Positions 1 through 20,000 of a DNA stretch of 20,000 nucleotides are shown one piece after another. The notes under the pieces were generated by a model. The model was not told the origin of the DNA. It made no database searches and worked only from the letters and a program-made list of their open reading frames with translations. The stretch lies in IMG/VR virus record IMGVR_UViG_3300043469_001223, one strand, 5' to 3'. The stretch is from an uncultured virus (IMG/VR IMGVR_UViG_3300043469_001223). Its lineage: Duplodnaviria > Heunggongvirae > Uroviricota > Caudoviricetes. Numbering within the stretch: the stretch's first letter is position 1; every line of letters begins with the position of its first letter. The position numbers and the translations under genes are program-made.

Positions 1-5
1 GGCAA

Positions 6-1475
6 ATGATTAGAACCAACAGCACGCCAGTTGTAATCAGCAACATCTATCCTACCAGCTATAATAGTCCCAGCAACGAAGGTGCTGCTAATGCCTTTGA
101 CGGCAACGTTGGCACTAAGTACTTGAACTTTGATAAACAGAACGCAGGTGTCACTGTTAAACTAAGTCAAGGTCGTGTAGTTCAAAAGTTTACCATTACT
201 ACTGCTAATGATTCAGTTGAACGAGATCCAGCAAGTTATAAACTATACGGATCTAATGATGGTGTTAACTGGACTCTGATTAAAGAAGGTCCGTTGACTT
301 TATCTGATTCTAGATTTAGTGTCAGTGGTGAAATAACAGTGGACAACACTACCGCCTATGTCTATTACTTTATAAAGTTTCCAAGTATTAAAAATAACAG
401 CGGTAATAGTGTGCAGATTGCTGAAGTTACCTACTACTACGATTTAAATGATGGAGTAACCAGCAGTGATACAGGTTCAGGTGGCACACCTAGCAATCCA
501 GGTACAGCAGGTGCAGCAGTATCCAACGAAGGACCAACGGTAGTTGGTACATCAACTAGCAACAGTATTAGCACAAGTTCATCTAGTTCAAGCACTGGAT
601 CTATAACAATTACTCGCCCAACTACCACAGGAAACTTTACTGACGGGTTCGTAGGAACAACTACAGTGACTACAACAACTACAACACCGGTGACTACTAC
701 TACATGGAGTGACGGATCAACTACAACTAGCAACGGTACACCAAGTAGCACTACTAACACTACCTATACCATCACACCCACTTACGGAACTGCTCCTACA
801 TATTCTCGAACCGCTCCTAACATTAGTGGCAACAGCATTTATATCAAACAGGTTGTGGCTGGCACAAACAATTCCGTTACATTAGAGCAAGATGGAAATA
901 ACAATGCCATTACAGGAACCGACAGCGGGTGGGCAACGTTAAATGGCAACGGCAACATACTGAGTATAAAACAGTTCGGACAAGGTAATATTGCAGGTGT
1001 TAAAATGAATGCCTGGGGCAACAATATTGACATTAAGCAACAGACTGCTAACGGTGGTGATGTCAACAACAATATATTCAATTTTGAAAGTGCTGGTAAT
1101 GGTAATGCAGTCACTGCTCAACAACAGAGCAATAACAATACCGCTAGTGTAAAAACTACATGGGATATTAATACTGTAAACATTACACAAAAGACTGGAA
1201 CAGGTAATGCAAGTTATGCTACATTAACAGGCAATTGGAACACTGTTAACAACACACAAGCCGGCAGCAACAATCTAAGCATTGTAAATGTCAGCGGAGA
1301 CAACAACTCAGCAACAGTTAATCAAACTGGCACAGGACACAGTACTTTATTAAACTTAATTGGTAATAAAAACACTGTTAGCGTCACACAAACAGGTGTA
1401 GGAGATGCCTACACACTACAACAGACCTGTACAAATCCAGCAGGCTGCTCGGTATCAGTTATTAGAAACAAGTAA
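6..1475 (+). CDS. Discoidin (F5/8 type C)-like domain + Ser/Thr linker + curlin-like repeat protein; may start upstream of the window
   Basis: N-terminal NAFDGN..TKY..YGSNDGVNWT..QIAE motifs; Thr/Ser-rich linker; C-terminal Q-x-G-x-x-N curlin-type repeats; frame is open to the window edge. Confidence 0.75.
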   Translation: MIRTNSTPVVISNIYPTSYNSPSNEGAANAFDGNVGTKYLNFDKQNAGVTVKLSQGRVVQKFTITTANDSVERDPASYKLYGSNDGVNWTLIKEGPLTLSDSRFSVSGEITVDNTTAYVYYFIKFPSIKNNSGNSVQIAEVTYYYDLNDGVTSSDTGSGGTPSNPGTAGAAVSNEGPTVVGTSTSNSISTSSSSSSTGSITITRPTTTGNFTDGFVGTTTVTTTTTTPVTTTTWSDGSTTTSNGTPSSTTNTTYTITPTYGTAPTYSRTAPNISGNSIYIKQVVAGTNNSVTLEQDGNNNAITGTDSGWATLNGNGNILSIKQFGQGNIAGVKMNAWGNNIDIKQQTANGGDVNNNIFNFESAGNGNAVTAQQQSNNNTASVKTTWDINTVNITQKTGTGNASYATLTGNWNTVNNTQAGSNNLSIVNVSGDNNSATVNQTGTGHSTLLNLIGNKNTVSVTQTGVGDAYTLQQTCTNPAGCSVSVIRNK

Positions 1476-1482
1476 ATTTTGC

Positions 1483-1490
1483 TATAAATA
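1483..1490 (+). promoter_or_regulatory. T4-like late promoter
   Basis: Exact TATAAATA just upstream of ATG 1495. Confidence 0.65.
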
Positions 1491-1494
1491 ACTG

Positions 1495-1827
1495 ATGCGA
1501 TTCGACGACCTTATTAAAAAACCTGCCAAACCGCAGAAGCCATTGACCTATACAGAAAGTTTACAGGCTAAACTTGATGCAGAAATGGCGGATAAACCTG
1601 CTCCAAAATTTACAGCATTAGAATATGCTATGATGGAAGGTGGTCACAGTTTAGAAGAAAACTTTGCAGATGGTAAGAACCCGCAAGACAAAGGCGACAG
1701 CAAGCGTCACGGTGTTCCTACTAAATCGTCAGTAAGTACACTGCGTAAGGTTGCCAAGCAAGGTGGTCGAAAAGGTCAGTTAGCACATTGGATGGCCAAT
1801 ATGAAAGCAGGGAAGGCTAAGAAATGA
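1495..1827 (+). CDS. Hypothetical basic phage protein, possibly virion-internal
   Basis: 110 aa ORF behind late promoter; LEE motif then Lys/Arg-rich C-terminus; ATGA overlap with next gene. Confidence 0.7.
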   Translation: MRFDDLIKKPAKPQKPLTYTESLQAKLDAEMADKPAPKFTALEYAMMEGGHSLEENFADGKNPQDKGDSKRHGVPTKSSVSTLRKVAKQGGRKGQLAHWMANMKAGKAKK

Positions 1828-2111
1828 AGATTCAAGAACTTTTAGAAGACTGGAACAAAGTCAACAAACAAGACAAGACAGATGGCCTTAGTCAAAAGGC
1901 TGTTAATGCTTATCGTAGAGAGAATCCAGGCAGCAAACTTAAGACTGCTGTAACTACTAAGCCTAGTAAATTAAAAGCAGGCAGCAAGGATGCTAAACGC
2001 CGCAAGAGTTTTTGTGCTCGCATGTCGGGTAACAAAGGCCCTATGAAGGACGAGAAAGGTCGTCCAACTCCTAAAGCCAAAGCACTGTCTCGCTGGAACT
2101 GCGAGGAATAA
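1824..2111 (+). CDS. Small basic phage protein (DUF6321-like)
   Basis: RRKSFCARMSG...KALSRWNC motif recognised from T4-like phage proteins; MKIQELLE start. Confidence 0.7.
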   Translation: MKIQELLEDWNKVNKQDKTDGLSQKAVNAYRRENPGSKLKTAVTTKPSKLKAGSKDAKRRKSFCARMSGNKGPMKDEKGRPTPKAKALSRWNCEE

Positions 2112-2114
2112 AAT

Positions 2115-4178
2115 ATGAAAAAAATATTACTAAGCCCGTGGTTGGCATTAATTACATTGGTATTGATAGCAGGTGTCAGATTTGCAGATCCTGCATTTGT
2201 TGAATCAGTTAGACTGCGATACTTCGATCAACTTATCATTAGCCAACCTAAACAAGACATTCCTGTACATACTGTTAATATAGATGAAGCTGCATTAGAC
2301 AAGTATGGACAATTCCCTTTTCCTCGAGGACTATATGCTGACATTATTAAAGACCTATATGATAGAAACGCTGGACTTGTTGTGCTCAATATCCTCATGC
2401 CTGAATCAGATCGATTCAATCAAGATACTCAACTGGCCAAAGCCTTAGAAAAATATTCAGTGGTGCTGCCGCAGGTTGCCAGCACCACAGGCAAGAATAA
2501 GACGTTCGGAAGTGCTGTACAAATTGTAGGCGTTGACCCAGAAGGTAGTCTAGTAGAATATCCAGGTATTATCGCCAACGTTCCTATGCTAGAAGAACGT
2601 GCGGCTGGTGTAGGTGTTGTAAATACTTTTCCTGAAATAGACGGTGTTGTTCGTCGTATGCCGTTGCTAATACTAAGCGGAGAAACTGTGCATCCTGCAA
2701 TCGGTTTAGAAACACTTAGGACTGCGGCAGGAGATACAAAAATACAAGTTAAGATTACAGACATGGGGGTTGAAGCAGTGCGTATTCCTAAACTGAATCG
2801 CATCAACGTAGATCCATTGAGTCGTGTATGGATTGATTGGAGCCAGCAACCCAAGCAACACAGTCTTGCCAAATTGCCCAAAGACTTCAACGGTGAAATC
2901 GTTATAGTGGGATTAAGTGCGGCAGGATTAGTTCAACCAGTAGCTACTGCTCGCGGCGAAATTTGGCCACAGGATATGCAGGCAAGTTTATTAGGTACAA
3001 TGCTTAACGGCAAAACTATTCAGCGTCCAGGCTACGCAGATGACTTAGAAACAGTAGCTATTCTAATTGCAGGTATATTGCTATTATTTTTAACGAGGTG
3101 GACCTATGCGGGATTGGCAGCGACAGTTGTTATTATTGGCGGTGGCATTGCTGGCAGCATCTATGCTTACAGCAGTCTTTTATTCTTATTCGATGCTACT
3201 GCCTTTGCAGTTGGCACAACTTTGGTCGCTCTGCATGCCTATGGCATCAAGTTTGTAAGCGAGTTCCTACAGAAGAGTCAGATTAAGAAACAGTTTGGCA
3301 GTTACGTAAATCCTGTTATTGTTGAACGCTTACAAAAAGATCCTAGCTTTATCAAACTGGGTGGTGAGAAGAAAGATTTAACTGTTATCATGAGCGACAT
3401 GCGTAACTTTACGGGACTAGGTGAGACATACGGTGATGACGTTGTGGCATTTACACAGACTATGAACCGTTACATGACTGCCATTGCGGAGCCTATACTG
3501 CGTAACAATGGGTGTTTGATCAAGTTCATAGGTGATGCGTCATTACACGTACACGGTGCTCCTATTCAAGAAGAACAAGATCCGGATCATGTGTTAGCAG
3601 GAGTGCGTACAGGTCTTGAAATGTTGCACGCTGTTGAGCTGTTTAATATTGAACTTACCAAAGAAGGTAAGCCCTTAGTAGGTTGCGGATTGGGTATCAA
3701 CACTGGCCCTACACTAATTGGTAACATTGGTAGTAAGGATCGATTTGGTTATGACGTACTAGGCGACTCAGTAAGTTTAACTGCTCGACTAGAAGGACAG
3801 ACCAAGAACTATGGTGTGTTGATCATCATTAGCGAGTTTACACAGGCTCGAGTAGGCGACAATTACTTTACAATTCCATTAGACTGTATTGCTGTTAAAG
3901 GTAAGACTATTGGCGTTAACATATTCACAGTGTTTTACAATCCAGATGCCACTGTGGCAGCAGATTGGATCATGGCTCGAGAGCATCATGAACTAATGTT
4001 AGAATATTATCGTCAACAACAGTGGGACAAGGCCATTACACTGTGCCAAGAACTTACAGGTGAGTTTGACGGCAAGATGGATCACTATTACGAATTATGG
4101 ATTGAGCGTATTGCTGAGATGCGTACAAGAGATCTAGCCGCAGATTGGGACGGTACCTACAGAGCTACATCAAAGTGA
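2115..4178 (+). CDS. CHASE2-domain membrane adenylate/guanylate cyclase (class III)
   Basis: N-terminal TM, CHASE2 motifs (IDEAAL..GQFPFPR, DGVVRR), three TM helices, cyclase motifs SDMRNFT, KFIGDA, GINTG, YDVLGD..ARLEG. Confidence 0.92.
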   Translation: MKKILLSPWLALITLVLIAGVRFADPAFVESVRLRYFDQLIISQPKQDIPVHTVNIDEAALDKYGQFPFPRGLYADIIKDLYDRNAGLVVLNILMPESDRFNQDTQLAKALEKYSVVLPQVASTTGKNKTFGSAVQIVGVDPEGSLVEYPGIIANVPMLEERAAGVGVVNTFPEIDGVVRRMPLLILSGETVHPAIGLETLRTAAGDTKIQVKITDMGVEAVRIPKLNRINVDPLSRVWIDWSQQPKQHSLAKLPKDFNGEIVIVGLSAAGLVQPVATARGEIWPQDMQASLLGTMLNGKTIQRPGYADDLETVAILIAGILLLFLTRWTYAGLAATVVIIGGGIAGSIYAYSSLLFLFDATAFAVGTTLVALHAYGIKFVSEFLQKSQIKKQFGSYVNPVIVERLQKDPSFIKLGGEKKDLTVIMSDMRNFTGLGETYGDDVVAFTQTMNRYMTAIAEPILRNNGCLIKFIGDASLHVHGAPIQEEQDPDHVLAGVRTGLEMLHAVELFNIELTKEGKPLVGCGLGINTGPTLIGNIGSKDRFGYDVLGDSVSLTARLEGQTKNYGVLIIISEFTQARVGDNYFTIPLDCIAVKGKTIGVNIFTVFYNPDATVAADWIMAREHHELMLEYYRQQQWDKAITLCQELTGEFDGKMDHYYELWIERIAEMRTRDLAADWDGTYRATSK

Positions 4179-4297
4179 TAGAAGATGTTCTAGATGAATA
4201 TGCCAGGCTTTGGATCCTGGCATATTATTGGCCTTATTTTGTTTTAGGAAACTCTGACAACATTAAAGAAATTAATCGTCTGCTGCTGCGTCGTTAA
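4175..4297 (+). CDS. Possible 40-aa hydrophobic peptide
   Basis: GTG start overlapping cyclase stop (GTGA); MIEDVLDEYARLWILAYYWPYFVLG...; overlaps convergent gene. Confidence 0.3.
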   Translation: MIEDVLDEYARLWILAYYWPYFVLGNSDNIKEINRLLLRR

Positions 4298-4634
4298 TTT
4301 CTTGAGGTGTAAATTTTCTCTGAGGTATTGGAGATAGTTTTTCTTTAACAGGTTCAGGTTCTTTGTTAATAGATGCATCAGCAGCAATACGTTCTTTCTC
4401 AATTGTCTTGCCACGCAATTCCATAACTGTTTCAACTTTTTGATTTAATCTTATAAGGTCATTGTCCAGCATACGAATACGATCAATAAGAGCAATAAGA
4501 GTTCCATTGGCTTGTCCTATAACTGGTTTGATTTCTGTGGTTACCCAGGTCCACACGTAATAGATAAAGTATCCCATGCCGCCCGCAGCAACAATAGGAA
4601 AACCATATTTGTTGATCATTTCTGCTATATCCAT
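4272..4634 (-). CDS. Small single-TM coiled-coil protein (YvrJ-like N-terminus)
   Basis: INKYGFPIVAAGGMGYFIY TM segment then heptad region; paralogue of 4961-5239. Confidence 0.75.
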   Translation of the reverse strand: MDIAEMINKYGFPIVAAGGMGYFIYYVWTWVTTEIKPVIGQANGTLIALIDRIRMLDNDLIRLNQKVETVMELRGKTIEKERIAADASINKEPEPVKEKLSPIPQRKFTPQEINDAAADD

Positions 4635-4635
4635 A

Positions 4636-4815
4636 TTACTTATACCCTTTGGTAAATTTTAGTACGGGGTCTACTTTGACTAATTGACTTTGCCCGTCTA
4701 TATTTTTAAGCTCAAAGTGATCTCCAGCACGCCACTCTAACTTGTCTATGTTAATTTCTCTGTCTAGAATAATTCGATCTTTTCGAAGATCCCAGTCGTA
4801 GTCTAAGTATTTCAT
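4636..4815 (-). CDS. Hypothetical 59-aa protein
   Basis: Read manually: MKYLDYDWDLRKDRIILDREINIDKLEWRAGDHFELKNIDGQSQLVKVDPVLKFTKGYK; ATGA overlap with upstream gene, 1 nt gap to downstream gene. Confidence 0.7.
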   Translation of the reverse strand: MKYLDYDWDLRKDRIILDREINIDKLEWRAGDHFELKNIDGQSQLVKVDPVLKFTKGYK

Positions 4816-4961
4816 AAGGTGCTTTCTACTGTGCCGAGAATAAGATATACTTGCTGATAAGTTTCTTCAATCATTTCTAACTGTTCTTCAGTTAACTCGC
4901 TCTGTTCAAAATTTACTAAATCTTTTGCTAGTTCAGTTTGCAGTTGCTTAATCTTATTCAT
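4812..4961 (-). CDS. Hypothetical 49-aa acidic protein
   Basis: Read manually: MNKIKQLQTELAKDLVNFEQSELTEEQLEMIEETYQQVYLILGTVESTL; TAATG overlap with upstream gene. Confidence 0.65.
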   Translation of the reverse strand: MNKIKQLQTELAKDLVNFEQSELTEEQLEMIEETYQQVYLILGTVESTL

Positions 4962-5239
4962 TAGTCTTTCCTTTGATCAACTTGATCAGCACGAGCAATC
5001 CGATCATAATCGGGCTGTAGTCCCAATGCATGACTTACTTTAACATCAATACGTTGTAATTGGTTGGTCATAGTATCTACTCGACTGTCTAGACCTTTAA
5101 TAATACCACCCATTCCGTTGACGCTAGATGTTACACCAGCTAAAATAAACTTCAATGTTAGGAAAACAAAGTAGCCAGCCGCTATTGCACCAGCTATTGG
5201 AAACCCTAACTCTGCTACTAATTTAAAGAAATCGCCCAT
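4961..5239 (-). CDS. Small single-TM coiled-coil protein (YvrJ-like N-terminus)
   Basis: VAELGFPIAGAIAAGYFVF TM segment; GGAG/AGGA Shine-Dalgarno upstream. Confidence 0.75.
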   Translation of the reverse strand: MGDFFKLVAELGFPIAGAIAAGYFVFLTLKFILAGVTSSVNGMGGIIKGLDSRVDTMTNQLQRIDVKVSHALGLQPDYDRIARADQVDQRKD

Positions 5240-5347
5240 ATCCTACTCCAGTTTATTATATTTACAGTTAATGGTAAAATCAATATAGTAGTAGATAATT
5301 TTATTCTGTGCGTATATAATGTACTAAATATCTCAAAGGAACAGATC

Positions 5348-5959
5348 ATGTTTGACAAGAATAGACCAGTAGGCATAGAAAGTATTAAAAGTTATGCTCA
5401 GAAAATTGAAAGTGGATTTTTAGAAAAGTACCTAAGCGGTAAGAACATTTTAGAAATTGGATACCAAGGATACAATGCAGGACGAGAAGTTGTTCCTATT
5501 GTAGAAAATGCAATTGGTATTGATCAGGGTTATCCGGGCTACGACGGGTTGCACCTGCCGTTTGAGGATGCTAGCCAAGATGCAGTATATAGCAGTCATG
5601 TACTTGAGCACATTCCGTATTGGGAACAAGTGTTACAGGAGTGGTTCCGAGTACTTAAAGTGGGAGGTTACATGGTAATTGTTGTACCACATTGGTTGTT
5701 ATACGAAAAGAAGAAAGATCTGCCCAGTCGCTTTGCAGGTGCGGGGCATTTTCGTTATTACTTACCTAGCACTCTGCTTGCAGAAGTCCAAGAGGCACTC
5801 CCACTAGGTGAATGGCGCTTACGTCATATGTGCGATAATGATGCAGGCTTTGACTACAGTTTGCCAGATACAACACACAGCGAAGGCTGCTACGAAATTG
5901 AGTGTGTGATTGAAAAGATTGCAGACCCAGCATACATTACACAGATGATGAACAGATGA
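5348..5959 (+). CDS. Class I SAM-dependent methyltransferase (Methyltransf_11-like)
   Basis: ILEIG motif I, LPFEDASQDAVYSSHVLEHI, EWFRVLKVGG; AAGGA SD. Confidence 0.85.
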   Translation: MFDKNRPVGIESIKSYAQKIESGFLEKYLSGKNILEIGYQGYNAGREVVPIVENAIGIDQGYPGYDGLHLPFEDASQDAVYSSHVLEHIPYWEQVLQEWFRVLKVGGYMVIVVPHWLLYEKKKDLPSRFAGAGHFRYYLPSTLLAEVQEALPLGEWRLRHMCDNDAGFDYSLPDTTHSEGCYEIECVIEKIADPAYITQMMNR

Positions 5960-7386
5960 AAAGAAACTTACTAATTGTATTAAGAACTTGTACCCGTGTT
6001 AACATGCTCAACGGTGAAAACATGGGCGGCCGCTATCACAAAGTACCTAAGCATGAGCTTGTAAATGTTTGCCTTAGCAGTATTGTAGATAGTATTAATC
6101 ACTGTGAAGGGCACGATGTTAAGCTAGTAGTCTTAGATGACAACAGCACACCCGAAGCAGTTGCTGATTTTAAAATCATCCTTGCACAATGCAAATCGTC
6201 TACAGAGTTTGTAGCAGTAACAGGCGGAACTGGTGCTAGCTACACTTGCAAGAAAGTCTATGAAATTGTAGATCAACAGTGTACAGACTTGTGGTATCAT
6301 GCAGAAGATGACTATCCGCATTTTCAAACAGCAATACAAGACATGCTAGATACTGTAACACAGTTTGAGCAGCAAACAGGCAAGATGATTGCAGTCAATC
6401 CGCATGACGATGTGTACCGTTACACAGCACAAGTTTACCCTAGCATTTTGTTGTTTGGTCCCCACAGGCATTATCGTACAGTTAAGCACAGTACCTATAC
6501 CTGCTTAGCCAGTCGTGCTGTATTTGACAAGTATCGCAAACACTTTGATGATGCAGCAGAATGGATATTGCGTAAAGATGAAAATGAAACTATCAATCAG
6601 GTATGGAACAAAGACCATGTTATGTTGTTCAGTCCTATTCCTAGCCTAAGCCTGCATATCACACTAGAGTCCTTAAAAGATCCTTACATTGATTTTGAGG
6701 GATTGTGGTACAGTATTCCGCAACTTTGGAAGCGTGGTGATCCTAGCAAGTACGCTATTGTTAGTATGTTCAATGAGCCACATTTTGAACTTGCCAAACA
6801 CACTTGGTTCAATAACAAAGACAAGTATGCAACACATCGCGGATACAAAGCCTTTTCTAAAATGGACGACTTTAGTTCAGAAGCAGTTCACTTTGATAAG
6901 TTTGTGCATATTTTGCAAGTAATGAACGATAATCCTAATCTATCTTGGGTGTGGTGGTTAGACAACGATGCTATGATTACCAACTTCAATTGCAAGATAG
7001 AAGATGTAATTGATGACAGCTATGACATCATCATGGCCACTGACATTGCCAGTCTTAACACAGGCAGCTTCTTTGTCAAGAACAGTGAGAACAGTCGGGT
7101 GTGGTTAGAGGATATGATCGGTAAGCGCAAGGACTACCTCAACGATAAGAAATGGTTTGATCAGCAGTGTGTTATCGACACTTATGTTACCTACAAGGAT
7201 ATTATTAAACTTGTACCACAACGTACTATGAACAGCTACGATTACAAGATGTATGGAGTCGACGGAATTGACATGTTAGGCAACGACGGACAGTGGCAGC
7301 AGGGTGATTGGGTAGTACACTGGCCAGGCTTGAACAATCAATTAAGAATACAATTGGCACAAAACTTTGCAAATGCTGTAGTATGA
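5956..7386 (+). CDS. Two-domain glycosyltransferase (GT-A/GT2-like + GT34-like)
   Basis: N-half VVLDDNS and YHAEDDY; C-half WVWWLDNDAMITN, LNTGSFFVKN, DQQ, GDWVVHWPG typical of GT34 (GMA12/MNN10) family. Confidence 0.8.
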   Translation: MKRNLLIVLRTCTRVNMLNGENMGGRYHKVPKHELVNVCLSSIVDSINHCEGHDVKLVVLDDNSTPEAVADFKIILAQCKSSTEFVAVTGGTGASYTCKKVYEIVDQQCTDLWYHAEDDYPHFQTAIQDMLDTVTQFEQQTGKMIAVNPHDDVYRYTAQVYPSILLFGPHRHYRTVKHSTYTCLASRAVFDKYRKHFDDAAEWILRKDENETINQVWNKDHVMLFSPIPSLSLHITLESLKDPYIDFEGLWYSIPQLWKRGDPSKYAIVSMFNEPHFELAKHTWFNNKDKYATHRGYKAFSKMDDFSSEAVHFDKFVHILQVMNDNPNLSWVWWLDNDAMITNFNCKIEDVIDDSYDIIMATDIASLNTGSFFVKNSENSRVWLEDMIGKRKDYLNDKKWFDQQCVIDTYVTYKDIIKLVPQRTMNSYDYKMYGVDGIDMLGNDGQWQQGDWVVHWPGLNNQLRIQLAQNFANAVV

Positions 7387-8390
7387 AATGTGCCTGGTTA
7401 GAAAATATGATGAGCATCGAAACAGACGGATGGACGCGACCGTGCTGTGCAGAACCGTCTAAGGATGCAAGGATAGCACATATTAATAACGGAATACAGG
7501 CAGCATGGAATAATTCTAAATTACTAGAATTAAGAGAGGAGTTAAAGAACGGTTATTCTAAAAAGACTCGACCATTTTGTAACAGATGCGAAATTTTAGA
7601 ATCTGCAGATCAACCTAGTATGCGTACCAGTACACCGTTTGCCACACAAGATAGGACATTAAAAACAATTCAATTTAAAATGAGTAACAAGTGCCAACTA
7701 ACTTGTGCTCATTGTGGTCCTGAGTTATCTACAGGATGGAAAAAGTTTTTAAAGATAACTCCGATAGCTTCCGATAGTTTTGAATTAACTGACGAATTTT
7801 TAAAAGAGTTAGGAGAATTACTACCGCAGATAACTTGTCTAAAATTTACCGGCGGCGAGCCTTTTCTCGACCCTAACCATTGGAAGATATTAGAATACTT
7901 ACAGCAGTTTGATAGAAGTCATTGTACATTAGAATATATAACAAACGGCATTAGTCCCTTTAGAGATGAACTATGGAAGGGTTGGCAATCTGTTAAATGC
8001 AGTGTCAGTGCAGATGGTTATGGAGAAACATACGAATGGTTTCGCAGAGGATCTTCCTGGGAAGAATTAATAAGTGGTGTCCGTGATCTAAAAGAAGTCA
8101 GCGATGTTAGTATAAATTTTGCAATGACTCCTTATACTATACAAGATTATCATACTGCTAAAAACTATTGGGGACGTATAGATACACATCTTATCGTGCA
8201 TCCTAAGCATGCCAGTCTTTTATATTTTCCTATGAACGTGTTAGAAAAACTTGATGATTATCAAACAATACCCTATGTAGACGGTGCAAGAGGATCTAAT
8301 TTATATTTTTATAAAAGTTGGGCAGAAGATTGGGATATGAAATGGAATACAAAAGGCTGGTCTAACAGGCTATTTTGGTGGATGACTTGA
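7383..8390 (+). CDS. Radical SAM enzyme with N-terminal SPASM/twitch-like domain
   Basis: CQLTCAHC CxxxCxxC motif, FTGGEPFL, ITNG; N-terminal C..RPCC..CNRC; start placed at ATGA overlap 7383. Confidence 0.85.
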   Translation: MKCAWLENMMSIETDGWTRPCCAEPSKDARIAHINNGIQAAWNNSKLLELREELKNGYSKKTRPFCNRCEILESADQPSMRTSTPFATQDRTLKTIQFKMSNKCQLTCAHCGPELSTGWKKFLKITPIASDSFELTDEFLKELGELLPQITCLKFTGGEPFLDPNHWKILEYLQQFDRSHCTLEYITNGISPFRDELWKGWQSVKCSVSADGYGETYEWFRRGSSWEELISGVRDLKEVSDVSINFAMTPYTIQDYHTAKNYWGRIDTHLIVHPKHASLLYFPMNVLEKLDDYQTIPYVDGARGSNLYFYKSWAEDWDMKWNTKGWSNRLFWWMT

Positions 8391-8394
8391 TATT

Positions 8395-9042
8395 ATGAGC
8401 AAAATTATTTCTTGGTCAAAAGACACAGTTCCTTTAGATCTAGTAGCAAAGATGCTAGACTTTTATAAAAAACAACAATCCTATGATACCAACTTTAAAG
8501 GAAAAGATCTTAGAGGAACACCTCCTACTCGAACAGATATACCTGAATTATACACATTTATTGAGTCTTTAGGTTATGTTATTTTAGATGACGAACCTAG
8601 TGGGAACTATCTCGAAACTGCAAGTCAGTATCCCATTCACGTTGATACTGGTAAAGACAATACTCACAGTTTAGATTATACAGTTTTTTTGTTTCCTTTA
8701 TATATTCCTGAAGATAGTGTTTCGTATTTGCTATTGTTAAATCAAAAATGGCTAGGTGAAGCAACTACCTTTGTCAAACAGCCTTGGACTAAGGGATGGA
8801 ACAATATGGTTACAAGTTATGAAGATATTCAAGGACTTGAGTATAACAAGTGGGATTCTCGATTAAACGAGTTAGGTATAATTTTCACAGATTCAACATT
8901 AGACGGAATGAGCATTGACACTATAATTAGTTGGAAAATAGGAAGTTTAGTTAGTTTCCCATGCAACCAGTTACACTTCTCAGTTACTACTAACCGTGTT
9001 CCTAAAATTGGATTAAGTCTGAGATTAAAGTGTAAACTATGA
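8395..9042 (+). CDS. Putative 2OG-Fe(II) oxygenase
   Basis: PIHVD HxD motif, distal QLH and K-x-G-x-S pattern. Confidence 0.55.
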   Translation: MSKIISWSKDTVPLDLVAKMLDFYKKQQSYDTNFKGKDLRGTPPTRTDIPELYTFIESLGYVILDDEPSGNYLETASQYPIHVDTGKDNTHSLDYTVFLFPLYIPEDSVSYLLLLNQKWLGEATTFVKQPWTKGWNNMVTSYEDIQGLEYNKWDSRLNELGIIFTDSTLDGMSIDTIISWKIGSLVSFPCNQLHFSVTTNRVPKIGLSLRLKCKL

Positions 9043-9542
9043 AAATTGCAATAACAGGTCATACACAAGGATTAGGGAAAGCGTTCTTTGATCATTTTCA
9101 GTCGCACGATGTTCTTGGATTTTCAAGAAGCAACGGTTACAACATATTCAGTCCGGTATCCAGAATTAAAATTTTAGAAGAAATTAAAGATGCTGATATG
9201 TTTATCAACAATGCATACAATAATTTTGATGATTCTCAGTTACAATTATTAAAAGAAGTTTACACGCTATGGGAAGGAACAAACAAAGTTATTGTTAATA
9301 TATCATCCCGATACACTACTGGTCCTGAAAAATATTGCAAAGATAAAGAACTACAGGATATATTTTGCAAGTCTAAAGAGTTTACCTTACCATATATAAT
9401 TAATTTAAAGCCGGGATTAATCGATACTAACAGAGTTAAACATATTCTAGGTAATAGATTATCAGTTAATGAAGTAGTAGATGTGTTAGATTTTGCATTA
9501 AATAGTAGTTACAAAGTGCATACCATAACATTTGGAAAATAG
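9039..9542 (+). CDS. Short-chain dehydrogenase/reductase
   Basis: ITGHTQGLG Rossmann motif, INNA, VNISS, YCKDK (YxxxK). Confidence 0.85.
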   Translation: MKIAITGHTQGLGKAFFDHFQSHDVLGFSRSNGYNIFSPVSRIKILEEIKDADMFINNAYNNFDDSQLQLLKEVYTLWEGTNKVIVNISSRYTTGPEKYCKDKELQDIFCKSKEFTLPYIINLKPGLIDTNRVKHILGNRLSVNEVVDVLDFALNSSYKVHTITFGK

Positions 9543-9590
9543 TGGTTGACAACGAATTACTGAAGACCAAGCCGCGGATATAATTTTAGC

Positions 9591-10076
9591 ATGATAAAAG
9601 TTTTAGGAAAAATTGACGAACAAGAAATATTAGATGCCTTTAATCTAATTGAAGAAAACATCCAATGGACATCCTACGGACACAAAGGGCGACAAGCCGG
9701 AGTTCAGTTTAAAGATAATGAAGATCCTTGGACTAGTGCAGTAGGAAGAAGTACTGGACAGGAATTAACATATACTAATTTAAATCCATTTTTTAAAAAT
9801 ACTATATTTGAAAATATAATAGCTCAATATAAATTAACTAGAACTAGATTAATGTGGGTAGACCCTTATGCATGTTATAGTATCCATCGAGACGAAACTC
9901 CAAGAATACACATACCTTTAATAACTAATCCTAGTTGCTATTTTGTTTTTCAATCTGGTAGAATAATACACTTGAATAAAAAATTAGTTTGGTGGGTTGA
10001 TACTCGAAAGCCCCACACTTTTATGAATTGCTCTGATGACCCTAGGCTACACCTTGTCGGTGTAGTAGAAAAGTAA
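9591..10076 (+). CDS. Asp/Asn beta-hydroxylase-like 2OG-Fe(II) oxygenase
   Basis: HRD..RIHIPLITN..DTRKPHT..N..RLHLV. Confidence 0.8.
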   Translation: MIKVLGKIDEQEILDAFNLIEENIQWTSYGHKGRQAGVQFKDNEDPWTSAVGRSTGQELTYTNLNPFFKNTIFENIIAQYKLTRTRLMWVDPYACYSIHRDETPRIHIPLITNPSCYFVFQSGRIIHLNKKLVWWVDTRKPHTFMNCSDDPRLHLVGVVEK

Positions 10077-10122
10077 TAAAATAAAAATTCGCCAAAATTG
10101 TGGCATTTTAACCACATACTTA

Positions 10123-10151
10123 TTGACAGACATAAATAGAAGCAGTACAAT
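10123..10151 (+). promoter_or_regulatory. Sigma70 promoter P1 of the tRNA array
   Basis: TTGACA-17nt-TACAAT. Confidence 0.75.
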
Positions 10152-10210
10152 AGAGACTAGTTAGGAAGAGAAGTTGTTAAAAACTTTTTGTTCAAAAGAA
10201 CAAATAAGGG

Positions 10211-10239
10211 TTGACAACAATGCTAAATAACTGTATAAT
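10211..10239 (+). promoter_or_regulatory. Sigma70 promoter P2 of the tRNA array
   Basis: Perfect TTGACA-17nt-TATAAT. Confidence 0.85.
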
Positions 10240-10298
10240 TAGAACATACACTGCAATAAGGTAGTGTATGTAACAAAAGGTTTTAAAGAGAAAACAAA

Positions 10299-10445
10299 AT
10301 GCAATCGTCCAATAGACATCAACAATTTAATACGATGCCCAAACAGGTAGGTGTAATAGCCTGCGGTTGGTTATCGATTAATGCGGGAAGTCTATCATAT
10401 GATCGTACACCAGAGATTTCTAGGGTCCGGAGGACTGTCGTGTAA
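10299..10445 (+). CDS. Putative attenuator leader peptide, 48 aa
   Basis: MQSSNRHQQFNTMPKQVGVIACGWLSINAGSLSYDRTPEISRVRRTVV; lies between promoter and terminator and contains the antiterminator strand. Confidence 0.6.
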   Translation: MQSSNRHQQFNTMPKQVGVIACGWLSINAGSLSYDRTPEISRVRRTVV

Positions 10446-10470
10446 CACACAAGTTAACACAACAAACTTC

Positions 10471-10509
10471 AAGGACCCTAGGATTAAAAACCCTGGGGTT
10501 TTTTGTTTT
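10471..10509 (+). terminator. Intrinsic terminator (attenuator)
   Basis: GGACCCTAGG-9nt-CCTGGGGTTT hairpin running into TTTTTTGTTTT. Confidence 0.8.
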
Positions 10510-10521
10510 CCGCAAGGAAGA

Positions 10522-10671
10522 ATGACAGATTTGAAGAGACAAGCTGAGTTTACAAAAGCGCATACTTTAACTAAACAAGATCTTCGCAAGATGATTTTGG
10601 AAAAGTTACAACGTGCAACTGCGTATTACGAAGCAAGTAGGAAGCGAGAGATTGCTCAAGGGCGGTCGTAG
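10522..10671 (+). CDS. Hypothetical 49-aa basic protein, first gene after attenuator
   Basis: AAGGAAG SD; MTDLKRQAEFTKAHTLTKQDLRKMILEKLQRATAYYEASRKREIAQGRS. Confidence 0.55.
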   Translation: MTDLKRQAEFTKAHTLTKQDLRKMILEKLQRATAYYEASRKREIAQGRS

Positions 10672-10783
10672 ATCGCAAAGTGTAATATAGTACGGGAACG
10701 AGGCCCGGGGAACGCACTTAAAACATGTTCTAAACGGGCGGACTAGTGGATGGCTTATCCTTATGTGGATAAAAAAATACTAG

Positions 10784-10856
10784 TTATTAAAGCAAATTGG
10801 TACCTGCTGACTCTGAATCAGAACAGGACGCATAGCGTAACAGTTTGTTTTAATAA
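10784..10856 (+). ncRNA. Stem-enclosed RNA with Gln(CUG)-type anticodon stem-loop
   Basis: TTATTAAAGCAAATTG/CAGTTTGTTTTAATAA stem; inside CTGA-CTCTGAA-TCAG. Confidence 0.55.
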
Positions 10857-10885
10857 GCACTTTCGAAAGAGAGTGTTAACAATTT

Positions 10886-10974
10886 GGAGCTTGTCCCCCA
10901 TTGCCAGCTGTAACCTGGTAGCCATTATTAAGTGGGGTGGCTGGCAAGAGGTTCAATTCCTTCAGGCTCCACCA
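10886..10974 (+). tRNA. Atypical tRNA-Tyr(GUA) lacking a D-arm
   Basis: 8-bp acceptor GGAGCTTG/CAGGCTCC, loop CTGTAAC, long variable arm, GGTTCAATTCC, ACCA. Confidence 0.6.
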
Positions 10975-10981
10975 ATTTTAT

Positions 10982-11057
10982 CTCGCATTCGGTTAGCGGC
11001 TATGCCACCTGGTTTGGGGCCAGGATTTCGAAGGTTCGAGTCCTTCATGCGAGACCA
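10982..11057 (+). tRNA. tRNA-Pro(UGG)
   Basis: Cloverleaf, loop TTTGGGG, CCA. Confidence 0.9.
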
Positions 11058-11066
11058 AGTTTAAAT

Positions 11067-11158
11067 GGAAAGTAATGCAGCGGGGTTGGTCCTGCGACCA
11101 GCCTTGAAAACTGGGTTCTCAGAAATGGGATGGGGTTCGACTCCTCTGCTTTCCGCCA
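11067..11158 (+). tRNA. tRNA-Ser(UGA)
   Basis: Loop CTTGAAA, long variable arm, GCCA. Confidence 0.88.
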
Positions 11159-11164
11159 AGACAA

Positions 11165-11193
11165 TTGACAAATTCTACATAAGATTGTATAAT
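11165..11193 (+). promoter_or_regulatory. Sigma70 promoter
   Basis: TTGACA-17nt-TATAAT. Confidence 0.8.
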
Positions 11194-11201
11194 TACATTA
11201 T

Positions 11202-11317
11202 GCGACCGTAAGTGGAATATGGCAGACCTCCCGTTATGCTCATAGCATAGGTCAGGGGAAGGGGCACATAACATAGTTACCGTGCTCTTGTAGGTTCGAG
11301 ACCTACCGGTCGTACCA
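11202..11317 (+). tRNA. Oversized (116 nt) tRNA-like gene, Leu-type body, CAU loop on extended arm
   Basis: Acceptor GCGACCG/CGGTCGT-ACCA, T-arm GTAGG-TTCGAGA-CCTAC, TATG-CTCATAG-CATA hairpin. Confidence 0.55.
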
Positions 11318-11321
11318 GTTT

Positions 11322-11384
11322 TAGGATCAGTTCAGCAAACTTAAAAACTTTTTTATTATTCAAAAAAACCAAAGTTGATCCTGT
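11322..11384 (+). ncRNA. TAGG/CAGCAA family RNA, copy A
   Basis: TAGGATCA..CAGCAA..TGATCCTG; T6/A6 hairpin with 7-nt loop ATTATTC. Confidence 0.65.
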
Positions 11385-11392
11385 TTTATTAT

Positions 11393-11467
11393 GTATCCCT
11401 AGTGTCAGCGGCAGCACGCCGGTCTCCAAAACCGTTAGGCTTGGTTCAAATCCAAGGGGGTATGCCA
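11393..11467 (+). tRNA. tRNA-Trp(CCA)
   Basis: Loop CTCCAAA, GCCA. Confidence 0.88.
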
Positions 11468-11471
11468 GTTT

Positions 11472-11529
11472 TAGGATGCGTCCAGCAAATCAAAAAATTC
11501 AACTTTTAATTGAAAAATAAGCATCCTGT
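11472..11529 (+). ncRNA. TAGG/CAGCAA family RNA, copy B (Lys UUU anticodon stem-loop)
   Basis: TAGGATGC..CAGCAA..TTCAA-CTTTTAA-TTGAA..GCATCCTG. Confidence 0.7.
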
Positions 11530-11536
11530 TTTTTGT

Positions 11537-11610
11537 TCCCGGATTGTGTAATGGTAGCACAACAGACTTTGACTCTGTTAGCCTAGGTTCGATCCCTAGT
11601 CCGGGTGCCA
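11537..11610 (+). tRNA. tRNA-Gln(UUG)
   Basis: Loop CTTTGAC, GCCA. Confidence 0.9.
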
Positions 11611-11633
11611 ATATTTTGTTAGACTTCTTAGGT

Positions 11634-11704
11634 GTGGCTATAGTGTAATGGTAGCACTACATGTTGTGACCTTGTCAGTACGGGTTCAAATCCCGTTAGT
11701 CACC
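11634..11704 (+). tRNA. tRNA-His(GUG), no encoded G-1 or CCA
   Basis: Acceptor GTGGCTA/TAGTCAC, loop TTGTGAC, C73 followed by CCT. Confidence 0.82.
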
Positions 11705-11719
11705 CCTAAGCAGTTTATT

Positions 11720-11751
11720 CCTCTTGTAGTTAAATGGTATAACAATCGCTT
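11720..11751 (+). pseudogene. Orphan 5' half of a tRNA
   Basis: CCTCTTG-TA-GTTA-AATGGTA-TAAC-A-ATCGC-TT, with no T-arm or 3' acceptor strand following. Confidence 0.65.
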
Positions 11752-11764
11752 TCCTGGCGAGCGT

Positions 11765-11772
11765 TATAAATA
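11765..11772 (+). promoter_or_regulatory. T4-like late promoter for the endonuclease
   Basis: TATAAATA then AGGAG SD and ATG 11789. Confidence 0.65.
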
Positions 11773-11788
11773 CTTGTAGGAGAACACT

Positions 11789-12190
11789 ATGAGTATATCA
11801 AACGAAAAAGGTGAAATAGGAGAAGCAGCATTTGTGCTCGTTTCTGCCAAAAGAGGATATTGGACTGGCAAAATGCCACAAGGTTGTCCTTATGATTATG
11901 TGTTAGATAGACACGACGGTAAACTTTTACGAATTCAAGTTAAGTTTAGATCGTTAGAAAGTAACGGAATAGTTACAATTAAACTATCTCAAAACACATT
12001 TACAAATAGAGTTTCTTACAATGAAAGTAACATCGATTATATTGCAGTCTATGTAAATGAATTAGATAAAGTATATCTCGTTCCTATTGCAGAAATATGC
12101 GATGTAAAAGAAGTTAAACTGCGATGTGTAGAATCAACAAAAAGAAAAGATAAAAACTCTCGTATAATAACAGAATACGCAGAGTGGTAA
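11789..12190 (+). CDS. PD-(D/E)XK putative homing endonuclease (PDDEXK_5 / I-Ssp6803I-like)
   Basis: KGEIGE..PYDYVLD..RIQVK..Y..IDYIAVY..VYLVP motif order. Confidence 0.8.
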   Translation: MSISNEKGEIGEAAFVLVSAKRGYWTGKMPQGCPYDYVLDRHDGKLLRIQVKFRSLESNGIVTIKLSQNTFTNRVSYNESNIDYIAVYVNELDKVYLVPIAEICDVKEVKLRCVESTKRKDKNSRIITEYAEW

Positions 12191-12195
12191 TTTAT

Positions 12196-12270
12196 GGCCA
12201 CGTAACTCAGAGGCAGAGTACCGTCTTGATAAGGCGGGAGTCGACATTTCGAAATTGTCCGTGGCTACCA
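12196..12270 (+). tRNA. tRNA-Ile(GAU)
   Basis: Loop TTGATAA, ACCA; T53-T61 in place of G53-C61. Confidence 0.85.
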
Positions 12271-12277
12271 ATTTTAT

Positions 12278-12356
12278 CTGTGTGTAATGTCAGTCAGGTC
12301 AGACGGCCGGCCTTGGAAGTCGGAGGTCGCAGGTTCGAATCCTGCCACACAGACCA
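12278..12356 (+). tRNA. tRNA-Pro(UGG), A37 variant
   Basis: Loop CTTGGAA, ACCA. Confidence 0.85.
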
Positions 12357-12362
12357 GTTTAT

Positions 12363-12439
12363 GCATCGGTGACAGAGCGGCCAATGTAGCGGATTGCAAA
12401 TCCGTCCAGTCGTGGGTTCGAGTCCCACCCGATGTTCCA
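12363..12439 (+). tRNA. tRNA-Cys(GCA)
   Basis: Loop TTGCAAA, TCCA. Confidence 0.9.
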
Positions 12440-12446
12440 GTTTATT

Positions 12447-12522
12447 GCCCTTGAAGCCTTTAATGGATGAGGTCCTGTCTTGTAAGCAGGGGAAGTCGGT
12501 TCGATTCCGGACTGGGGCACCA
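12447..12522 (+). tRNA. tRNA-Thr(UGU)
   Basis: Loop CTTGTAA, ACCA; irregular T/acceptor stems. Confidence 0.8.
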
Positions 12523-12529
12523 ATACAAT

Positions 12530-12605
12530 GCAACTTTAGCTGATGTGGTCATAGCGGTGGTCTGAAGAGCCATTGAAGTAGGTTCGATCCCTACAGGTTG
12601 CACCA
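12530..12605 (+). tRNA. tRNA-Phe(GAA), G37 variant
   Basis: Loop CTGAAGA, ACCA. Confidence 0.85.
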
Positions 12606-12612
12606 ATTTTAT

Positions 12613-12688
12613 CCTTGAGTTAAGCGGGGCCGTATACACCCTTGCCAATAGTTAGTAATGTGTACTGCGACATACACCTCGAGGGCCA
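12613..12688 (+). ncRNA. tRNA-sized RNA with acceptor stem and CCA but non-canonical arms
   Basis: CCTTGAG/CTCGAGG-GCCA, 76 nt, GTGTA-CTGCGACA-TACAC in T-arm position. Confidence 0.55.
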
Positions 12689-12695
12689 AGTTTAT

Positions 12696-12769
12696 GCGTG
12701 GTTCGTTTAATGGTAAGATCACTGGCTTCCACCCAGTAGTTAAGGGTTCGATTCCCTTACCCCGCACCA
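12696..12769 (+). tRNA. tRNA-Gly(UCC), A73 variant
   Basis: Loop CTTCCAC, ACCA. Confidence 0.85.
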
Positions 12770-12772
12770 GTT

Positions 12773-12836
12773 TAGGATACTTACAGCAAACCAAAATATT
12801 TCACTTTTTGGCTGTGAAAAGCAAACAGTATCCTGT
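12773..12836 (+). ncRNA. TAGG/CAGCAA family RNA, copy C (UUG-centred loop)
   Basis: TAGGATACT..CAGCAA..TTTCAC-TTTTTGGCT-GTGAAA..AGTATCCTG. Confidence 0.68.
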
Positions 12837-12880
12837 TTAATAGTGTTGTTAAAATACAACAAAAATAGTTGCAAAGACTA

Positions 12881-12952
12881 TTGACAAGGAGGTAAAACCT
12901 TGCTATAATTAACACATACACTAAGCAATTAGATGTAAATGTTCTTTAAAAA
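12881..12952 (+). promoter_or_regulatory. Sigma70 promoter with downstream hairpin and boxA-like site
   Basis: TTGACA-17-TATAAT (12881-12909); CTAA-GCAA-TTAG; TGTTCTTTAAAAA (12940-12952). Confidence 0.78.
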
Positions 12953-12968
12953 TTTACAGTATAAGAAG

Positions 12969-13081
12969 TTCTTATACACATACACACAAATGCTTAGGCC
13001 AAGCAGATAGAGGTGGTATCTAGCTGGACGAGAAGTCCAGTTGGCAGGTTCGAGTCCTGTGAGTGTGTAGTTGTATAAGAA
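12969..13081 (+). ncRNA. tRNA-like RNA with long variable arm inside extended stem, no CCA
   Basis: TTCTTATACA/TGTATAAGAA; arms GCTT/AAGC, AGATA/TATCT, AGCTGGAC/GTCCAGTT, GCAGG-TTCGAGT-CCTGT. Confidence 0.6.
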
Positions 13082-13085
13082 TTTT

Positions 13086-13162
13086 ACTTCGTTCGTCTAC
13101 GTGGTTTAGGACGCTAGCCTTTCAAGTTGGAAAAACGGGTTCGAGTCCCGTACGGAGTACCA
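13086..13162 (+). tRNA. tRNA-Glu(UUC)
   Basis: Loop CTTTCAA, ACCA. Confidence 0.88.
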
Positions 13163-13165
13163 AGT

Positions 13166-13264
13166 TAACAACACTCAACGCACTGTAGGATGGCATTCAG
13201 TCTCCCTGCCAGCGAGGGATGAGAGTGGCAGGCATAACTGGTTAATGTTATGCTTGTGTTATTA
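13166..13264 (+). ncRNA. Unidentified structured RNA
   Basis: TAACAACAC/GTGTTATTA closing stem; TCCCT/AGGGA, CTGCCA/TGGCAG, GGCATAAC/GTTATGCT. Confidence 0.45.
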
Positions 13265-13269
13265 GTTTT

Positions 13270-13345
13270 GCCACAGTAGTCCTCTGGGTAGGGCACCGGA
13301 TTGTCTATCCGATTTAGGCGGGTTCGATTCCCGTCTGTGGCGCCA
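13270..13345 (+). tRNA. tRNA-Asp(GUC), U37
   Basis: Loop TTGTCTA, GCCA. Confidence 0.85.
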
Positions 13346-13351
13346 AGTTAT

Positions 13352-13438
13352 GGAGATGTAGGAAAATTGGTAACCCCAGTGGACTGTAAATCCGCCGCCC
13401 GAAAGGCACTACTGGTTCGACTCCAGTCGTCTCCACCA
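13352..13438 (+). tRNA. tRNA-Tyr(GUA)
   Basis: Loop CTGTAAA, variable arm, ACCA. Confidence 0.9.
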
Positions 13439-13445
13439 AGTTAAT

Positions 13446-13520
13446 GGTCCTGTCATATAGTGGTTATTATACCGGCCTGTCTAGTCGGATATCGGGGTTC
13501 GATTCCCCGCAGGATCGCCA
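13446..13520 (+). tRNA. tRNA-Asp(GUC), U37
   Basis: Loop CTGTCTA, GCCA. Confidence 0.88.
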
Positions 13521-13528
13521 AAATTTAT

Positions 13529-13607
13529 TCCGTGAAATCCAAGCATGGTGCAAGGACTTGACTGTTAATCAATGATTAGGTGAGTTCGATCCTCACACAC
13601 GGAGCCA
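13529..13607 (+). tRNA. tRNA-Asn(GUU)
   Basis: Loop CTGTTAA, GCCA. Confidence 0.85.
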
Positions 13608-13616
13608 ATACAATTT

Positions 13617-13691
13617 GGGGGCAGCAGAGGGCTGCGGCGTTGCCTTGCAAGCATCGTGACTAGAGGGGTTCGATACCCCCGGCCTCCACCA
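13617..13691 (+). tRNA. tRNA-Ala(UGC), reduced D-arm
   Basis: Loop CTTGCAA, G3-U70, ACCA. Confidence 0.75.
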
Positions 13692-13699
13692 AACATTTT

Positions 13700-13775
13700 G
13701 CCACAATAGCTCCAATGGTAGAGCAGCGGATTGAAAATTCGTGTGTTACTGGTTCGAGTCCAGTTTGTGGCACCA
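13700..13775 (+). tRNA. tRNA-Phe(GAA)
   Basis: Loop TTGAAAA, ACCA. Confidence 0.9.
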
Positions 13776-13838
13776 AACAAGGGCCGTGAGATAATATCAA
13801 GACGATCGGCGCTGGAGCACCTACCCAGCACAAATTTT

Positions 13839-13899
13839 TAGGATAGCAACAGCAAAATCAAAAATTTCACTGTTAATGAAACCAAAAATGCTATCCTGT
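13839..13899 (+). ncRNA. TAGG/CAGCAA family RNA, copy D (Asn GUU anticodon stem-loop)
   Basis: TAGGATAGCA..CAGCAA..TTTCA-CTGTTAA-TGAAA..TGCTATCCTG. Confidence 0.7.
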
Positions 13900-13906
13900 T
13901 TTATTT

Positions 13907-13981
13907 GCCCGCATAGTATAATGGATAATACACTGGTCTACGAAACCGGGGATTGTGGTTCGATTCCATATGTGGGCACCA
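13907..13981 (+). tRNA. tRNA-Arg(ACG)
   Basis: Loop CTACGAA, ACCA. Confidence 0.9.
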
Positions 13982-13988
13982 AGTTAAT

Positions 13989-14066
13989 GGGCGATGACTG
14001 TTGTAAAGGATAACAGGCGGTAGCAACCCTGCCGTGACAGTGGTTCGATTCCACTATCGTCCACCA
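13989..14066 (+). tRNA. tRNA with non-canonical anticodon loop (GCAACCC)
   Basis: Good acceptor GGGCGAT/ATCGTCC-ACCA and T-arm; no U33. Confidence 0.6.
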
Positions 14067-14069
14067 AGT

Positions 14070-14279
14070 TTTGTAAGTGTCAGCAAGTAGAGTCACGCTG
14101 TCTAGGTATGTTCGAACTACCAAAACAGTAGAAGGTAGCGGGTTCGATCCCCGTCCGATCGGAAGATCGGAATACAGTTGGAGTATCGTCTGGACAAAGC
14201 CCAAGTGACGTATCTTGACCCTGCCGGCTTTATTACAAGGGAAAATGGTTGCGATATGAGGGACGCAACAGCTTACAAA
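14070..14279 (+). ncRNA. ~210-nt structured RNA with two T-loop hairpins
   Basis: TTTGTAAG/CTTACAAA ends, GTCAC/GTGAC, GGTA-TGTTCGAAC-TACC, GCGGG-TTCGATC-CCCGT. Confidence 0.6.
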
Positions 14280-14289
14280 TTCAATGCGG

Positions 14290-14318
14290 TTGACAACTAC
14301 CCTAAAAGGTTGTATAAT
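14290..14318 (+). promoter_or_regulatory. Sigma70 promoter
   Basis: TTGACA-17nt-TATAAT. Confidence 0.82.
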
Positions 14319-14347
14319 AGAAACTTAAACACAAAAGAGGTAATGAC

Positions 14348-14371
14348 ATGAAACGTTCAGGTAAACGATAG
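14348..14371 (+). CDS. Putative leader mini-ORF MKRSGKR
   Basis: GAGGT SD 6 nt upstream; ATG AAA CGT TCA GGT AAA CGA TAG; stop abuts switchable hairpin. Confidence 0.55.
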   Translation: MKRSGKR

Positions 14372-14443
14372 TGTCAATCTTAGATCCCGTATATGGTCTA
14401 GGGTTGGCACATTAAAGACAAATTTAATATGCAACAACCCTAG
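14371..14443 (+). promoter_or_regulatory. Mutually exclusive hairpins overlapping tRNA-Lys 5' end
   Basis: 14371-14386 pairs with 14395-14410, or 14398-14416 pairs with 14423-14443. Confidence 0.65.
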
Positions 14444-14514
14444 CTGGCGTTTAACGGTAGCGTACTCGGCTCTTAACCGATGAGGTGTCAGTTCGAATCT
14501 GACGCTAGGGACCA
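14438..14514 (+). tRNA. tRNA-Lys(CUU)
   Basis: CCCTAGC/GCTAGGG-ACCA, loop CTCTTAA. Confidence 0.85.
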
Positions 14515-14519
14515 TATAT

Positions 14520-14597
14520 GGGATTGTAGTGTCAACGGTTTAGCACAGCGGACTTTTAATCCGCCAGGTTCCGGTTCGAATCCGGACAGTCCTACCA
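14520..14597 (+). tRNA. tRNA-Lys(UUU)
   Basis: Loop CTTTTAA, ACCA. Confidence 0.9.
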
Positions 14598-14690
14598 TAT
14601 CAAAGCTCACTAGAACTAGTGTGGGCATCCGCTTCCTCACGTAGTGCAGGAGGCGTAACGGTTCGATTCCGCTAGTGTGTTTTGATATGG
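14595..14690 (+). ncRNA. Stem-enclosed RNA with T-arm
   Basis: CCATATCAAAGCTCACTAG/CTAGTGTGTTTTGATATGG; CGG-TTCGATT-CCG. Confidence 0.55.
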
Positions 14691-14763
14691 TAACGTAGCA
14701 TAATGGTTGTGCAACACCTTCATACGGTGCCCGGTGTGAGTTCGAATCTCACCGTTACTACCA
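14689..14763 (+). tRNA. tRNA-Met(CAU)
   Basis: Loop TTCATAC, ACCA. Confidence 0.85.
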
Positions 14764-14768
14764 AACAT

Positions 14769-14844
14769 GTCCCATTCATCTAGAGGCCTAGGATAGTACC
14801 CTTTCACGGTATTTACAGCGGTTCGAATCCGCTATGGGACGCCA
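14769..14844 (+). tRNA. tRNA-Glu(UUC)
   Basis: Loop CTTTCAC, GCCA. Confidence 0.9.
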
Positions 14845-14846
14845 AG

Positions 14847-14993
14847 TTTTGAGATAGACGTTGAAGTAGAGTCCCTTGTGCGCTAGGTCCCTATTCTTGA
14901 GACTGACACACCAGTAGCAACACAAGGTAGTTTAAACTCCTTCATACGAGACAAGCCAGTGAGTCCTTGAGAAAGATAGCTGGTCTCTCAAAA
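14847..14993 (+). ncRNA. Unidentified structured RNA
   Basis: TTTTGAGA/TCTCAAAA ends; TGAAG..GAGT/ACTC..CTTCA; CCTTGTG/CACAAGG; CCAG/CTGG. Confidence 0.5.
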
Positions 14994-15001
14994 ACCTATT
15001 T

Positions 15002-15079
15002 GCCCCTGTAGCCCAATTGGTAGCAGGCAACAGTCTTAAACATTGTCAAGTACCGGTTCGAATCCGGTCAGGGGTACCA
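15002..15079 (+). tRNA. tRNA with UAA (Leu) anticodon but short variable loop
   Basis: ACAGT-CTTAAAC-ATTGT, ACCA. Confidence 0.78.
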
Positions 15080-15085
15080 AACAAT

Positions 15086-15175
15086 AGTGAGTTGCCAGAG
15101 AGGCCTATTGGCGCATCTTGGAAAGGTGATGGTTCCGTAAGGGGCACGAGAGTTCGAATCTCTCACTCACTGCCA
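15086..15175 (+). tRNA. tRNA-Ser(GGA)
   Basis: Loop TTGGAAA, long variable arm, GCCA. Confidence 0.9.
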
Positions 15176-15176
15176 C

Positions 15177-15251
15177 ACCGCTTTCGTATAATGGATAATA
15201 CGGCAGGCTTCTACCCTGCGAATATGGGTTCGATTCCTGTAGGCGGTACCA
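15177..15251 (+). tRNA. tRNA-Arg(UCU)
   Basis: Loop CTTCTAC, ACCA. Confidence 0.9.
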
Positions 15252-15256
15252 CATAT

Positions 15257-15331
15257 CGGTCTTTGGTGAAATGGATATCATCTCGGTCTTCGAAACCGAG
15301 GGTGGGAGTTCGATCCTCTCAAGACCGGCCA
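15257..15331 (+). tRNA. tRNA-Arg(UCG)
   Basis: Loop CTTCGAA, GCCA. Confidence 0.9.
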
Positions 15332-15334
15332 TAT

Positions 15335-15409
15335 CTCGCTATAGTACAATGGATAGTACGGGGTCCTCCTAAGACTTAAATGTAGGTTCGATTCCTACTG
15401 GCGGGACCA
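15335..15409 (+). tRNA. tRNA-Arg(CCU)
   Basis: Loop CTCCTAA, ACCA. Confidence 0.9.
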
Positions 15410-15449
15410 AGTTTTATATACAGTTAATGATAAATATTTGTTTACTATT

Positions 15450-16940
15450 ATGAATGTTATTATTATACAAACAATTAGCGATTATCGGGGCGCCGCTCCT
15501 AGATCAATTGGGGGTCACCAATTAGCTTGGTATTTAAGACTCTTTGGTTATACAGTACAGGTTATAAATTATTCTGAACCAATTTTTACATTGGATAAAG
15601 TAAATGCACTGTTTGAAAAATTTGTAACAGATGAAACCAAAGTTATAGGCCTTGGAGGAATTTTATTAGAAGCTAACGATGTATTCTTTTCTATATTCAG
15701 TTCAGCAATTAAACAACTTAAAACAAAACATCCAAATTTAAAAATAATAGCCGGTGGCCCATCTGTTGGTATAATTAAAGGAAAATTAAAAAAAACACTT
15801 GATTATTATTTTACAGGTCATGCTGAAAATACAATGTTACAATTTTGCAATTGGATTTTTAAAAAAGGTCCACAGCCATTTGTCGAAATAGGTGCAGACG
15901 GTTACAAAATTGTAAAAGAATCTTCGTATCAAAGTAATGAAGGATTTTCAATTGAGCAGTGTAATTTTAGGTGGCATGACAGTGATGCTATACAGCCAAA
16001 TGAAGCATTGCCGTTAGAAACAACCAGGGGATGCATTTTTAAGTGTAAATTCTGTCAATATCCGTTAATTGGAAAAAATAAAAAAGATTTCCTTAAACCG
16101 ATGGAAAATATAAGAGATGAGTTACTTGACAATTACGAAAGATTTGGAACAACGAATTATTATATTTTAGACGATACATTTAATGCAGACACCGAAAGAT
16201 TGGAAGAATTTGCCAAAATGGTATCATCCTTACCTTTTAAAATTAAATATGCAACTTATTTAAGATTAGATTTAATTGAGGCTCATCGTCATACTGAAGA
16301 TATGTTATTGGAAAGCGGTCTTTATGGAGCTTTTTTTGGAATAGAAAGTTTTAATAAAGATGCATCTGCTTTGGTAGGAAAGGCATTTAGCGGAAAAAAA
16401 GCCAAAGACTATTTGCCTCATTTGTTACAGGACAGATGGCAGGGAAAAGTAAAAGAACATCTTAGTTTTATCGCAGGCATTCCTCCAGAAACATTAGATG
16501 ATTTAAAAGAAACTCATAACTGGTGTGTCGATAATAAAATAACATCCTGGAAAATAATTCCCTTATTACTTAATAAACCTGATACTTCGGTATTCACTAG
16601 TGAGTTTGAACGTAATGCAGAAAAATATGGATTTGAAATAATACAGGTATTGCCCGAGTCTTACGCTATTGGTAAGCGTCTCTGGAGACAAACTTGGTGG
16701 AAGCATTCATCAGGTCTTACATTTTTAGATGTAGTAAAATGGACAAATTTGCTAACTGAAAGCGCGGCCCCGCATGTTAAAAGAGGCGGCTGGAACGCAG
16801 TTGAAGTCCTACAATTTGGATACACTGTTGAAGAAATAGATAGACTGCGATGGGGCGAATACAACTTAGACAATGAATGGCAAAATAGAGTTCACTTGTT
16901 TGTACAAACGTATTATAATGATCTCATGTCTCTAAAATAA
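15450..16940 (+). CDS. B12-binding-domain-type radical SAM protein
   Basis: KIIAGGP..GHAE N-domain, ETTRGCIFKCKFC, YILDDTFN, FFGIES; ATG at 15450 after ATAAATA. Confidence 0.88.
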   Translation: MNVIIIQTISDYRGAAPRSIGGHQLAWYLRLFGYTVQVINYSEPIFTLDKVNALFEKFVTDETKVIGLGGILLEANDVFFSIFSSAIKQLKTKHPNLKIIAGGPSVGIIKGKLKKTLDYYFTGHAENTMLQFCNWIFKKGPQPFVEIGADGYKIVKESSYQSNEGFSIEQCNFRWHDSDAIQPNEALPLETTRGCIFKCKFCQYPLIGKNKKDFLKPMENIRDELLDNYERFGTTNYYILDDTFNADTERLEEFAKMVSSLPFKIKYATYLRLDLIEAHRHTEDMLLESGLYGAFFGIESFNKDASALVGKAFSGKKAKDYLPHLLQDRWQGKVKEHLSFIAGIPPETLDDLKETHNWCVDNKITSWKIIPLLLNKPDTSVFTSEFERNAEKYGFEIIQVLPESYAIGKRLWRQTWWKHSSGLTFLDVVKWTNLLTESAAPHVKRGGWNAVEVLQFGYTVEEIDRLRWGEYNLDNEWQNRVHLFVQTYYNDLMSLK

Positions 16941-16976
16941 ACATTTAGATTTGATTCCTAGTGATAACACAAAAAT

Positions 16977-17050
16977 GCTCTTGTAGTACAATGGTAGTAC
17001 ACTGTCTTGGTACGACAGCAATCAAAGTTCGATTCTTTGCTTGAGCACCA
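16977..17050 (+). tRNA. tRNA-Thr(GGU)
   Basis: Loop TTGGTAC, ACCA. Confidence 0.85.
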
Positions 17051-17070
17051 AAAATATTTTTAAATACCTG

Positions 17071-17139
17071 TTGACACACACTGAGAAAGACAGTATAATT
17101 TATACATACGCTGCTAATAACAGCACTGTTCTTTAAAAA
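17071..17139 (+). promoter_or_regulatory. Sigma70 promoter with downstream hairpin and boxA-like site
   Basis: TTGACA-17-TATAAT (17071-17099); GCTG/CAGC hairpin; TGTTCTTTAAAAA (17127-17139). Confidence 0.78.
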
Positions 17140-17156
17140 TGTAAAGTTAGTATTTT

Positions 17157-17240
17157 GCGAGAGTGGAGAAATGGTATACTCAGCAGACTTAAAATCTGCC
17201 GCCGAAAGGCATACGGGTTCGAGTCCCGTCTCTCGCACCA
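17157..17240 (+). tRNA. tRNA-Leu(UAA)
   Basis: Loop CTTAAAA, variable arm, ACCA. Confidence 0.92.
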
Positions 17241-17360
17241 TTAATTGAATCCTTTGCAAGCACAGAGGTTTGATCATACGTTATGTAACCTATTCAATAA
17301 ACCGTCAACTCGAGTAAAGCGTGTTGAGGATAGGCATATAGTGTAGAGGATTCAACTAAT
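17241..17360 (+). ncRNA. Unidentified structured RNA
   Basis: TTGAATCCTTTGCA/TGTAGAGGATTCAA closing stem; CCTATTC/GGATAGG inside. Confidence 0.5.
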
Positions 17361-17368
17361 GGAAATTT

Positions 17369-17458
17369 GGTGCGGTCCTATAATGGTATTAGAGCGGATT
17401 GCTAATCCGTCGCTCGGCGTAATCCGGGTTCTGAGTTCGAGTCTCAGTCGCACCGCCA
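17369..17458 (+). tRNA. tRNA-Ser(GCU)
   Basis: Loop TTGCTAA, long variable arm, GCCA. Confidence 0.9.
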
Positions 17459-17467
17459 AACATACAT

Positions 17468-17559
17468 GCCAGCGAGACTTGGTAGTCAGAGAGGCCTTAT
17501 AGACCTTTTAGCGCCAGATTAGCGTTCTTGAGAGGGTTCGATCCCCTCCGCTGGTACCA
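17468..17559 (+). tRNA. Atypical tRNA with UAU anticodon, mini D-arm and long variable arm
   Basis: GCCAGCG/CGCTGGT-ACCA, GACT-TGGT-AGTC, loop CTTATAG, AGCGC/GCGTT arm. Confidence 0.7.
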
Positions 17560-17568
17560 ATGATTGAT

Positions 17569-17645
17569 GCGCCTATAGCTCAGTTGGTCAGAGCAGAGGA
17601 CTCATAATCCTTTGGTCCTAGGTTCAAGTCCTAGTGGGCGCACCA
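17569..17645 (+). tRNA. tRNA-CAU (probably Ile2)
   Basis: Loop CTCATAA, ileX-like body, ACCA. Confidence 0.85.
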
Positions 17646-17662
17646 AGTTATTAAAATAGAGG

Positions 17663-17691
17663 TTGACAGGATTATAAATATCCTGTATAAT
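17663..17691 (+). promoter_or_regulatory. Sigma70 promoter with nested TATAAATA late promoter
   Basis: TTGACA-GGAT-TATAAATA-TCCTG-TATAAT. Confidence 0.8.
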
Positions 17692-17699
17692 AAAAATTT

Positions 17700-17783
17700 G
17701 CCCCGGTGGTGTAATGGTAGCCACGCTGGTCTTAGAAGCCAGTGCCGAGAGGCGTGTCGGTTCGAGTCCGACCTGGGGCACCA
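17700..17783 (+). tRNA. tRNA-Leu(UAG)
   Basis: Loop CTTAGAA, variable arm, ACCA. Confidence 0.92.
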
Positions 17784-17866
17784 TATTAAAACACATACAG
17801 ATCCGCCCTCTAGTAGGGGAGATAGCGACTAGCGTTGAAGGACTGTTTAAATGTGTTTTAATATGG
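17781..17866 (+). ncRNA. Stem-enclosed RNA
   Basis: Perfect 16-bp CCATATTAAAACACAT/ATGTGTTTTAATATGG. Confidence 0.55.
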
Positions 17867-17939
17867 GCTGATAGTGATAATGGGAGCACAGTGGCTTTGC
17901 AAGCCTCGGGTGGGAGTTCGATCCTCCCTCGGTCCACCA
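17865..17939 (+). tRNA. tRNA-Ala(UGC)
   Basis: Loop TTTGCAA, G3-U70, ACCA. Confidence 0.88.
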
Positions 17940-17960
17940 TAAAATTTTTTAAGGAATAAA

Positions 17961-18134
17961 ATGAGAGCAAGAACAGGTTCAACTTTTAGGTTGAGTAAAA
18001 GAGCAAAGACTATGATAGCATTGATGAGTTTTAAGAACGATCAAGACCGTCATGGATTCAAAAATGCAATGATAGATGCTCAAGTGGCTGCGAACATTGT
18101 TCCGCGATCCTCTAAAGAGCGAGACGCAAAGTAA
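17961..18134 (+). CDS. Hypothetical 57-aa basic protein
   Basis: AAGGA SD; MRARTGSTFRLSKRAKTMIALMSFKNDQDRHGFKNAMIDAQVAANIVPRSSKERDAK. Confidence 0.7.
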   Translation: MRARTGSTFRLSKRAKTMIALMSFKNDQDRHGFKNAMIDAQVAANIVPRSSKERDAK

Positions 18135-18141
18135 AGTATAT

Positions 18142-18217
18142 TCCCTGGTAGCTCAGCGGTAGTAGCAGCAGACTGTTAATCTGTTGGTCGCAAGTTCGAT
18201 CCTTGCCCGGGGAGCCA
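18142..18217 (+). tRNA. tRNA-Asn(GUU)
   Basis: Loop CTGTTAA, GCCA. Confidence 0.92.
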
Positions 18218-18244
18218 AATTTTTTAAACCAACGAAAGTAATAG

Positions 18245-18475
18245 ATGATTAAAGTTATTAAAGTTCCCTTTTCTCCACAGAACATCGACACAGACAAATG
18301 TGTCGAAGCCGTGGGCAATAGATTTGATCTAGTTCTGATTGCCAGTGCTCGAGTTCGCGAACTGCGACGTGGACATGCTAAACAAGTTAGCGGAACCAAC
18401 AGTGCCACTATTACTGCCTTGCAAGAAATTGAAGCAGGTAAAATTGGTAGAGAGTATCTTAAAAAGGTTCGGTAA
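18245..18475 (+). CDS. rpoZ: RNA polymerase omega subunit homologue
   Basis: VGNRFDLVLIASARVREL..TALQEIEAGKI matches the omega signature. Confidence 0.88.
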   Translation: MIKVIKVPFSPQNIDTDKCVEAVGNRFDLVLIASARVRELRRGHAKQVSGTNSATITALQEIEAGKIGREYLKKVR

Positions 18476-18741
18476 TGTCAAAAGGTTCAAGAGCTCGTCC
18501 GTTTAGCGTTAGCCAGAATACATTTGCTAACAACTATGACGCTATTTTTGGAAAGAAAGATATGCAAGTAAGAGTACAAGAAAATGCAGATGAGATTGGA
18601 AAATGCGGTTGTGGTCGTAGTCCGACTGGTAAGTGTGTCGGTTGGCATGGTCTAACAGAAGCTGACTTTCAATCAAAGCTAGCATCATATCTAGCAGATG
18701 AACAGTCAAAGAATGTAAGTGATTCCACTCAGGGCGGTTAA
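18475..18741 (+). CDS. Small protein with CDGSH-type Fe-S motif
   Basis: CGCGRSPTGKCVGWH; TAATG overlap with rpoZ. Confidence 0.7.
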   Translation: MSKGSRARPFSVSQNTFANNYDAIFGKKDMQVRVQENADEIGKCGCGRSPTGKCVGWHGLTEADFQSKLASYLADEQSKNVSDSTQGG

Positions 18742-18750
18742 ATATATTGC

Positions 18751-18825
18751 GCCCTGTTAGCACAGTGGCAATGCGCCGCTCTTGTAAAGCGGAGATCGTC
18801 TGTTCGATTCAGACACGGGGCACCA
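18751..18825 (+). tRNA. tRNA-Thr(UGU)
   Basis: Loop CTTGTAA, ACCA. Confidence 0.88.
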
Positions 18826-18831
18826 AGTTTT

Positions 18832-18894
18832 TAGGTTAATTACAGCTATCAAAAATATGGCGACTGCTAGGTCATTAAACTAGTATTAACCTGT
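18832..18894 (+). ncRNA. TAGG/CAGCAA family RNA, copy E (CT-GCT-A loop)
   Basis: TAGGTTAAT..CAGCTA..ATGGC-GACTGCTAG-GTCAT..ATTAACCTG. Confidence 0.65.
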
Positions 18895-18900
18895 TGAAAA

Positions 18901-19102
18901 CCCGTCTTACTATTTCTACGTAACGAAATAGCGTCTCTGTAACGATAGACCAGAGGGTACACTAGGACCTGACCTCACAGTCCCTATTTAAGGGATACTG
19001 GAAACTGCCTAGGGTGAGGATTAACAGCCTTTCCAGAAGAAGAAAATGTTATGGACGTAGCAACAGACCAGTTTAGGGCTCATGTGGTGTGAGTAGCTAG
19101 AC
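18901..19102 (+). ncRNA. Unidentified pseudoknot-rich RNA region
   Basis: Crossing pairings CTAGG/CCTAG, CCTCAC/GTGAGG, CTGGAAA/TTTCCAG plus flanking hairpins. Confidence 0.5.
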
Positions 19103-19211
19103 ACTTTATTGAAACGCATTGTGGAGAGCACTGTGTAGATTGGGAAGGTTTGATTCCGACTCACTACATCACTCGGTATCCTGCGGCCGCAACAGTGTGT
19201 TTCAATAAGGT
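19103..19211 (+). ncRNA. Stem-enclosed RNA with T-loop-like hairpin
   Basis: TTATTGAAACGCATTGT/ACAGTGTGTTTCAATAA; GG-TTTGATT-CC. Confidence 0.55.
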
Positions 19212-19212
19212 A

Positions 19213-19335
19213 ACTTTATTAAAATATATTCTTTGTCTACGTAGCCCAAACCCGGGGGAGCCTTGCAAAGGAAATGTGCCTAGCACACGGTACAACAAGC
19301 ATAAGACACTTGTTGGGAGTATGTTTTAATAAAGT
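19213..19335 (+). ncRNA. Stem-enclosed multi-hairpin RNA
   Basis: ACTTTATTAAAATATATTC/GAGTATGTTTTAATAAAGT; CC-TTGCAAA-GG inside. Confidence 0.55.
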
Positions 19336-19337
19336 AT

Positions 19338-19411
19338 GCGGGGTTCGTATAGTGGTAATACCTGAGCCTTCCAAGCTCATGCTGAGAGTTCGATTCTCTT
19401 ACCCCGCTCCA
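19338..19411 (+). tRNA. tRNA-Gly(UCC)
   Basis: Loop CTTCCAA, TCCA. Confidence 0.9.
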
Positions 19412-19418
19412 TATTTTT

Positions 19419-19494
19419 GCCTGGTTGCGCAGAGAGGTTATGCATCTCCTTTACACGGAGAACGATGTCAGTTCGAGTCTGACACCAGGTACCA
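19419..19494 (+). tRNA. tRNA-Val(UAC)
   Basis: Loop TTTACAC, ACCA. Confidence 0.88.
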
Positions 19495-19501
19495 TTTAAA
19501 T

Positions 19502-19579
19502 CGGAATGTAGCGCAGTCTGGTTAGCGCATCGCGTTTGGGACGCGAGGGTCGTAGGTTCGAATCCTACTATTCCGACCA
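19502..19579 (+). tRNA. tRNA-Pro(UGG)
   Basis: Loop TTTGGGA, ACCA. Confidence 0.92.
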
Positions 19580-19646
19580 TAAATACAAGAAAGAATTCAC
19601 CATGGCACACGGTGTATAATAGGATAAGTAGTGTGGCAAAGAATAT

Positions 19647-19720
19647 AGCGGGCAGGGCGGCCACCACTCCAGTCTCATAAGCTCGGAGCATCCCAGGTTC
19701 AAATCCTGGGCCCGCATCCA
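19647..19720 (+). tRNA. Atypical tRNA-CAU (initiator-like 1-72 mismatch, reduced D-arm)
   Basis: AGCGGGC/GCCCGCA-TCCA, loop CTCATAA, GGTTCAAATCC. Confidence 0.7.
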
Positions 19721-19724
19721 ATTT

Positions 19725-19842
19725 TAGGATACATGCAGCAACGTCTTAAATGACATGTTGGTTCGATTCCAACTCCACGCTTTTGCGTAGATCGCTCAAT
19801 GGTAGAGCAATGGCTTCCAAGCCATCGAAAAAGGTATCCTGT
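19725..19842 (+). ncRNA. TAGG/CAGCAA family RNA, copy F, containing circularly permuted tRNA-Gly-like domain
   Basis: TAGGATAC..CAGCAA..T-arm, looped acceptor stem, D-arm, anticodon arm..GTATCCTG. Confidence 0.72.
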
Positions 19843-19976
19843 TTTATTTTGTTATTCCGGACGCCCTGAAAGGGGAGGTGGTATCGAGCAGTGCGGCAGT
19901 ATAGCTGCCATGGCGTCGTGAGGTTGTAGAACAATAAACTGATAAAATCTACAATATAACAAATGGTTTGACCATT

Positions 19977-20000
19977 TAGGTTCTTTTCAGCAATCTTATT
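19977..20000 (+). ncRNA. TAGG/CAGCAA family RNA, copy G (cut by window end)
   Basis: TAGGTTCTTTT-CAGCAA with the same spacing as other copies. Confidence 0.5.

What the first reader, a model, noticed from the sequence alone, without database searches (positions are those of the whole stretch)
10123..20000. Array may be an integrated, inducible translation-rescue locus
Inference from co-location: two ribosome-sensing switches, a complete and redundant tRNA set, two families of tRNA-fragment RNAs, several non-canonical tRNA-like genes, boxA-like sites and rpoZ are all on one strand. Together they suggest sense (leaders), replace (variant tRNAs) and distract (mimics) functions against tRNA-targeting defences rather than simple codon supplementation.
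Basis: inference. Interest (0 to 1): 0.7.

Follow-up and report, generated by a model that had tools for sequence, protein, structure and literature searches.

The report
Phage tRNA island with Y-like RNAs
A large lake-water phage carries a full set of tRNA genes interleaved with a previously undescribed family of small RNAs that display tRNA-like or anticodon-like parts and that most likely partner with the phage's own Ro60-like RNA-binding protein.

Summary
On the + strand, 10123-20000 holds 38 ARAGORN tRNAs covering all 20 amino acids, about 8 degenerate tRNA-like genes, an rpoZ gene, two boxA-like sites and two conserved translated leader ORFs. Seven consensus sigma-70 early promoters mean most of the array is constitutive, not inducible.

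The "tRNA-fragment/mimic" RNAs are one conserved family. Each has a 7-bp closing stem (AGGAUnn/nnAUCCU), a CAGCAA/A-rich internal loop and a variable top. The top is an anticodon-stem-loop look-alike (mostly Lys-UUU, Thr-UGU, Arg-UCU) or a permuted tRNA-like domain as in bacterial YrlA.

I found 198 distinct copies in this genome and 139 related viral loci. Nearly all lie in tRNA arrays, always on the tRNA strand. The same scaffold sits directly upstream of a DUF2828/DUF7788 gene, in this genome and in 73 of 76 protein-anchored loci. The predicted fold of that protein matches Ro60.

Best reading: an early-expressed tRNA island combined with a phage Ro60-like/Y-like RNA system. Decoy or rescue action against tRNA nucleases is compatible but untested. 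This is a new variant of a known kind.

The parts
10123..10239 (+). Two tandem sigma-70-type early promoters (10123-10151, 11 of 12; 10211-10239, 12 of 12)
   Evidence: The same perfect consensus recurs about 35 times in the 208-kb record.
10299..10445 (+). Conserved 48-aa ORF (leader A)
   Evidence: Six homologous sequences show synonymous changes and an in-frame 6-nt indel. No Pfam or NCBIfam family.
10417..10512 (+). Attenuator-like structure. A long hairpin (10417-10427 pairs with 10473-10483) has a 3' arm that overlaps the 5' arm of an intrinsic terminator (CCCUAGG...CCUGGGG followed by a U-tract).
   Evidence: The fold has z = -6.3. Pairing is kept with compensatory changes in L034 and L075.
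10522..10671 (+). Conserved 49-aa ORF downstream of the terminator
   Evidence: no family hit
10886..11158 (+). Low-scoring tRNA-like gene (Tyr-GUA-like, 10886-10974), tRNA-Pro (10982-11057) and a Ser(UGA)/Sec-like type II tRNA-like gene (11067-11158)
   Evidence: (tRNA-Sec model 33.9 bits, below its gathering score of 47). The 10886 element is conserved in 10 loci.
11165..11193 (+). Perfect early promoter
11201..11317 (+). Long (about 115 nt) tRNA-like RNA with T-arm, acceptor stem and CCA
   Evidence: Homolog in L055.
11323..11382 (+). Scaffold RNA H1 (AGGAUCA...UGAUCCU)
11473..11527 (+). Scaffold RNA H2. Its top is an anticodon-stem-loop look-alike, UUCAA-CUUUUAA-UUGAA (Lys-UUU type).
11714..11757 (+). 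5' half of a tRNA-Ile(GAU) gene that is intact in relatives. This is a true gene fragment.
11789..12190 (+). PD-(D/E)XK endonuclease ORF beside the broken tRNA-Ile gene (likely a homing endonuclease)
   Evidence: Pfam PDDEXK_5 7e-19
12613..12688 (+). 76-nt CCA-ended RNA with a 7-bp acceptor-like stem but no T-loop motif
   Evidence: Read from the sequence. Conserved in L029.
12774..12834 (+). Scaffold RNA H3
12881..12952 (+). Perfect promoter (12881-12909) followed by a boxA-like site TGTTCTTTAAAAA (12940-12952)
   Evidence: 22 distinct related contexts.
13840..13897 (+). Scaffold RNA H4. Its top is UUUCA-CUGUUAA-UGAAA (Asn-GUU type loop).
13989..14066 (+). Cloverleaf tRNA-like gene with a G3.U70 pair and a non-canonical anticodon loop (GCAACCC, no U33)
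14070..14278 (+). Larger scaffold-like RNA (UUUGUAAG..CAGCAAG ... CUUACAAA) with a T-arm and a GGAA-capped acceptor-like hairpin. Very abundant in RNA libraries.
   Evidence: Conserved in 18 loci. RNA contigs 14128-14228 and 14123-14228 have depth 930 and 1263 with 0 differences.
14290..14437 (+). Perfect promoter (14290-14318), Shine-Dalgarno site, mini-ORF AUG AAA CGU UCA GGU AAA CGA UAG (14348-14371) and two hairpins abutting tRNA-Lys(CUU)
14845..15001 (+). Conserved non-tRNA spacer RNA of unknown kind
   Evidence: 11 loci at 80-89% identity
15438..16940 (+). B12-binding (class B) radical SAM methyltransferase-like ORF inside the array
   Evidence: Homologs in 5 array loci.
17071..17139 (+). 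Perfect promoter (17071-17099) followed by the second boxA-like site (17127-17139)
17663..17691 (+). Perfect promoter
18245..18475 (+). rpoZ (RNA polymerase omega) homolog, 76 aa
   Evidence: Present in 9 related array loci. 473 protein clusters.
18833..18892 (+). Scaffold RNA H5 (AGGUUAA...UUAACCU)
18893..19337 (+). Conserved non-coding stretch of unknown kind. Part of it is abundant in RNA libraries.
   Evidence: 11 loci. Depth peak in the bin 18706-19036. No Rfam match.
19726..19840 (+). Scaffold RNA H6 with a permuted tRNA-like domain (T-arm, loop-closed acceptor stem, D-arm) plus an extra anticodon-like hairpin. YrlA-like architecture.
   Evidence: Rfam YrlA 29.3 bits, full length, below the gathering score of 69. 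Fold.
19978..20000 (+). Start of scaffold RNA H7 (runs to 20093, outside the window), also with a permuted tRNA-like domain
10982..19720 (+). Span of the 38 canonical tRNA genes (ARAGORN default)

Best explanation
The region is the early-expressed stable-RNA island of a large uncultured lake-water phage.

Transcription (inferred): host sigma-70 RNA polymerase starts at seven consensus promoters. Two units carry rrn-like boxA leaders, and the phage encodes its own omega subunit. The products are polycistronic precursors.

Processing (inferred from position): host tRNA-processing enzymes cut the precursors into two products. The first is a complete, partly redundant tRNA set that supplies or replaces host tRNAs. 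The second is at least eight small RNAs built on one scaffold.

The scaffold (shown): a 7-bp closing stem and a CAGCAA/A-rich internal loop. The variable top is an anticodon-stem-loop look-alike or a permuted tRNA-like domain.

The partner: the same scaffold family is encoded directly upstream of a gene whose predicted fold is Ro60-like (synteny and predicted fold are shown). I therefore infer that the scaffold is that protein's binding site and that these RNAs are Y-RNA analogues, forming RNPs that present tRNA-like parts. Binding itself is not shown.

Likely role (inferred): tRNA or RNA quality control or turnover during infection, possibly including capture of tRNA-directed enzymes.

Feedback (inferred): two translated leaders add local, translation-coupled control to two sub-units. 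The rest of the array is constitutive early.
For: Array and promoters:
- 38 tRNAs covering 20 amino acids.
- Six perfect promoters and one 11-of-12 promoter on the + strand, of the phage-wide early type.

Scaffold family:
- 198 distinct elements. Stem positions 6 and 7 pair in 97% and 95% of them, using four pair types, against 46% and 41% after shuffling partners.
- 179 of 187 lie within 1.5 kb of tRNAs, all on the tRNA strand and none opposite. 103 of 165 start within 10 nt of a tRNA 3' end.
- 51 of 115 short copies carry a CUNNNAA hairpin, against a shuffle mean of 0.36. Loop types: UUU 23, UGU 9, UCU 5.
- The mimic stems covary and are AU-rich, unlike the genuine phage tRNA-Lys stems.

Ro60-like partner:
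- In this genome a perfect promoter, three scaffold RNAs (163, 237 and 40 nt) and a 465-aa DUF2828+DUF7788 ORF lie in a row.
- The AlphaFold2 model has pLDDT 95.7. Its 13 best PDB matches are all Ro60/TROVE structures, with E from 1e-8 to 1e-4 and TM 0.46-0.63.
- In 80 loci chosen by the protein alone, scaffold-like elements number 246 on the gene strand and 28 on the opposite strand. 73 of 76 loci have one ending within 1 kb upstream, and 46 of 76 within 40 nt.
- The gene and the elements also co-occur in the isolate phages RSP15, S13, BUCT-ZZ01 and a Felixounavirus. T4 has neither.

Precedent and expression:
- Thermus phage phiLo Ro60 binds two Y-like RNAs encoded upstream of its gene (PMC12135203, passages).
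- RNA-library contigs cover the non-coding RNAs at high depth, for example 930-1263 at 14123-14228.
Against: - No binding data exist. The link to the Ro60-like protein rests on synteny and analogy.
- The scaffold lacks the GNCGAAN0-1G/CGAA Ro-binding motif of known Y RNAs. It scores only 27-34 bits against Rfam YrlA, whose gathering score is 69.
- Pfam TROVE does not hit the genome.
- In this genome the gene lies about 22 kb from the array copies.
- Vibrio phage ValKK3 has the gene but no detectable element within 5 kb.
- My regex detector gives about 10% opposite-strand hits, 28 against 246.
- The loci were selected by the motif itself, and related phages are not independent samples.
- The RNA evidence consists of assembled contigs, which cannot show RNA ends, strand or level.
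- The record is only 58% complete by CheckV, and the host is unknown.
Confidence: 0.6

Rival explanations
1. The locus is a sense/replace/distract system against tRNA-targeting defences. The leaders sense stalled ribosomes, the variant tRNAs replace cleaved host tRNAs, and the anticodon-loop mimics act as free decoys for anticodon nucleases, with no need for a Ro60-like partner.
For: - The mimic loops are dominated by Lys-UUU (23), Thr-UGU (9), Arg-UCU (5) and Asn-GUU (2) among 51. These overlap the PARIS AriB targets Lys(UUU), Thr(UGU) and Asn(GUU) (PMC12409363, passages).
- Four mimic stems reproduce the U36-A-A-U-C-A41 sequence around the AriB cut site.
- Phage tRNAs are shown to defeat PARIS and retron effectors in T5 (PMC11464382 and PMC11555353, abstracts in the listing).
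- The mini-ORF with two AAA codons sits before the tRNA-Lys genes in 12 of 17 distinct contexts.
- The attenuator-like leader A is conserved.
Against: - Seven consensus early promoters argue against induction.
- The leaders control only two sub-units.
- The conserved scaffold, and its position at the start of the Ro60-like gene, are left unexplained by a free-decoy model.
- The host and its defence systems are unknown.
- The AriB rules come from E. coli.
- Many tops are not anticodon-like: 64 of 115 short copies lack the CUNNNAA hairpin, and larger modules of 143-255 nt exist.
Confidence: 0.25
2. An ordinary codon-supplementing tRNA array. The extra elements are decaying tRNA pseudogenes, homing-endonuclease debris and spacers with no function of their own.
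For: - The phage prefers A/U-ending codons (GC3 33%), and the tRNA set is rich in U34 anticodons.
- One fragment really is debris of a broken tRNA-Ile gene next to an endonuclease ORF.
- Phage tRNA clusters are common (PMC6409571, listing only).
Against: - The scaffold sequence and its pairing are conserved, with covariation, across 198 elements.
- The anticodon-type loops are kept while their stems covary.
- Nearly every spacer has homologs in related arrays.
- RNA contigs show high depth on non-tRNA elements.
- A full 20-amino-acid set is more than codon bias requires.
Confidence: 0.08
3. The scaffold is a processing or termination punctuation signal. It marks where host RNases cut, or where polymerase stops, between tRNA blocks, and its link to the Ro60-like gene reflects only shared operon processing.
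For: - The elements occupy tRNA slots, starting 4-6 nt after a CCA end and ending just before the next tRNA.
- The closing stem is followed by GUU(U).
- H3 sits at the end of a transcription unit, just before the promoter at 12881.
- Earlier notes on other phages read tRNA mimics as cutting marks.
Against: - The tail after the stem is usually not a U-tract; the consensus is CCTGTT.tatt.
- tRNA-Trp is flanked by two elements with no promoter between them, so they cannot be efficient terminators.
- Ordinary tRNA-tRNA spacers in the same array need no such element.
- Punctuation does not explain the conserved CAGCAA loop or the selected anticodon-like tops.
Confidence: 0.07

Closest known systems
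Thermus phage phiLo Ro60 with its Y RNA-like RNAs Yrl1 and Yrl2 (PMC12135203; PDB 9KOP, 9L5Y)
   Same: A phage-encoded ring-shaped Ro60-type protein (HEAT repeats plus a vWA domain), with small RNAs encoded directly upstream of its gene. Those RNAs have a 5'-3' closing stem and a large internal loop. 9KOP and 9L5Y are among the best fold matches (paper passages).
   Different: - Here the protein belongs to Pfam DUF2828/DUF7788, not TROVE.
- The conserved RNA motif is CAGCAA, not CGAA.
- The family has a dozen or more members per genome, most of them scattered through a tRNA array, and many carry anticodon-loop look-alikes.
- Binding, and any PNPase complex, are untested here.
Bacterial YrlA Y RNAs with Rsr (Rfam RF02553; Chen et al. 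2014, PMC4201824)
   Same: Two window elements (19726-19840 and 19978-20093) have the YrlA order: T-arm, loop-closed acceptor stem and D-arm, all inside a long closing stem. They align to the model over its full length.
   Different: - The score of 29.3 bits is below the gathering score of 69.
- The GNCGAAN0-1G motif is absent.
- No TROVE gene was found.
- An extra anticodon-like hairpin is present.
- Most family members have no tRNA-like domain at all.
Phage T4 tRNA cluster with small stable RNAs rnaC and rnaD and the segB homing endonuclease (NC_000866, 70.9-72.5 kb)
   Same: tRNA genes are co-transcribed with non-tRNA stable RNAs of unknown function, with a homing endonuclease gene inside the cluster.
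   Different: - T4 has 8 tRNAs.
- Its rnaC and rnaD lack the CAGCAA scaffold.
- T4 lacks the Ro60-like gene.
Phage T5 tRNAs that defeat PARIS (AriB) and retron tRNases (PMC11464382, PMC12409363, PMC11555353)
   Same: Phage-encoded Lys(UUU), Thr(UGU), Asn(GUU) and Tyr tRNAs are present here too. The anticodon types of the mimics overlap the AriB target set.
   Different: In T5 the full-length variant tRNAs do the rescuing. No anticodon-stem-loop decoys or Ro-like partner are described in the passages I read. Protection is untested here.
rrn-type boxA antitermination leaders and trp-type leader-peptide attenuators of bacteria (recalled textbook knowledge)
   Same: - A boxA-like 13-mer sits about 30 nt downstream of two promoters, preceded in relatives by a small hairpin.
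- A translated leader ORF overlaps mutually exclusive antiterminator and terminator hairpins.
   Different: - Here they stand before phage tRNA genes.
- Leader A has no run of regulatory codons.
- The mini-ORF leader B has no terminator.
- Binding of Nus factors and any switching are untested.
- The E. coli boxA consensus used for comparison is recalled, not retrieved.

Membership tests
Phage tRNA gene array | Many co-oriented tRNA genes clustered in a virus genome | tested here: met
   38 tRNAs in 8.7 kb, all on the + strand, in an IMG/VR virus record
Y RNA / YrlA (Rfam RF02553) | Covariance-model score at or above the gathering score (69 bits) | tested here: not met
   29.3 bits for 19726-19843. 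27.6-34 bits in relatives.
Y RNA / YrlA (Rfam RF02553) | Conserved Ro60-binding motif GNCGAAN0-1G (CGAA) in the stem/internal loop | tested here: not met
   The family consensus is TTTAGGATnn.T.CAGCAA / AAA...ATCCTGTT. The motif is defined in PMC4201824 and PMC12135203.
Y RNA / YrlA (Rfam RF02553) | 5'-3' closing stem flanking a large internal loop, with a modular second domain | tested here: met
   A 7-bp stem with covariation. Variable tops.
Y RNA / YrlA (Rfam RF02553) | At least one member per genome with a tRNA-like domain (T-arm, closed acceptor stem, D-arm) | tested here: met
   19726-19840 and 19978-20093
Y RNA / YrlA (Rfam RF02553) | Encoded next to a Ro60 ortholog | tested here: met
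   Three family members lie directly upstream of the Ro60-like ORF in this genome. The same holds in 73 of 76 protein-anchored loci. The array copies in the window itself lie about 22 kb away.
Y RNA / YrlA (Rfam RF02553) | Physical binding to Ro60 | not testable with these tools
   No RNA-protein prediction or assay was available.
Ro60 / TROVE proteins | HEAT-repeat ring plus vWA domain fold | tested here: met
   AlphaFold2 pLDDT 95.7. The top 13 Foldseek PDB matches are all Ro60/TROVE structures, followed by vWA domains. This is a predicted structure, not a solved one.
Ro60 / TROVE proteins | Match to Pfam TROVE (PF05731) | tested here: not met
   No match in the genome. The ORF hits DUF2828 and DUF7788 instead. 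No PDB hit by sequence at E<=1.
RNA polymerase omega (RpoZ) | Score above the curated cut-off of the equivalog model | tested here: met
   TIGR00690 36.9 bits against a cut-off of 23.6. Aligns to E. coli-type omega residues 6-64.
rrn-type boxA antitermination leader | boxA-like 13-mer shortly downstream of a strong promoter of a stable-RNA operon | tested here: met
   Two exact copies at 12940 and 17127, against 1.8 expected matches at up to 2 mismatches. 22 distinct related contexts, 9 of which had a strict TTGAC-N16-19-TAnAAT promoter within 90 nt upstream.
rrn-type boxA antitermination leader | NusB/NusE binding and read-through of terminators | not testable with these tools
   No assay available.
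Leader-peptide transcription attenuator | Translated leader ORF overlapping mutually exclusive antiterminator and terminator hairpins | tested here: met
   ORF 10299-10445. Hairpin 10417-10427/10473-10483 against terminator 10476-10512, with compensatory changes in relatives.
Leader-peptide transcription attenuator | Run of regulatory codons for the sensed amino acid | tested here: not met
   No codon run in the 48-aa ORF, read. The mini-ORF MKRSGKR has two AAA and two CGN codons but no terminator.
Defence-evading phage tRNAs (T5 type) | Phage copies of the targeted isoacceptors carrying substitutions that block cleavage, and measured rescue | not testable with these tools
   The isoacceptors are present. 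The host tRNAs and defence systems are unknown.

The most novel reading that the evidence does not exclude
Many tRNA-rich phages, from this lake phage to Felixounaviruses of E. coli, run a programmable RNP platform. A Ro60-like protein binds a CAGCAA scaffold, and each of a dozen or more scaffold RNAs displays a different bait: a host-type anticodon stem-loop, a tRNA body or a larger fold. The baits capture, mislead or hand over to host nucleases the enzymes that act on tRNAs, including anticodon nucleases of anti-phage defence. The phage's own tRNA set, made early from consensus promoters, keeps translation running.
Probability: 0.2. Interest if true: 0.9.

Novelty: new variant of a known kind. 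Interest (0 to 1): 0.72.

Why it matters
Phage tRNA arrays are usually read as codon supplements or, recently, as spare parts against tRNA-cutting defences. The RNAs between the tRNAs are ignored.

Here those RNAs form a large, conserved family that is present in RNA libraries, is absent from Rfam, and did not turn up in my literature searches. It is tied by gene order to a very common phage protein. Homologs occur in 705 isolate phage records, annotated only as 'RNA-binding protein', 'Ro-like' or 'DUF2828'.

If the link holds, it gives that protein family an RNA partner. It extends Ro60/Y-RNA biology to many cultured phages, including coliphages that grow on E. coli K-12. It also makes testable whether phages use anticodon-loop mimics against tRNA-directed enzymes.

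Tried and rejected
- Rfam: no family other than tRNA reached gathering, either at gathering threshold or at E<=5 on the window or E<=0.5 on six related loci. The large 163-255-nt modules had no hit at all.
- Pfam searches of the own genome for TROVE, CCA-adding enzyme (PolyA_pol), Rnl2-type RNA ligase and RtcB found nothing. The record is only 58% complete, so this shows little.
- megablast and blastn of the array against isolate phages found only tRNA matches. The scaffold in isolates was found only after anchoring on the protein.
- Leader A as a riboswitch: rejected. The conserved stretch is a 48-aa ORF.
- Scaffold as an intrinsic terminator: rejected, because it has no U-tract consensus and tRNA-Trp lies between two copies.
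- Integron attC-like or transposon-end readings: considered from memory and dropped, because the stems vary with compensation.
- T4 rnaC and rnaD do not share the scaffold.
- MFE folding of the AU-rich short elements gave unreliable tops. I replaced it with a direct hairpin search using shuffles as control.
- Earlier-findings look-ups by place and by sequence returned nothing.
- RNA contigs gave no cover on the ORFs 11755-12085, 15727-16719 and 18044-18374.
- Literature searches for a description of these RNAs or of phage rpoZ found phage Ro60/Y RNA work but nothing on this scaffold, on DUF2828 function or on phage omega. Only open-access papers and preprints are covered.
- Host inference was not attempted beyond noting the lake-water origin. 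18 DNA runs hold at least 95% of the sampled words, and some may be the source sample or one campaign.

Full report
**What the window is.** The window is the reverse strand of bases 83397-103396 of a 207,813-base IMG/VR virus record that CheckV rates 58% complete. Eighteen lake-water DNA runs hold at least 95% of the sampled words of 10100-20000, though some may be the source sample or a single campaign. The nearest isolates for a neighbouring CHASE2-cyclase gene are Methylophilales phage Melnitz (41% identity) and Pelagibacter phage HTVC008M (37%). No isolate phage matches the array at DNA level beyond single tRNAs.

**Checking the observation: tRNAs.** ARAGORN tRNA genes between 10982 and 19720. 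All are on the + strand, with 27 different anticodons covering all 20 amino acids and duplicates for Pro, Thr, Phe, Gly, Glu, Asp, Met and Leu. Rfam puts 33 of them above its gathering score. A further tRNA-Gly(GCC) lies just outside the window at 20254-20327. A T-loop motif occurs 47 times on the + strand, 10 of them outside the ARAGORN calls. With a relaxed threshold ARAGORN adds eight tRNA-like genes. One of these, at 13989-14066, is a clean cloverleaf with a G3.U70 pair but an anticodon loop without U33.

**Checking the observation: rpoZ and boxA.** The rpoZ call is sound. It scores Pfam RNA_pol_Rpb6 1.3e-13 and NCBIfam TIGR00690 36.9 bits against a cut-off of 23.6, and it aligns to residues 6-64 of E. 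coli-type omega in solved polymerase structures. The 13-mer TGTTCTTTAAAAA occurs exactly twice, at 12940 and 17127, each about 30 nt downstream of a perfect promoter. Twenty-two distinct related contexts repeat the arrangement of promoter, small hairpin, boxA-like site and tRNAs. Its likeness to the E. coli rrn boxA is judged against a consensus I recall, not one I retrieved.

**Promoters and the word 'inducible'.** Six perfect TTGACA-N17-TATAAT promoters lie on the + strand at 10211, 11165, 12881, 14290, 17071 and 17663, plus an 11-of-12 site at 10123. The same perfect consensus occurs about 35 times in the record, mostly before small genes of an early-type region. The array is therefore cut into at least six units. 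Each should be read by host sigma-70 polymerase from the start of infection. That argues against induction as the main mode.

**Leader A.** The highly structured stretch 10246-10520 (z = -6.3) is not a riboswitch. In six homologous sequences it holds a 48-aa ORF (10299-10445) with synonymous changes and an in-frame 6-nt indel. The end of this ORF (10417-10427) pairs with 10473-10483. That 3' arm overlaps the 5' arm of an intrinsic terminator ending near 10512. The pairing survives with compensatory changes in relatives, for example GGGUUCU/AGAACCC in L075. This is the layout of a leader-peptide attenuator. By inference, ribosomes finishing the ORF would free the terminator, and failing translation would favour read-through into a second small ORF (10522-10671) and three tRNA(-like) genes.

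**Leader B.** Leader B (14325-14437) carries a Shine-Dalgarno site and the mini-ORF AUG AAA CGU UCA GGU AAA CGA UAG. Thirteen distinct homologs in one alignment and 17 distinct contexts in a pattern scan keep M-K-R...K-R/L-stop. They show synonymous changes, in-frame length variants of 6 to 8 codons and always a UAG stop. Twelve of the 17 are followed within 140 nt by a Lys(CUU) anticodon loop. No terminator follows; the last leader hairpin pairs with the first bases of the tRNA. Translation of both leaders is well supported by comparison. Their action as switches is inference.

**The 'fragment/mimic' RNAs are one scaffolded family.** Seven elements in or abutting the window share the form UUUAGGAUnn-nnn-CAGCAAA...variable top...AAAA-nnAUCCUGUU. 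They lie at 11323, 11473, 12774, 13840, 18833, 19726 and 19978. A larger variant lies at 14070-14278. None is found on the - strand.

Most of these lie in dense tRNA arrays, with up to 37 tRNAs in 12 kb. Across this genome and those loci I collected 198 distinct elements without requiring pairing at stem positions 6 and 7. Those positions pair in 97% and 95% of elements, using four pair types. After shuffling partners the figures are 46% and 41%.

Of 187 elements from an earlier, stricter collection, 179 lie within 1.5 kb of tRNAs. All of these are on the tRNA strand and none is opposite. 103 of 165 begin within 10 nt of a tRNA 3' end. They therefore occupy tRNA slots in the precursors.

**The variable tops.** Among 115 short elements (70 nt or less), 51 carry a hairpin with a stem of at least 4 bp and a 7-nt loop CUNNNAA, the signature of an anticodon loop. 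The mean in 200 shuffles is 0.36. The 'anticodons' are UUU 23, UGU 9, UCU 5, GUA 4, UGA 4, GCU 2 and GUU 2. The mimic stems are AU-rich and covary (UUCAA/UUGAA, UUUGA/UCAAA, UUUCA/UGAAA, UUAGA/UCUAA) while the loop stays fixed. The genuine tRNA-Lys(UUU) genes of the same arrays have GC-rich stems.

Other size classes also occur:
- about 98 nt, holding a D-arm-like hairpin, an anticodon arm and a T-arm without an acceptor stem;
- 107-120 nt, holding a T-arm, a loop-closed acceptor stem and a D-arm;
- 143-255 nt, holding larger folds.

The 107-120-nt class includes 19726-19840 and 19978-20093. The first aligns over the full length of Rfam's YrlA model at 29.3 bits, below the gathering score of 69.

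One real fragment exists as well. 11714-11757 is the 5' half of a tRNA-Ile(GAU) gene that is intact in four relatives. It is broken here beside a PD-(D/E)XK endonuclease ORF, and a second, intact tRNA-Ile follows.

**Expression.** Assembled contigs from four freshwater, estuary or marine metatranscriptome runs (three studies) cover much of the non-coding RNA. The depth is very high at 14123-14228, where contigs of depth 930 and 1263 show no differences. Depth is also high in the bins 18706-19036 and 10431-10761. Contigs cannot show RNA ends, strand or level, and DNA carry-over cannot be excluded. This is therefore a hint of abundant stable RNAs, not proof.

**The partner.** About 12.7 kb upstream of the window, on the same strand, a perfect early promoter is followed by three scaffold RNAs of 163, 237 and 40 nt. 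Thirteen bases later comes a 465-aa ORF. Pfam assigns the ORF DUF2828 (7e-30) and DUF7788 (1.5e-51).

An AlphaFold2 model built from 92 sequences has mean pLDDT 95.7 and pTM 0.92. Its 13 best Foldseek matches in the PDB are all Ro60/TROVE structures, with E from 1e-8 to 1e-4 and TM 0.46-0.63. They are the frog Ro autoantigen with RNAs, human Ro60, Deinococcus Rsr and the Ro60 of Thermus phage phiLo. The next matches are vWA domains. Sequence searches alone do not reach these: Pfam TROVE finds nothing in the genome, and phmmer finds no PDB hit.

Homologs occur in 705 isolate phage records, annotated 'RNA-binding protein', 'Ro-like RNA binding protein', 'vWFA protein' or 'DUF2828'.

**Is the link more than chance?** In the motif-selected loci, the gene is present in 19. 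In 13 of the 18 with the gene start available, scaffold elements lie within 900 nt upstream on the same strand. Eight of these end 10-27 nt before the start codon.

These loci were chosen by the motif itself, so I repeated the test from the protein side. 80 IMG/VR loci were chosen only by similarity to the protein, out of 536 or more. In them a generalized detector finds 246 scaffold-like elements on the gene strand and 28 on the opposite strand. The detector requires a 7-bp stem, a 3-6-nt gap, CAGCWA, a closing strand and a following G. 73 of the 76 loci with at least 400 nt of upstream sequence have an element ending within 1 kb upstream, and 46 have one within 40 nt. The usual order is an RNA of about 163 nt, one of about 230-250 nt, one of about 53 nt, and then the gene. 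39 of the 80 loci hold five or more tRNAs.

**Isolate phages.**
- Ralstonia phage RSP15 has the gene inside its tRNA array, with five elements on that strand.
- Synechococcus phage BUCT-ZZ01 has two elements directly upstream of the gene, one with a CUUUUAC loop.
- Cronobacter phage S13 has one element with a permuted tRNA-like domain.
- The Felixounavirus BPS17W1 has the gene at the head of its 22-tRNA array. Four elements there have a different stem (AGACCnn/nnGGUCU) but keep CAGCAA and the trailing G.
- Vibrio phage ValKK3 has the gene but no element within 5 kb.
- T4 has neither the gene nor a convincing element in its tRNA region.

**How it most likely works.**

Shown:
- the gene content;
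- the promoters as consensus matches;
- the covarying scaffold;
- the anticodon-type loops;
- the synteny with a gene of predicted Ro60 fold;
- the presence of these RNAs in RNA libraries.

Inferred:
- Host polymerase transcribes the units early, perhaps aided by boxA-dependent antitermination and the phage omega.
- Host RNase P and 3' processing release tRNAs and scaffold RNAs from neighbouring slots.
- The scaffold is the binding site of the Ro60-like protein. The minimal copy at the gene's ribosome-binding site would then allow autoregulation.
- The RNPs present tRNA-like or anticodon-like modules.

By analogy with Rsr/Y RNA/PNPase machines and with phiLo Ro60, which binds two upstream Y-like RNAs and host PNPase (PMC12135203, passages; PMC4201824, passages), the system could serve RNA or tRNA quality control and turnover. 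It could also tether or decoy tRNA-directed enzymes.

The overlap between the mimic loop types and the PARIS AriB targets Lys(UUU), Thr(UGU) and Asn(GUU) is suggestive. So is the presence of the U36-A-A-U-C-A41 context in four mimic stems. The rules come from E. coli, however, and the host here is unknown.

The omega homolog's first 15 residues do not align to E. coli omega. A role in changing alarmone control of stable-RNA promoters is my speculation from recalled knowledge.

**Comparison with what is known, and novelty.** Three things are already known: phage tRNA arrays, phage tRNAs that defeat tRNA nucleases (abstracts; passages), and phage Ro60 with Y-like RNAs. Several things appear new:
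- the CAGCAA scaffold family and its size, a dozen or more per genome;
- its home in tRNA arrays;
- its anticodon-loop tops;
- its partner, a DUF2828-type Ro60-like protein common in cultured phages;
- the conserved K/R mini-ORF before tRNA-Lys;
- an omega gene kept inside the arrays, in 9 related loci and 473 protein clusters, with matches in only 8 isolate-phage records, several of which look like host DNA.

The family fails two defining tests for Y RNA/YrlA, the model score and the Ro-binding motif. I therefore file it as working like a Y RNA, not as a member. My searches for prior descriptions cover only open-access papers and preprints.

**Verdict.** The best reading is a constitutive early tRNA island fused with a phage Ro60-like/Y-like RNA system. 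Confidence is 0.6, interest 0.72, and the novelty class is a new variant of a known kind.

Noticed in passing
window 2115-4178 (+): A 687-aa CHASE2 sensor fused to an adenylate/guanylate cyclase domain. It matches phrog_35576 almost end to end (1e-202) and is 41% identical to a gene of Methylophilales phage Melnitz. This is a phage-borne cyclic-nucleotide signalling gene.
   Followed up: partly
window 6-1475 (+): An ORF with an F5/8 type C (discoidin) domain and two curlin repeats, recalling the curli-type genes reported for related marine phages.
   Followed up: no
window 7308-8390 (+) and 15438-16940 (+): Two radical SAM genes. One is a twitch-domain radical SAM protein (NF033640, 180 bits, above its cut-off of 170). 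The other is a B12-binding class B methyltransferase-like protein that sits inside the tRNA array and recurs in 5 related array loci. A role in RNA modification is possible but untested.
   Followed up: partly
window 4272-4634 (-) and 4961-5239 (-): Two paralogous small ORFs of phrog_18771 on the opposite strand. They are the only clear minus-strand genes in the window.
   Followed up: no
G000:C1:114138-116100 (window coordinates about -12727 to -10740): An operon of three scaffold RNAs and the Ro60-like gene, behind a perfect early promoter. The 163-nt and 237-nt RNAs have conserved counterparts in most related loci and no Rfam match.
   Followed up: partly
L145 6857-7099 (Cronobacter phage S13) and L146 6590-6860 (Synechococcus phage BUCT-ZZ01): tRNA-shaped genes with normal acceptor, D and T arms and a CCA end. 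A conserved insert of about 40 nt (…GUAGAAAACGCA…UUC(A/U)GCA…) replaces the anticodon arm. In S13 they are annotated as a 121-nt tRNA-Ser and a 'tRNA-OTHER'. They lie just downstream of the Ro60-like gene and may form a second class of partner RNA.
   Followed up: no
window 17961-18134 and 18475-18741 (+): Two small ORFs flanking rpoZ (57 and 88 aa, the latter with a CGCG...C...C cysteine pattern). Each is conserved in 8 related array loci, and neither hits any family.
   Followed up: partly
   Followed up: no

Follow-up and report, generated by a model that had tools for sequence, protein, structure and literature searches.

Transcription of the enterobacterial amino-acid operons is controlled by leader-peptide attenuators, including trpL, hisL, pheL, leuL, thrL, and ilvL, and to our knowledge every classical attenuator of this type responds to a single amino acid or a small number of them and regulates the corresponding biosynthesis. 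T-box riboswitches bind one specific uncharged tRNA directly, with no translation involved, and control aminoacyl-tRNA synthetase and amino-acid genes. The pheL leader is presented as a leader-peptide attenuator in the available portion of PMC3082878, and the available portions of PMC9226507 and PMC6851288 describe the vmlR and tylosin-induced yxjB leaders of Bacillus subtilis as ribosome-mediated attenuators that sense translation inhibitors. Phage-encoded tRNAs, in turn, are treated as a counter-defence against tRNA-cleaving immunity in the portions of PMC11555353 and PMC11464382 at hand; these supply a reason for a phage to produce tRNAs itself once those of the host fail, but they concern tRNA function and not a transcription switch. 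The excerpts returned by a full-text literature search describe no leader-peptide attenuator in front of tRNA genes and no leader peptide containing all amino acids. The cassette described here combines hardware of the known attenuator type with a leader containing all 20 amino acids, placed ahead of tRNA genes.

The cassette lies on the + strand of a 20,000-nt stretch of uncultured-virus DNA (the window, to which all coordinates refer), which is part of a 207,813-base viral contig; the CheckV completeness of this contig is estimated at 58%, and its source is thus a very large phage. Window and contig sequences differ at a single position (window 6616), and the cassette is present once in each. 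Its elements are ordered as a sigma70 promoter, a 5' hairpin, an ORF, a long hairpin, and an intrinsic terminator. As in trpL-type systems, a short promoter-proximal ORF is combined with an intrinsic terminator and a mutually exclusive antiterminator, and in masked folds (see below) a ribosome at the stop codon covers the antiterminator 5' strand, whereas an upstream stall would give readthrough. Unlike those systems, the cassette has no regulatory codon runs, each amino acid mostly being used once or twice; its ORF is longer (43 to 53 codons across the family) and conserved in sequence; the genes downstream are phage tRNA genes and a small ORF rather than biosynthetic genes; and there is no clear 1:2 anti-antiterminator, so that untranslated cassette RNA should read through. 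With T-box riboswitches it would share the coupling of tRNA charging to a choice between antiterminator and terminator, but it would be read by the ribosome, and any tRNA could count. The vmlR and yxjB leaders, as described in the available text of PMC9226507 and PMC6851288, would resemble the cassette in that a leader ORF reports general slowing of ribosomes and opens downstream transcription; polymerase pausing is involved there and may be here. They differ in responding to drug-bound ribosomes at particular peptide contexts and in controlling resistance genes, and no all-amino-acid composition is reported for them in that text. The promoter, the conservation of the ORF, the exclusive and covarying RNA structures, their geometry, the all-amino-acid content, and the position ahead of the array were all computed from the DNA, and we consider the cassette to be probably a ribosome-read transcription attenuator that heads the phage tRNA array and gauges aminoacyl-tRNA supply.

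The cassette promoter (10211 to 10239, TTGACA-17-TATAAT) matches the sigma70 consensus at 12 of 12 positions, and a promoter-like site upstream (10123 to 10151, TTGACA-17-TACAAT, 11 of 12) may feed transcripts into the cassette. Folding places a 9-bp hairpin at the 5' terminus of the transcript (10246 to 10269). The ATG of the leader ORF at 10299 is 53 nt past the inferred transcription start and follows an A-rich leader (10285 to 10298) with a weak Shine-Dalgarno-like GAG (10288 to 10290) about 10 nt 5' of the start codon; a purine-rich GAG or GGA is kept at this distance in the alignment of relatives, and the element is weaker than the GGA or AGGA preceding other genes in the window. The ORF itself (10299 to 10445) has 48 codons, uses 37 distinct codons, and encodes all 20 amino acids and an internal Met. 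It contains a hairpin (10347 to 10364) followed by a U-rich run with a Trp codon, together forming a candidate RNA polymerase pause signal (10347 to 10374), and a block that is invariant across the viral loci and encodes Asp35 to Ile40 (10401 to 10418). The antiterminator hairpin (10418 to 10483, -30.6 kcal/mol) is built from a conserved 7-bp base helix (10422 to 10428 with 10473 to 10479), a 4-bp second helix past a two-A bulge (about 10430 to 10433 with 10467 to 10470), and a variable top that contains the ORF stop codon (10443 to 10445). The intrinsic terminator (10471 to 10509, -15.3 kcal/mol) has a 12-bp stem (10471 to 10482 with 10492 to 10503), a 9-nt loop, and a U6-G-U4 tract. The earlier note had placed a promoter, ORF, terminator, and antiterminator here, and a sequence check found each of them at its position, including the complementarity of 10418 to 10428 with 10473 to 10483 and the pairing of 10473 to 10482 with 10492 to 10501, which lengthens to the 12-bp terminator stem; its count of a 48-codon ORF with every amino acid and 37 codons was also reproduced.

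To define the family, 64 viral loci were collected by peptide patterns, and a large protein collection contains 57 protein homologues of the leader peptide. Metagenomes were searched with a 17-nt DNA pattern from the 3' part of the cassette (the invariant block) rather than with an ORF call; more than 119 stretches matched, and among the 80 of these analysed, 56 have the hairpin-terminator signature, 7 are cut 3', and 17 are unrelated chance matches. The 64 viral and 56 metagenome loci reduce to 94 distinct cassettes, and a promoter matching at 11 or 12 of 12 positions precedes the ORF in 89 of them. Retention of the ORF among homologues, a prediction of the earlier note, is borne out: it is open in every evaluable locus. 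It runs intact from a conserved ATG to its stop in 63 of the 64 viral loci, the remaining one being truncated where its contig ends, and likewise in 54 of 54 metagenome loci that could be evaluated, besides which two are cut 5'. The alternative two frames contain 0 to 8 stops. Insertions and deletions upstream of the hairpin are in-frame only (multiples of three), and those in the hairpin strand are single-base changes that are compensated, such that the frame reaches the same stop. The pN/pS ratio is 0.45 at codons 1 to 40 and 1.28 in the hairpin-coded tail. We conclude from this conservation that the leader ORF is likely translated.

Synonymous divergence (pS) of the ORF is 0.285, half of that in the neighbouring small gene (0.537), and third-position periodicity is absent (entropies of 0.44, 0.47, and 0.51 at the three positions), which together indicate that RNA-level constraints overlie the coding constraint. 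Two blocks (10326 to 10343 and 10401 to 10418) are frozen at all codon positions, synonymous sites included, and among the viral loci the second varies only at the third base of an Arg codon; many residues present in several copies are also invariant. The idea that a leader needs only to contain every amino acid accounts for neither the synonymously frozen blocks nor the invariant multi-copy residues. Constraint of this sort would be expected if the product of the cassette were a stable small RNA (about 265 nt) functioning as such, with an incidental ORF, and the transcript is indeed strongly structured: 10246 to 10512 folds at -84.7 kcal/mol (z of -5.65, with 0 of 200 shuffles as stable) and its 5' domain has a z of -4.45. 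Pieces of relatives also occur among contigs from RNA libraries. Nonetheless, an incidental ORF would not be open at every evaluable locus, with in-frame indels, compensated frameshifts, and a pN/pS below 1, and there is no Rfam family match, so that we regard a small RNA as very improbable.

Rfam gives no match for 10211 to 10512 at the gathering threshold, including the Trp, His, Leu, Thr, and Phe leaders and the T-box, and at E values up to 10 the sole match is freshwater-2, with 19.9 bits against a gathering score of 49.9. A blastn search of deposited phage records with 9500 to 11500 returned tRNA-like pieces only and no cultured carrier. One complete cassette with an all-20 leader is present on a 6.2-kb contig of a Polynucleobacter MAG among the GTDB genomes (L197), which is either a weak host lead or mis-binned phage DNA and is too weak to name a host. 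Among RNA data, 24 metatranscriptome runs contain 7 to 15% of the sampled words, and contigs of relatives in four RNA-library runs from four studies cover 10270 to 10540 and 10640 to 10790. These contigs are assembled and are uninformative on expression level, starts, and ends; two from one run stop at 10509 and those of another run cross the terminator, and we draw no conclusion from them about termination or habitat.

The antiterminator and the terminator use a common strand, 10471 to 10483, and because the 3' strand of the long hairpin is the 5' arm of the terminator, the two structures are mutually exclusive. The minimum-free-energy fold of the transcript (10246 to 10512) contains the long hairpin and not the terminator, and the hairpin folds in 48 of 48 relatives with energies of -20 to -32 kcal/mol, compared with -14 to -17 kcal/mol for the terminator. 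Because the MAFFT alignment misplaces the hairpin strands, RNAalifold detected the terminator only, and per-sequence folds and a covariance-model alignment were used instead. Among the 48 sequences, the base helix starts with an AU pair in 35, a GC pair in 9, and a GU pair in 4, and another of its pairs is CG in 47 and UA in 1; the covariance-model alignment, with 81 distinct sequences, has AU in 46, GC in 27, and GU in 8 at this first pair, with none unpaired. In that alignment, where about 20 sequences are still misplaced at two base-helix pairs, 91% of base-helix cells are paired, compared with 87.0% after shuffling (none of 500 shuffles attains 91%) and 21 to 68% when the partner strand is slid. 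The 38 distinct hairpins all fold, and the hairpin top differs wholly in sequence between subfamilies while its pairing is always retained. Chimeric hairpins average -20.9 kcal/mol, compared with -24.4 kcal/mol for native ones, with 273 of 1,388 matching native stability, which lends modest support. In the terminator, 100% of cells are paired in the 48 sequences and one pair has changed on both sides. The earlier note's expectation of compensatory changes in homologues is thus realized, as the antiterminator/terminator pair is both conserved and covarying.

Two further hairpins are retained. Seven of the nine pairs of the 5' hairpin have changed on both sides among 48 aligned relatives, and the mid-ORF hairpin, which together with its U-rich run may act as a polymerase pause signal, forms in 71 of 71 distinct segments, the run being kept as well, and keeps the pattern GGY-N4-7-RCC in 69. 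We found no upstream strand that pairs with the antiterminator 5' strand, in either whole-transcript or masked folds. A helix between the start-codon region and 10401 to 10407, proposed by RNAalifold, was rejected; its pairs are all invariant, and it is missing in diverged members.

The geometry of the ORF relative to the hairpin is similarly constant. The stop codon falls within the hairpin top wherever this could be judged, and among 92 to 94 cassettes it is 20 to 34 nt (median, 21) past the start of the helix and 18 to 38 nt before the 3' strand. We folded the transcript with a 30-nt ribosome mask; the size of the ribosome footprint and the trp-type model are textbook figures. With no ribosome, or with one at the start codon, the fold has 15 antiterminator and 0 terminator pairs, and the same is obtained for stalls at Lys15, Cys22, Tyr34, or Asp35. 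With the ribosome at the stop or the last codons there are 0 antiterminator and 8 terminator pairs, and a stall at Glu39 gives 4 antiterminator and 8 terminator pairs. Masking thus switches the predicted fold between the antiterminator and the terminator as the earlier note had claimed.

From these features we infer that the leader is translated, that its translation is coupled to transcription, which way the switch works in vivo, and what triggers it physiologically. Host RNA polymerase would initiate at the consensus promoter, and a ribosome would load onto the leader ORF, with the mid-ORF pause hairpin possibly synchronizing the two. If the ORF is read smoothly to its stop, the ribosome would cover the long hairpin along its 5' strand and at its top, and the freed strand 10471 to 10483 would pair downstream to form the terminator, ending transcription at about 10509. 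If a ribosome is absent, or is stalled up to about Asp35, the more stable hairpin would form first, blocking the terminator and allowing transcription into the small ORF and the first tRNA genes. Because the leader contains every amino acid, mostly once or twice, together with an internal Met, the switch would report a shortage of almost any aminoacyl-tRNA. With each amino acid present once or twice and no runs, a mild shortage should give brief pauses only, and single codons would be expected to give a weak signal unless a tRNA is nearly gone.

Complete amino-acid content is a trait of the family and not only of this leader. Among 145 unique peptides (43 to 53 residues), 126 contain 20 amino acids, 19 contain 19, and none has fewer; those with 19 are without Cys (13 peptides), Val (4), Tyr (1), or Lys (1). 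Each of the 145 has an internal Met, there are no codon runs, and a mean of 6.1 amino acids are present exactly once per peptide. By comparison, the full set is reached by 1.5% of 48-residue windows taken from long ORFs of this phage, by 2.5% of random peptides with the phage composition, by 1 of 125 small ORFs of the contig, and by 1.6 to 4.7% of peptides drawn from the family's own pooled composition. Shuffling of alignment columns gives 54% complete peptides compared with the observed 88% (0 of 2,000 shuffles reach it), in a control that ignores relatedness. Complete peptides are found in 10 of 11 clusters formed at 60% identity of the N-terminal part, including peptides of 43 residues, whereas the neighbouring small-ORF family, of the same length and from the same genomes, has 14 to 18 amino-acid types.

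The residues that complete the set are retained but not in place. On a FastTree tree of 100 cassettes, built with the trait's own columns included, Cys has relocated at least 29 times and Tyr at least 20 times, yet Cys is absent from only 6 leaves and Tyr from 1; all-amino-acid content has thus been kept through many relocations. A residue that is retained yet moves is expected if only its presence in the reading frame counts. The proposal of the earlier note that the leader samples the whole tRNA pool would fit the 126 complete peptides but is overstated, as 19 of the 145 lack one residue and a stall at Glu39 leads to the terminator in the masked fold. In 37 of 49 members, 9 nt separate the sole Glu codon from the hairpin downstream, too close for Glu to be sensed, and the codons at least 5 before the helix specify 19 amino acids (no Glu) in 37 of 49 members and 20 in 9. 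Also against the attenuator reading, the Shine-Dalgarno-like element is weak and the leader is not enriched for codons read by phage tRNAs (40 of 48, compared with 86% in long ORFs); its codon bias gives no signal.

The wandering but retained Cys and Tyr and the constant internal Met are explained by none of the alternatives to an aminoacyl-tRNA sensor. One of these is that the same attenuator hardware responds to another signal, either ribosome availability and general transcription-translation coupling, or a ligand that promotes nascent-peptide arrest near the stop codon, as in TnaC-type leaders, where the nascent peptide arrests the ribosome near the stop in response to a ligand. An arrest peptide would fit the invariant Trp (Trp24) and the Asp-Arg-Thr-Pro-Glu-Ile segment, which is 8 to 13 residues before the stop, as well as the pN/pS of 0.45 and the invariance of multi-copy residues, which a leader that merely contains every amino acid does not need; a single codon per amino acid would in turn fit a general sensor. 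However, that segment is frozen at synonymous sites too, which points to constraint at the level of RNA, and either signal leaves the moving yet retained Cys and Tyr, the constant internal Met, and the 126 of 145 complete peptides unaccounted for. We therefore consider a different signal unlikely.

A more mundane alternative is that the ORF is an ordinary small phage gene with its own promoter and its own terminator, whose peptide is functional itself and whose hairpin and terminator form a compound 3' end. Residues 1 to 40 are conserved with a pN/pS similar to that of the neighbouring small gene, whose family has a value of 0.42 and normal codon periodicity. The last 8 to 10 residues, in contrast, evolve as RNA, with a pN/pS of 1.28 and frame-shifted variants; competition from a hairpin of twice its stability would make the terminator a poor plain one; and a peptide that folds or binds would not be expected to keep Cys and Tyr irrespective of where they lie. 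AlphaFold2 with 58 sequences predicts no confident fold for the peptide (pLDDT of 56.5, pTM of 0.15), a result that we otherwise treat as neutral, and it has no family match: neither the leader peptide nor the 49-aa product of the downstream small ORF matches a family in PHROGs or Pfam, and the best Protein Atlas score (0.85) is below a meaningful level. An ordinary small gene is, in our estimation, decidedly improbable, and an attenuator gauging aminoacyl-tRNA supply is the reading that we favour.

ARAGORN identifies 38 tRNA genes spanning 10982 to 19720 in the window and 40 in the contig, fewer than the approximately 45 estimated in the earlier note, and the contig's 40 represent all 20 amino acids. 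The first gene past the terminator is a small ORF of 49 aa (10522 to 10671), and the first called tRNA beyond the switch is tRNA-Pro(UGG) (10982 to 11057). A same-strand tRNA array follows the cassette in 49 of 51 distinct loci, starting 200 to 961 nt past the terminator, and the two loci with no called array have little downstream sequence; in metagenome loci, whose flanks are too short, downstream tRNAs are called in 5 of 52. A tRNA gene is present within 1.5 kb upstream of the cassette in only 3 of 49 loci, and a tmRNA in one; the latter is a permuted tmRNA called by ARAGORN (295 to 711 of L047), approximately 800 nt upstream of the L047 cassette. One observation speaks against the attenuator reading: in the two closest syntenic relatives (L003 and L012; 70% identity in the upstream gene), promoters lead directly to a tRNA-Met gene and there is no cassette.

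Control of the whole array by this switch, as the earlier note had it, is overstated. The contig has 32 perfect sigma70 promoters, compared with 0.35 in shuffled sequences, and six with 12 of 12 matches are on the + strand of the window (10211, 11165, 12881, 14290, 17071, and 17663). Five of these lie inside the array, so the switch can gate at most the first unit, with some added downstream readthrough; the unit gated by the switch alone ends at the next consensus promoter (11165 to 11193). No promoter matching at 10 or more of 12 positions is present between the terminator and tRNA-Pro (10512 to 10982), but a strong promoter lies between the terminator and the first tRNA in 12 of 51 loci. 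Given the internal promoters and these 12 loci, tRNA expression does not depend on the switch, which modulates tRNA transcription and cannot be its sole gate. Fourteen perfect promoters on the opposite strand of the whole contig cluster near one contig end, many with the common spacer GGTAAAACC.

A more ambitious interpretation sees in the cassette a universal alarm by which giant phages would monitor tRNA integrity. Loss of any tRNA species, by cleavage or depletion through a host defence or by degradation during infection itself, would stall the ribosome at the one matching codon, form the antiterminator, and boost phage tRNA production; this counter-defence circuit would be self-correcting, through negative feedback when decoding is restored. 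We offer this tentatively and think it more doubtful than not; a link between the cassette and tRNA damage or anticodon nucleases is conjectural. A switch of the kind that we favour would directly gauge overall decoding capacity and feed back on tRNA supply, and it offers a testable answer to the question of how large phages time expression of their tRNA arrays, with ties to current interest in tRNA-cleaving defences and phage tRNAs. At about 300 bp and with a host sigma70 promoter, the cassette would also be a compact and portable reporter of translation stress, and rare residues retained irrespective of position leave an unusual, clean signature by which other genomes can be searched.

Several other features were observed around the cassette. 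A small ORF begins 9 to 17 nt past the terminator in 33 of 51 loci; the product of 10522 to 10671 is charged, and other loci have a second, unrelated small-ORF family in its place. A second conserved element (GGAAACGAG ... GCACTTAAAAC) follows the small ORF here, at 10672 to 10745, and adjoins the terminator directly in loci that have no small ORF; pieces of this element are included in the RNA-library contigs. The stretch from 10513 to 10981 folds with a z of -4.67, and its last part (10888 to 10981) is a tRNA-like element of about 94 nt with a 7-bp acceptor stem, a T-loop-like GGTTCAATTCC, and an encoded CCA, which abuts tRNA-Pro and is not called by ARAGORN or Rfam. A second tRNA-like sequence, with a long arm, is present at 11067 to 11154; its score with the tRNA-Sec model, 33.9 bits, falls short of the gathering score (47), and it has 73 to 85% blastn identity to tRNA regions of Mycobacterium and Pseudomonas phages. 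Within the array are ORFs for a PD-(D/E)XK endonuclease (11789 to 12190) and a 500-aa radical SAM protein (15438 to 16940). Just 5' of the cassette (5348 to 10076) are methyltransferase, glycosyltransferase, radical SAM/SPASM, and Asp/Arg-hydroxylase-like genes. At 2115 to 4178 is a fusion of a CHASE2 sensor with an adenylate/guanylate cyclase domain, with 41% identity to a Methylophilales phage Melnitz gene and 37% to a Pelagibacter phage HTVC008M gene.

What the first reader, a model, noticed from the sequence alone, without database searches (positions are those of the whole stretch)
11322..20000. Seven-copy small-RNA family that displays different tRNA anticodon stem-loops on a conserved handle
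Seen: copies at 11322, 11472, 12773, 13839, 18832, 19725 and 19977 (partial) all read TAGG-N7-CAGC(A/T)A and, where complete, end in CCTGTT. The terminal stem covaries (GGATCA/TGATCC, GGATGC/GCATCC, GGATAC/GTATCC, GGATAGCA/TGCTATCC, GGTTAAT/ATTAACC), so structure is conserved rather than sequence. Between A-rich linkers each holds a variable hairpin: TTCAA-CTTTTAA-TTGAA (same loop as tRNA-Lys(UUU) at 14520), TTTCA-CTGTTAA-TGAAA (same loop as both tRNA-Asn), a TTG-centred loop, a CT-GCT-A loop, a degenerate ATTATTC loop, and in copy F a whole permuted tRNA. Most copies begin a few bases after a tRNA CCA. Known: tRNA-Lys(UUU) is cut by PrrC and tRNA-Asn by colicin E5; bacterial Y RNAs couple a Ro60-binding stem to a tRNA mimic. 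Inference: a modular handle-plus-bait RNA system acting as decoys or sensors for host anticodon nucleases, or as adaptors for a Ro/TROVE-like or RNA-repair protein that binds CAGCAA.
Basis: partly seen in the sequence, partly recalled or inferred. Interest (0 to 1): 0.93.

Follow-up and report, generated by a model that had tools for sequence, protein, structure and literature searches.

The report
Partner RNAs of a phage Ro60-like protein
A large lake phage carries ten copies of a small RNA with a fixed "handle" and swappable tRNA-like inserts, and this RNA almost always sits beside a widespread phage protein shaped like the Ro60 RNA-binding ring, so the two probably form a new kind of Ro/Y-RNA particle.

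Summary
TAGG-N7-CAGCWA occurs 7 times in the window against 0.09 expected, and 10 times on that strand of the 207.8-kb genome. All 10 are closed by an exact 6-nt complement followed by G.

The three copies outside the window lie in tandem directly upstream of a 465-aa DUF2828/DUF7788 gene. Its predicted fold matches Ro60.

The pairing is conserved:
- 75 of 80 related metagenomic phage loci carry the element on the gene strand.
- All 9 cultured phages examined carry it by pattern search; a covariance model confirms 6 of them.
- It is absent from the one canonical TROVE/YrlA phage checked.

The stem covaries while ACAGCAA and the CUG end stay fixed.

Inserts include anticodon-like hairpins (11 of 52 against 1.0 expected), permuted tRNA mimics, and larger folded domains.

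No Rfam family reaches its threshold. Sub-threshold full-length matches go to YrlA and to Dictyostelium Class I RNA.

Best reading: these are Y-RNA-like partners of a Ro60-like phage protein. Binding itself and the decoy function are not shown. I class it as a new variant of a known kind.

The parts
11323..11385 (+). Copy A. Handle AGGAUCA/UGAUCCU with the motif UCAGCAA. The insert is a U6/A6 hairpin whose loop is not anticodon-like. The copy ends CCUGUU.
   Evidence: CM R1 52.8 bits; Rfam Dicty_Class_I 24.3 bits
11473..11530 (+). Copy B. Handle AGGAUGC/GCAUCCU. The insert is the hairpin UUCAA-CUUUUAA-UUGAA, with a Lys(UUU)-type loop.
   Evidence: CM R1 56.6 bits; Rfam Dicty_Class_I 29.4 bits, full length
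12774..12837 (+). Copy C. Handle AGGAUAC/GUAUCCU with the motif CUUACAGCAA. The insert hairpin has a 9-nt loop centred on UUG.
   Evidence: alignment to RF01414, 29.4 bits; CM R1 55.6 bits
13840..13900 (+). Copy D. A 9-bp handle AGGAUAGCA/UGCUAUCCU. The insert is the hairpin UUUCA-CUGUUAA-UGAAA, with an Asn(GUU)-type loop.
   Evidence: CM R1 58.5 bits
18833..18895 (+). Copy E. Handle AGGUUAAU/AUUAACCU with the variant motif ACAGCUA. The insert hairpin has a 9-nt loop containing CUGCUA.
   Evidence: CM R1 33.4 bits
19726..19843 (+). Copy F. Handle AGGAUAC/GUAUCCU enclosing a permuted tRNA mimic. Order of parts: small hairpin, T arm, acceptor stem capped by UUUU, D arm, anticodon arm (loop UUCCAAG).
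   Evidence: Rfam YrlA full length, 29.3 bits against a gathering score of 69; CM R1 26.4 bits, not in the training set
19978..20000 (+). Copy G, 5' part only. The handle starts AGGUUCU and the copy continues 96 nt beyond the window (L002 '-' strand). The remainder holds the hairpin CUUU-CUGUAAA-AAAG (Tyr GUA-type loop), a T arm, a capped acceptor and a D arm, then AGAACCUGUU, then a Shine-Dalgarno sequence and ATG.
   Evidence: CM R1 partial hit, 20.2 bits

Best explanation
These are small RNAs that act as Y-RNA-like partners of the phage's Ro60-like protein (DUF2828/DUF7788, 465 aa).

The handle is the protein-binding site. It consists of a 7-bp stem joining the two ends, the single-stranded ACAGCAA just 3' of the 5' strand, and the CUG(U) tail.

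The insert varies from copy to copy and is the working end. It can be an anticodon stem-loop mimic, a whole tRNA mimic with a capped acceptor stem, or a larger folded domain. It would tether the protein ring to proteins that handle tRNA, or compete with tRNA for them.

The copy that abuts the Shine-Dalgarno sequence of the protein's own gene probably gives feedback on translation.

Shown here: the RNA anatomy, the covariation, the conserved linkage to the gene, and the Ro60-like predicted fold. Inferred: binding, RNA processing, and what the inserts do.
For: 1. All 10 copies in the genome share the handle.

2. Three copies (166, 240 and 43 nt) lie in tandem behind sigma-70-like promoters scoring 12/12 and 10/12+TG. 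They end 10 nt before the start codon of the DUF2828/DUF7788 gene.

3. The AlphaFold model has mean pLDDT 94.4. The 13 best Foldseek PDB matches are all Ro60/TROVE (1yvr, E 1.4e-7, TM 0.63; phage phiLo Ro60; Rsr). The MIDAS residues D270, S272, S274, T342 and D374 are invariant in 60 sequences.

4. In 80 related viral loci the motif hits the gene strand 209 times and the opposite strand 17 times. Of these, 187 of 209 have the exact closing stem plus G, against 0 of 17 on the opposite strand and 115 of 4180 with the 5' strand shuffled. 75 of 80 loci carry at least one complete element.

5. The stem covaries. 97.6% of cells are paired and the covariation score is 0.50, against 0.18 in shuffles (0 of 500 reach it) and at most 0.13 with partners slid. 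ACAGCAA is fixed.

6. All 9 cultured DUF2828 phage loci examined have the element on the gene strand near the gene. The hosts are Escherichia, Vibrio, Mycobacterium, Listeria, Campylobacter, Enterococcus, Bacillus, Synechococcus and Ralstonia. The covariance model hits 6 of the 9 at E<=0.01, all 15 model hits are on the gene strand, and there are none in the TROVE/YrlA phage CcrColossus.

7. Anticodon-like loops occur in 11 of 52 short elements, against 1.0±1.0 in shuffles. The elements of about 101-125 nt in related loci include ones with an anticodon hairpin, T arm, capped acceptor and D arm.

8. Precedent exists. Y RNAs are encoded next to Ro60 and mimic tRNA (PMC4201824, passages and Table S2). 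Phage phiLo Ro60 binds two upstream Y-like RNAs (PMC12135203, passages).
Against: No binding was tested.

The protein misses Pfam TROVE, and the handle lacks the GNCGAA/CGAA motif of known Y RNAs.

RNA evidence is inconclusive. Only contigs from metatranscriptome runs could be laid on the region, so no RNA ends were seen.

The seven copies in the window lie 23-32 kb from the gene.

The covariation count was made on elements that had been selected for pairing, so it is partly circular. The motif-first counts are not.

KVP40 and EFDG1 elements were found by pattern only, not by the covariance model.

An AAA ATPase lies near the gene in only 14 of 80 loci. No RtcB or RNA ligase family was found among the genome's ORFs at E<=1e-5.
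Confidence: 0.65

Rival explanations
1. Free-standing decoys. The inserts compete with real tRNAs for host anticodon nucleases or tRNA-modifying enzymes. The handle only clamps and stabilises the hairpin and has no protein partner of its own.
For: The insert loops copy the loops of the phage's own tRNAs (Lys, Asn, Tyr, Cys and others). The copies lie inside tRNA arrays. That nucleases such as PrrC and colicin E5 cut such loops is recalled knowledge, not taken from any call.
Against: This does not explain why ACAGCAA stays invariant across five bacterial phyla. It does not explain why the elements cluster at the DUF2828 gene even where the insert is not tRNA-like (166-nt, 240-nt and 43-nt copies).
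Confidence: 0.12
2. Processing or regulatory punctuation. The handle is a recognition site for a host RNase that cuts long tRNA transcripts, or a cis-acting leader of the DUF2828 gene, and is not a stable RNA.
For: The copies occupy tRNA-like slots. The tail GUUUU resembles the trailers that follow CCA in the array. One copy abuts the Shine-Dalgarno sequence of the DUF2828 gene, and copy G abuts that of a small ORF.
Against: Structured inserts are conserved and covary. Several tandem copies stand before one gene, with promoters of their own. The anatomy is the same as Y RNAs and Class I RNAs, which are stable RNAs.
Confidence: 0.1
3. Circularly permuted tRNA genes that are cut, ligated and matured into working tRNAs.
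For: In copies F and G the 3' half precedes the 5' half. YrlA has been compared to permuted tRNAs (bioRxiv 10.1101/312249, passages).
Against: The acceptor stem is capped by a short loop with no discriminator or CCA, whereas neighbouring tRNAs encode CCA. Five of the 7 window copies have no T, D or acceptor arm. No RtcB or RNA ligase family was found among the genome's ORFs.
Confidence: 0.04
4. Transcription terminators or a DNA-level repeat.
For: Several copies end in a run of U after the stem.
Against: The terminator scan lists no site at any of the copies. The U run is missing in the leader copies and in many relatives. The element is strand-specific and its stems covary. tRNA genes follow 8-10 nt after copies A, B and D.
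Confidence: 0.02

Closest known systems
Bacterial and phage Y RNAs of the YrlA type, with Ro60/Rsr (Rfam RF02553; Chen 2014; phage phiLo Yrl1/Yrl2)
   Same: The RNAs are encoded in tandem beside a gene for a Ro60-fold protein. A stem joins the 5' and 3' ends. The module is a tRNA mimic with T arm, D arm and a loop-capped acceptor. Full-length sub-threshold YrlA matches reach 29.3 bits in the window and up to 44.9 bits in relatives.
   Different: The protein belongs to Pfam DUF2828/DUF7788, not TROVE. Its BLASTP match to the CcrColossus Ro covers only 145 residues at 28% identity. The handle carries ACAGCAA in place of GNCGAA/CGAA. Most copies have no tRNA body, only an anticodon-like hairpin, and YrlA is described as lacking an anticodon loop. 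There are up to 10 copies per genome, scattered through tRNA arrays.
Class I RNAs of dictyostelid social amoebas (Rfam RF01414; Kjellin 2021)
   Same: The short forms are about 55-65 nt. A short covarying stem joins the ends. The conserved motif ...UUACAGCAA lies directly after the 5' strand. The rest is variable and A/U-rich. The start reads AG and the end reads CUGU. Full-length matches score 24-33 bits.
   Different: All matches fall below the gathering score of 41.5. The spacing is one nucleotide shorter. The promoters are bacterial, not DUSE. The known direct binder in Dictyostelium is the RRM protein Rnp1A. I could not find out whether dictyostelids have a DUF2828 protein.
Circularly permuted tRNA genes (Cyanidioschyzon type)
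   Same: Copies F and G place the T arm and 3' acceptor strand ahead of the 5' acceptor strand and D arm.
   Different: There is no CCA or discriminator, no bulge-helix-bulge junction was identified, and most copies lack a tRNA body.

Membership tests
Y RNA / YrlA (RF02553) | Encoded next to a Ro60-type gene | tested here: met
   Three copies lie directly upstream of the gene for a protein with a Ro60-like predicted fold. 75 of 80 related loci and 9 of 9 cultured phages show the same linkage.
Y RNA / YrlA (RF02553) | Terminal stem carrying the GNCGAAN0-1G / CGAA Ro-binding motif (as described in PMC4201824 and PMC12135203) | tested here: not met
   The logo of 144 unique elements shows ACAGCAA and no GNCGAA. 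The YrlA alignment of copy F does not conserve that stretch.
Y RNA / YrlA (RF02553) | tRNA-like domain with T arm, D arm and capped acceptor | tested here: met
   Present in copies F and G and in part of the 101-125-nt elements of relatives. Absent from copies A-E.
Y RNA / YrlA (RF02553) | Rfam gathering score of 69 bits | tested here: not met
   29.3 bits in the window. The best score in relatives is 44.9 bits.
Y RNA / YrlA (RF02553) | Bound by the Ro60 protein | not testable with these tools
   This needs immunoprecipitation or a gel-shift assay.
Dictyostelium Class I RNA (RF01414) | Short stem joining the 5' and 3' ends, conserved in structure but not in sequence | tested here: met
Dictyostelium Class I RNA (RF01414) | Conserved 11-nt motif next to the 5' strand of the stem | tested here: inconclusive
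   ACAGCAA (7 of 11) is fixed or nearly fixed. Copy C carries CUUACAGCAA. The spacing is one nucleotide shorter.
Dictyostelium Class I RNA (RF01414) | Length 42-65 nt, with ends AAG... and ...CUGU | tested here: inconclusive
   At DNA level, copies A-E span 56-62 nt from AGG to CCUG, and 8 of 10 copies end CCUGUU. The RNA ends were not mapped.
Dictyostelium Class I RNA (RF01414) | Rfam gathering score of 41.5 bits | tested here: not met
   29.4, 29.4 and 24.3 bits in the window. The best score in relatives is 33.1 bits.
Dictyostelium Class I RNA (RF01414) | DUSE promoter and dictyostelid host | tested here: not met
   The promoters are sigma-70-like and the genome is a phage genome.
Ro60/TROVE protein (for the neighbouring gene) | Helical-repeat ring plus a vWA domain with a MIDAS site | tested here: met
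   In Foldseek the top 13 matches are all Ro60/TROVE, with TM 0.63 over the full length. D-x-S-x-S, T and D are invariant.
Ro60/TROVE protein (for the neighbouring gene) | Match to Pfam TROVE | tested here: not met
   Only PF11443 and PF25043 are hit. A phmmer search of PDB sequences finds nothing.
Intrinsic terminator | G+C-rich hairpin directly followed by a run of U | tested here: not met
   The scan lists no terminator-like site at any of the copies.
Known self-cleaving ribozyme classes | Match to an Rfam ribozyme model | tested here: not met
   No ribozyme family appears at E<=5 on the array or on the upstream copies.

The most novel reading that the evidence does not exclude
The phage handle RNAs and the dictyostelid Class I RNAs are one RNA class. 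It would be the dedicated ligand of DUF2828/DUF7788 proteins, a second branch of Ro60-like rings found in thousands of phages, in giant viruses, and in plants, fungi and protists. On this reading, the orphan Class I RNAs are Y-RNA equivalents. The pulled-down protein of unknown function (DDB_G0281243), or another amoeba DUF2828 protein, would be their ring. The phage versions have been turned into display racks for tRNA parts.
Probability: 0.35. Interest if true: 0.9.

Novelty: new variant of a known kind. Interest (0 to 1): 0.82.

Why it matters
DUF2828 is one of the commonest phage proteins with no known function. A search of near-length proteins found at least 7954 relatives. A search of cluster representatives found 6264 clusters at 50% identity. 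It occurs in 710 cultured phage records, including Felix O1-like, KVP40-like, Listeria P100-like and Campylobacter phages and mycobacteriophages, where it is labelled at most 'RNA-binding' or 'Ro-like'.

The finding gives this protein a candidate RNA partner with a simple, searchable signature. That makes its function testable in E. coli phages.

It also shows a modular design not described for Y RNAs: one handle carrying many tRNA-derived inserts.

It fills stretches of phage tRNA clusters that carry no matching annotation in the records I looked at.

Finally, it offers a concrete, checkable hypothesis for the unexplained Class I RNAs of social amoebas and for eukaryotic DUF2828 proteins.

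Tried and rejected
RNA evidence. Four metatranscriptome runs were laid on window 11000-14500. Only contigs were available. They give no RNA starts or ends, and most pieces are tRNA-like fragments of relatives. One RNA-library contig covers 12692-12962 across copy C. Another joins a copy-C-like 5' handle to a copy-D-like 3' handle around a different insert. DNA carry-over cannot be excluded, so I draw no conclusion on expression.

Rfam. At gathering scores only tRNAs are found. Nothing is found on the three upstream copies even at E<=5.

Sequence searches. Megablast of the array against cultured phages gives only tRNA-sized matches. A phmmer search of PDB sequences with the protein finds nothing.

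Literature:
- A search for DUF2828 found 5 unrelated papers.
- DDB_G0281243 appears only in the Kjellin preprint.
- Avesson 2011 is not held.
- A first search that included the word TROVE was swamped by 'treasure trove'.

Dictyostelium. Neither the search for longer proteins nor the protein atlas showed a Dictyostelium DUF2828 protein. Neither tool could have shown that one is absent.

Earlier notes of this scan held nothing relevant.

AAA ATPase partner. The ATPase lies near the gene in only 14 of 80 loci, so it is not treated as part of the system.

Covariance model. It found no copies in the genome beyond those already known, and it misses the two copies with large inserts.

Full report
**Setting**

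The window is the minus strand of positions 83397-103396 of a single 207,813-bp contig with 40.8% G+C. The contig has phage-type content. ARAGORN tRNA genes in the window. Pfam scans of the genome's ORFs find many auxiliary genes and structural-type genes with collagen and Mtd_N domains. Near-identical DNA is present in many lake-water metagenome runs.

- TAGG-N7-CAGCWA occurs 7 times in the window, all on the + strand. The mean in shuffles is 0.09 and the maximum is 1.
- In the whole genome there are 10 hits on that strand and 1 on the other.
- Starting from the 5' motif alone, every one of the 10 is followed by the exact complement of AGGNNN and then G. The elements are 43 to 240 nt long. 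The ends read CCUGUU in 8, CCUGCU in 1 and CCUGAA in 1.
- Minimum-free-energy folds of the six complete copies in the window and of the 43-nt leader copy all keep this closing stem.
- A covariance model built from the short forms recovers 8 of the 10 copies. It recovers copy F at 26.4 bits although F was not in the training set. It finds no further copies in the genome.

The three copies outside the window lie 12 kb upstream, in tandem. Their positions on the '-' strand of L001 are:

| Copy | L001 position | Length |
|---|---|---|
| 1 | 12663-12498 | 166 nt |
| 2 | 12437-12198 | 240 nt |
| 3 | 12192-12150 | 43 nt |

- They follow a 12/12 consensus promoter and a 10/12 extended -10 promoter.
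- The third copy ends 10 nt before the ATG of a 465-aa ORF, so its tail runs into the Shine-Dalgarno sequence.
- That ORF matches Pfam DUF7788 (E 1.5e-51) and DUF2828 (E 7e-30), and does not match TROVE.
- With a 60-sequence alignment, AlphaFold gives mean pLDDT 94.4.
- The 13 best Foldseek matches in the PDB are all Ro60/TROVE proteins. They include Xenopus Ro (E 1.4e-7, TM 0.63, full length), Deinococcus Rsr, and the Ro60 of Thermus phage phiLo.
- The MIDAS residues of the vWA domain are invariant.

**The linkage between RNA and gene is conserved**

A search of viral contigs with the protein found 355 relatives. The best 80 loci, at 56-100% identity, were kept. Counts in their 699 kb:

| Measure | Gene strand | Opposite strand | 5' strand shuffled |
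|---|---|---|---|
| Hits to AG-N8-CAGCWA | 209 | 17 | n/a |
| Of these, with exact 6-nt complement plus G within 340 nt | 187 of 209 | 0 of 17 | 115 of 4180 |

- 75 of 80 loci carry at least one complete element. Of the five that do not, three have almost no sequence upstream of the gene, and one has a variant stem.
- The usual layout is the same triple array as here, at about -480, -310 and -68 from the start codon.
- In 144 unique elements, position 5 of the stem and A-CAGCAA are almost fixed. Stem positions 3, 4, 6 and 7 change in pairs.
- On an alignment of 48 short forms, 97.6% of cells pair. The covariation score is 0.50, against 0.18 in shuffles (0 of 500 reach it) and at most 0.13 when the partners are slid. 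These rows had been selected for pairing, so this count is partly circular. The motif-first counts above are not.
- The 166-nt class has a conserved internal structure with compensatory changes.
- More distant DUF2828 loci (33-47% identity to a second query) still show a stem plus ACAGCAA in some cases, though the terminal letters drift.

**Cultured phages**

tblastn finds the protein in 710 phage records, 707 of them at 80% coverage or more. The annotations read 'hypothetical', 'RNA-binding protein', 'Ro-like RNA binding protein', 'DUF2828' or 'vWFA protein'.

I fetched nine loci:

| Phage | Host genus |
|---|---|
| wV8 | Escherichia |
| KVP40 | Vibrio |
| Faith1 | Mycobacterium |
| LMSP-25 | Listeria |
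| CPX | Campylobacter |
| EFDG1 | Enterococcus |
| PK-3 | Bacillus |
| BUCT-ZZ01 | Synechococcus |
| RSP15 | Ralstonia |

- All nine have a 7-bp stem plus CAGCWA element on the gene strand within 3-4 kb. These are often tandem copies in stretches with no matching annotation next to the gene, or they lie between tRNA genes.
- The covariance model confirms six of the nine at E<=0.01, and PK-3 at E 0.12. KVP40 and EFDG1 rest on the pattern search alone. All 15 model hits are on the gene strand.
- Caulobacter phage CcrColossus has a canonical TROVE protein and three published YrlA RNAs (PMC4201824, Table S2). It has no such element. Its protein matches ours only over 145 residues.
- So this handle goes with the DUF2828 branch, and YrlA goes with the TROVE branch.

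**The inserts**

- Among 52 unique short elements, 11 have a hairpin of at least 4 bp with a 7-nt loop of the form YU-NNN-RN. In 500 shuffles the figure is 1.0±1.0 with a maximum of 5.
- The loops include CUUUUAA, CUGUUAA, CUGCAAA, CUUGUAA and CUUGAAC.
- The leader copies before the gene mostly have 9-nt loops and do not fit this pattern.
- Among the elements of 101-125 nt in related loci, several carry an anticodon-like hairpin, then a T arm, an acceptor stem closed by a short loop, and a D arm. Copy G has this layout, with a CUGUAAA loop.
- Copy F is opened at the variable region instead.

It is not right for the copies before the gene.

**Comparison with known families**

- No Rfam family reaches its gathering score.
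- With permissive thresholds, copy F matches YrlA over the full model at 29.3 bits, against a gathering score of 69. Relatives reach 40.1 and 44.9 bits.
- Copies B, C and A match the Dictyostelium Class I RNA model over its full length at 29.4, 29.4 and 24.3 bits, against a gathering score of 41.5. The E-value is 3e-4 when copy C is searched alone. Relatives reach 33.1 bits.
- The printed Class I consensus shares the terminal stem, CUUACAGCAA and the final CUG.
- Kjellin 2021 (PMC7919456, passages read) defines Class I RNAs by a 6-bp covarying end stem, an 11-nt motif beside its 5' strand, a start AAG, an end CUGU and a length of 42-65 nt. The paper reports none outside Dictyostelia.
- The preprint version (passages read) lists four proteins pulled down with one Class I RNA. 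One of them, DDB_G0281243, has unknown function.
- DUF2828 proteins exist in plants, fungi and protists at 25-36% identity, and in giant viruses. I could not learn whether dictyostelids have one.

**Mechanism**

By analogy with Ro60 and Y RNA (Chen 2014; the phiLo paper, where the phage Ro60, its upstream Y-like RNAs and host PNPase form a complex), I take the handle to be the docking site for the ring protein. I take the insert to be the part that engages tRNA-handling partners. The leader copy would be a feedback site.

One outside observation fits an RNA-metabolism role. The homologue in mycobacteriophage LeBron is toxic when over-expressed, and that phage also encodes an RNA ligase and a polynucleotide kinase (PMC13148394, passages). 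The Listeria phage locus has a gene annotated 'tRNA splicing ligase' 1.3 kb downstream.

Binding, processing and the targets of the inserts remain inferred. Whether the inserts act as decoys against tRNA-cleaving defence systems is open.

**What was not possible**

- No raw RNA reads were available, so RNA ends and abundance are unknown.
- No eukaryote genomes can be searched here.
- bioRxiv supplements are closed and Avesson 2011 is not held. Either might name the domain content of DDB_G0281243.

Noticed in passing
window 14123-14228: Metatranscriptome contigs of 101-107 nt match this stretch with 0 differences, at contig depths of 930 and 1264. It lies in a 450-nt stretch of the array with no tRNA. 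The stretch contains an adapter-like GATCGGAAGA, which inflates the binned depth. Rfam gives only a weak tmRNA_permuted hit nearby (16.8 bits).
   Followed up: no
window 11201-11317, 13590-13692, 13985-14062: These stretches end in a T-arm-like GGTTCGA..., an acceptor-like strand and CCA, but ARAGORN does not call them. They may be tRNA-like genes with long inserts or odd D arms. I read this from the sequence only.
   Followed up: no
window 11067-11154 and 17468-17555: Sub-threshold matches to the tRNA-Sec model (33.9 and 26.7 bits, gathering score 47), in slots that ARAGORN left empty.
   Followed up: no
window 11789-12190, 15438-16940, 18245-18475: Protein genes are embedded in the tRNA array: a PD-(D/E)XK endonuclease, a radical SAM/B12-binding protein, and an RNA polymerase omega (Rpb6-like) protein.
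   Followed up: no
window 6-4178 and L001 508-3569: The phage carries curli-related genes (curlin repeats, CsgG), a FecR-like gene, and a CHASE2 adenylate/guanylate cyclase.
   Followed up: no
   Followed up: no
L102:1470-2021 (Listeria phage LMSP-25): A ROOL RNA match just under threshold (88.5 bits, gathering score 99.1) lies about 1 kb upstream of the DUF2828 gene and its three handle RNAs.
   Followed up: no
L058:3113-3439: A related viral contig carries an alphaproteobacterial two-piece tmRNA (142.5 bits) 1.4 kb upstream of its DUF2828 gene. This hints at an alphaproteobacterial host for that relative.
   Followed up: no
L101 (Caulobacter phage CcrColossus, '-' strand, about 1700-2700): The published YrlA RNAs of this phage also contain anticodon-like hairpins ahead of the T arm; one reads UCGA-CUGUUAA-UCGA. 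Displaying an anticodon loop is therefore not unique to the DUF2828-type RNAs.
   Followed up: partly
L001:12767-13873 ('-' strand): An AAA+ ATPase gene lies directly upstream of the three handle RNAs. A homologue lies within 5 kb of the DUF2828 gene in 14 of 80 related loci, on either side of it.
   Followed up: partly

Follow-up and report, generated by a model that had tools for sequence, protein, structure and literature searches.

A leader with a short lysine-codon frame and two competing helices in front of phage tRNA-Lys genes: a candidate ribosome-driven RNA switch

The leader-peptide attenuators of trp, his, leu, thr and pheA place a short leader frame before four RNA segments that form mutually exclusive 1:2, 2:3 and 3:4 helices, and the position of the ribosome decides among them: a stall gives 2:3, and full translation gives 3:4. 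In the translational attenuation of ermC and cat, a drug together with the nascent peptide stalls the ribosome on the leader, and the hidden site is the Shine-Dalgarno sequence of the next gene. T-box riboswitches act without a ribosome, using a Stem I, a codon-like specifier and a conserved T-box sequence, and control aminoacyl-tRNA synthetase and amino-acid genes; the UGGN of the T-box bulge pairs with the tRNA end, UGGU being the complement of ACCA. Lysine tRNA is a recurrent target of tRNA-cleaving defences. Inhibitory leader pairing in pre-tRNAs is described in one report as setting the order of processing in some polycistronic precursors (PMC10731613). Among the results listed by full-text literature searches, none reported leader-peptide control of tRNA genes.

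The window analyzed here, a stretch of 20,000 nucleotides from an uncultured virus (IMG/VR record IMGVR_UViG_3300043469_001223; Caudoviricetes), carries a module at 14290–14443 of its plus strand that reaches into the first of two tRNA-Lys genes. The initial annotation had listed at this place a Shine-Dalgarno sequence, a frame encoding MKRSGKR with two AAA codons, a 16-bp hairpin, a rival hairpin and both tRNAs, and all of these were found in position. The module is confirmed as described and is far from chance, since 175 distinct variants of the same arrangement were retrieved from contigs of uncultured viruses and metagenomes, some of which exceed 500 kb, and both of its helices covary.

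The mini-ORF (14348–14371, MKRSGKR*) reads ATG AAA CGT TCA GGT AAA CGA TAG, and the Shine-Dalgarno core GAGG (14337–14340) lies 7 nt 5' of the ATG at 14348. Its lysine codons are AAA at 14351–14353 and AAA at 14363–14365, the latter being the one that is fixed among relatives, and the TAG stop occupies 14369–14371. The G of this stop is the first base of segment 2 (14371–14386), the 5' arm of a hairpin, H1, with the loop CCGTATAT (14387–14394). Segment 3, the shared strand (14394–14410), consists of UGGUC (14394–14398) plus GGTTGGCAC; it can pair either with segment 2, giving H1, or with segment 4 and the tRNA ends, giving a helix H2 and a helix X. H1 in the window comprises 16 bp, four of them G·U (14371–14386 with 14395–14410; −20.9 kcal/mol in RNAfold). 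H2 joins 14398–14406 to segment 4, its 3' arm (CAACCCTAG, 14435–14443), with GCA/TGC and the inner hairpin ATTAAA/TTTAAT (14411–14428) inside, and has a predicted energy of −19.5 kcal/mol (RNAfold); the inner hairpin would be present in both states. Positions 14438–14443 of segment 4 are bases 1–6 of tRNA-Lys(CUU), and H2 in the window thereby takes in the first six bases of this tRNA. The tRNA-Lys(CUU) gene (14438–14514) starts with C1 C2 and ends with GACCA (14510–14514), which is complementary to the leader UGGUC (helix X). The tRNA-Lys(UUU) gene (14520–14597), whose product reads the fixed AAA codon, follows 5 nt past the CCA. Segment 1 (14344–14349, TGACAT) takes in the A and T of the ATG and has its partner GTGTCA at 14371–14376, with which it would form a helix H0. 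Two of these pairings, that of segment 1 with segment 2 around the start codon and that of the leader UGGUC with the tRNA 3' end GACCA, were missing from the initial annotation.

Because every relative was retrieved through leader motifs, the conservation of segment 2, the H1 loop and segment 3 arises partly by construction. The scans anchored on 15-mers and on the loop gave many chance matches, which were filtered out; 34 of 110 stretches were true in one scan, and 40 of 52 new cores were chance in another. Further segment 3 variants (GGNVGG) were discarded, their four matches all being chance and lying in G+C-rich coding DNA. The module is frequent in freshwater jumbo-phage contigs, and one contig carries a tandem pair of whole modules. 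Six stretches came from bacterial and archaeal species genomes, three of them chance and three on short MAG contigs that are tRNA arrays; these three contigs carry three different taxon labels, so a host cannot be read from them. Comparison of the region with 50,697 GenBank phage records by megablast and blastn gave no match among cultured phages, and E values up to 10 gave only 18 short chance matches.

The leader is linked to lysine tRNA genes. In 153 of the 164 variants examined with ARAGORN, tRNA-Lys(CUU) lies directly behind the leader and is usually followed by tRNA-Lys(UUU). One scan of 59 loci called tRNA-Lys(CUU) 63–97 nt past the TAG in 51 and tRNA-Lys(UUU) at +147 to +150 in six further loci, and in family B tRNA-Lys(CUU) follows the leader in 62 of 65 unique variants. 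The upstream and the later neighbours of the module differ between loci. Among the relatives examined and in the window, no tRNA gene other than tRNA-Lys is preceded by the leader; within the 38-tRNA array of the window, lysine alone has one. An origin of the leader as a decayed tRNA-Lys was not supported, as local alignments to both tRNAs scored 12–30 and the tRNA model misses the leader. A 9-base identity of the leader with the D-arm of tRNA-Lys(UUU) is found in the window only, among nine variants aligned.

The mini-ORF carries a coding signature. The frame from ATG to TAG is kept in 173 of 175 unique cores, which comprise 49 distinct ORF sequences of 6, 7, 8 or 9 codons, and its length varies solely in steps of three. 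Third codon positions are the most variable (entropies of.53/.68/.94,.73/.81/1.16 and.22/.57/1.12 for the three codon positions in the three length classes), and a Shine-Dalgarno core lies 4–16 nt 5' of the ATG in 165 of 171 variants, across four kinds of upstream context. By this pattern the mini-ORF looks translated, and it is probably translated in vivo.

At the second-to-last sense position, AAA is found in 173 of 173 frames and AAG never, and the two cores that are the exceptions among the 175 likewise carry AAA at the corresponding site. At codon 2, AAA occurs in 156, AAG in 16 and AAC in one (lysine in 172 of 173), and 11 different codons are used at the last sense position; none of these three codons was contained in a search pattern. 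The fixed AAA is 5 nt from the foot of H1. The initial annotation had proposed a comparative check of the mini-ORF and its lysine codons, and both proved to be conserved; its label "Lys/Arg", however, should be Lys, because the arginine codons are not invariant among the variants. It is unusual for leader-peptide control to depend on one regulatory codon only, and this counts against the ribosome-driven model set out below.

These codon counts bear on a reading without any sensing, in which any short frame would open H1 on time, segment 3 would transiently hold the ends of an unusual tRNA, and the lysine codons would be incidental. The tRNA-Lys(CUU) of the window is indeed atypical, with a C1–G72 pair and an Rfam tRNA score of 33.8 bits compared with 46.7–73.2 bits for the remaining 32 tRNAs that were matched there, and AAA is a common, efficient second codon that favours initiation, which would explain its presence at codon 2. 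Such a folding or processing aid does not account for a second-to-last codon that is AAA throughout while its neighbours vary freely, or for a leader that precedes tRNA-Lys and no other tRNA of the array, and we consider it improbable.

The invariance of both AAA and UGGUC, together with the complementarity of UGGU to ACCA, would also suit a ribosome-independent sensor of the T-box kind, in which AAA would be the specifier for the tRNA-Lys anticodon and UGGUC would bind the ACCA of uncharged tRNA-Lys in trans, picking H1 or H2. However, the Shine-Dalgarno core, the ATG, the in-frame TAG, the steps of three and the third-position variation point to translation, and the geometry is wrong for a T-box, with about 30 nt from AAA to UGGUC, no Stem I platform and the GG of UGGUC paired in H1. 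Rfam 15 at the gathering score gave only tRNA matches in 10500–20000, and at E ≤ 10 it gave nothing relevant and no T-box in 14280–14450, where weak matches to DGCR5 and sn2417 were noise. A T-box-like sensor is therefore very improbable.

Both helices were evaluated in the alignment of relatives against slid controls. The base of H1 (9 bp) is paired in 100% of 1332 cells, compared with 22–49% in the controls, and three of its pairs have changes on both sides; for H2 the corresponding figures are 91.9% of 1003 cells and 20–52%. At alignment columns 51, 81 and 122, which belong to segments 2, 3 and 4, the combination A,T,A occurs in 79 sequences, T,A,T occurs in 65 and other combinations occur in 5, and the H2 pair 81–122 is UA in 78 sequences and AU in 65; the shared-strand base has changed together with its H1 partner and its H2 partner. 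Segment 4 was absent from every search pattern. As judged from this comparison, both helices are selected, and for each of the two helices that the initial annotation had drawn, conservation and covariation with the shared strand were found. A second covariation event, GATTGG with CAATC, is present in three unique cores. The covariation events are few, consisting of one major three-way event (family A versus family B), one minor event and several in H1 only. In two lineages (the first copy of L314, and L353), segment 3 has changed with segment 2 and not with segment 4, leaving H2 with 4 bp.

The core of H2 is 5 bp, and the outer helix is 5–7 bp in most relatives. In a sample drawn from family A alone (n = 56), the five-pair core, which takes in tRNA bases 1–2 or base 1, forms in 56 of 56, and pairs reaching tRNA bases 4–6 form in 9–20 of the 56. 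The capture of six tRNA bases proposed at first is thus real in the window but specific to its lineage, and a nine-bp H2 with six tRNA bases was rejected as a general feature. The inner hairpin is paired in 85% of cells (MAFFT alignment), with GTAAA/TTTAC variants seen. The H1 loop CC(C/T)GTAT occurs in all 46 true unique cores of a retrieval whose pattern did not require the loop; this conserved loop has no role in the model proposed here. A possible pseudoknot of the H1 loop with the stretch 5' of segment 4 was seen by eye only.

H0 has at least five contiguous pairs in 157 of 171 variants, and each of the three segment 1 types matches the stop/segment 2 region. The leader UGGUC is present in 150 of 153 variants, the tRNA start CC in 150 of 153 and the tRNA end GACCA in 151 of 153, and helix X forms 5–8 contiguous bp in 150 of 153. 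This UGGUC–GACCA complementarity may be a counterpart of the UGGN–NCCA pairing of T-boxes or may act in cis on the precursor; the invariance of the tRNA end leaves no covariation to support helix X, and UGGUC also belongs to H1. TGGT occurs in 56 of 56 family A sequences from a retrieval that did not demand this motif.

Constrained folds of 151 modules had mean energies of −50.6 kcal/mol for the state with H1 (ON) and −49.6 kcal/mol for the state with H2 (OFF), and the two lay at most 3 kcal/mol apart in 111 of 151, so that they are near equal in predicted energy. In the four OFF folds inspected, H0 formed without being imposed. With no constraint set, leader and tRNA together folded into H1 plus the cloverleaf in most sequences; given this and the shortness of H2, the OFF state may be only transient.

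Upstream of the mini-ORF, the window has a sigma-70-type promoter (14290–14318) with TTGACA at 14290–14295, a 17-nt spacer and TATAAT at 14313–14318 (12 of 12 matches). It is one of six perfect sites of this kind on the plus strand of 10000–20000, and no other promoter of the window precedes a Shine-Dalgarno sequence and mini-ORF. The initial annotation regarded this promoter as dedicated; the site itself is perfect, but only 61 of 171 variants have a site that resembles a promoter, the others directly following a tRNA or a further small ORF, and a dedicated promoter was therefore rejected as a part of the module.

A terminator scan of 14290–14600 found no terminator-like site, in agreement with the absence of a standard intrinsic terminator noted initially, and H2 runs into the tRNA body without a U-tract. 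This weighs against a classical transcription attenuator, which the four-segment layout with a leader frame would suggest and in which H2 would terminate transcription before the tRNA genes. Because H2 includes tRNA bases, such termination would have to fall inside the tRNA. Assembled contigs from RNA libraries span leader and tRNA (14304–14519 and 14289–14563), which is a weak hint against termination, as these contigs are silent on ends, strand and level, uncovered stretches carry no meaning, and the contigs may stem from DNA carry-over. We give almost no credence to a classical attenuator.

The reading that we prefer, with a probability of roughly 0.6, is a four-segment RNA switch driven by the ribosome, similar to the trp attenuator, whose last helix would block maturation of the tRNA ends instead of terminating transcription. 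In the general architecture, segment 1 lies at the start codon, segment 2 begins with the G of TAG, segment 3 is UGGUC..GGWUGGCAC, and segment 4 runs as (C)CAWCC into bases 1–2 of tRNA-Lys(CUU). In the ON state, segments 2 and 3 would form H1, leaving the tRNA ends free for cloverleaf folding and for cleavage by RNase P. A ribosome reaching the TAG would unwind the foot of H1 and free segment 3, which would then pair with segment 4 and C1 C2 (H2) and, through UGGUC, with G72-A73-C74-C75-A76 (helix X), while segments 1 and 2 would form H0. In this OFF state, the freed segment 3 would clamp both ends of the acceptor stem, masking the RNase P site and the ACCA end, and part of the 5' leader of tRNA-Lys(UUU) would be masked as well.

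The fixed AAA would be the sensor, since its distance of 5 nt makes it the last position where a waiting ribosome would spare H1. If Lys-tRNA(UUU) runs short, lacks its amino acid charge or has been cleaved, the ribosome would stall at the fixed AAA or at codon 2, H1 would stay closed and the phage lysine tRNAs would mature; when tRNA-Lys is in supply, the ribosome would reach the TAG, and the product would thus repress its own maturation. The initial annotation had proposed the same logic, with a ribosome at the stop opening H1 and an early stall sparing it. This logic fits the AAA–H1 spacing. The initial interpretation is supported in part, by the conserved mini-ORF and lysine codon, the covarying helices and the link to tRNA-Lys; an effect on mature tRNA output and a trigger by PrrC or PARIS would be inferences beyond these.

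A ribosome unwinds mRNA about 11–13 nt from the first base of the P site, and the direction of the response depends on this reach: with a larger footprint, a ribosome stalled at AAA would open H1 and the logic would be reversed. The same two-state switch could then have the opposite sign, or it could have another output, such as precursor stability, RNase E entry, Rho access or RNA polymerase pausing. The anatomy settles neither the sign nor the regulated step, and the conserved H1 loop could be a protein or pause site. Against this, feedback in which a shortage silences the very tRNA that is missing would do harm, a terminator is absent, and the overlap of segment 4 with tRNA bases 1–2 together with the match of UGGUC to the tRNA 3' end makes the tRNA ends the likely target. 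We consider an opposite sign or another output unlikely.

The ribosome-driven switch may, more tentatively, serve as an inducible counter-defence, in which the ribosome at the single AAA would test the host tRNA-Lys(UUU) and, only if this is cut or depleted (e.g., by anticodon nucleases of the PrrC or PARIS kind), the phage lysine tRNA pair would be released; we regard this extension as possible but doubtful. If it is true, tRNA maturation would here be coupled to translation, and a tRNA gene would contain a sensor of tRNA-targeting immunity, each for the first time. Why phages carry tRNAs, and whether these are an answer to defences that cleave tRNA, can be tested directly with this module. 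As natural mutants, families A and B and the single-helix variants can guide experiments, and the module, about 100 nt in size, is a possible tool as a compact reporter for the decoding of one codon.

In summary, a known leader-peptide principle, described for amino-acid and resistance genes, appears here to be applied to a new target, tRNA genes. If the model holds, the position of a ribosome would control the processing of tRNA ends, a step without known regulation of that kind. As in the cases of T5 tRNA-Lys versus PARIS and of PrrC and T4, the phage carries its own tRNA-Lys; in the published accounts at hand, unlike here, no regulatory leader is described for those tRNAs. The known inhibitory leader pairings in pre-tRNAs processed by RNase P are fixed structures, whereas here the pairing competes with a helix that a translating ribosome would control. 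T-box riboswitches resemble the proposed switch in sensing the state of one tRNA species, may resemble it in their UGGN–ACCA type of complementarity and in their codon-like specifier, and differ from it in acting ribosome-free with Stem I and the conserved T-box sequence and in the genes that they control; the module has no Rfam match.

The closest likeness in layout is with the amino-acid attenuators, which share with the module a short frame (here presumably translated) with codons of the regulated amino acid, four segments with exclusive helices and, in the proposed model, a decision by ribosome position. Unlike in those attenuators, the 3:4 helix of the module has no U-tract and forms no terminator, and what it would control is how accessible the ends of the tRNA are. 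The module is found in phages and adjoins tRNA-Lys(CUU) and tRNA-Lys(UUU) instead of biosynthesis or aminoacyl-tRNA synthetase genes, and it has one fixed codon (plus codon 2) in a frame of only 6–9 codons instead of a codon run. With ermC and cat, it shares a leader frame and alternative hairpins without a terminator and, if the model is right, access to a site on the same RNA as the output. In those systems, the stall comes from the drug and the nascent peptide, whereas here it would come from a missing decoding tRNA, and the next gene, whose Shine-Dalgarno sequence is hidden there, is here a tRNA with both its 5' and 3' ends hidden in the proposed OFF state.

The leader module lies after tRNA-Arg(ACG) and before the pair tRNA-Lys(CUU) (14438-14514, +) and tRNA-Lys(UUU) (14520-14597, +). 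The promoter, SD, mini-ORF and two hairpins described in the initial annotation were all found, with matching coordinates. The promoter, TTGACA-17-TATAAT (14290-14318, +), is followed by the SD core GAGG (14337-14340, +) and the mini-ORF ATG AAA CGT TCA GGT AAA CGA TAG (14348-14371, +), encoding MKRSGKR. The first hairpin (H1), whose loop is of conserved sequence, has 16 bp (14371-14386 with 14395-14410; -20.9 kcal/mol), and the second (H2) pairs 14398-14406 with 14435-14443 and contains GCA/TGC and ATTAAA/TTTAAT (-19.5 kcal/mol). Because 14398-14410 is common to both, H1 and H2 are mutually exclusive. In the window, H2 does take in tRNA-Lys(CUU) bases 1-6, and a terminator scan of the leader stretch lists nothing, in agreement with the claimed absence of an intrinsic terminator. 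We refer to the strand at the start codon as segment 1, the 5' arm of H1 as segment 2, the shared strand as segment 3, and the 3' arm of H2 as segment 4.

The virus record of the window has 207,813 bases (40.8% G+C) and is estimated to be 58% complete, so it represents a jumbo phage. Its tRNA array comprises 38 genes, all on the + strand, from 10982 to 19720, interrupted by a few ORFs and by perfect TTGACA-17-TATAAT sites (10211, 11165, 12881, 14290, 17071, and 17663, all +). Their density, six in 10 kb of the array, suggests many strong host-type promoters driving tRNA sub-clusters; an SD with a mini-ORF was not found behind any other promoter of the window. The Rfam tRNA model gives tRNA-Lys(CUU) 33.8 bits versus 46.7-73.2 for the other 32 matched tRNAs, and its match leaves out the first and last two acceptor pairs. 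Further tRNA-like sequences, which carry a T arm of the GGTTCGATTCC type and in some cases acceptor-like ends and CCA, were seen at 13988-14067, about 14075-14170, 14598-14688, and 14845-15001. Both ARAGORN and the Rfam tRNA model leave them uncalled, and 13988-14063 gives a weak tRNA-Sec match of 22.1 bits, below threshold; they may represent either non-canonical or decayed tRNAs. A comparable uncalled element also lies behind the Lys pair in relatives.

Inside the array are a PD-(D/E)XK endonuclease (11789-12190, +) and a radical SAM protein of 500 aa with a weak B12-binding match (15438-16940, +). The latter may be a tRNA-modifying enzyme; relatives occur in 18 viral loci, and tRNAs adjoin only some of them. 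A phage-borne, permuted tmRNA-like gene with a tag ending in ALAA was seen in three related viral contigs (L011, L012, and L013, 826-1264), 5 kb from a radical-SAM homologue. The small gene product of 18245-18475 (+) matches the RNA polymerase Rpb6/omega family. Its gene counts, like that of the endonuclease, among several unusual phage genes; others encode a CHASE2-adenylate/guanylate cyclase protein (2115-4178, +) and an F5/8 type C plus curlin-repeat protein (6-1475, +).

The element was not found in cultured-phage records, and Rfam gave no match to it. The first relative, reached via the radical SAM protein (35% identity), has the leader upstream of a Lys(CUU)/Lys(UUU) pair of its own, with a mini-ORF, MKRAKR, encoded with synonymous changes. 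Pattern scans then yielded 58 true loci among 59 retrieved, 12 more variants in a later scan, and at least 120 metagenome stretches. A second type of segment 3, spotted in the loose ends of RNA contigs, was scanned for and gave 89 viral loci; segment 3 has GGTTGGCAC in the first type (family A) and GGATGGCAC in the second (family B). The total was 175 distinct 120-nt cores, and the longest contig with the element has 524,565 bases. In 185,579 species genomes, the element was found only on three short MAG contigs, themselves tRNA arrays. Since relatives were retrieved with pieces of segment 2, the loop, and segment 3, the constancy of these parts partly reflects the search itself; no search pattern contained the ORF codons, SD, segment 4, tRNA identity or, for family A, UGGUC. 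RNA-library contigs from two studies cover the leader and tRNA (14304-14519 and 14289-14563), as assemblies that do not show ends and may stem from DNA.

Judged by its coding signature, the mini-ORF looks translated. ATG and TAG are in frame in 173 of 175 cores, with 49 distinct ORF sequences; the exceptions are L430, in which TAG is replaced and the frame is 12 nt longer, and L508, with TAA one base earlier. Lengths are only 6, 7, 8, or 9 codons, so the frame always grows or shrinks in steps of three nt, and the third codon position is the most variable in each length class (.53/.68/.94,.73/.81/1.16,.22/.57/1.12). The SD core lies 4-16 nt upstream of ATG in 165/171, whatever the upstream context: a promoter-like site (61), a tRNA with its end <60 nt away (29), a longer ORF reaching the ATG (25), or none of the three (66). 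The dedicated promoter therefore did not hold as a general feature. The longer ORFs of these 25/171 relatives have at least 25 codons and end in a TGA overlapping the SD/ATG region; the one at L004 (3836-3962) has ~41 aa and is rich in K, W, and Q. In such relatives, translational coupling to the longer ORF may take the place of a dedicated promoter for the mini-ORF.

Conservation of lysine codons, proposed in the initial annotation as a check, was borne out. The second-to-last sense codon is AAA in 173/173 and never AAG, and L430 and L508 also have AAA at the homologous place. Codon 2 is AAA in 156, AAG in 16, and AAC in one; the inner codons vary, and the last sense codon takes 11 forms. Of the proposed Lys/Arg character, the lysine part thus stands, and arginine is common yet not invariant (MKASAKQ, MKDTAKQ, MKPTAKL, MNSRKM). 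AAA is decoded by tRNA-Lys(UUU), here the second tRNA of the module.

Covariation in an alignment of 149 variants supports each helix, although the events are few and the sequences many. The nine base pairs of the H1 foot are formed in 100% of 1332 cells versus 22-49% with a slid partner, with changes on both sides at three pairs; H2 is formed in 91.9% of 1003 cells versus 20-52% when slid. At one key column, segment 3 has T in family A but A in family B, and its partners in segments 2 and 4 both change from A to T (segments 2/3/4: A,T,A in 79; T,A,T in 65; other in 5). A second, smaller case joins GATTGG with CAATC and a matching T in segment 2. In two lineages segment 3 changed together with segment 2 only, and H2 is therefore weaker. 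Both pairings are clearly kept, H1 more strictly. The claimed capture of six tRNA bases applies to the lineage of the window: in a family A sample, pairs to tRNA bases 4-6 form in just 9-20/56, making the long H2 a lineage feature, and across relatives the H2 core takes tRNA bases 1-2 (or 1).

The leader is tied to tRNA-Lys. In one scan, ARAGORN called tRNA-Lys(CUU) 63-97 nt past TAG in 51/59 loci; six more have tRNA-Lys(UUU) at +147 to +150, preceded by a CUU-type sequence that was not called, and the remaining two are a truncated locus and a chance match. In family B, tRNA-Lys(CUU) follows in 62/65 unique variants. The upstream tRNAs vary by locus (Cys, His, Phe, Gln, Arg, Ile, Asp, Thr, Leu, Ser), and those behind the Lys pair also change. 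One metagenome contig (L314) carries tandem modules of different subtypes (260-520 and 745-1005), each a complete leader with tRNA-Lys(CUU) and tRNA-Lys(UUU). The tRNA-Lys(CUU) bodies fall into several highly divergent sequence types, yet 150/153 start with CC, and C1-G72 and C2-G71 are kept across them. In L156, L165, L171, L173, and similar loci, an insertion of ~30 nt forms a second AT-rich hairpin between segments 3 and 4 and puts the tRNA at +95 to +97, with the other parts intact.

Segment 3 may also reach the other tRNA end. Its 5' end, UGGUC, is the exact complement of the encoded G72-A73-C74-C75-A76; TGGT is invariant in 56/56 family A sequences, a motif not required by the search, and 5-8 contiguous pairs (helix X) are possible in 150/153 modules. 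With the 5' arm of H1 blocked, minimum-energy folds join segment 3 to segment 4 plus C1 C2 and to GACCA, so segment 3 is predicted to clamp both acceptor-stem ends. A pairing of segment 1 (bases before and including ATG) with the stop/segment 2 region (H0) can form at least 5 contiguous pairs in 157/171, and three segment 1 types each match in their own register; the effect is small, since shuffled partners average 5.86 versus 6.05 observed. In all four OFF-state folds inspected, H0 forms without being imposed. Forced folds over 151 modules, which leave out tRNA tertiary structure and modification, average -50.6 kcal/mol for H1 plus the acceptor stem (ON) and -49.6 for the H2 core plus helix X (OFF). 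The difference (mean +1.0, median 1.3) is within 3 kcal/mol in 111/151, and OFF is lower in 53/151; such a balance is what a switch requires.

We propose a layout of 1:2, 2:3, and 3:4 as in the trp attenuator, with the terminator absent. While H1 (2:3) is in place, both the start codon and the tRNA ends would be free. Because the stop-codon G is the first H1 base, a ribosome reading to TAG must open the H1 foot, which would free segment 3 for segment 4 and the tRNA ends and allow the released segment 2 to pair with segment 1. The OFF pairings would mask the ACCA end as well as the RNase P site, and helix X would lie 6-10 nt before tRNA-Lys(UUU), inside its 5' leader. Pairings of this kind strongly reduce RNase P rates (PMC10731613). 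The fixed AAA is 5 nt from H1; when this codon occupies the A site, ~12 nt would separate the first P-site base from the first H1 pair. At this distance, the ribosome starts unwinding mRNA, and frameshift-stimulating structures have the same spacing. A ribosome awaiting Lys-tRNA(UUU) would therefore leave H1 intact and the tRNAs would mature, whereas one that does not wait at AAA would shut off the lysine tRNAs. The minimum frame of 6 codons would keep H1 outside the mRNA channel of the initiating ribosome. PrrC is linked to cleavage of host tRNA-Lys, and we speculate that such cleavage is the trigger. This fits the literature; a toxin inactivating one tRNA is reported to stall ribosomes at the codons of that tRNA (PMC13096801).

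Among the matches listed in full-text literature searches, no report of a leader frame before tRNA genes was found, with subscription journals and old phage T5 papers outside their scope. At most, T-boxes may have the UGGN-ACCA idea in common with the element. In ermC-type control the terminator is likewise absent, but an SD is hidden rather than, as proposed here, tRNA ends. The element would work like a leader-peptide attenuator, but it lacks the terminator and the biosynthetic target, both of which are defining. We regard the element as a variant of leader-peptide-type control.

Follow-up and report, generated by a model that had tools for sequence, protein, structure and literature searches.

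A permuted tRNA-like body on a CAGCAA handle in a jumbo phage: a putative non-coding RNA and candidate partner of a Ro60-like protein

Is an RNA that carries every arm of a tRNA in the wrong order still a tRNA, or has a tRNA body been put to another use? The question is raised by a locus in a 20,000-nucleotide stretch of viral DNA (the window; IMG/VR record IMGVR_UViG_3300043469_001223), where the initial annotation had drawn a circularly permuted, tRNA-Gly-like domain that opens in its variable loop, is closed at its acceptor end and is mounted on a CAGCAA handle. We folded the whole element (19725–19841, ∼117 nt), and the MFE fold (−36.8 kcal/mol) reproduced the layout drawn from the sequence, with every arm at its proposed position. 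The fold is unusually stable, with a z-score of −3.26 and an equally good fold in one of 200 shuffles. An end-to-end stem of 8 bp encloses, in order, the CAGCAA, a small hairpin, the T arm, the acceptor, the D arm and a fourth arm (Table 1), and the internal loop adjoining this stem has the invariant CAGCAA as its 5′ side and an A-rich run as its 3′ side. The circular permutation, the variable-loop opening, the closed acceptor and the mounting on the handle are all supported by the fold, and with the tRNA body in permuted order the handle exits the cloverleaf at the variable region. In the window copy, the acceptor is paired at six of its seven positions, with one A·C mismatch, and the fourth arm, laid out as 5 bp with a 6-nt loop, takes an alternative form in the MFE fold of 6 bp with a 4-nt loop. 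The element begins 5 nt past a tRNA-Met-like gene, with which it is presumably co-transcribed.

Table 1. Coordinates of the element, its parts and neighbouring handle RNAs in the window.
Feature	Position	Strand	Basis or remark
tRNA-Met-like gene ending in CCA, upstream neighbour	19647–19720	+	ARAGORN
Handle 5′ strand (U + AGGAUAC)	19725–19732	+	MFE fold; pairs with 19834–19841
CAGCAA, single-stranded, 3 nt past handle stem	19736–19741	+	invariant in family
Small hairpin GUC-UUAAAU-GAC, at the place of YrlA's V arm	19743–19754	+	MFE fold
T arm GUUGG-UUCGAUU-CCAAC	19757–19773	+	MFE fold; fully paired in 19 relatives
Acceptor stem sealed by UUUU	3′ strand 19774–19780, loop 19781–19784, 5′ strand 19785–19791	+	fold; covariation
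U8-C9 preceding D arm	19792–19793	+	
D arm GCUC-AAUGGUA-GAGC	19794–19808	+	MFE fold; covariation
Fourth, anticodon-like arm AUGGC-UUCCAA-GCCAU, 1 nt after D stem	19810–19825	+	
A-rich 3′ side of internal loop (CGAAAAAG), handle 3′ strand GUAUCCU + G, then UUUUAUUUU	19826–19841	+	MFE fold; handle 3′ strand 19834–19840 plus G19841
Second tRNA-like handle RNA (AGGUUCU..CAGCAA; T arm, closed acceptor, D arm, no fourth arm)	19978–20000	+	
Short handle RNA, A/U-rich hairpin insert, after tRNA-Pro	11323–11382	+	
Short handle RNA after tRNA-Trp	11473–11527	+	
Short handle RNA after tRNA-Gly(UCC)	12774–12834	+	
Short handle RNA before tRNA-Arg	13840–13897	+	
Handle RNA, CAGCUA replacing CAGCAA, after tRNA-Thr	18832–18893	+	

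In its native order, the element lacks a normal 5′-to-3′ cloverleaf with free acceptor ends. ARAGORN did not call it as a tRNA, and the Rfam tRNA model (RF00005) gave no call either, with only 23.2 bits limited to the 5′ half. The 3′ half of the tRNA body stands ahead of the 5′ half, with a short linker at the acceptor ends, which is the arrangement of a permuted tRNA gene. We therefore re-permuted the sequence in silico, as the initial annotation had proposed, and scored it with ARAGORN. All five junction variants were called as tRNAs with an abnormal anticodon loop, against one of 1000 dinucleotide shuffles, and the resemblance thus stands clear of its shuffled controls. The window copy, with its 6-nt loop, was labelled ‘tRNA-??? 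(cc)’. The proposed likeness to tRNA-Gly is weak: the closest tRNA in the record is indeed Gly(UCC), at 12696 (33/41 and 17/24 identical positions), but no anticodon is conserved among 19 distinct relatives that keep the fourth arm. These have ten different loops, which ARAGORN read as GAA, AAA, CCA, CAA, UCA, UAU, CAU or as an unreadable 6-nt loop. Since both the sequence and the size of the loop vary among relatives, neither an anticodon nor a Gly identity is conserved, and a loop that is variable and often non-canonical argues against decoding.

To define how the element is conserved, we compared relatives with the AGGATAC-type handle on viral contigs. The fourth arm is kept in 19 of 60 distinct relatives and missing from the other 41; an exact copy of the element is present on other contigs, and the further arm-keeping relatives number 18. 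Across the 19, the acceptor is paired in 95.5% of cells with both-side changes in six of its seven pairs, the D stem in 100% of cells with three of four pairs compensatory, and the T arm in 100% of cells with one of five pairs compensatory, its loop being fixed by the search pattern. The small hairpin aligned poorly in MAFFT and is paired in 73.7% of cells. The fourth arm measures 17 nt in 13 relatives and 16 nt in six, including the window copy. Whole-element MAFFT alignment put this arm out of register (60% paired, with a gap within the stem), so its pairs were counted on the 13 arms of 17 nt alone, where the stem is 100% paired, three of five pairs are compensatory and the loop position that corresponds to U33 is always U. 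The six arms of 16 nt were excluded from this count and underwent only a scripted check of the five terminal pairs. Among tertiary contacts, U8:A14 is found in 15 of the 19; the Levitt pair 15:48 is G:C or A:U in nine, with no clear covariation and with position 48 assigned crudely. The initial annotation had staked its reading on homologues retaining the arms, and these 19 do so, their acceptor, D and fourth stems showing compensatory substitutions. On this pattern, the tRNA-like insert is held by selection on its structure rather than decaying.

The handle itself, a 7-bp stem followed by 3 nt and CAGCAA and closed by the 3′ strand and GU, also bears inserts that are not tRNA-like. In the 104 distinct elements compared, the stem covaries at positions 4, 6 and 7, CAGCAA is fixed, and U(−1) and G(+1) are near-invariant (G(+1) in 101, followed by U(+2) in 85 and U(+3) in 95). 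Most members contain small hairpins, or inserts of ∼163 or 230–280 nt, without tRNA arms, and the earlier suggestion that the element supports reading the whole family as tRNA mimics fails on this point. The members have in common the handle and its linkage to a gene for a Ro60-like protein, and the element is best described as a ∼117-nt putative non-coding RNA of a jumbo phage that belongs to this large family. Further members in the window are listed in Table 1, of which the second tRNA-like handle RNA extends to about 20093, past the window end, and has relatives of its own. A relaxed handle scan of the whole record was too strict in its spacer and missed known members, and only two variants were taken from it.

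At gathering level, Rfam recovered only tRNAs from the whole window, and Rfam E-value searches of two loci in the record and of a Felixounavirus array left the handle RNAs unmatched except for a weak YrlA hit. A megablast search of the tRNA array against isolate phages yielded only three short, tRNA-sized matches. Public RNA runs matched only minor parts of the stretch. When Logan contigs from four metatranscriptomes were compared with 18700–20000, none covered 19756–19975; these contigs derive from relatives, and the lack of cover therefore says nothing either way on expression.

The position of the handle RNAs would also suit cis-acting punctuation of tRNA operons, with the handle serving in 3′-end formation, in weak termination or as an entry or stop site for nucleases, no dedicated protein being involved and the insert being a tolerated, rearranged tRNA relic. 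All 29 loci of the sub-type have a CCA within 14 nt upstream and start 2–8 nt past the tRNA CCA, GUU and, in many cases, a U-run come after the handle 3′ strand, and the short members lie at the ends of tRNA sub-operons, just ahead of consensus promoters at 12881 and 14290. We nonetheless consider this explanation unlikely. Handle RNAs with their own consensus promoter precede the DUF2828 gene in tRNA-free surroundings, the tRNA-like insert is structurally constrained, and a terminator scan called no handle. Moreover, CAGCAA is invariant across phages of Proteobacteria and Firmicutes while the stem covaries, which points to sequence-specific recognition.

The gene in question, that of P0001 (DUF2828/DUF7788), lies ∼30 kb upstream of the element on the same strand, with three other handle RNAs directly before it and sister handle RNAs within 600 nt. 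We searched 69 loci of P0001 homologues for the pattern AGG.T-N3-8-CAGCAA and at 62 of them it occurred no more than 1 kb ahead of the gene and in the same orientation, in some cases with no tRNA between the handle RNA and the gene. Counted by strand over the 69 loci, the motif occurs 113 times on the same strand and never on the opposite one, and six of the seven loci that miss it have CAGCAA with a variant stem. When contigs of at least 100 kb were selected by the RNA pattern alone, all 17 encoded a P0001 relative. At 13 of the 69 loci, a mini-handle ends 1–2 nt before the ribosome-binding site of the gene, and this abutment suggests that the DUF2828 protein may regulate its own gene through the mini-handle. 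The same architecture stands beside the gene in Felixounavirus ekra, Ralstonia phage RSP15 and Listeria phage LP-064, CAGCAA being borne on different stems in the Felixounavirus, Ralstonia and Listeria phages; in LP-064, three handles fall in the 350 nt that precede the start codon, and an RtcB-like ligase follows downstream. In ekra, the CAGCAA-handle RNAs are at positions 5226, 5393, 5872 and 5962 of the sequence L333. Matches to P0001 comprise at least 7,954 proteins and occur in 710 of 50,697 isolate phage records. Association of the protein with the virion is reported or annotated for at least two phages.

The predicted model of P0001 (pLDDT 79.3) was compared with the PDB using Foldseek, and all 13 hits at E ≤ 0.001 were Ro60/TROVE proteins, with the DUF2828 model matching Ro60 over its whole length. 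Using VIA-align, ten Ro60 entries gave Z-scores of 14.0–19.2 over 372–396 residues, the best being 9KOP (Z = 19.2), whereas vWA-only chains reached at most 11.0. By sequence, the TROVE profile (PF05731) had no match in the record (58% complete), and phmmer found no match to P0001 among PDB sequences. With only the fold comparison positive, the Ro60 likeness rests on the predicted fold, and it is in this sense that we call P0001 a Ro60-like ring protein.

Linkage to a gene need not imply binding by its product. The handle might instead serve a ligase, nuclease or RNA chaperone of phage or host, the linkage reflecting a shared tRNA-array neighbourhood; DUF2828 genes adjoin tRNA arrays in isolates, so that anything within such an array would be expected to lie near them. 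In the available part of PMC11482910, the Ro60-like gp130 of phage Bas63, supplied alone from a plasmid or from T7, countered the ppl defence without phage RNAs, and at least one activity of such a protein is thus independent of a handle RNA. The comparison with gp130 is drawn on its Ro60-like nature. A neighbourhood effect sits poorly with handles that lie directly upstream on the same strand at 62 of 69 loci, some with no intervening tRNA, with a handle abutting the ribosome-binding site at 13, and with the presence of the gene in every large contig found by the pattern. The arrangement is also the one known for Y RNAs and Ro60 (PMC4201824). Taken with these data, a partner other than the DUF2828 protein seems distinctly unlikely.

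The clearest picture of Ro60 and its Y RNAs comes from a few bacteria, and canonical TROVE proteins are the ones with which the tRNA-like YrlA class is linked. The YrlA model (RF02553) aligned with the element over the full length, but at 29.3 bits (E = 0.0025) against a gathering score of 69; the parallel with YrlA drawn in the initial annotation thus holds for the order of T arm, looped acceptor and D arm, and falls short as a match to the model. In both RNAs, the paired ends form a stem, the inner order is (V), T arm, loop-closed acceptor-like stem and D arm, the T and D arms are near-invariant, and a gene for a Ro60-type ring protein is near on the same strand, together with further sister RNAs that are not tRNA-like. 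The long stem of YrlA, however, replaces the anticodon stem, whereas the phage element has a separate anticodon-like arm, whose retention is borne out by the fold and the 19 relatives, and a handle that exits from the variable region. The partner gene here is DUF2828/DUF7788 and not Pfam TROVE, and the phage copies lie inside tRNA arrays, directly behind tRNA genes. In place of the TROVE gene within ∼4 kb on the same strand that marks YrlA, the Ro60-fold gene is ∼30 kb off. The motif GNCGAAN0-1G near the 5′ end of YrlA, a proposed Ro60 contact in the accessible text of PMC4201824, is absent from the element, whose 5′ side reads AGGAUACAUGCAGCAA and whose handle has CAGCAA instead; CGAA occurs in the window copy on the 3′ side only and is not conserved among relatives. 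In the wide sense of a Y RNA, the same genome encodes a protein of predicted Ro60 fold, and sister RNAs lie next to its gene.

An anticodon-like arm has a precedent among Y RNAs: in Deinococcus radiodurans Yrn1, according to Chen 2014 (PMC4201824), a 5-bp stem capped by a 6-nt loop could form an anticodon arm, with the same dimensions as in the phage element. In that account, Yrn1 differs in the orientation of its T and D arms to the ends, in a doubtful full D arm and in having no V arm; it also shows no sequence relation to the CAGCAA handle. The same work refers to 22 phages listed in its supplementary tables. A phage-encoded precedent is the Ro60 of Thermus phage phiLo, which, from the part of PMC12135203 available (PDB IDs: 9KOP and 9L5Y), binds Yrl1 and Yrl2, encoded just upstream. 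It shares with our system a phage-encoded Ro60-fold protein and small RNAs upstream, and differs in that its RNAs were chosen by a CGAA motif and are not described there as tRNA-like, and in that the protein is a recognised Ro60 homologue.

We conclude that the element is probably a Y-RNA-like partner of the phage Ro60-like protein, YrlA-like with a different handle and a full cloverleaf. It would be transcribed with the tRNA just upstream and released by host tRNA-processing nucleases, and the handle is the predicted binding site of P0001. The RNA could then act as a modular adaptor, as Y RNAs do for Ro60, with the tRNA-shaped module either linking the ring protein to tRNA-recognising machinery or standing in as a tRNA decoy. 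Likely targets would be modification enzymes, RNase P, the CCA-adding enzyme, repair ligases and nucleases, possibly including host anticodon nucleases. A point against this scheme is that the handle and U-run could also act as a 3′-end or processing signal. For Mycobacterium smegmatis YrlA, the accessible part of PMC4201824 reports a closed 7-bp acceptor that RNase P cleaves both in vitro and in vivo, the 5′ half gaining CCA. The sealed acceptor of the phage element, having the full seven positions, may be opened by RNase P in the same way, although the stem of the phage copy differs in its one A·C mismatch. The earlier claim that the element cannot be charged as it is holds for the primary transcript and is qualified by this precedent.

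Permuted tRNA genes are known from red and green algae, where the 3′ half precedes the 5′ half, a short linker joins the acceptor ends, and functional tRNAs arise via a circular intermediate with the break at intron-like positions. The phage element could likewise be circularised or ligated across the handle, lose the UUUU through RNase P and 3′ processing, and give a chargeable tRNA. It has all four arms in permuted order, a 7-position acceptor stem and a tRNA call once re-permuted, and the fourth arm has the canonical 17 nt, together with the U matching U33, in 13 of the 19 distinct relatives. The break, however, unlike that of the algal genes, is a conserved, protein-handle-like stem common to RNAs with no tRNA likeness at all, and a handle that carries such inserts is not a tRNA splicing junction. 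Nor is the phage anticodon loop conserved: close relatives at the same genomic position have seven different anticodons or unreadable loops, in the window copy and five other distinct relatives the arm is 16 nt long and its loop 6 nt, and the arm is absent from 41 of 60. ARAGORN finds two tRNA-Gly(UCC) genes already in the record. Searches of the record for RtcB (PF01139), the PolyA_pol/CCA-adding enzyme (PF01743) and RNA_ligase (PF09414) gave no match; at 58% completeness, this does not establish the absence of these, or of TROVE, from the phage. Overall, a true permuted tRNA gene is highly improbable. Chance resemblance, or a functionless recent rearrangement of two neighbouring tRNA genes (those of the array are 5–8 nt apart, and a variable-loop-to-variable-loop deletion would give the same order), is scarcely credible and already contradicted by the conservation data, namely the identical copy elsewhere, the 18 further distinct relatives with compensatory changes in three stems, and the one call in 1000 shuffles.

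The handle RNA family is widespread and apparently undescribed: full-text searches of the open literature returned neither a CAGCAA handle nor a Y-like RNA with a permuted, full cloverleaf. DUF2828, a protein family distinct from TROVE and far larger, turns out to be accompanied by an RNA family of its own, whose defining feature is a handle that is simple and can be searched for. For Bas63 gp130 (in the available part of PMC11482910) and for Listeria phage CKA15 (PMC12282133), Y RNAs among or near the phage tRNA genes have been guessed, not identified, and the handle supplies concrete candidates in phages close to these, which makes the question directly testable. The full-cloverleaf sub-type suggests that an entire tRNA body can be attached by its variable region to a predicted protein handle, a mounting that the available text of Chen 2014 (PMC4201824) does not describe for YrlA.

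More tentatively, and as a possibility we would not put strongly, one ribonucleoprotein system may be common to Listeria Herelleviridae, Felixounavirus and freshwater jumbo phages, with a DUF2828 ring, a universal CAGCAA handle and interchangeable RNA modules in and around tRNA arrays, the full-cloverleaf members being tRNA decoys or sensors. If so, these members would recruit to the ring host anticodon nucleases or other defences that target tRNA, or pass damaged tRNAs to repair or decay. The family would then constitute a novel class of counter-defence adaptor based on RNA, and the RNA partners long sought for these proteins would be named.

The element at window positions 19725–19841 (plus strand), a candidate RNA of ~117 nt, has a permuted tRNA-like body that is conserved in relatives, is mounted on a handle (a closing stem of the 5′ and 3′ ends, 3 nt, then CAGCAA) shared by a wider RNA family, and is linked in the genome to a gene for a protein of predicted Ro60-like fold. 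In the minimum free energy fold of 19721–19850, the closing stem has 8 bp (U19725–C19732 with G19834–G19841) and encloses a 3-bp hairpin, the T arm, a UUUU-closed acceptor stem, the D arm and a fourth, anticodon-like hairpin; sequence check and fold alike place every arm where the initial annotation had drawn it. The fold reached −36.8 kcal/mol, compared with −25.65 ± 3.42 kcal/mol for shuffled sequences (z = −3.26), and one of 200 shuffles folded equally well. ARAGORN, run by script, called no tRNA in the native order. When the element was re-permuted in silico into normal tRNA order and rescored, as had been proposed, all five versions, which differ in the choice of variable-loop junction, were called ‘tRNA-??? 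(cc)’, which denotes a tRNA whose anticodon loop is abnormal; when the re-permuted sequence was dinucleotide-shuffled 1000 times, one shuffle was called a tRNA. The Rfam tRNA model scored 23.2 bits, on the 5′ half alone. The suggested likeness to tRNA-Gly held in part: among the record's 40 tRNAs the tRNA-Gly(UCC) at 12696 is nearest, with 33/41 identities in the 5′ half, 17/24 in the 3′ half (44–47/65 overall for the runners-up) and a common anticodon-arm run, UGGCUUCCA, but the resemblance, judged by sequence, appears real yet modest and is lost in relatives.

Relatives were sought in viral contigs with the pattern AGGATAC-N3-CAGCAA followed by a T loop, giving at least 120 stretches. Among the 121 matches listed, 33 were set aside for lack of an exact GTATCCT within 200 nt; those kept comprised 61 distinct sequences, and removal of a 191-nt read-through of two neighbouring elements left 60 distinct relatives, one identical to the window's copy. 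Across these 60 listed relatives the acceptor stem spans seven positions in nearly all, with all seven pairing in 49 (our own parse), and its closing loop is mostly 3–6 nt. Homologues without the arms would have spoken against the initial annotation; once re-permuted, 19 of the 60 were called tRNA by ARAGORN, and these are exactly the listed relatives in which a hairpin of 5 bp or more begins 1 nt past the D stem. The 19 also have in common 7-nt D loops and dinucleotides like U8-C9. Of the other 41, most show UA, a D loop of 8 nt and either no fourth arm or a 3–5-bp stub, and they resemble YrlA, the bacterial tRNA-like Y RNA.

In the 19 listed relatives with a full fourth arm, 95.5% of acceptor-stem cells are paired, with two-sided changes in 6/7 pairs, while the D and T stems are 100% paired, with two-sided changes in 3/4 and 1/5 pairs, respectively. 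The fourth arm (19810–19825 in the window) is 17 nt long, the canonical 5 + 7 + 5, in 13 of the 19, and 16 nt in six, including the window's. In the 13 arms of 17 nt, 50/50 cells are paired with compensatory changes in 3/5 pairs, a level approached by none of 500 shuffles and by no slid register, and the U33-equivalent loop position is invariant. The retained anticodon-like arm and attachment through the variable region, both features of the original description, are therefore upheld, the arm being present and paired with covariation in relatives. Its loop is free to vary (ARAGORN read GAA and AAA three times each, CCA and CAA twice each, UCA, UAU and CAU, and six unreadable 6-nt loops), and thus what is preserved is the arm's shape rather than an anticodon. 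By the covariation test, the element is functional. A CCA, the 3′ end of a tRNA, lies at most 14 nt upstream in 29/29 loci of the element's sub-type among the matches listed.

The window is the minus strand of 83397–103396 of an IMG/VR virus record of 207,813 bp, which is 58% complete (CheckV) and therefore belongs to a jumbo phage. Its second half is a tRNA array, with 38 tRNA genes called by ARAGORN at 10982–19720, every one on the plus strand and 33 confirmed by Rfam, split into sub-operons by five consensus promoters. The element starts 5 nt past the last of these genes. That gene, a tRNA-Met(CAU) called by ARAGORN at 19647–19720 with the anticodon at position 30, is unreported by the Rfam tRNA model even at E ≤ 10; in its fold the acceptor and T arm are normal, but the D region is aberrant and the anticodon stem is bulged. 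Between tRNA-Thr and tRNA-Gly, 18890–19056 is covered by freshwater metatranscriptome contigs (very high summed depth, up to 17,756 in X4 and 2,711 in X2) with several variant letters; this stretch has no Rfam match at E ≤ 1 and may be an abundant, conserved RNA of unknown kind in this phage group.

The record contains the motif AGGAT-N5-CAGCAA six times, always on the strand of the window; slightly looser rules give more, the set then including the short, the second tRNA-like and the P0001-upstream members in the table. The ~210-nt element in the table is possibly a divergent member of the family, and stops just short of the perfect consensus promoter at 14290. A minus-strand ORF for a 368-aa AAA+ ATPase (PF00004, 4.9e-12; 2567–3670 of L007, the part of the record upstream of the window) lies immediately upstream of the handle RNAs and DUF2828 gene that precede the window. 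An AAA+ ATPase beside a vWA-containing protein recalls MoxR–vWA pairs; none was seen in the neighbourhood viewed around the DUF2828 gene of phage ekra.

Handle-family members and other features of the window and its surroundings (window positions)
Feature	Position	Strand	Remarks
Short handle members (n = 4)	11323, 11473, 12774, 13840		in tRNA array
Second tRNA-like handle member	19978 to about 20093		without fourth arm
Handle members of about 163, 237 and 40 nt	12 kb before window		immediately upstream of P0001 ORF
40-nt mini-handle, AGGUUAU..CAGCAA..UAACCU	−12191 to −12152 (L007)		1–2 nt before ribosome-binding site of DUF2828 gene
~210-nt element	14070–14279		different stem UUUGUAAGU/GCUUACAAA, 2 nt, CAGCAA; inner T-arm-like GCGGGUUCGAUCCCCGU
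Perfect (12 of 12) sigma-70 consensus promoters, TTGACA-17-TATAAT (n = 5)	11165, 12881, 14290, 17071, 17663	+	within 10900–20000
RNA polymerase Rpb6/omega-like ORF	18245–18475		in/beside tRNA array; PF01192, 1.3e-13
PD-(D/E)XK endonuclease ORF	11789–12190		in/beside tRNA array
Radical SAM protein ORFs (n = 2)	15438–16940; 7308–8390		in/beside tRNA array
687-aa phage ORF	2115–4178		CHASE2 sensor domain and adenylate/guanylate cyclase domain

P0001, the product of this DUF2828 gene, has 465 residues (Pfam DUF7788, 1.5e-51; DUF2828, 7.2e-30; PHROG 850, ‘RNA-binding protein’). An AlphaFold2 model based on 18 homologues (mean pLDDT 79.3, pTM 0.73) was compared with the PDB using Foldseek, and all 13 matches at E ≤ 0.001 were Ro60 proteins, from Thermus phage phiLo, Xenopus, human and D. 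radiodurans. Alignment to ten Ro60 entries with VIA-align gave Z scores of 14.0–19.2 over 372–396 residues, against at most 11.0 for vWA-only chains. The sequence was not recognised as TROVE in a profile search of the record or a search of PDB sequences.

Relatives of P0001 are encoded in 355 viral contigs, of which 80 loci were kept; the 69 with 600 nt or more of sequence upstream were used for the linkage count. In 62/69 loci the 1 kb upstream of the gene contains the handle motif in the gene's orientation, and over 67,702 nt there are 113 motifs in that orientation and none in the other; six of the seven motif-less loci carry CAGCAA behind a variant stem. Among the matches listed, the RNA pattern alone led to 17 contigs of 100 kb or longer, every one of which encodes a P0001 relative (13 full length, E ≤ 1.5e-89; four distant), one distant relative being a 570-aa protein with DUF7788 above threshold and handle RNAs with further stems around its gene. 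The gene loci yielded 104 distinct handle elements. Of these, 80 have a 7-bp closing stem, 80 have a 3-nt gap between the stem and CAGCAA, and 90 have a U directly before the stem; past the stem, the first nucleotide is G in 101, the second U in 85 and the third U in 95. Covariation affects stem positions 4, 6 and 7; position 6, for instance, is A-U in 43, G-C in 33 and C-G in 26. The handle is the signature of this family, whose inserts fall into classes of ~35–65 nt (hairpins), ~108–121 nt (tRNA-like), ~163 nt and ~230–280 nt. At 13 of the 69 loci a mini-handle finishes 1–2 nt ahead of the gene's ribosome-binding site, which suggests translational autoregulation.

Among isolated phages, tblastn found a P0001-type protein in 710 of 50,697 records, including Felixounavirus, Vibrio, Campylobacter, Listeria, Staphylococcus and Mycobacterium phages, frequently annotated ‘RNA-binding protein’ or ‘Ro-like RNA binding protein’. 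The tRNA array of Felixounavirus ekra comes immediately after the gene and contains four handle RNAs (stem AGACCAA/UUGGUCU, 3-nt spacer, CAGCAA), one of which has a T arm, closed acceptor and D arm. Ralstonia phage RSP15 has three handle RNAs, as does Listeria phage LP-064 (Herelleviridae), where the stems AGGAAUC, AGAGAGC and AGGAAGC, each with 3 nt and CAGCAA, lie within 350 nt upstream of the start codon, 1.3 kb from a downstream RtcB-like ligase. From this comparison the stem is free to change across phyla, while CAGCAA, its spacing and the trailing G stay constant.

The available text of a PhageMaP preprint (PMC11482910) describes gp130 of Felixounavirus Bas63 as a Ro60 look-alike upstream of tRNA genes that alone, plasmid-borne or in T7, counters the ppl defence, and its authors speculate that there may be Y RNAs among the annotated tRNAs. 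In CKA15, a P100-like Listeria phage, the Rsr-like CKA15_055 was detected in purified virions (20 peptides, 57% coverage), with three very abundant unannotated transcripts up to 2 kb upstream, Y RNAs being one of several explanations (PMC12282133, available text). Neither paper, in the text available, names a motif or structure for such RNAs. Relatives of both phages have the DUF2828 gene at the matching place, gp130 and CKA15_055 themselves being Ro60- and Rsr-like by these descriptions. In LP-064 (1007–2075 of the stretch L338), upstream of the DUF2828 gene, two consensus-like promoters are each followed by unannotated sequence (~300 and ~600 nt) that lies between tRNA genes; neither stretch begins with a clear CAGCAA handle, and both may be counterparts of the CKA15 transcripts. 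The DUF2828 protein of Pectobacterium phage CBB is annotated ‘structural protein’, and proteins of this type may be packaged into the particle and enter the host along with the DNA. A few jumbo phages have TROVE proteins with a tRNA-like partner, according to the available text of Iyer et al. (PMC7824862).

The proposed comparison with YrlA models was borne out in alignment, all 114 positions aligning at 29.3 bits (E = 0.0025 in that search), but not in score, the gathering score being 69; by model score, Ro motif and TROVE neighbour the element falls outside YrlA. Compared with YrlA, it adds the fourth arm and carries a whole tRNA body on the handle via the variable region. A 5-bp arm with a 6-nt loop has a precedent, since D. 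radiodurans Yrn1 has a possible anticodon arm of these dimensions, although it is arranged differently from the element. By the same source (PMC4201824, available text), TruB and DusA modify YrlA; YrlA of M. smegmatis, with a closed 7-bp acceptor, is cut by RNase P and then receives CCA; and a Y RNA tethers Rsr to PNPase in D. radiodurans. From these precedents we infer a mechanism in which the element, by analogy a candidate to work like a YrlA-type Y RNA, would be co-transcribed with the upstream tRNA and released by tRNA-processing nucleases. The Ro60-like protein would bind the handle, and the tRNA-shaped module would link the ring to tRNA-recognising factors, or stand in for a tRNA.
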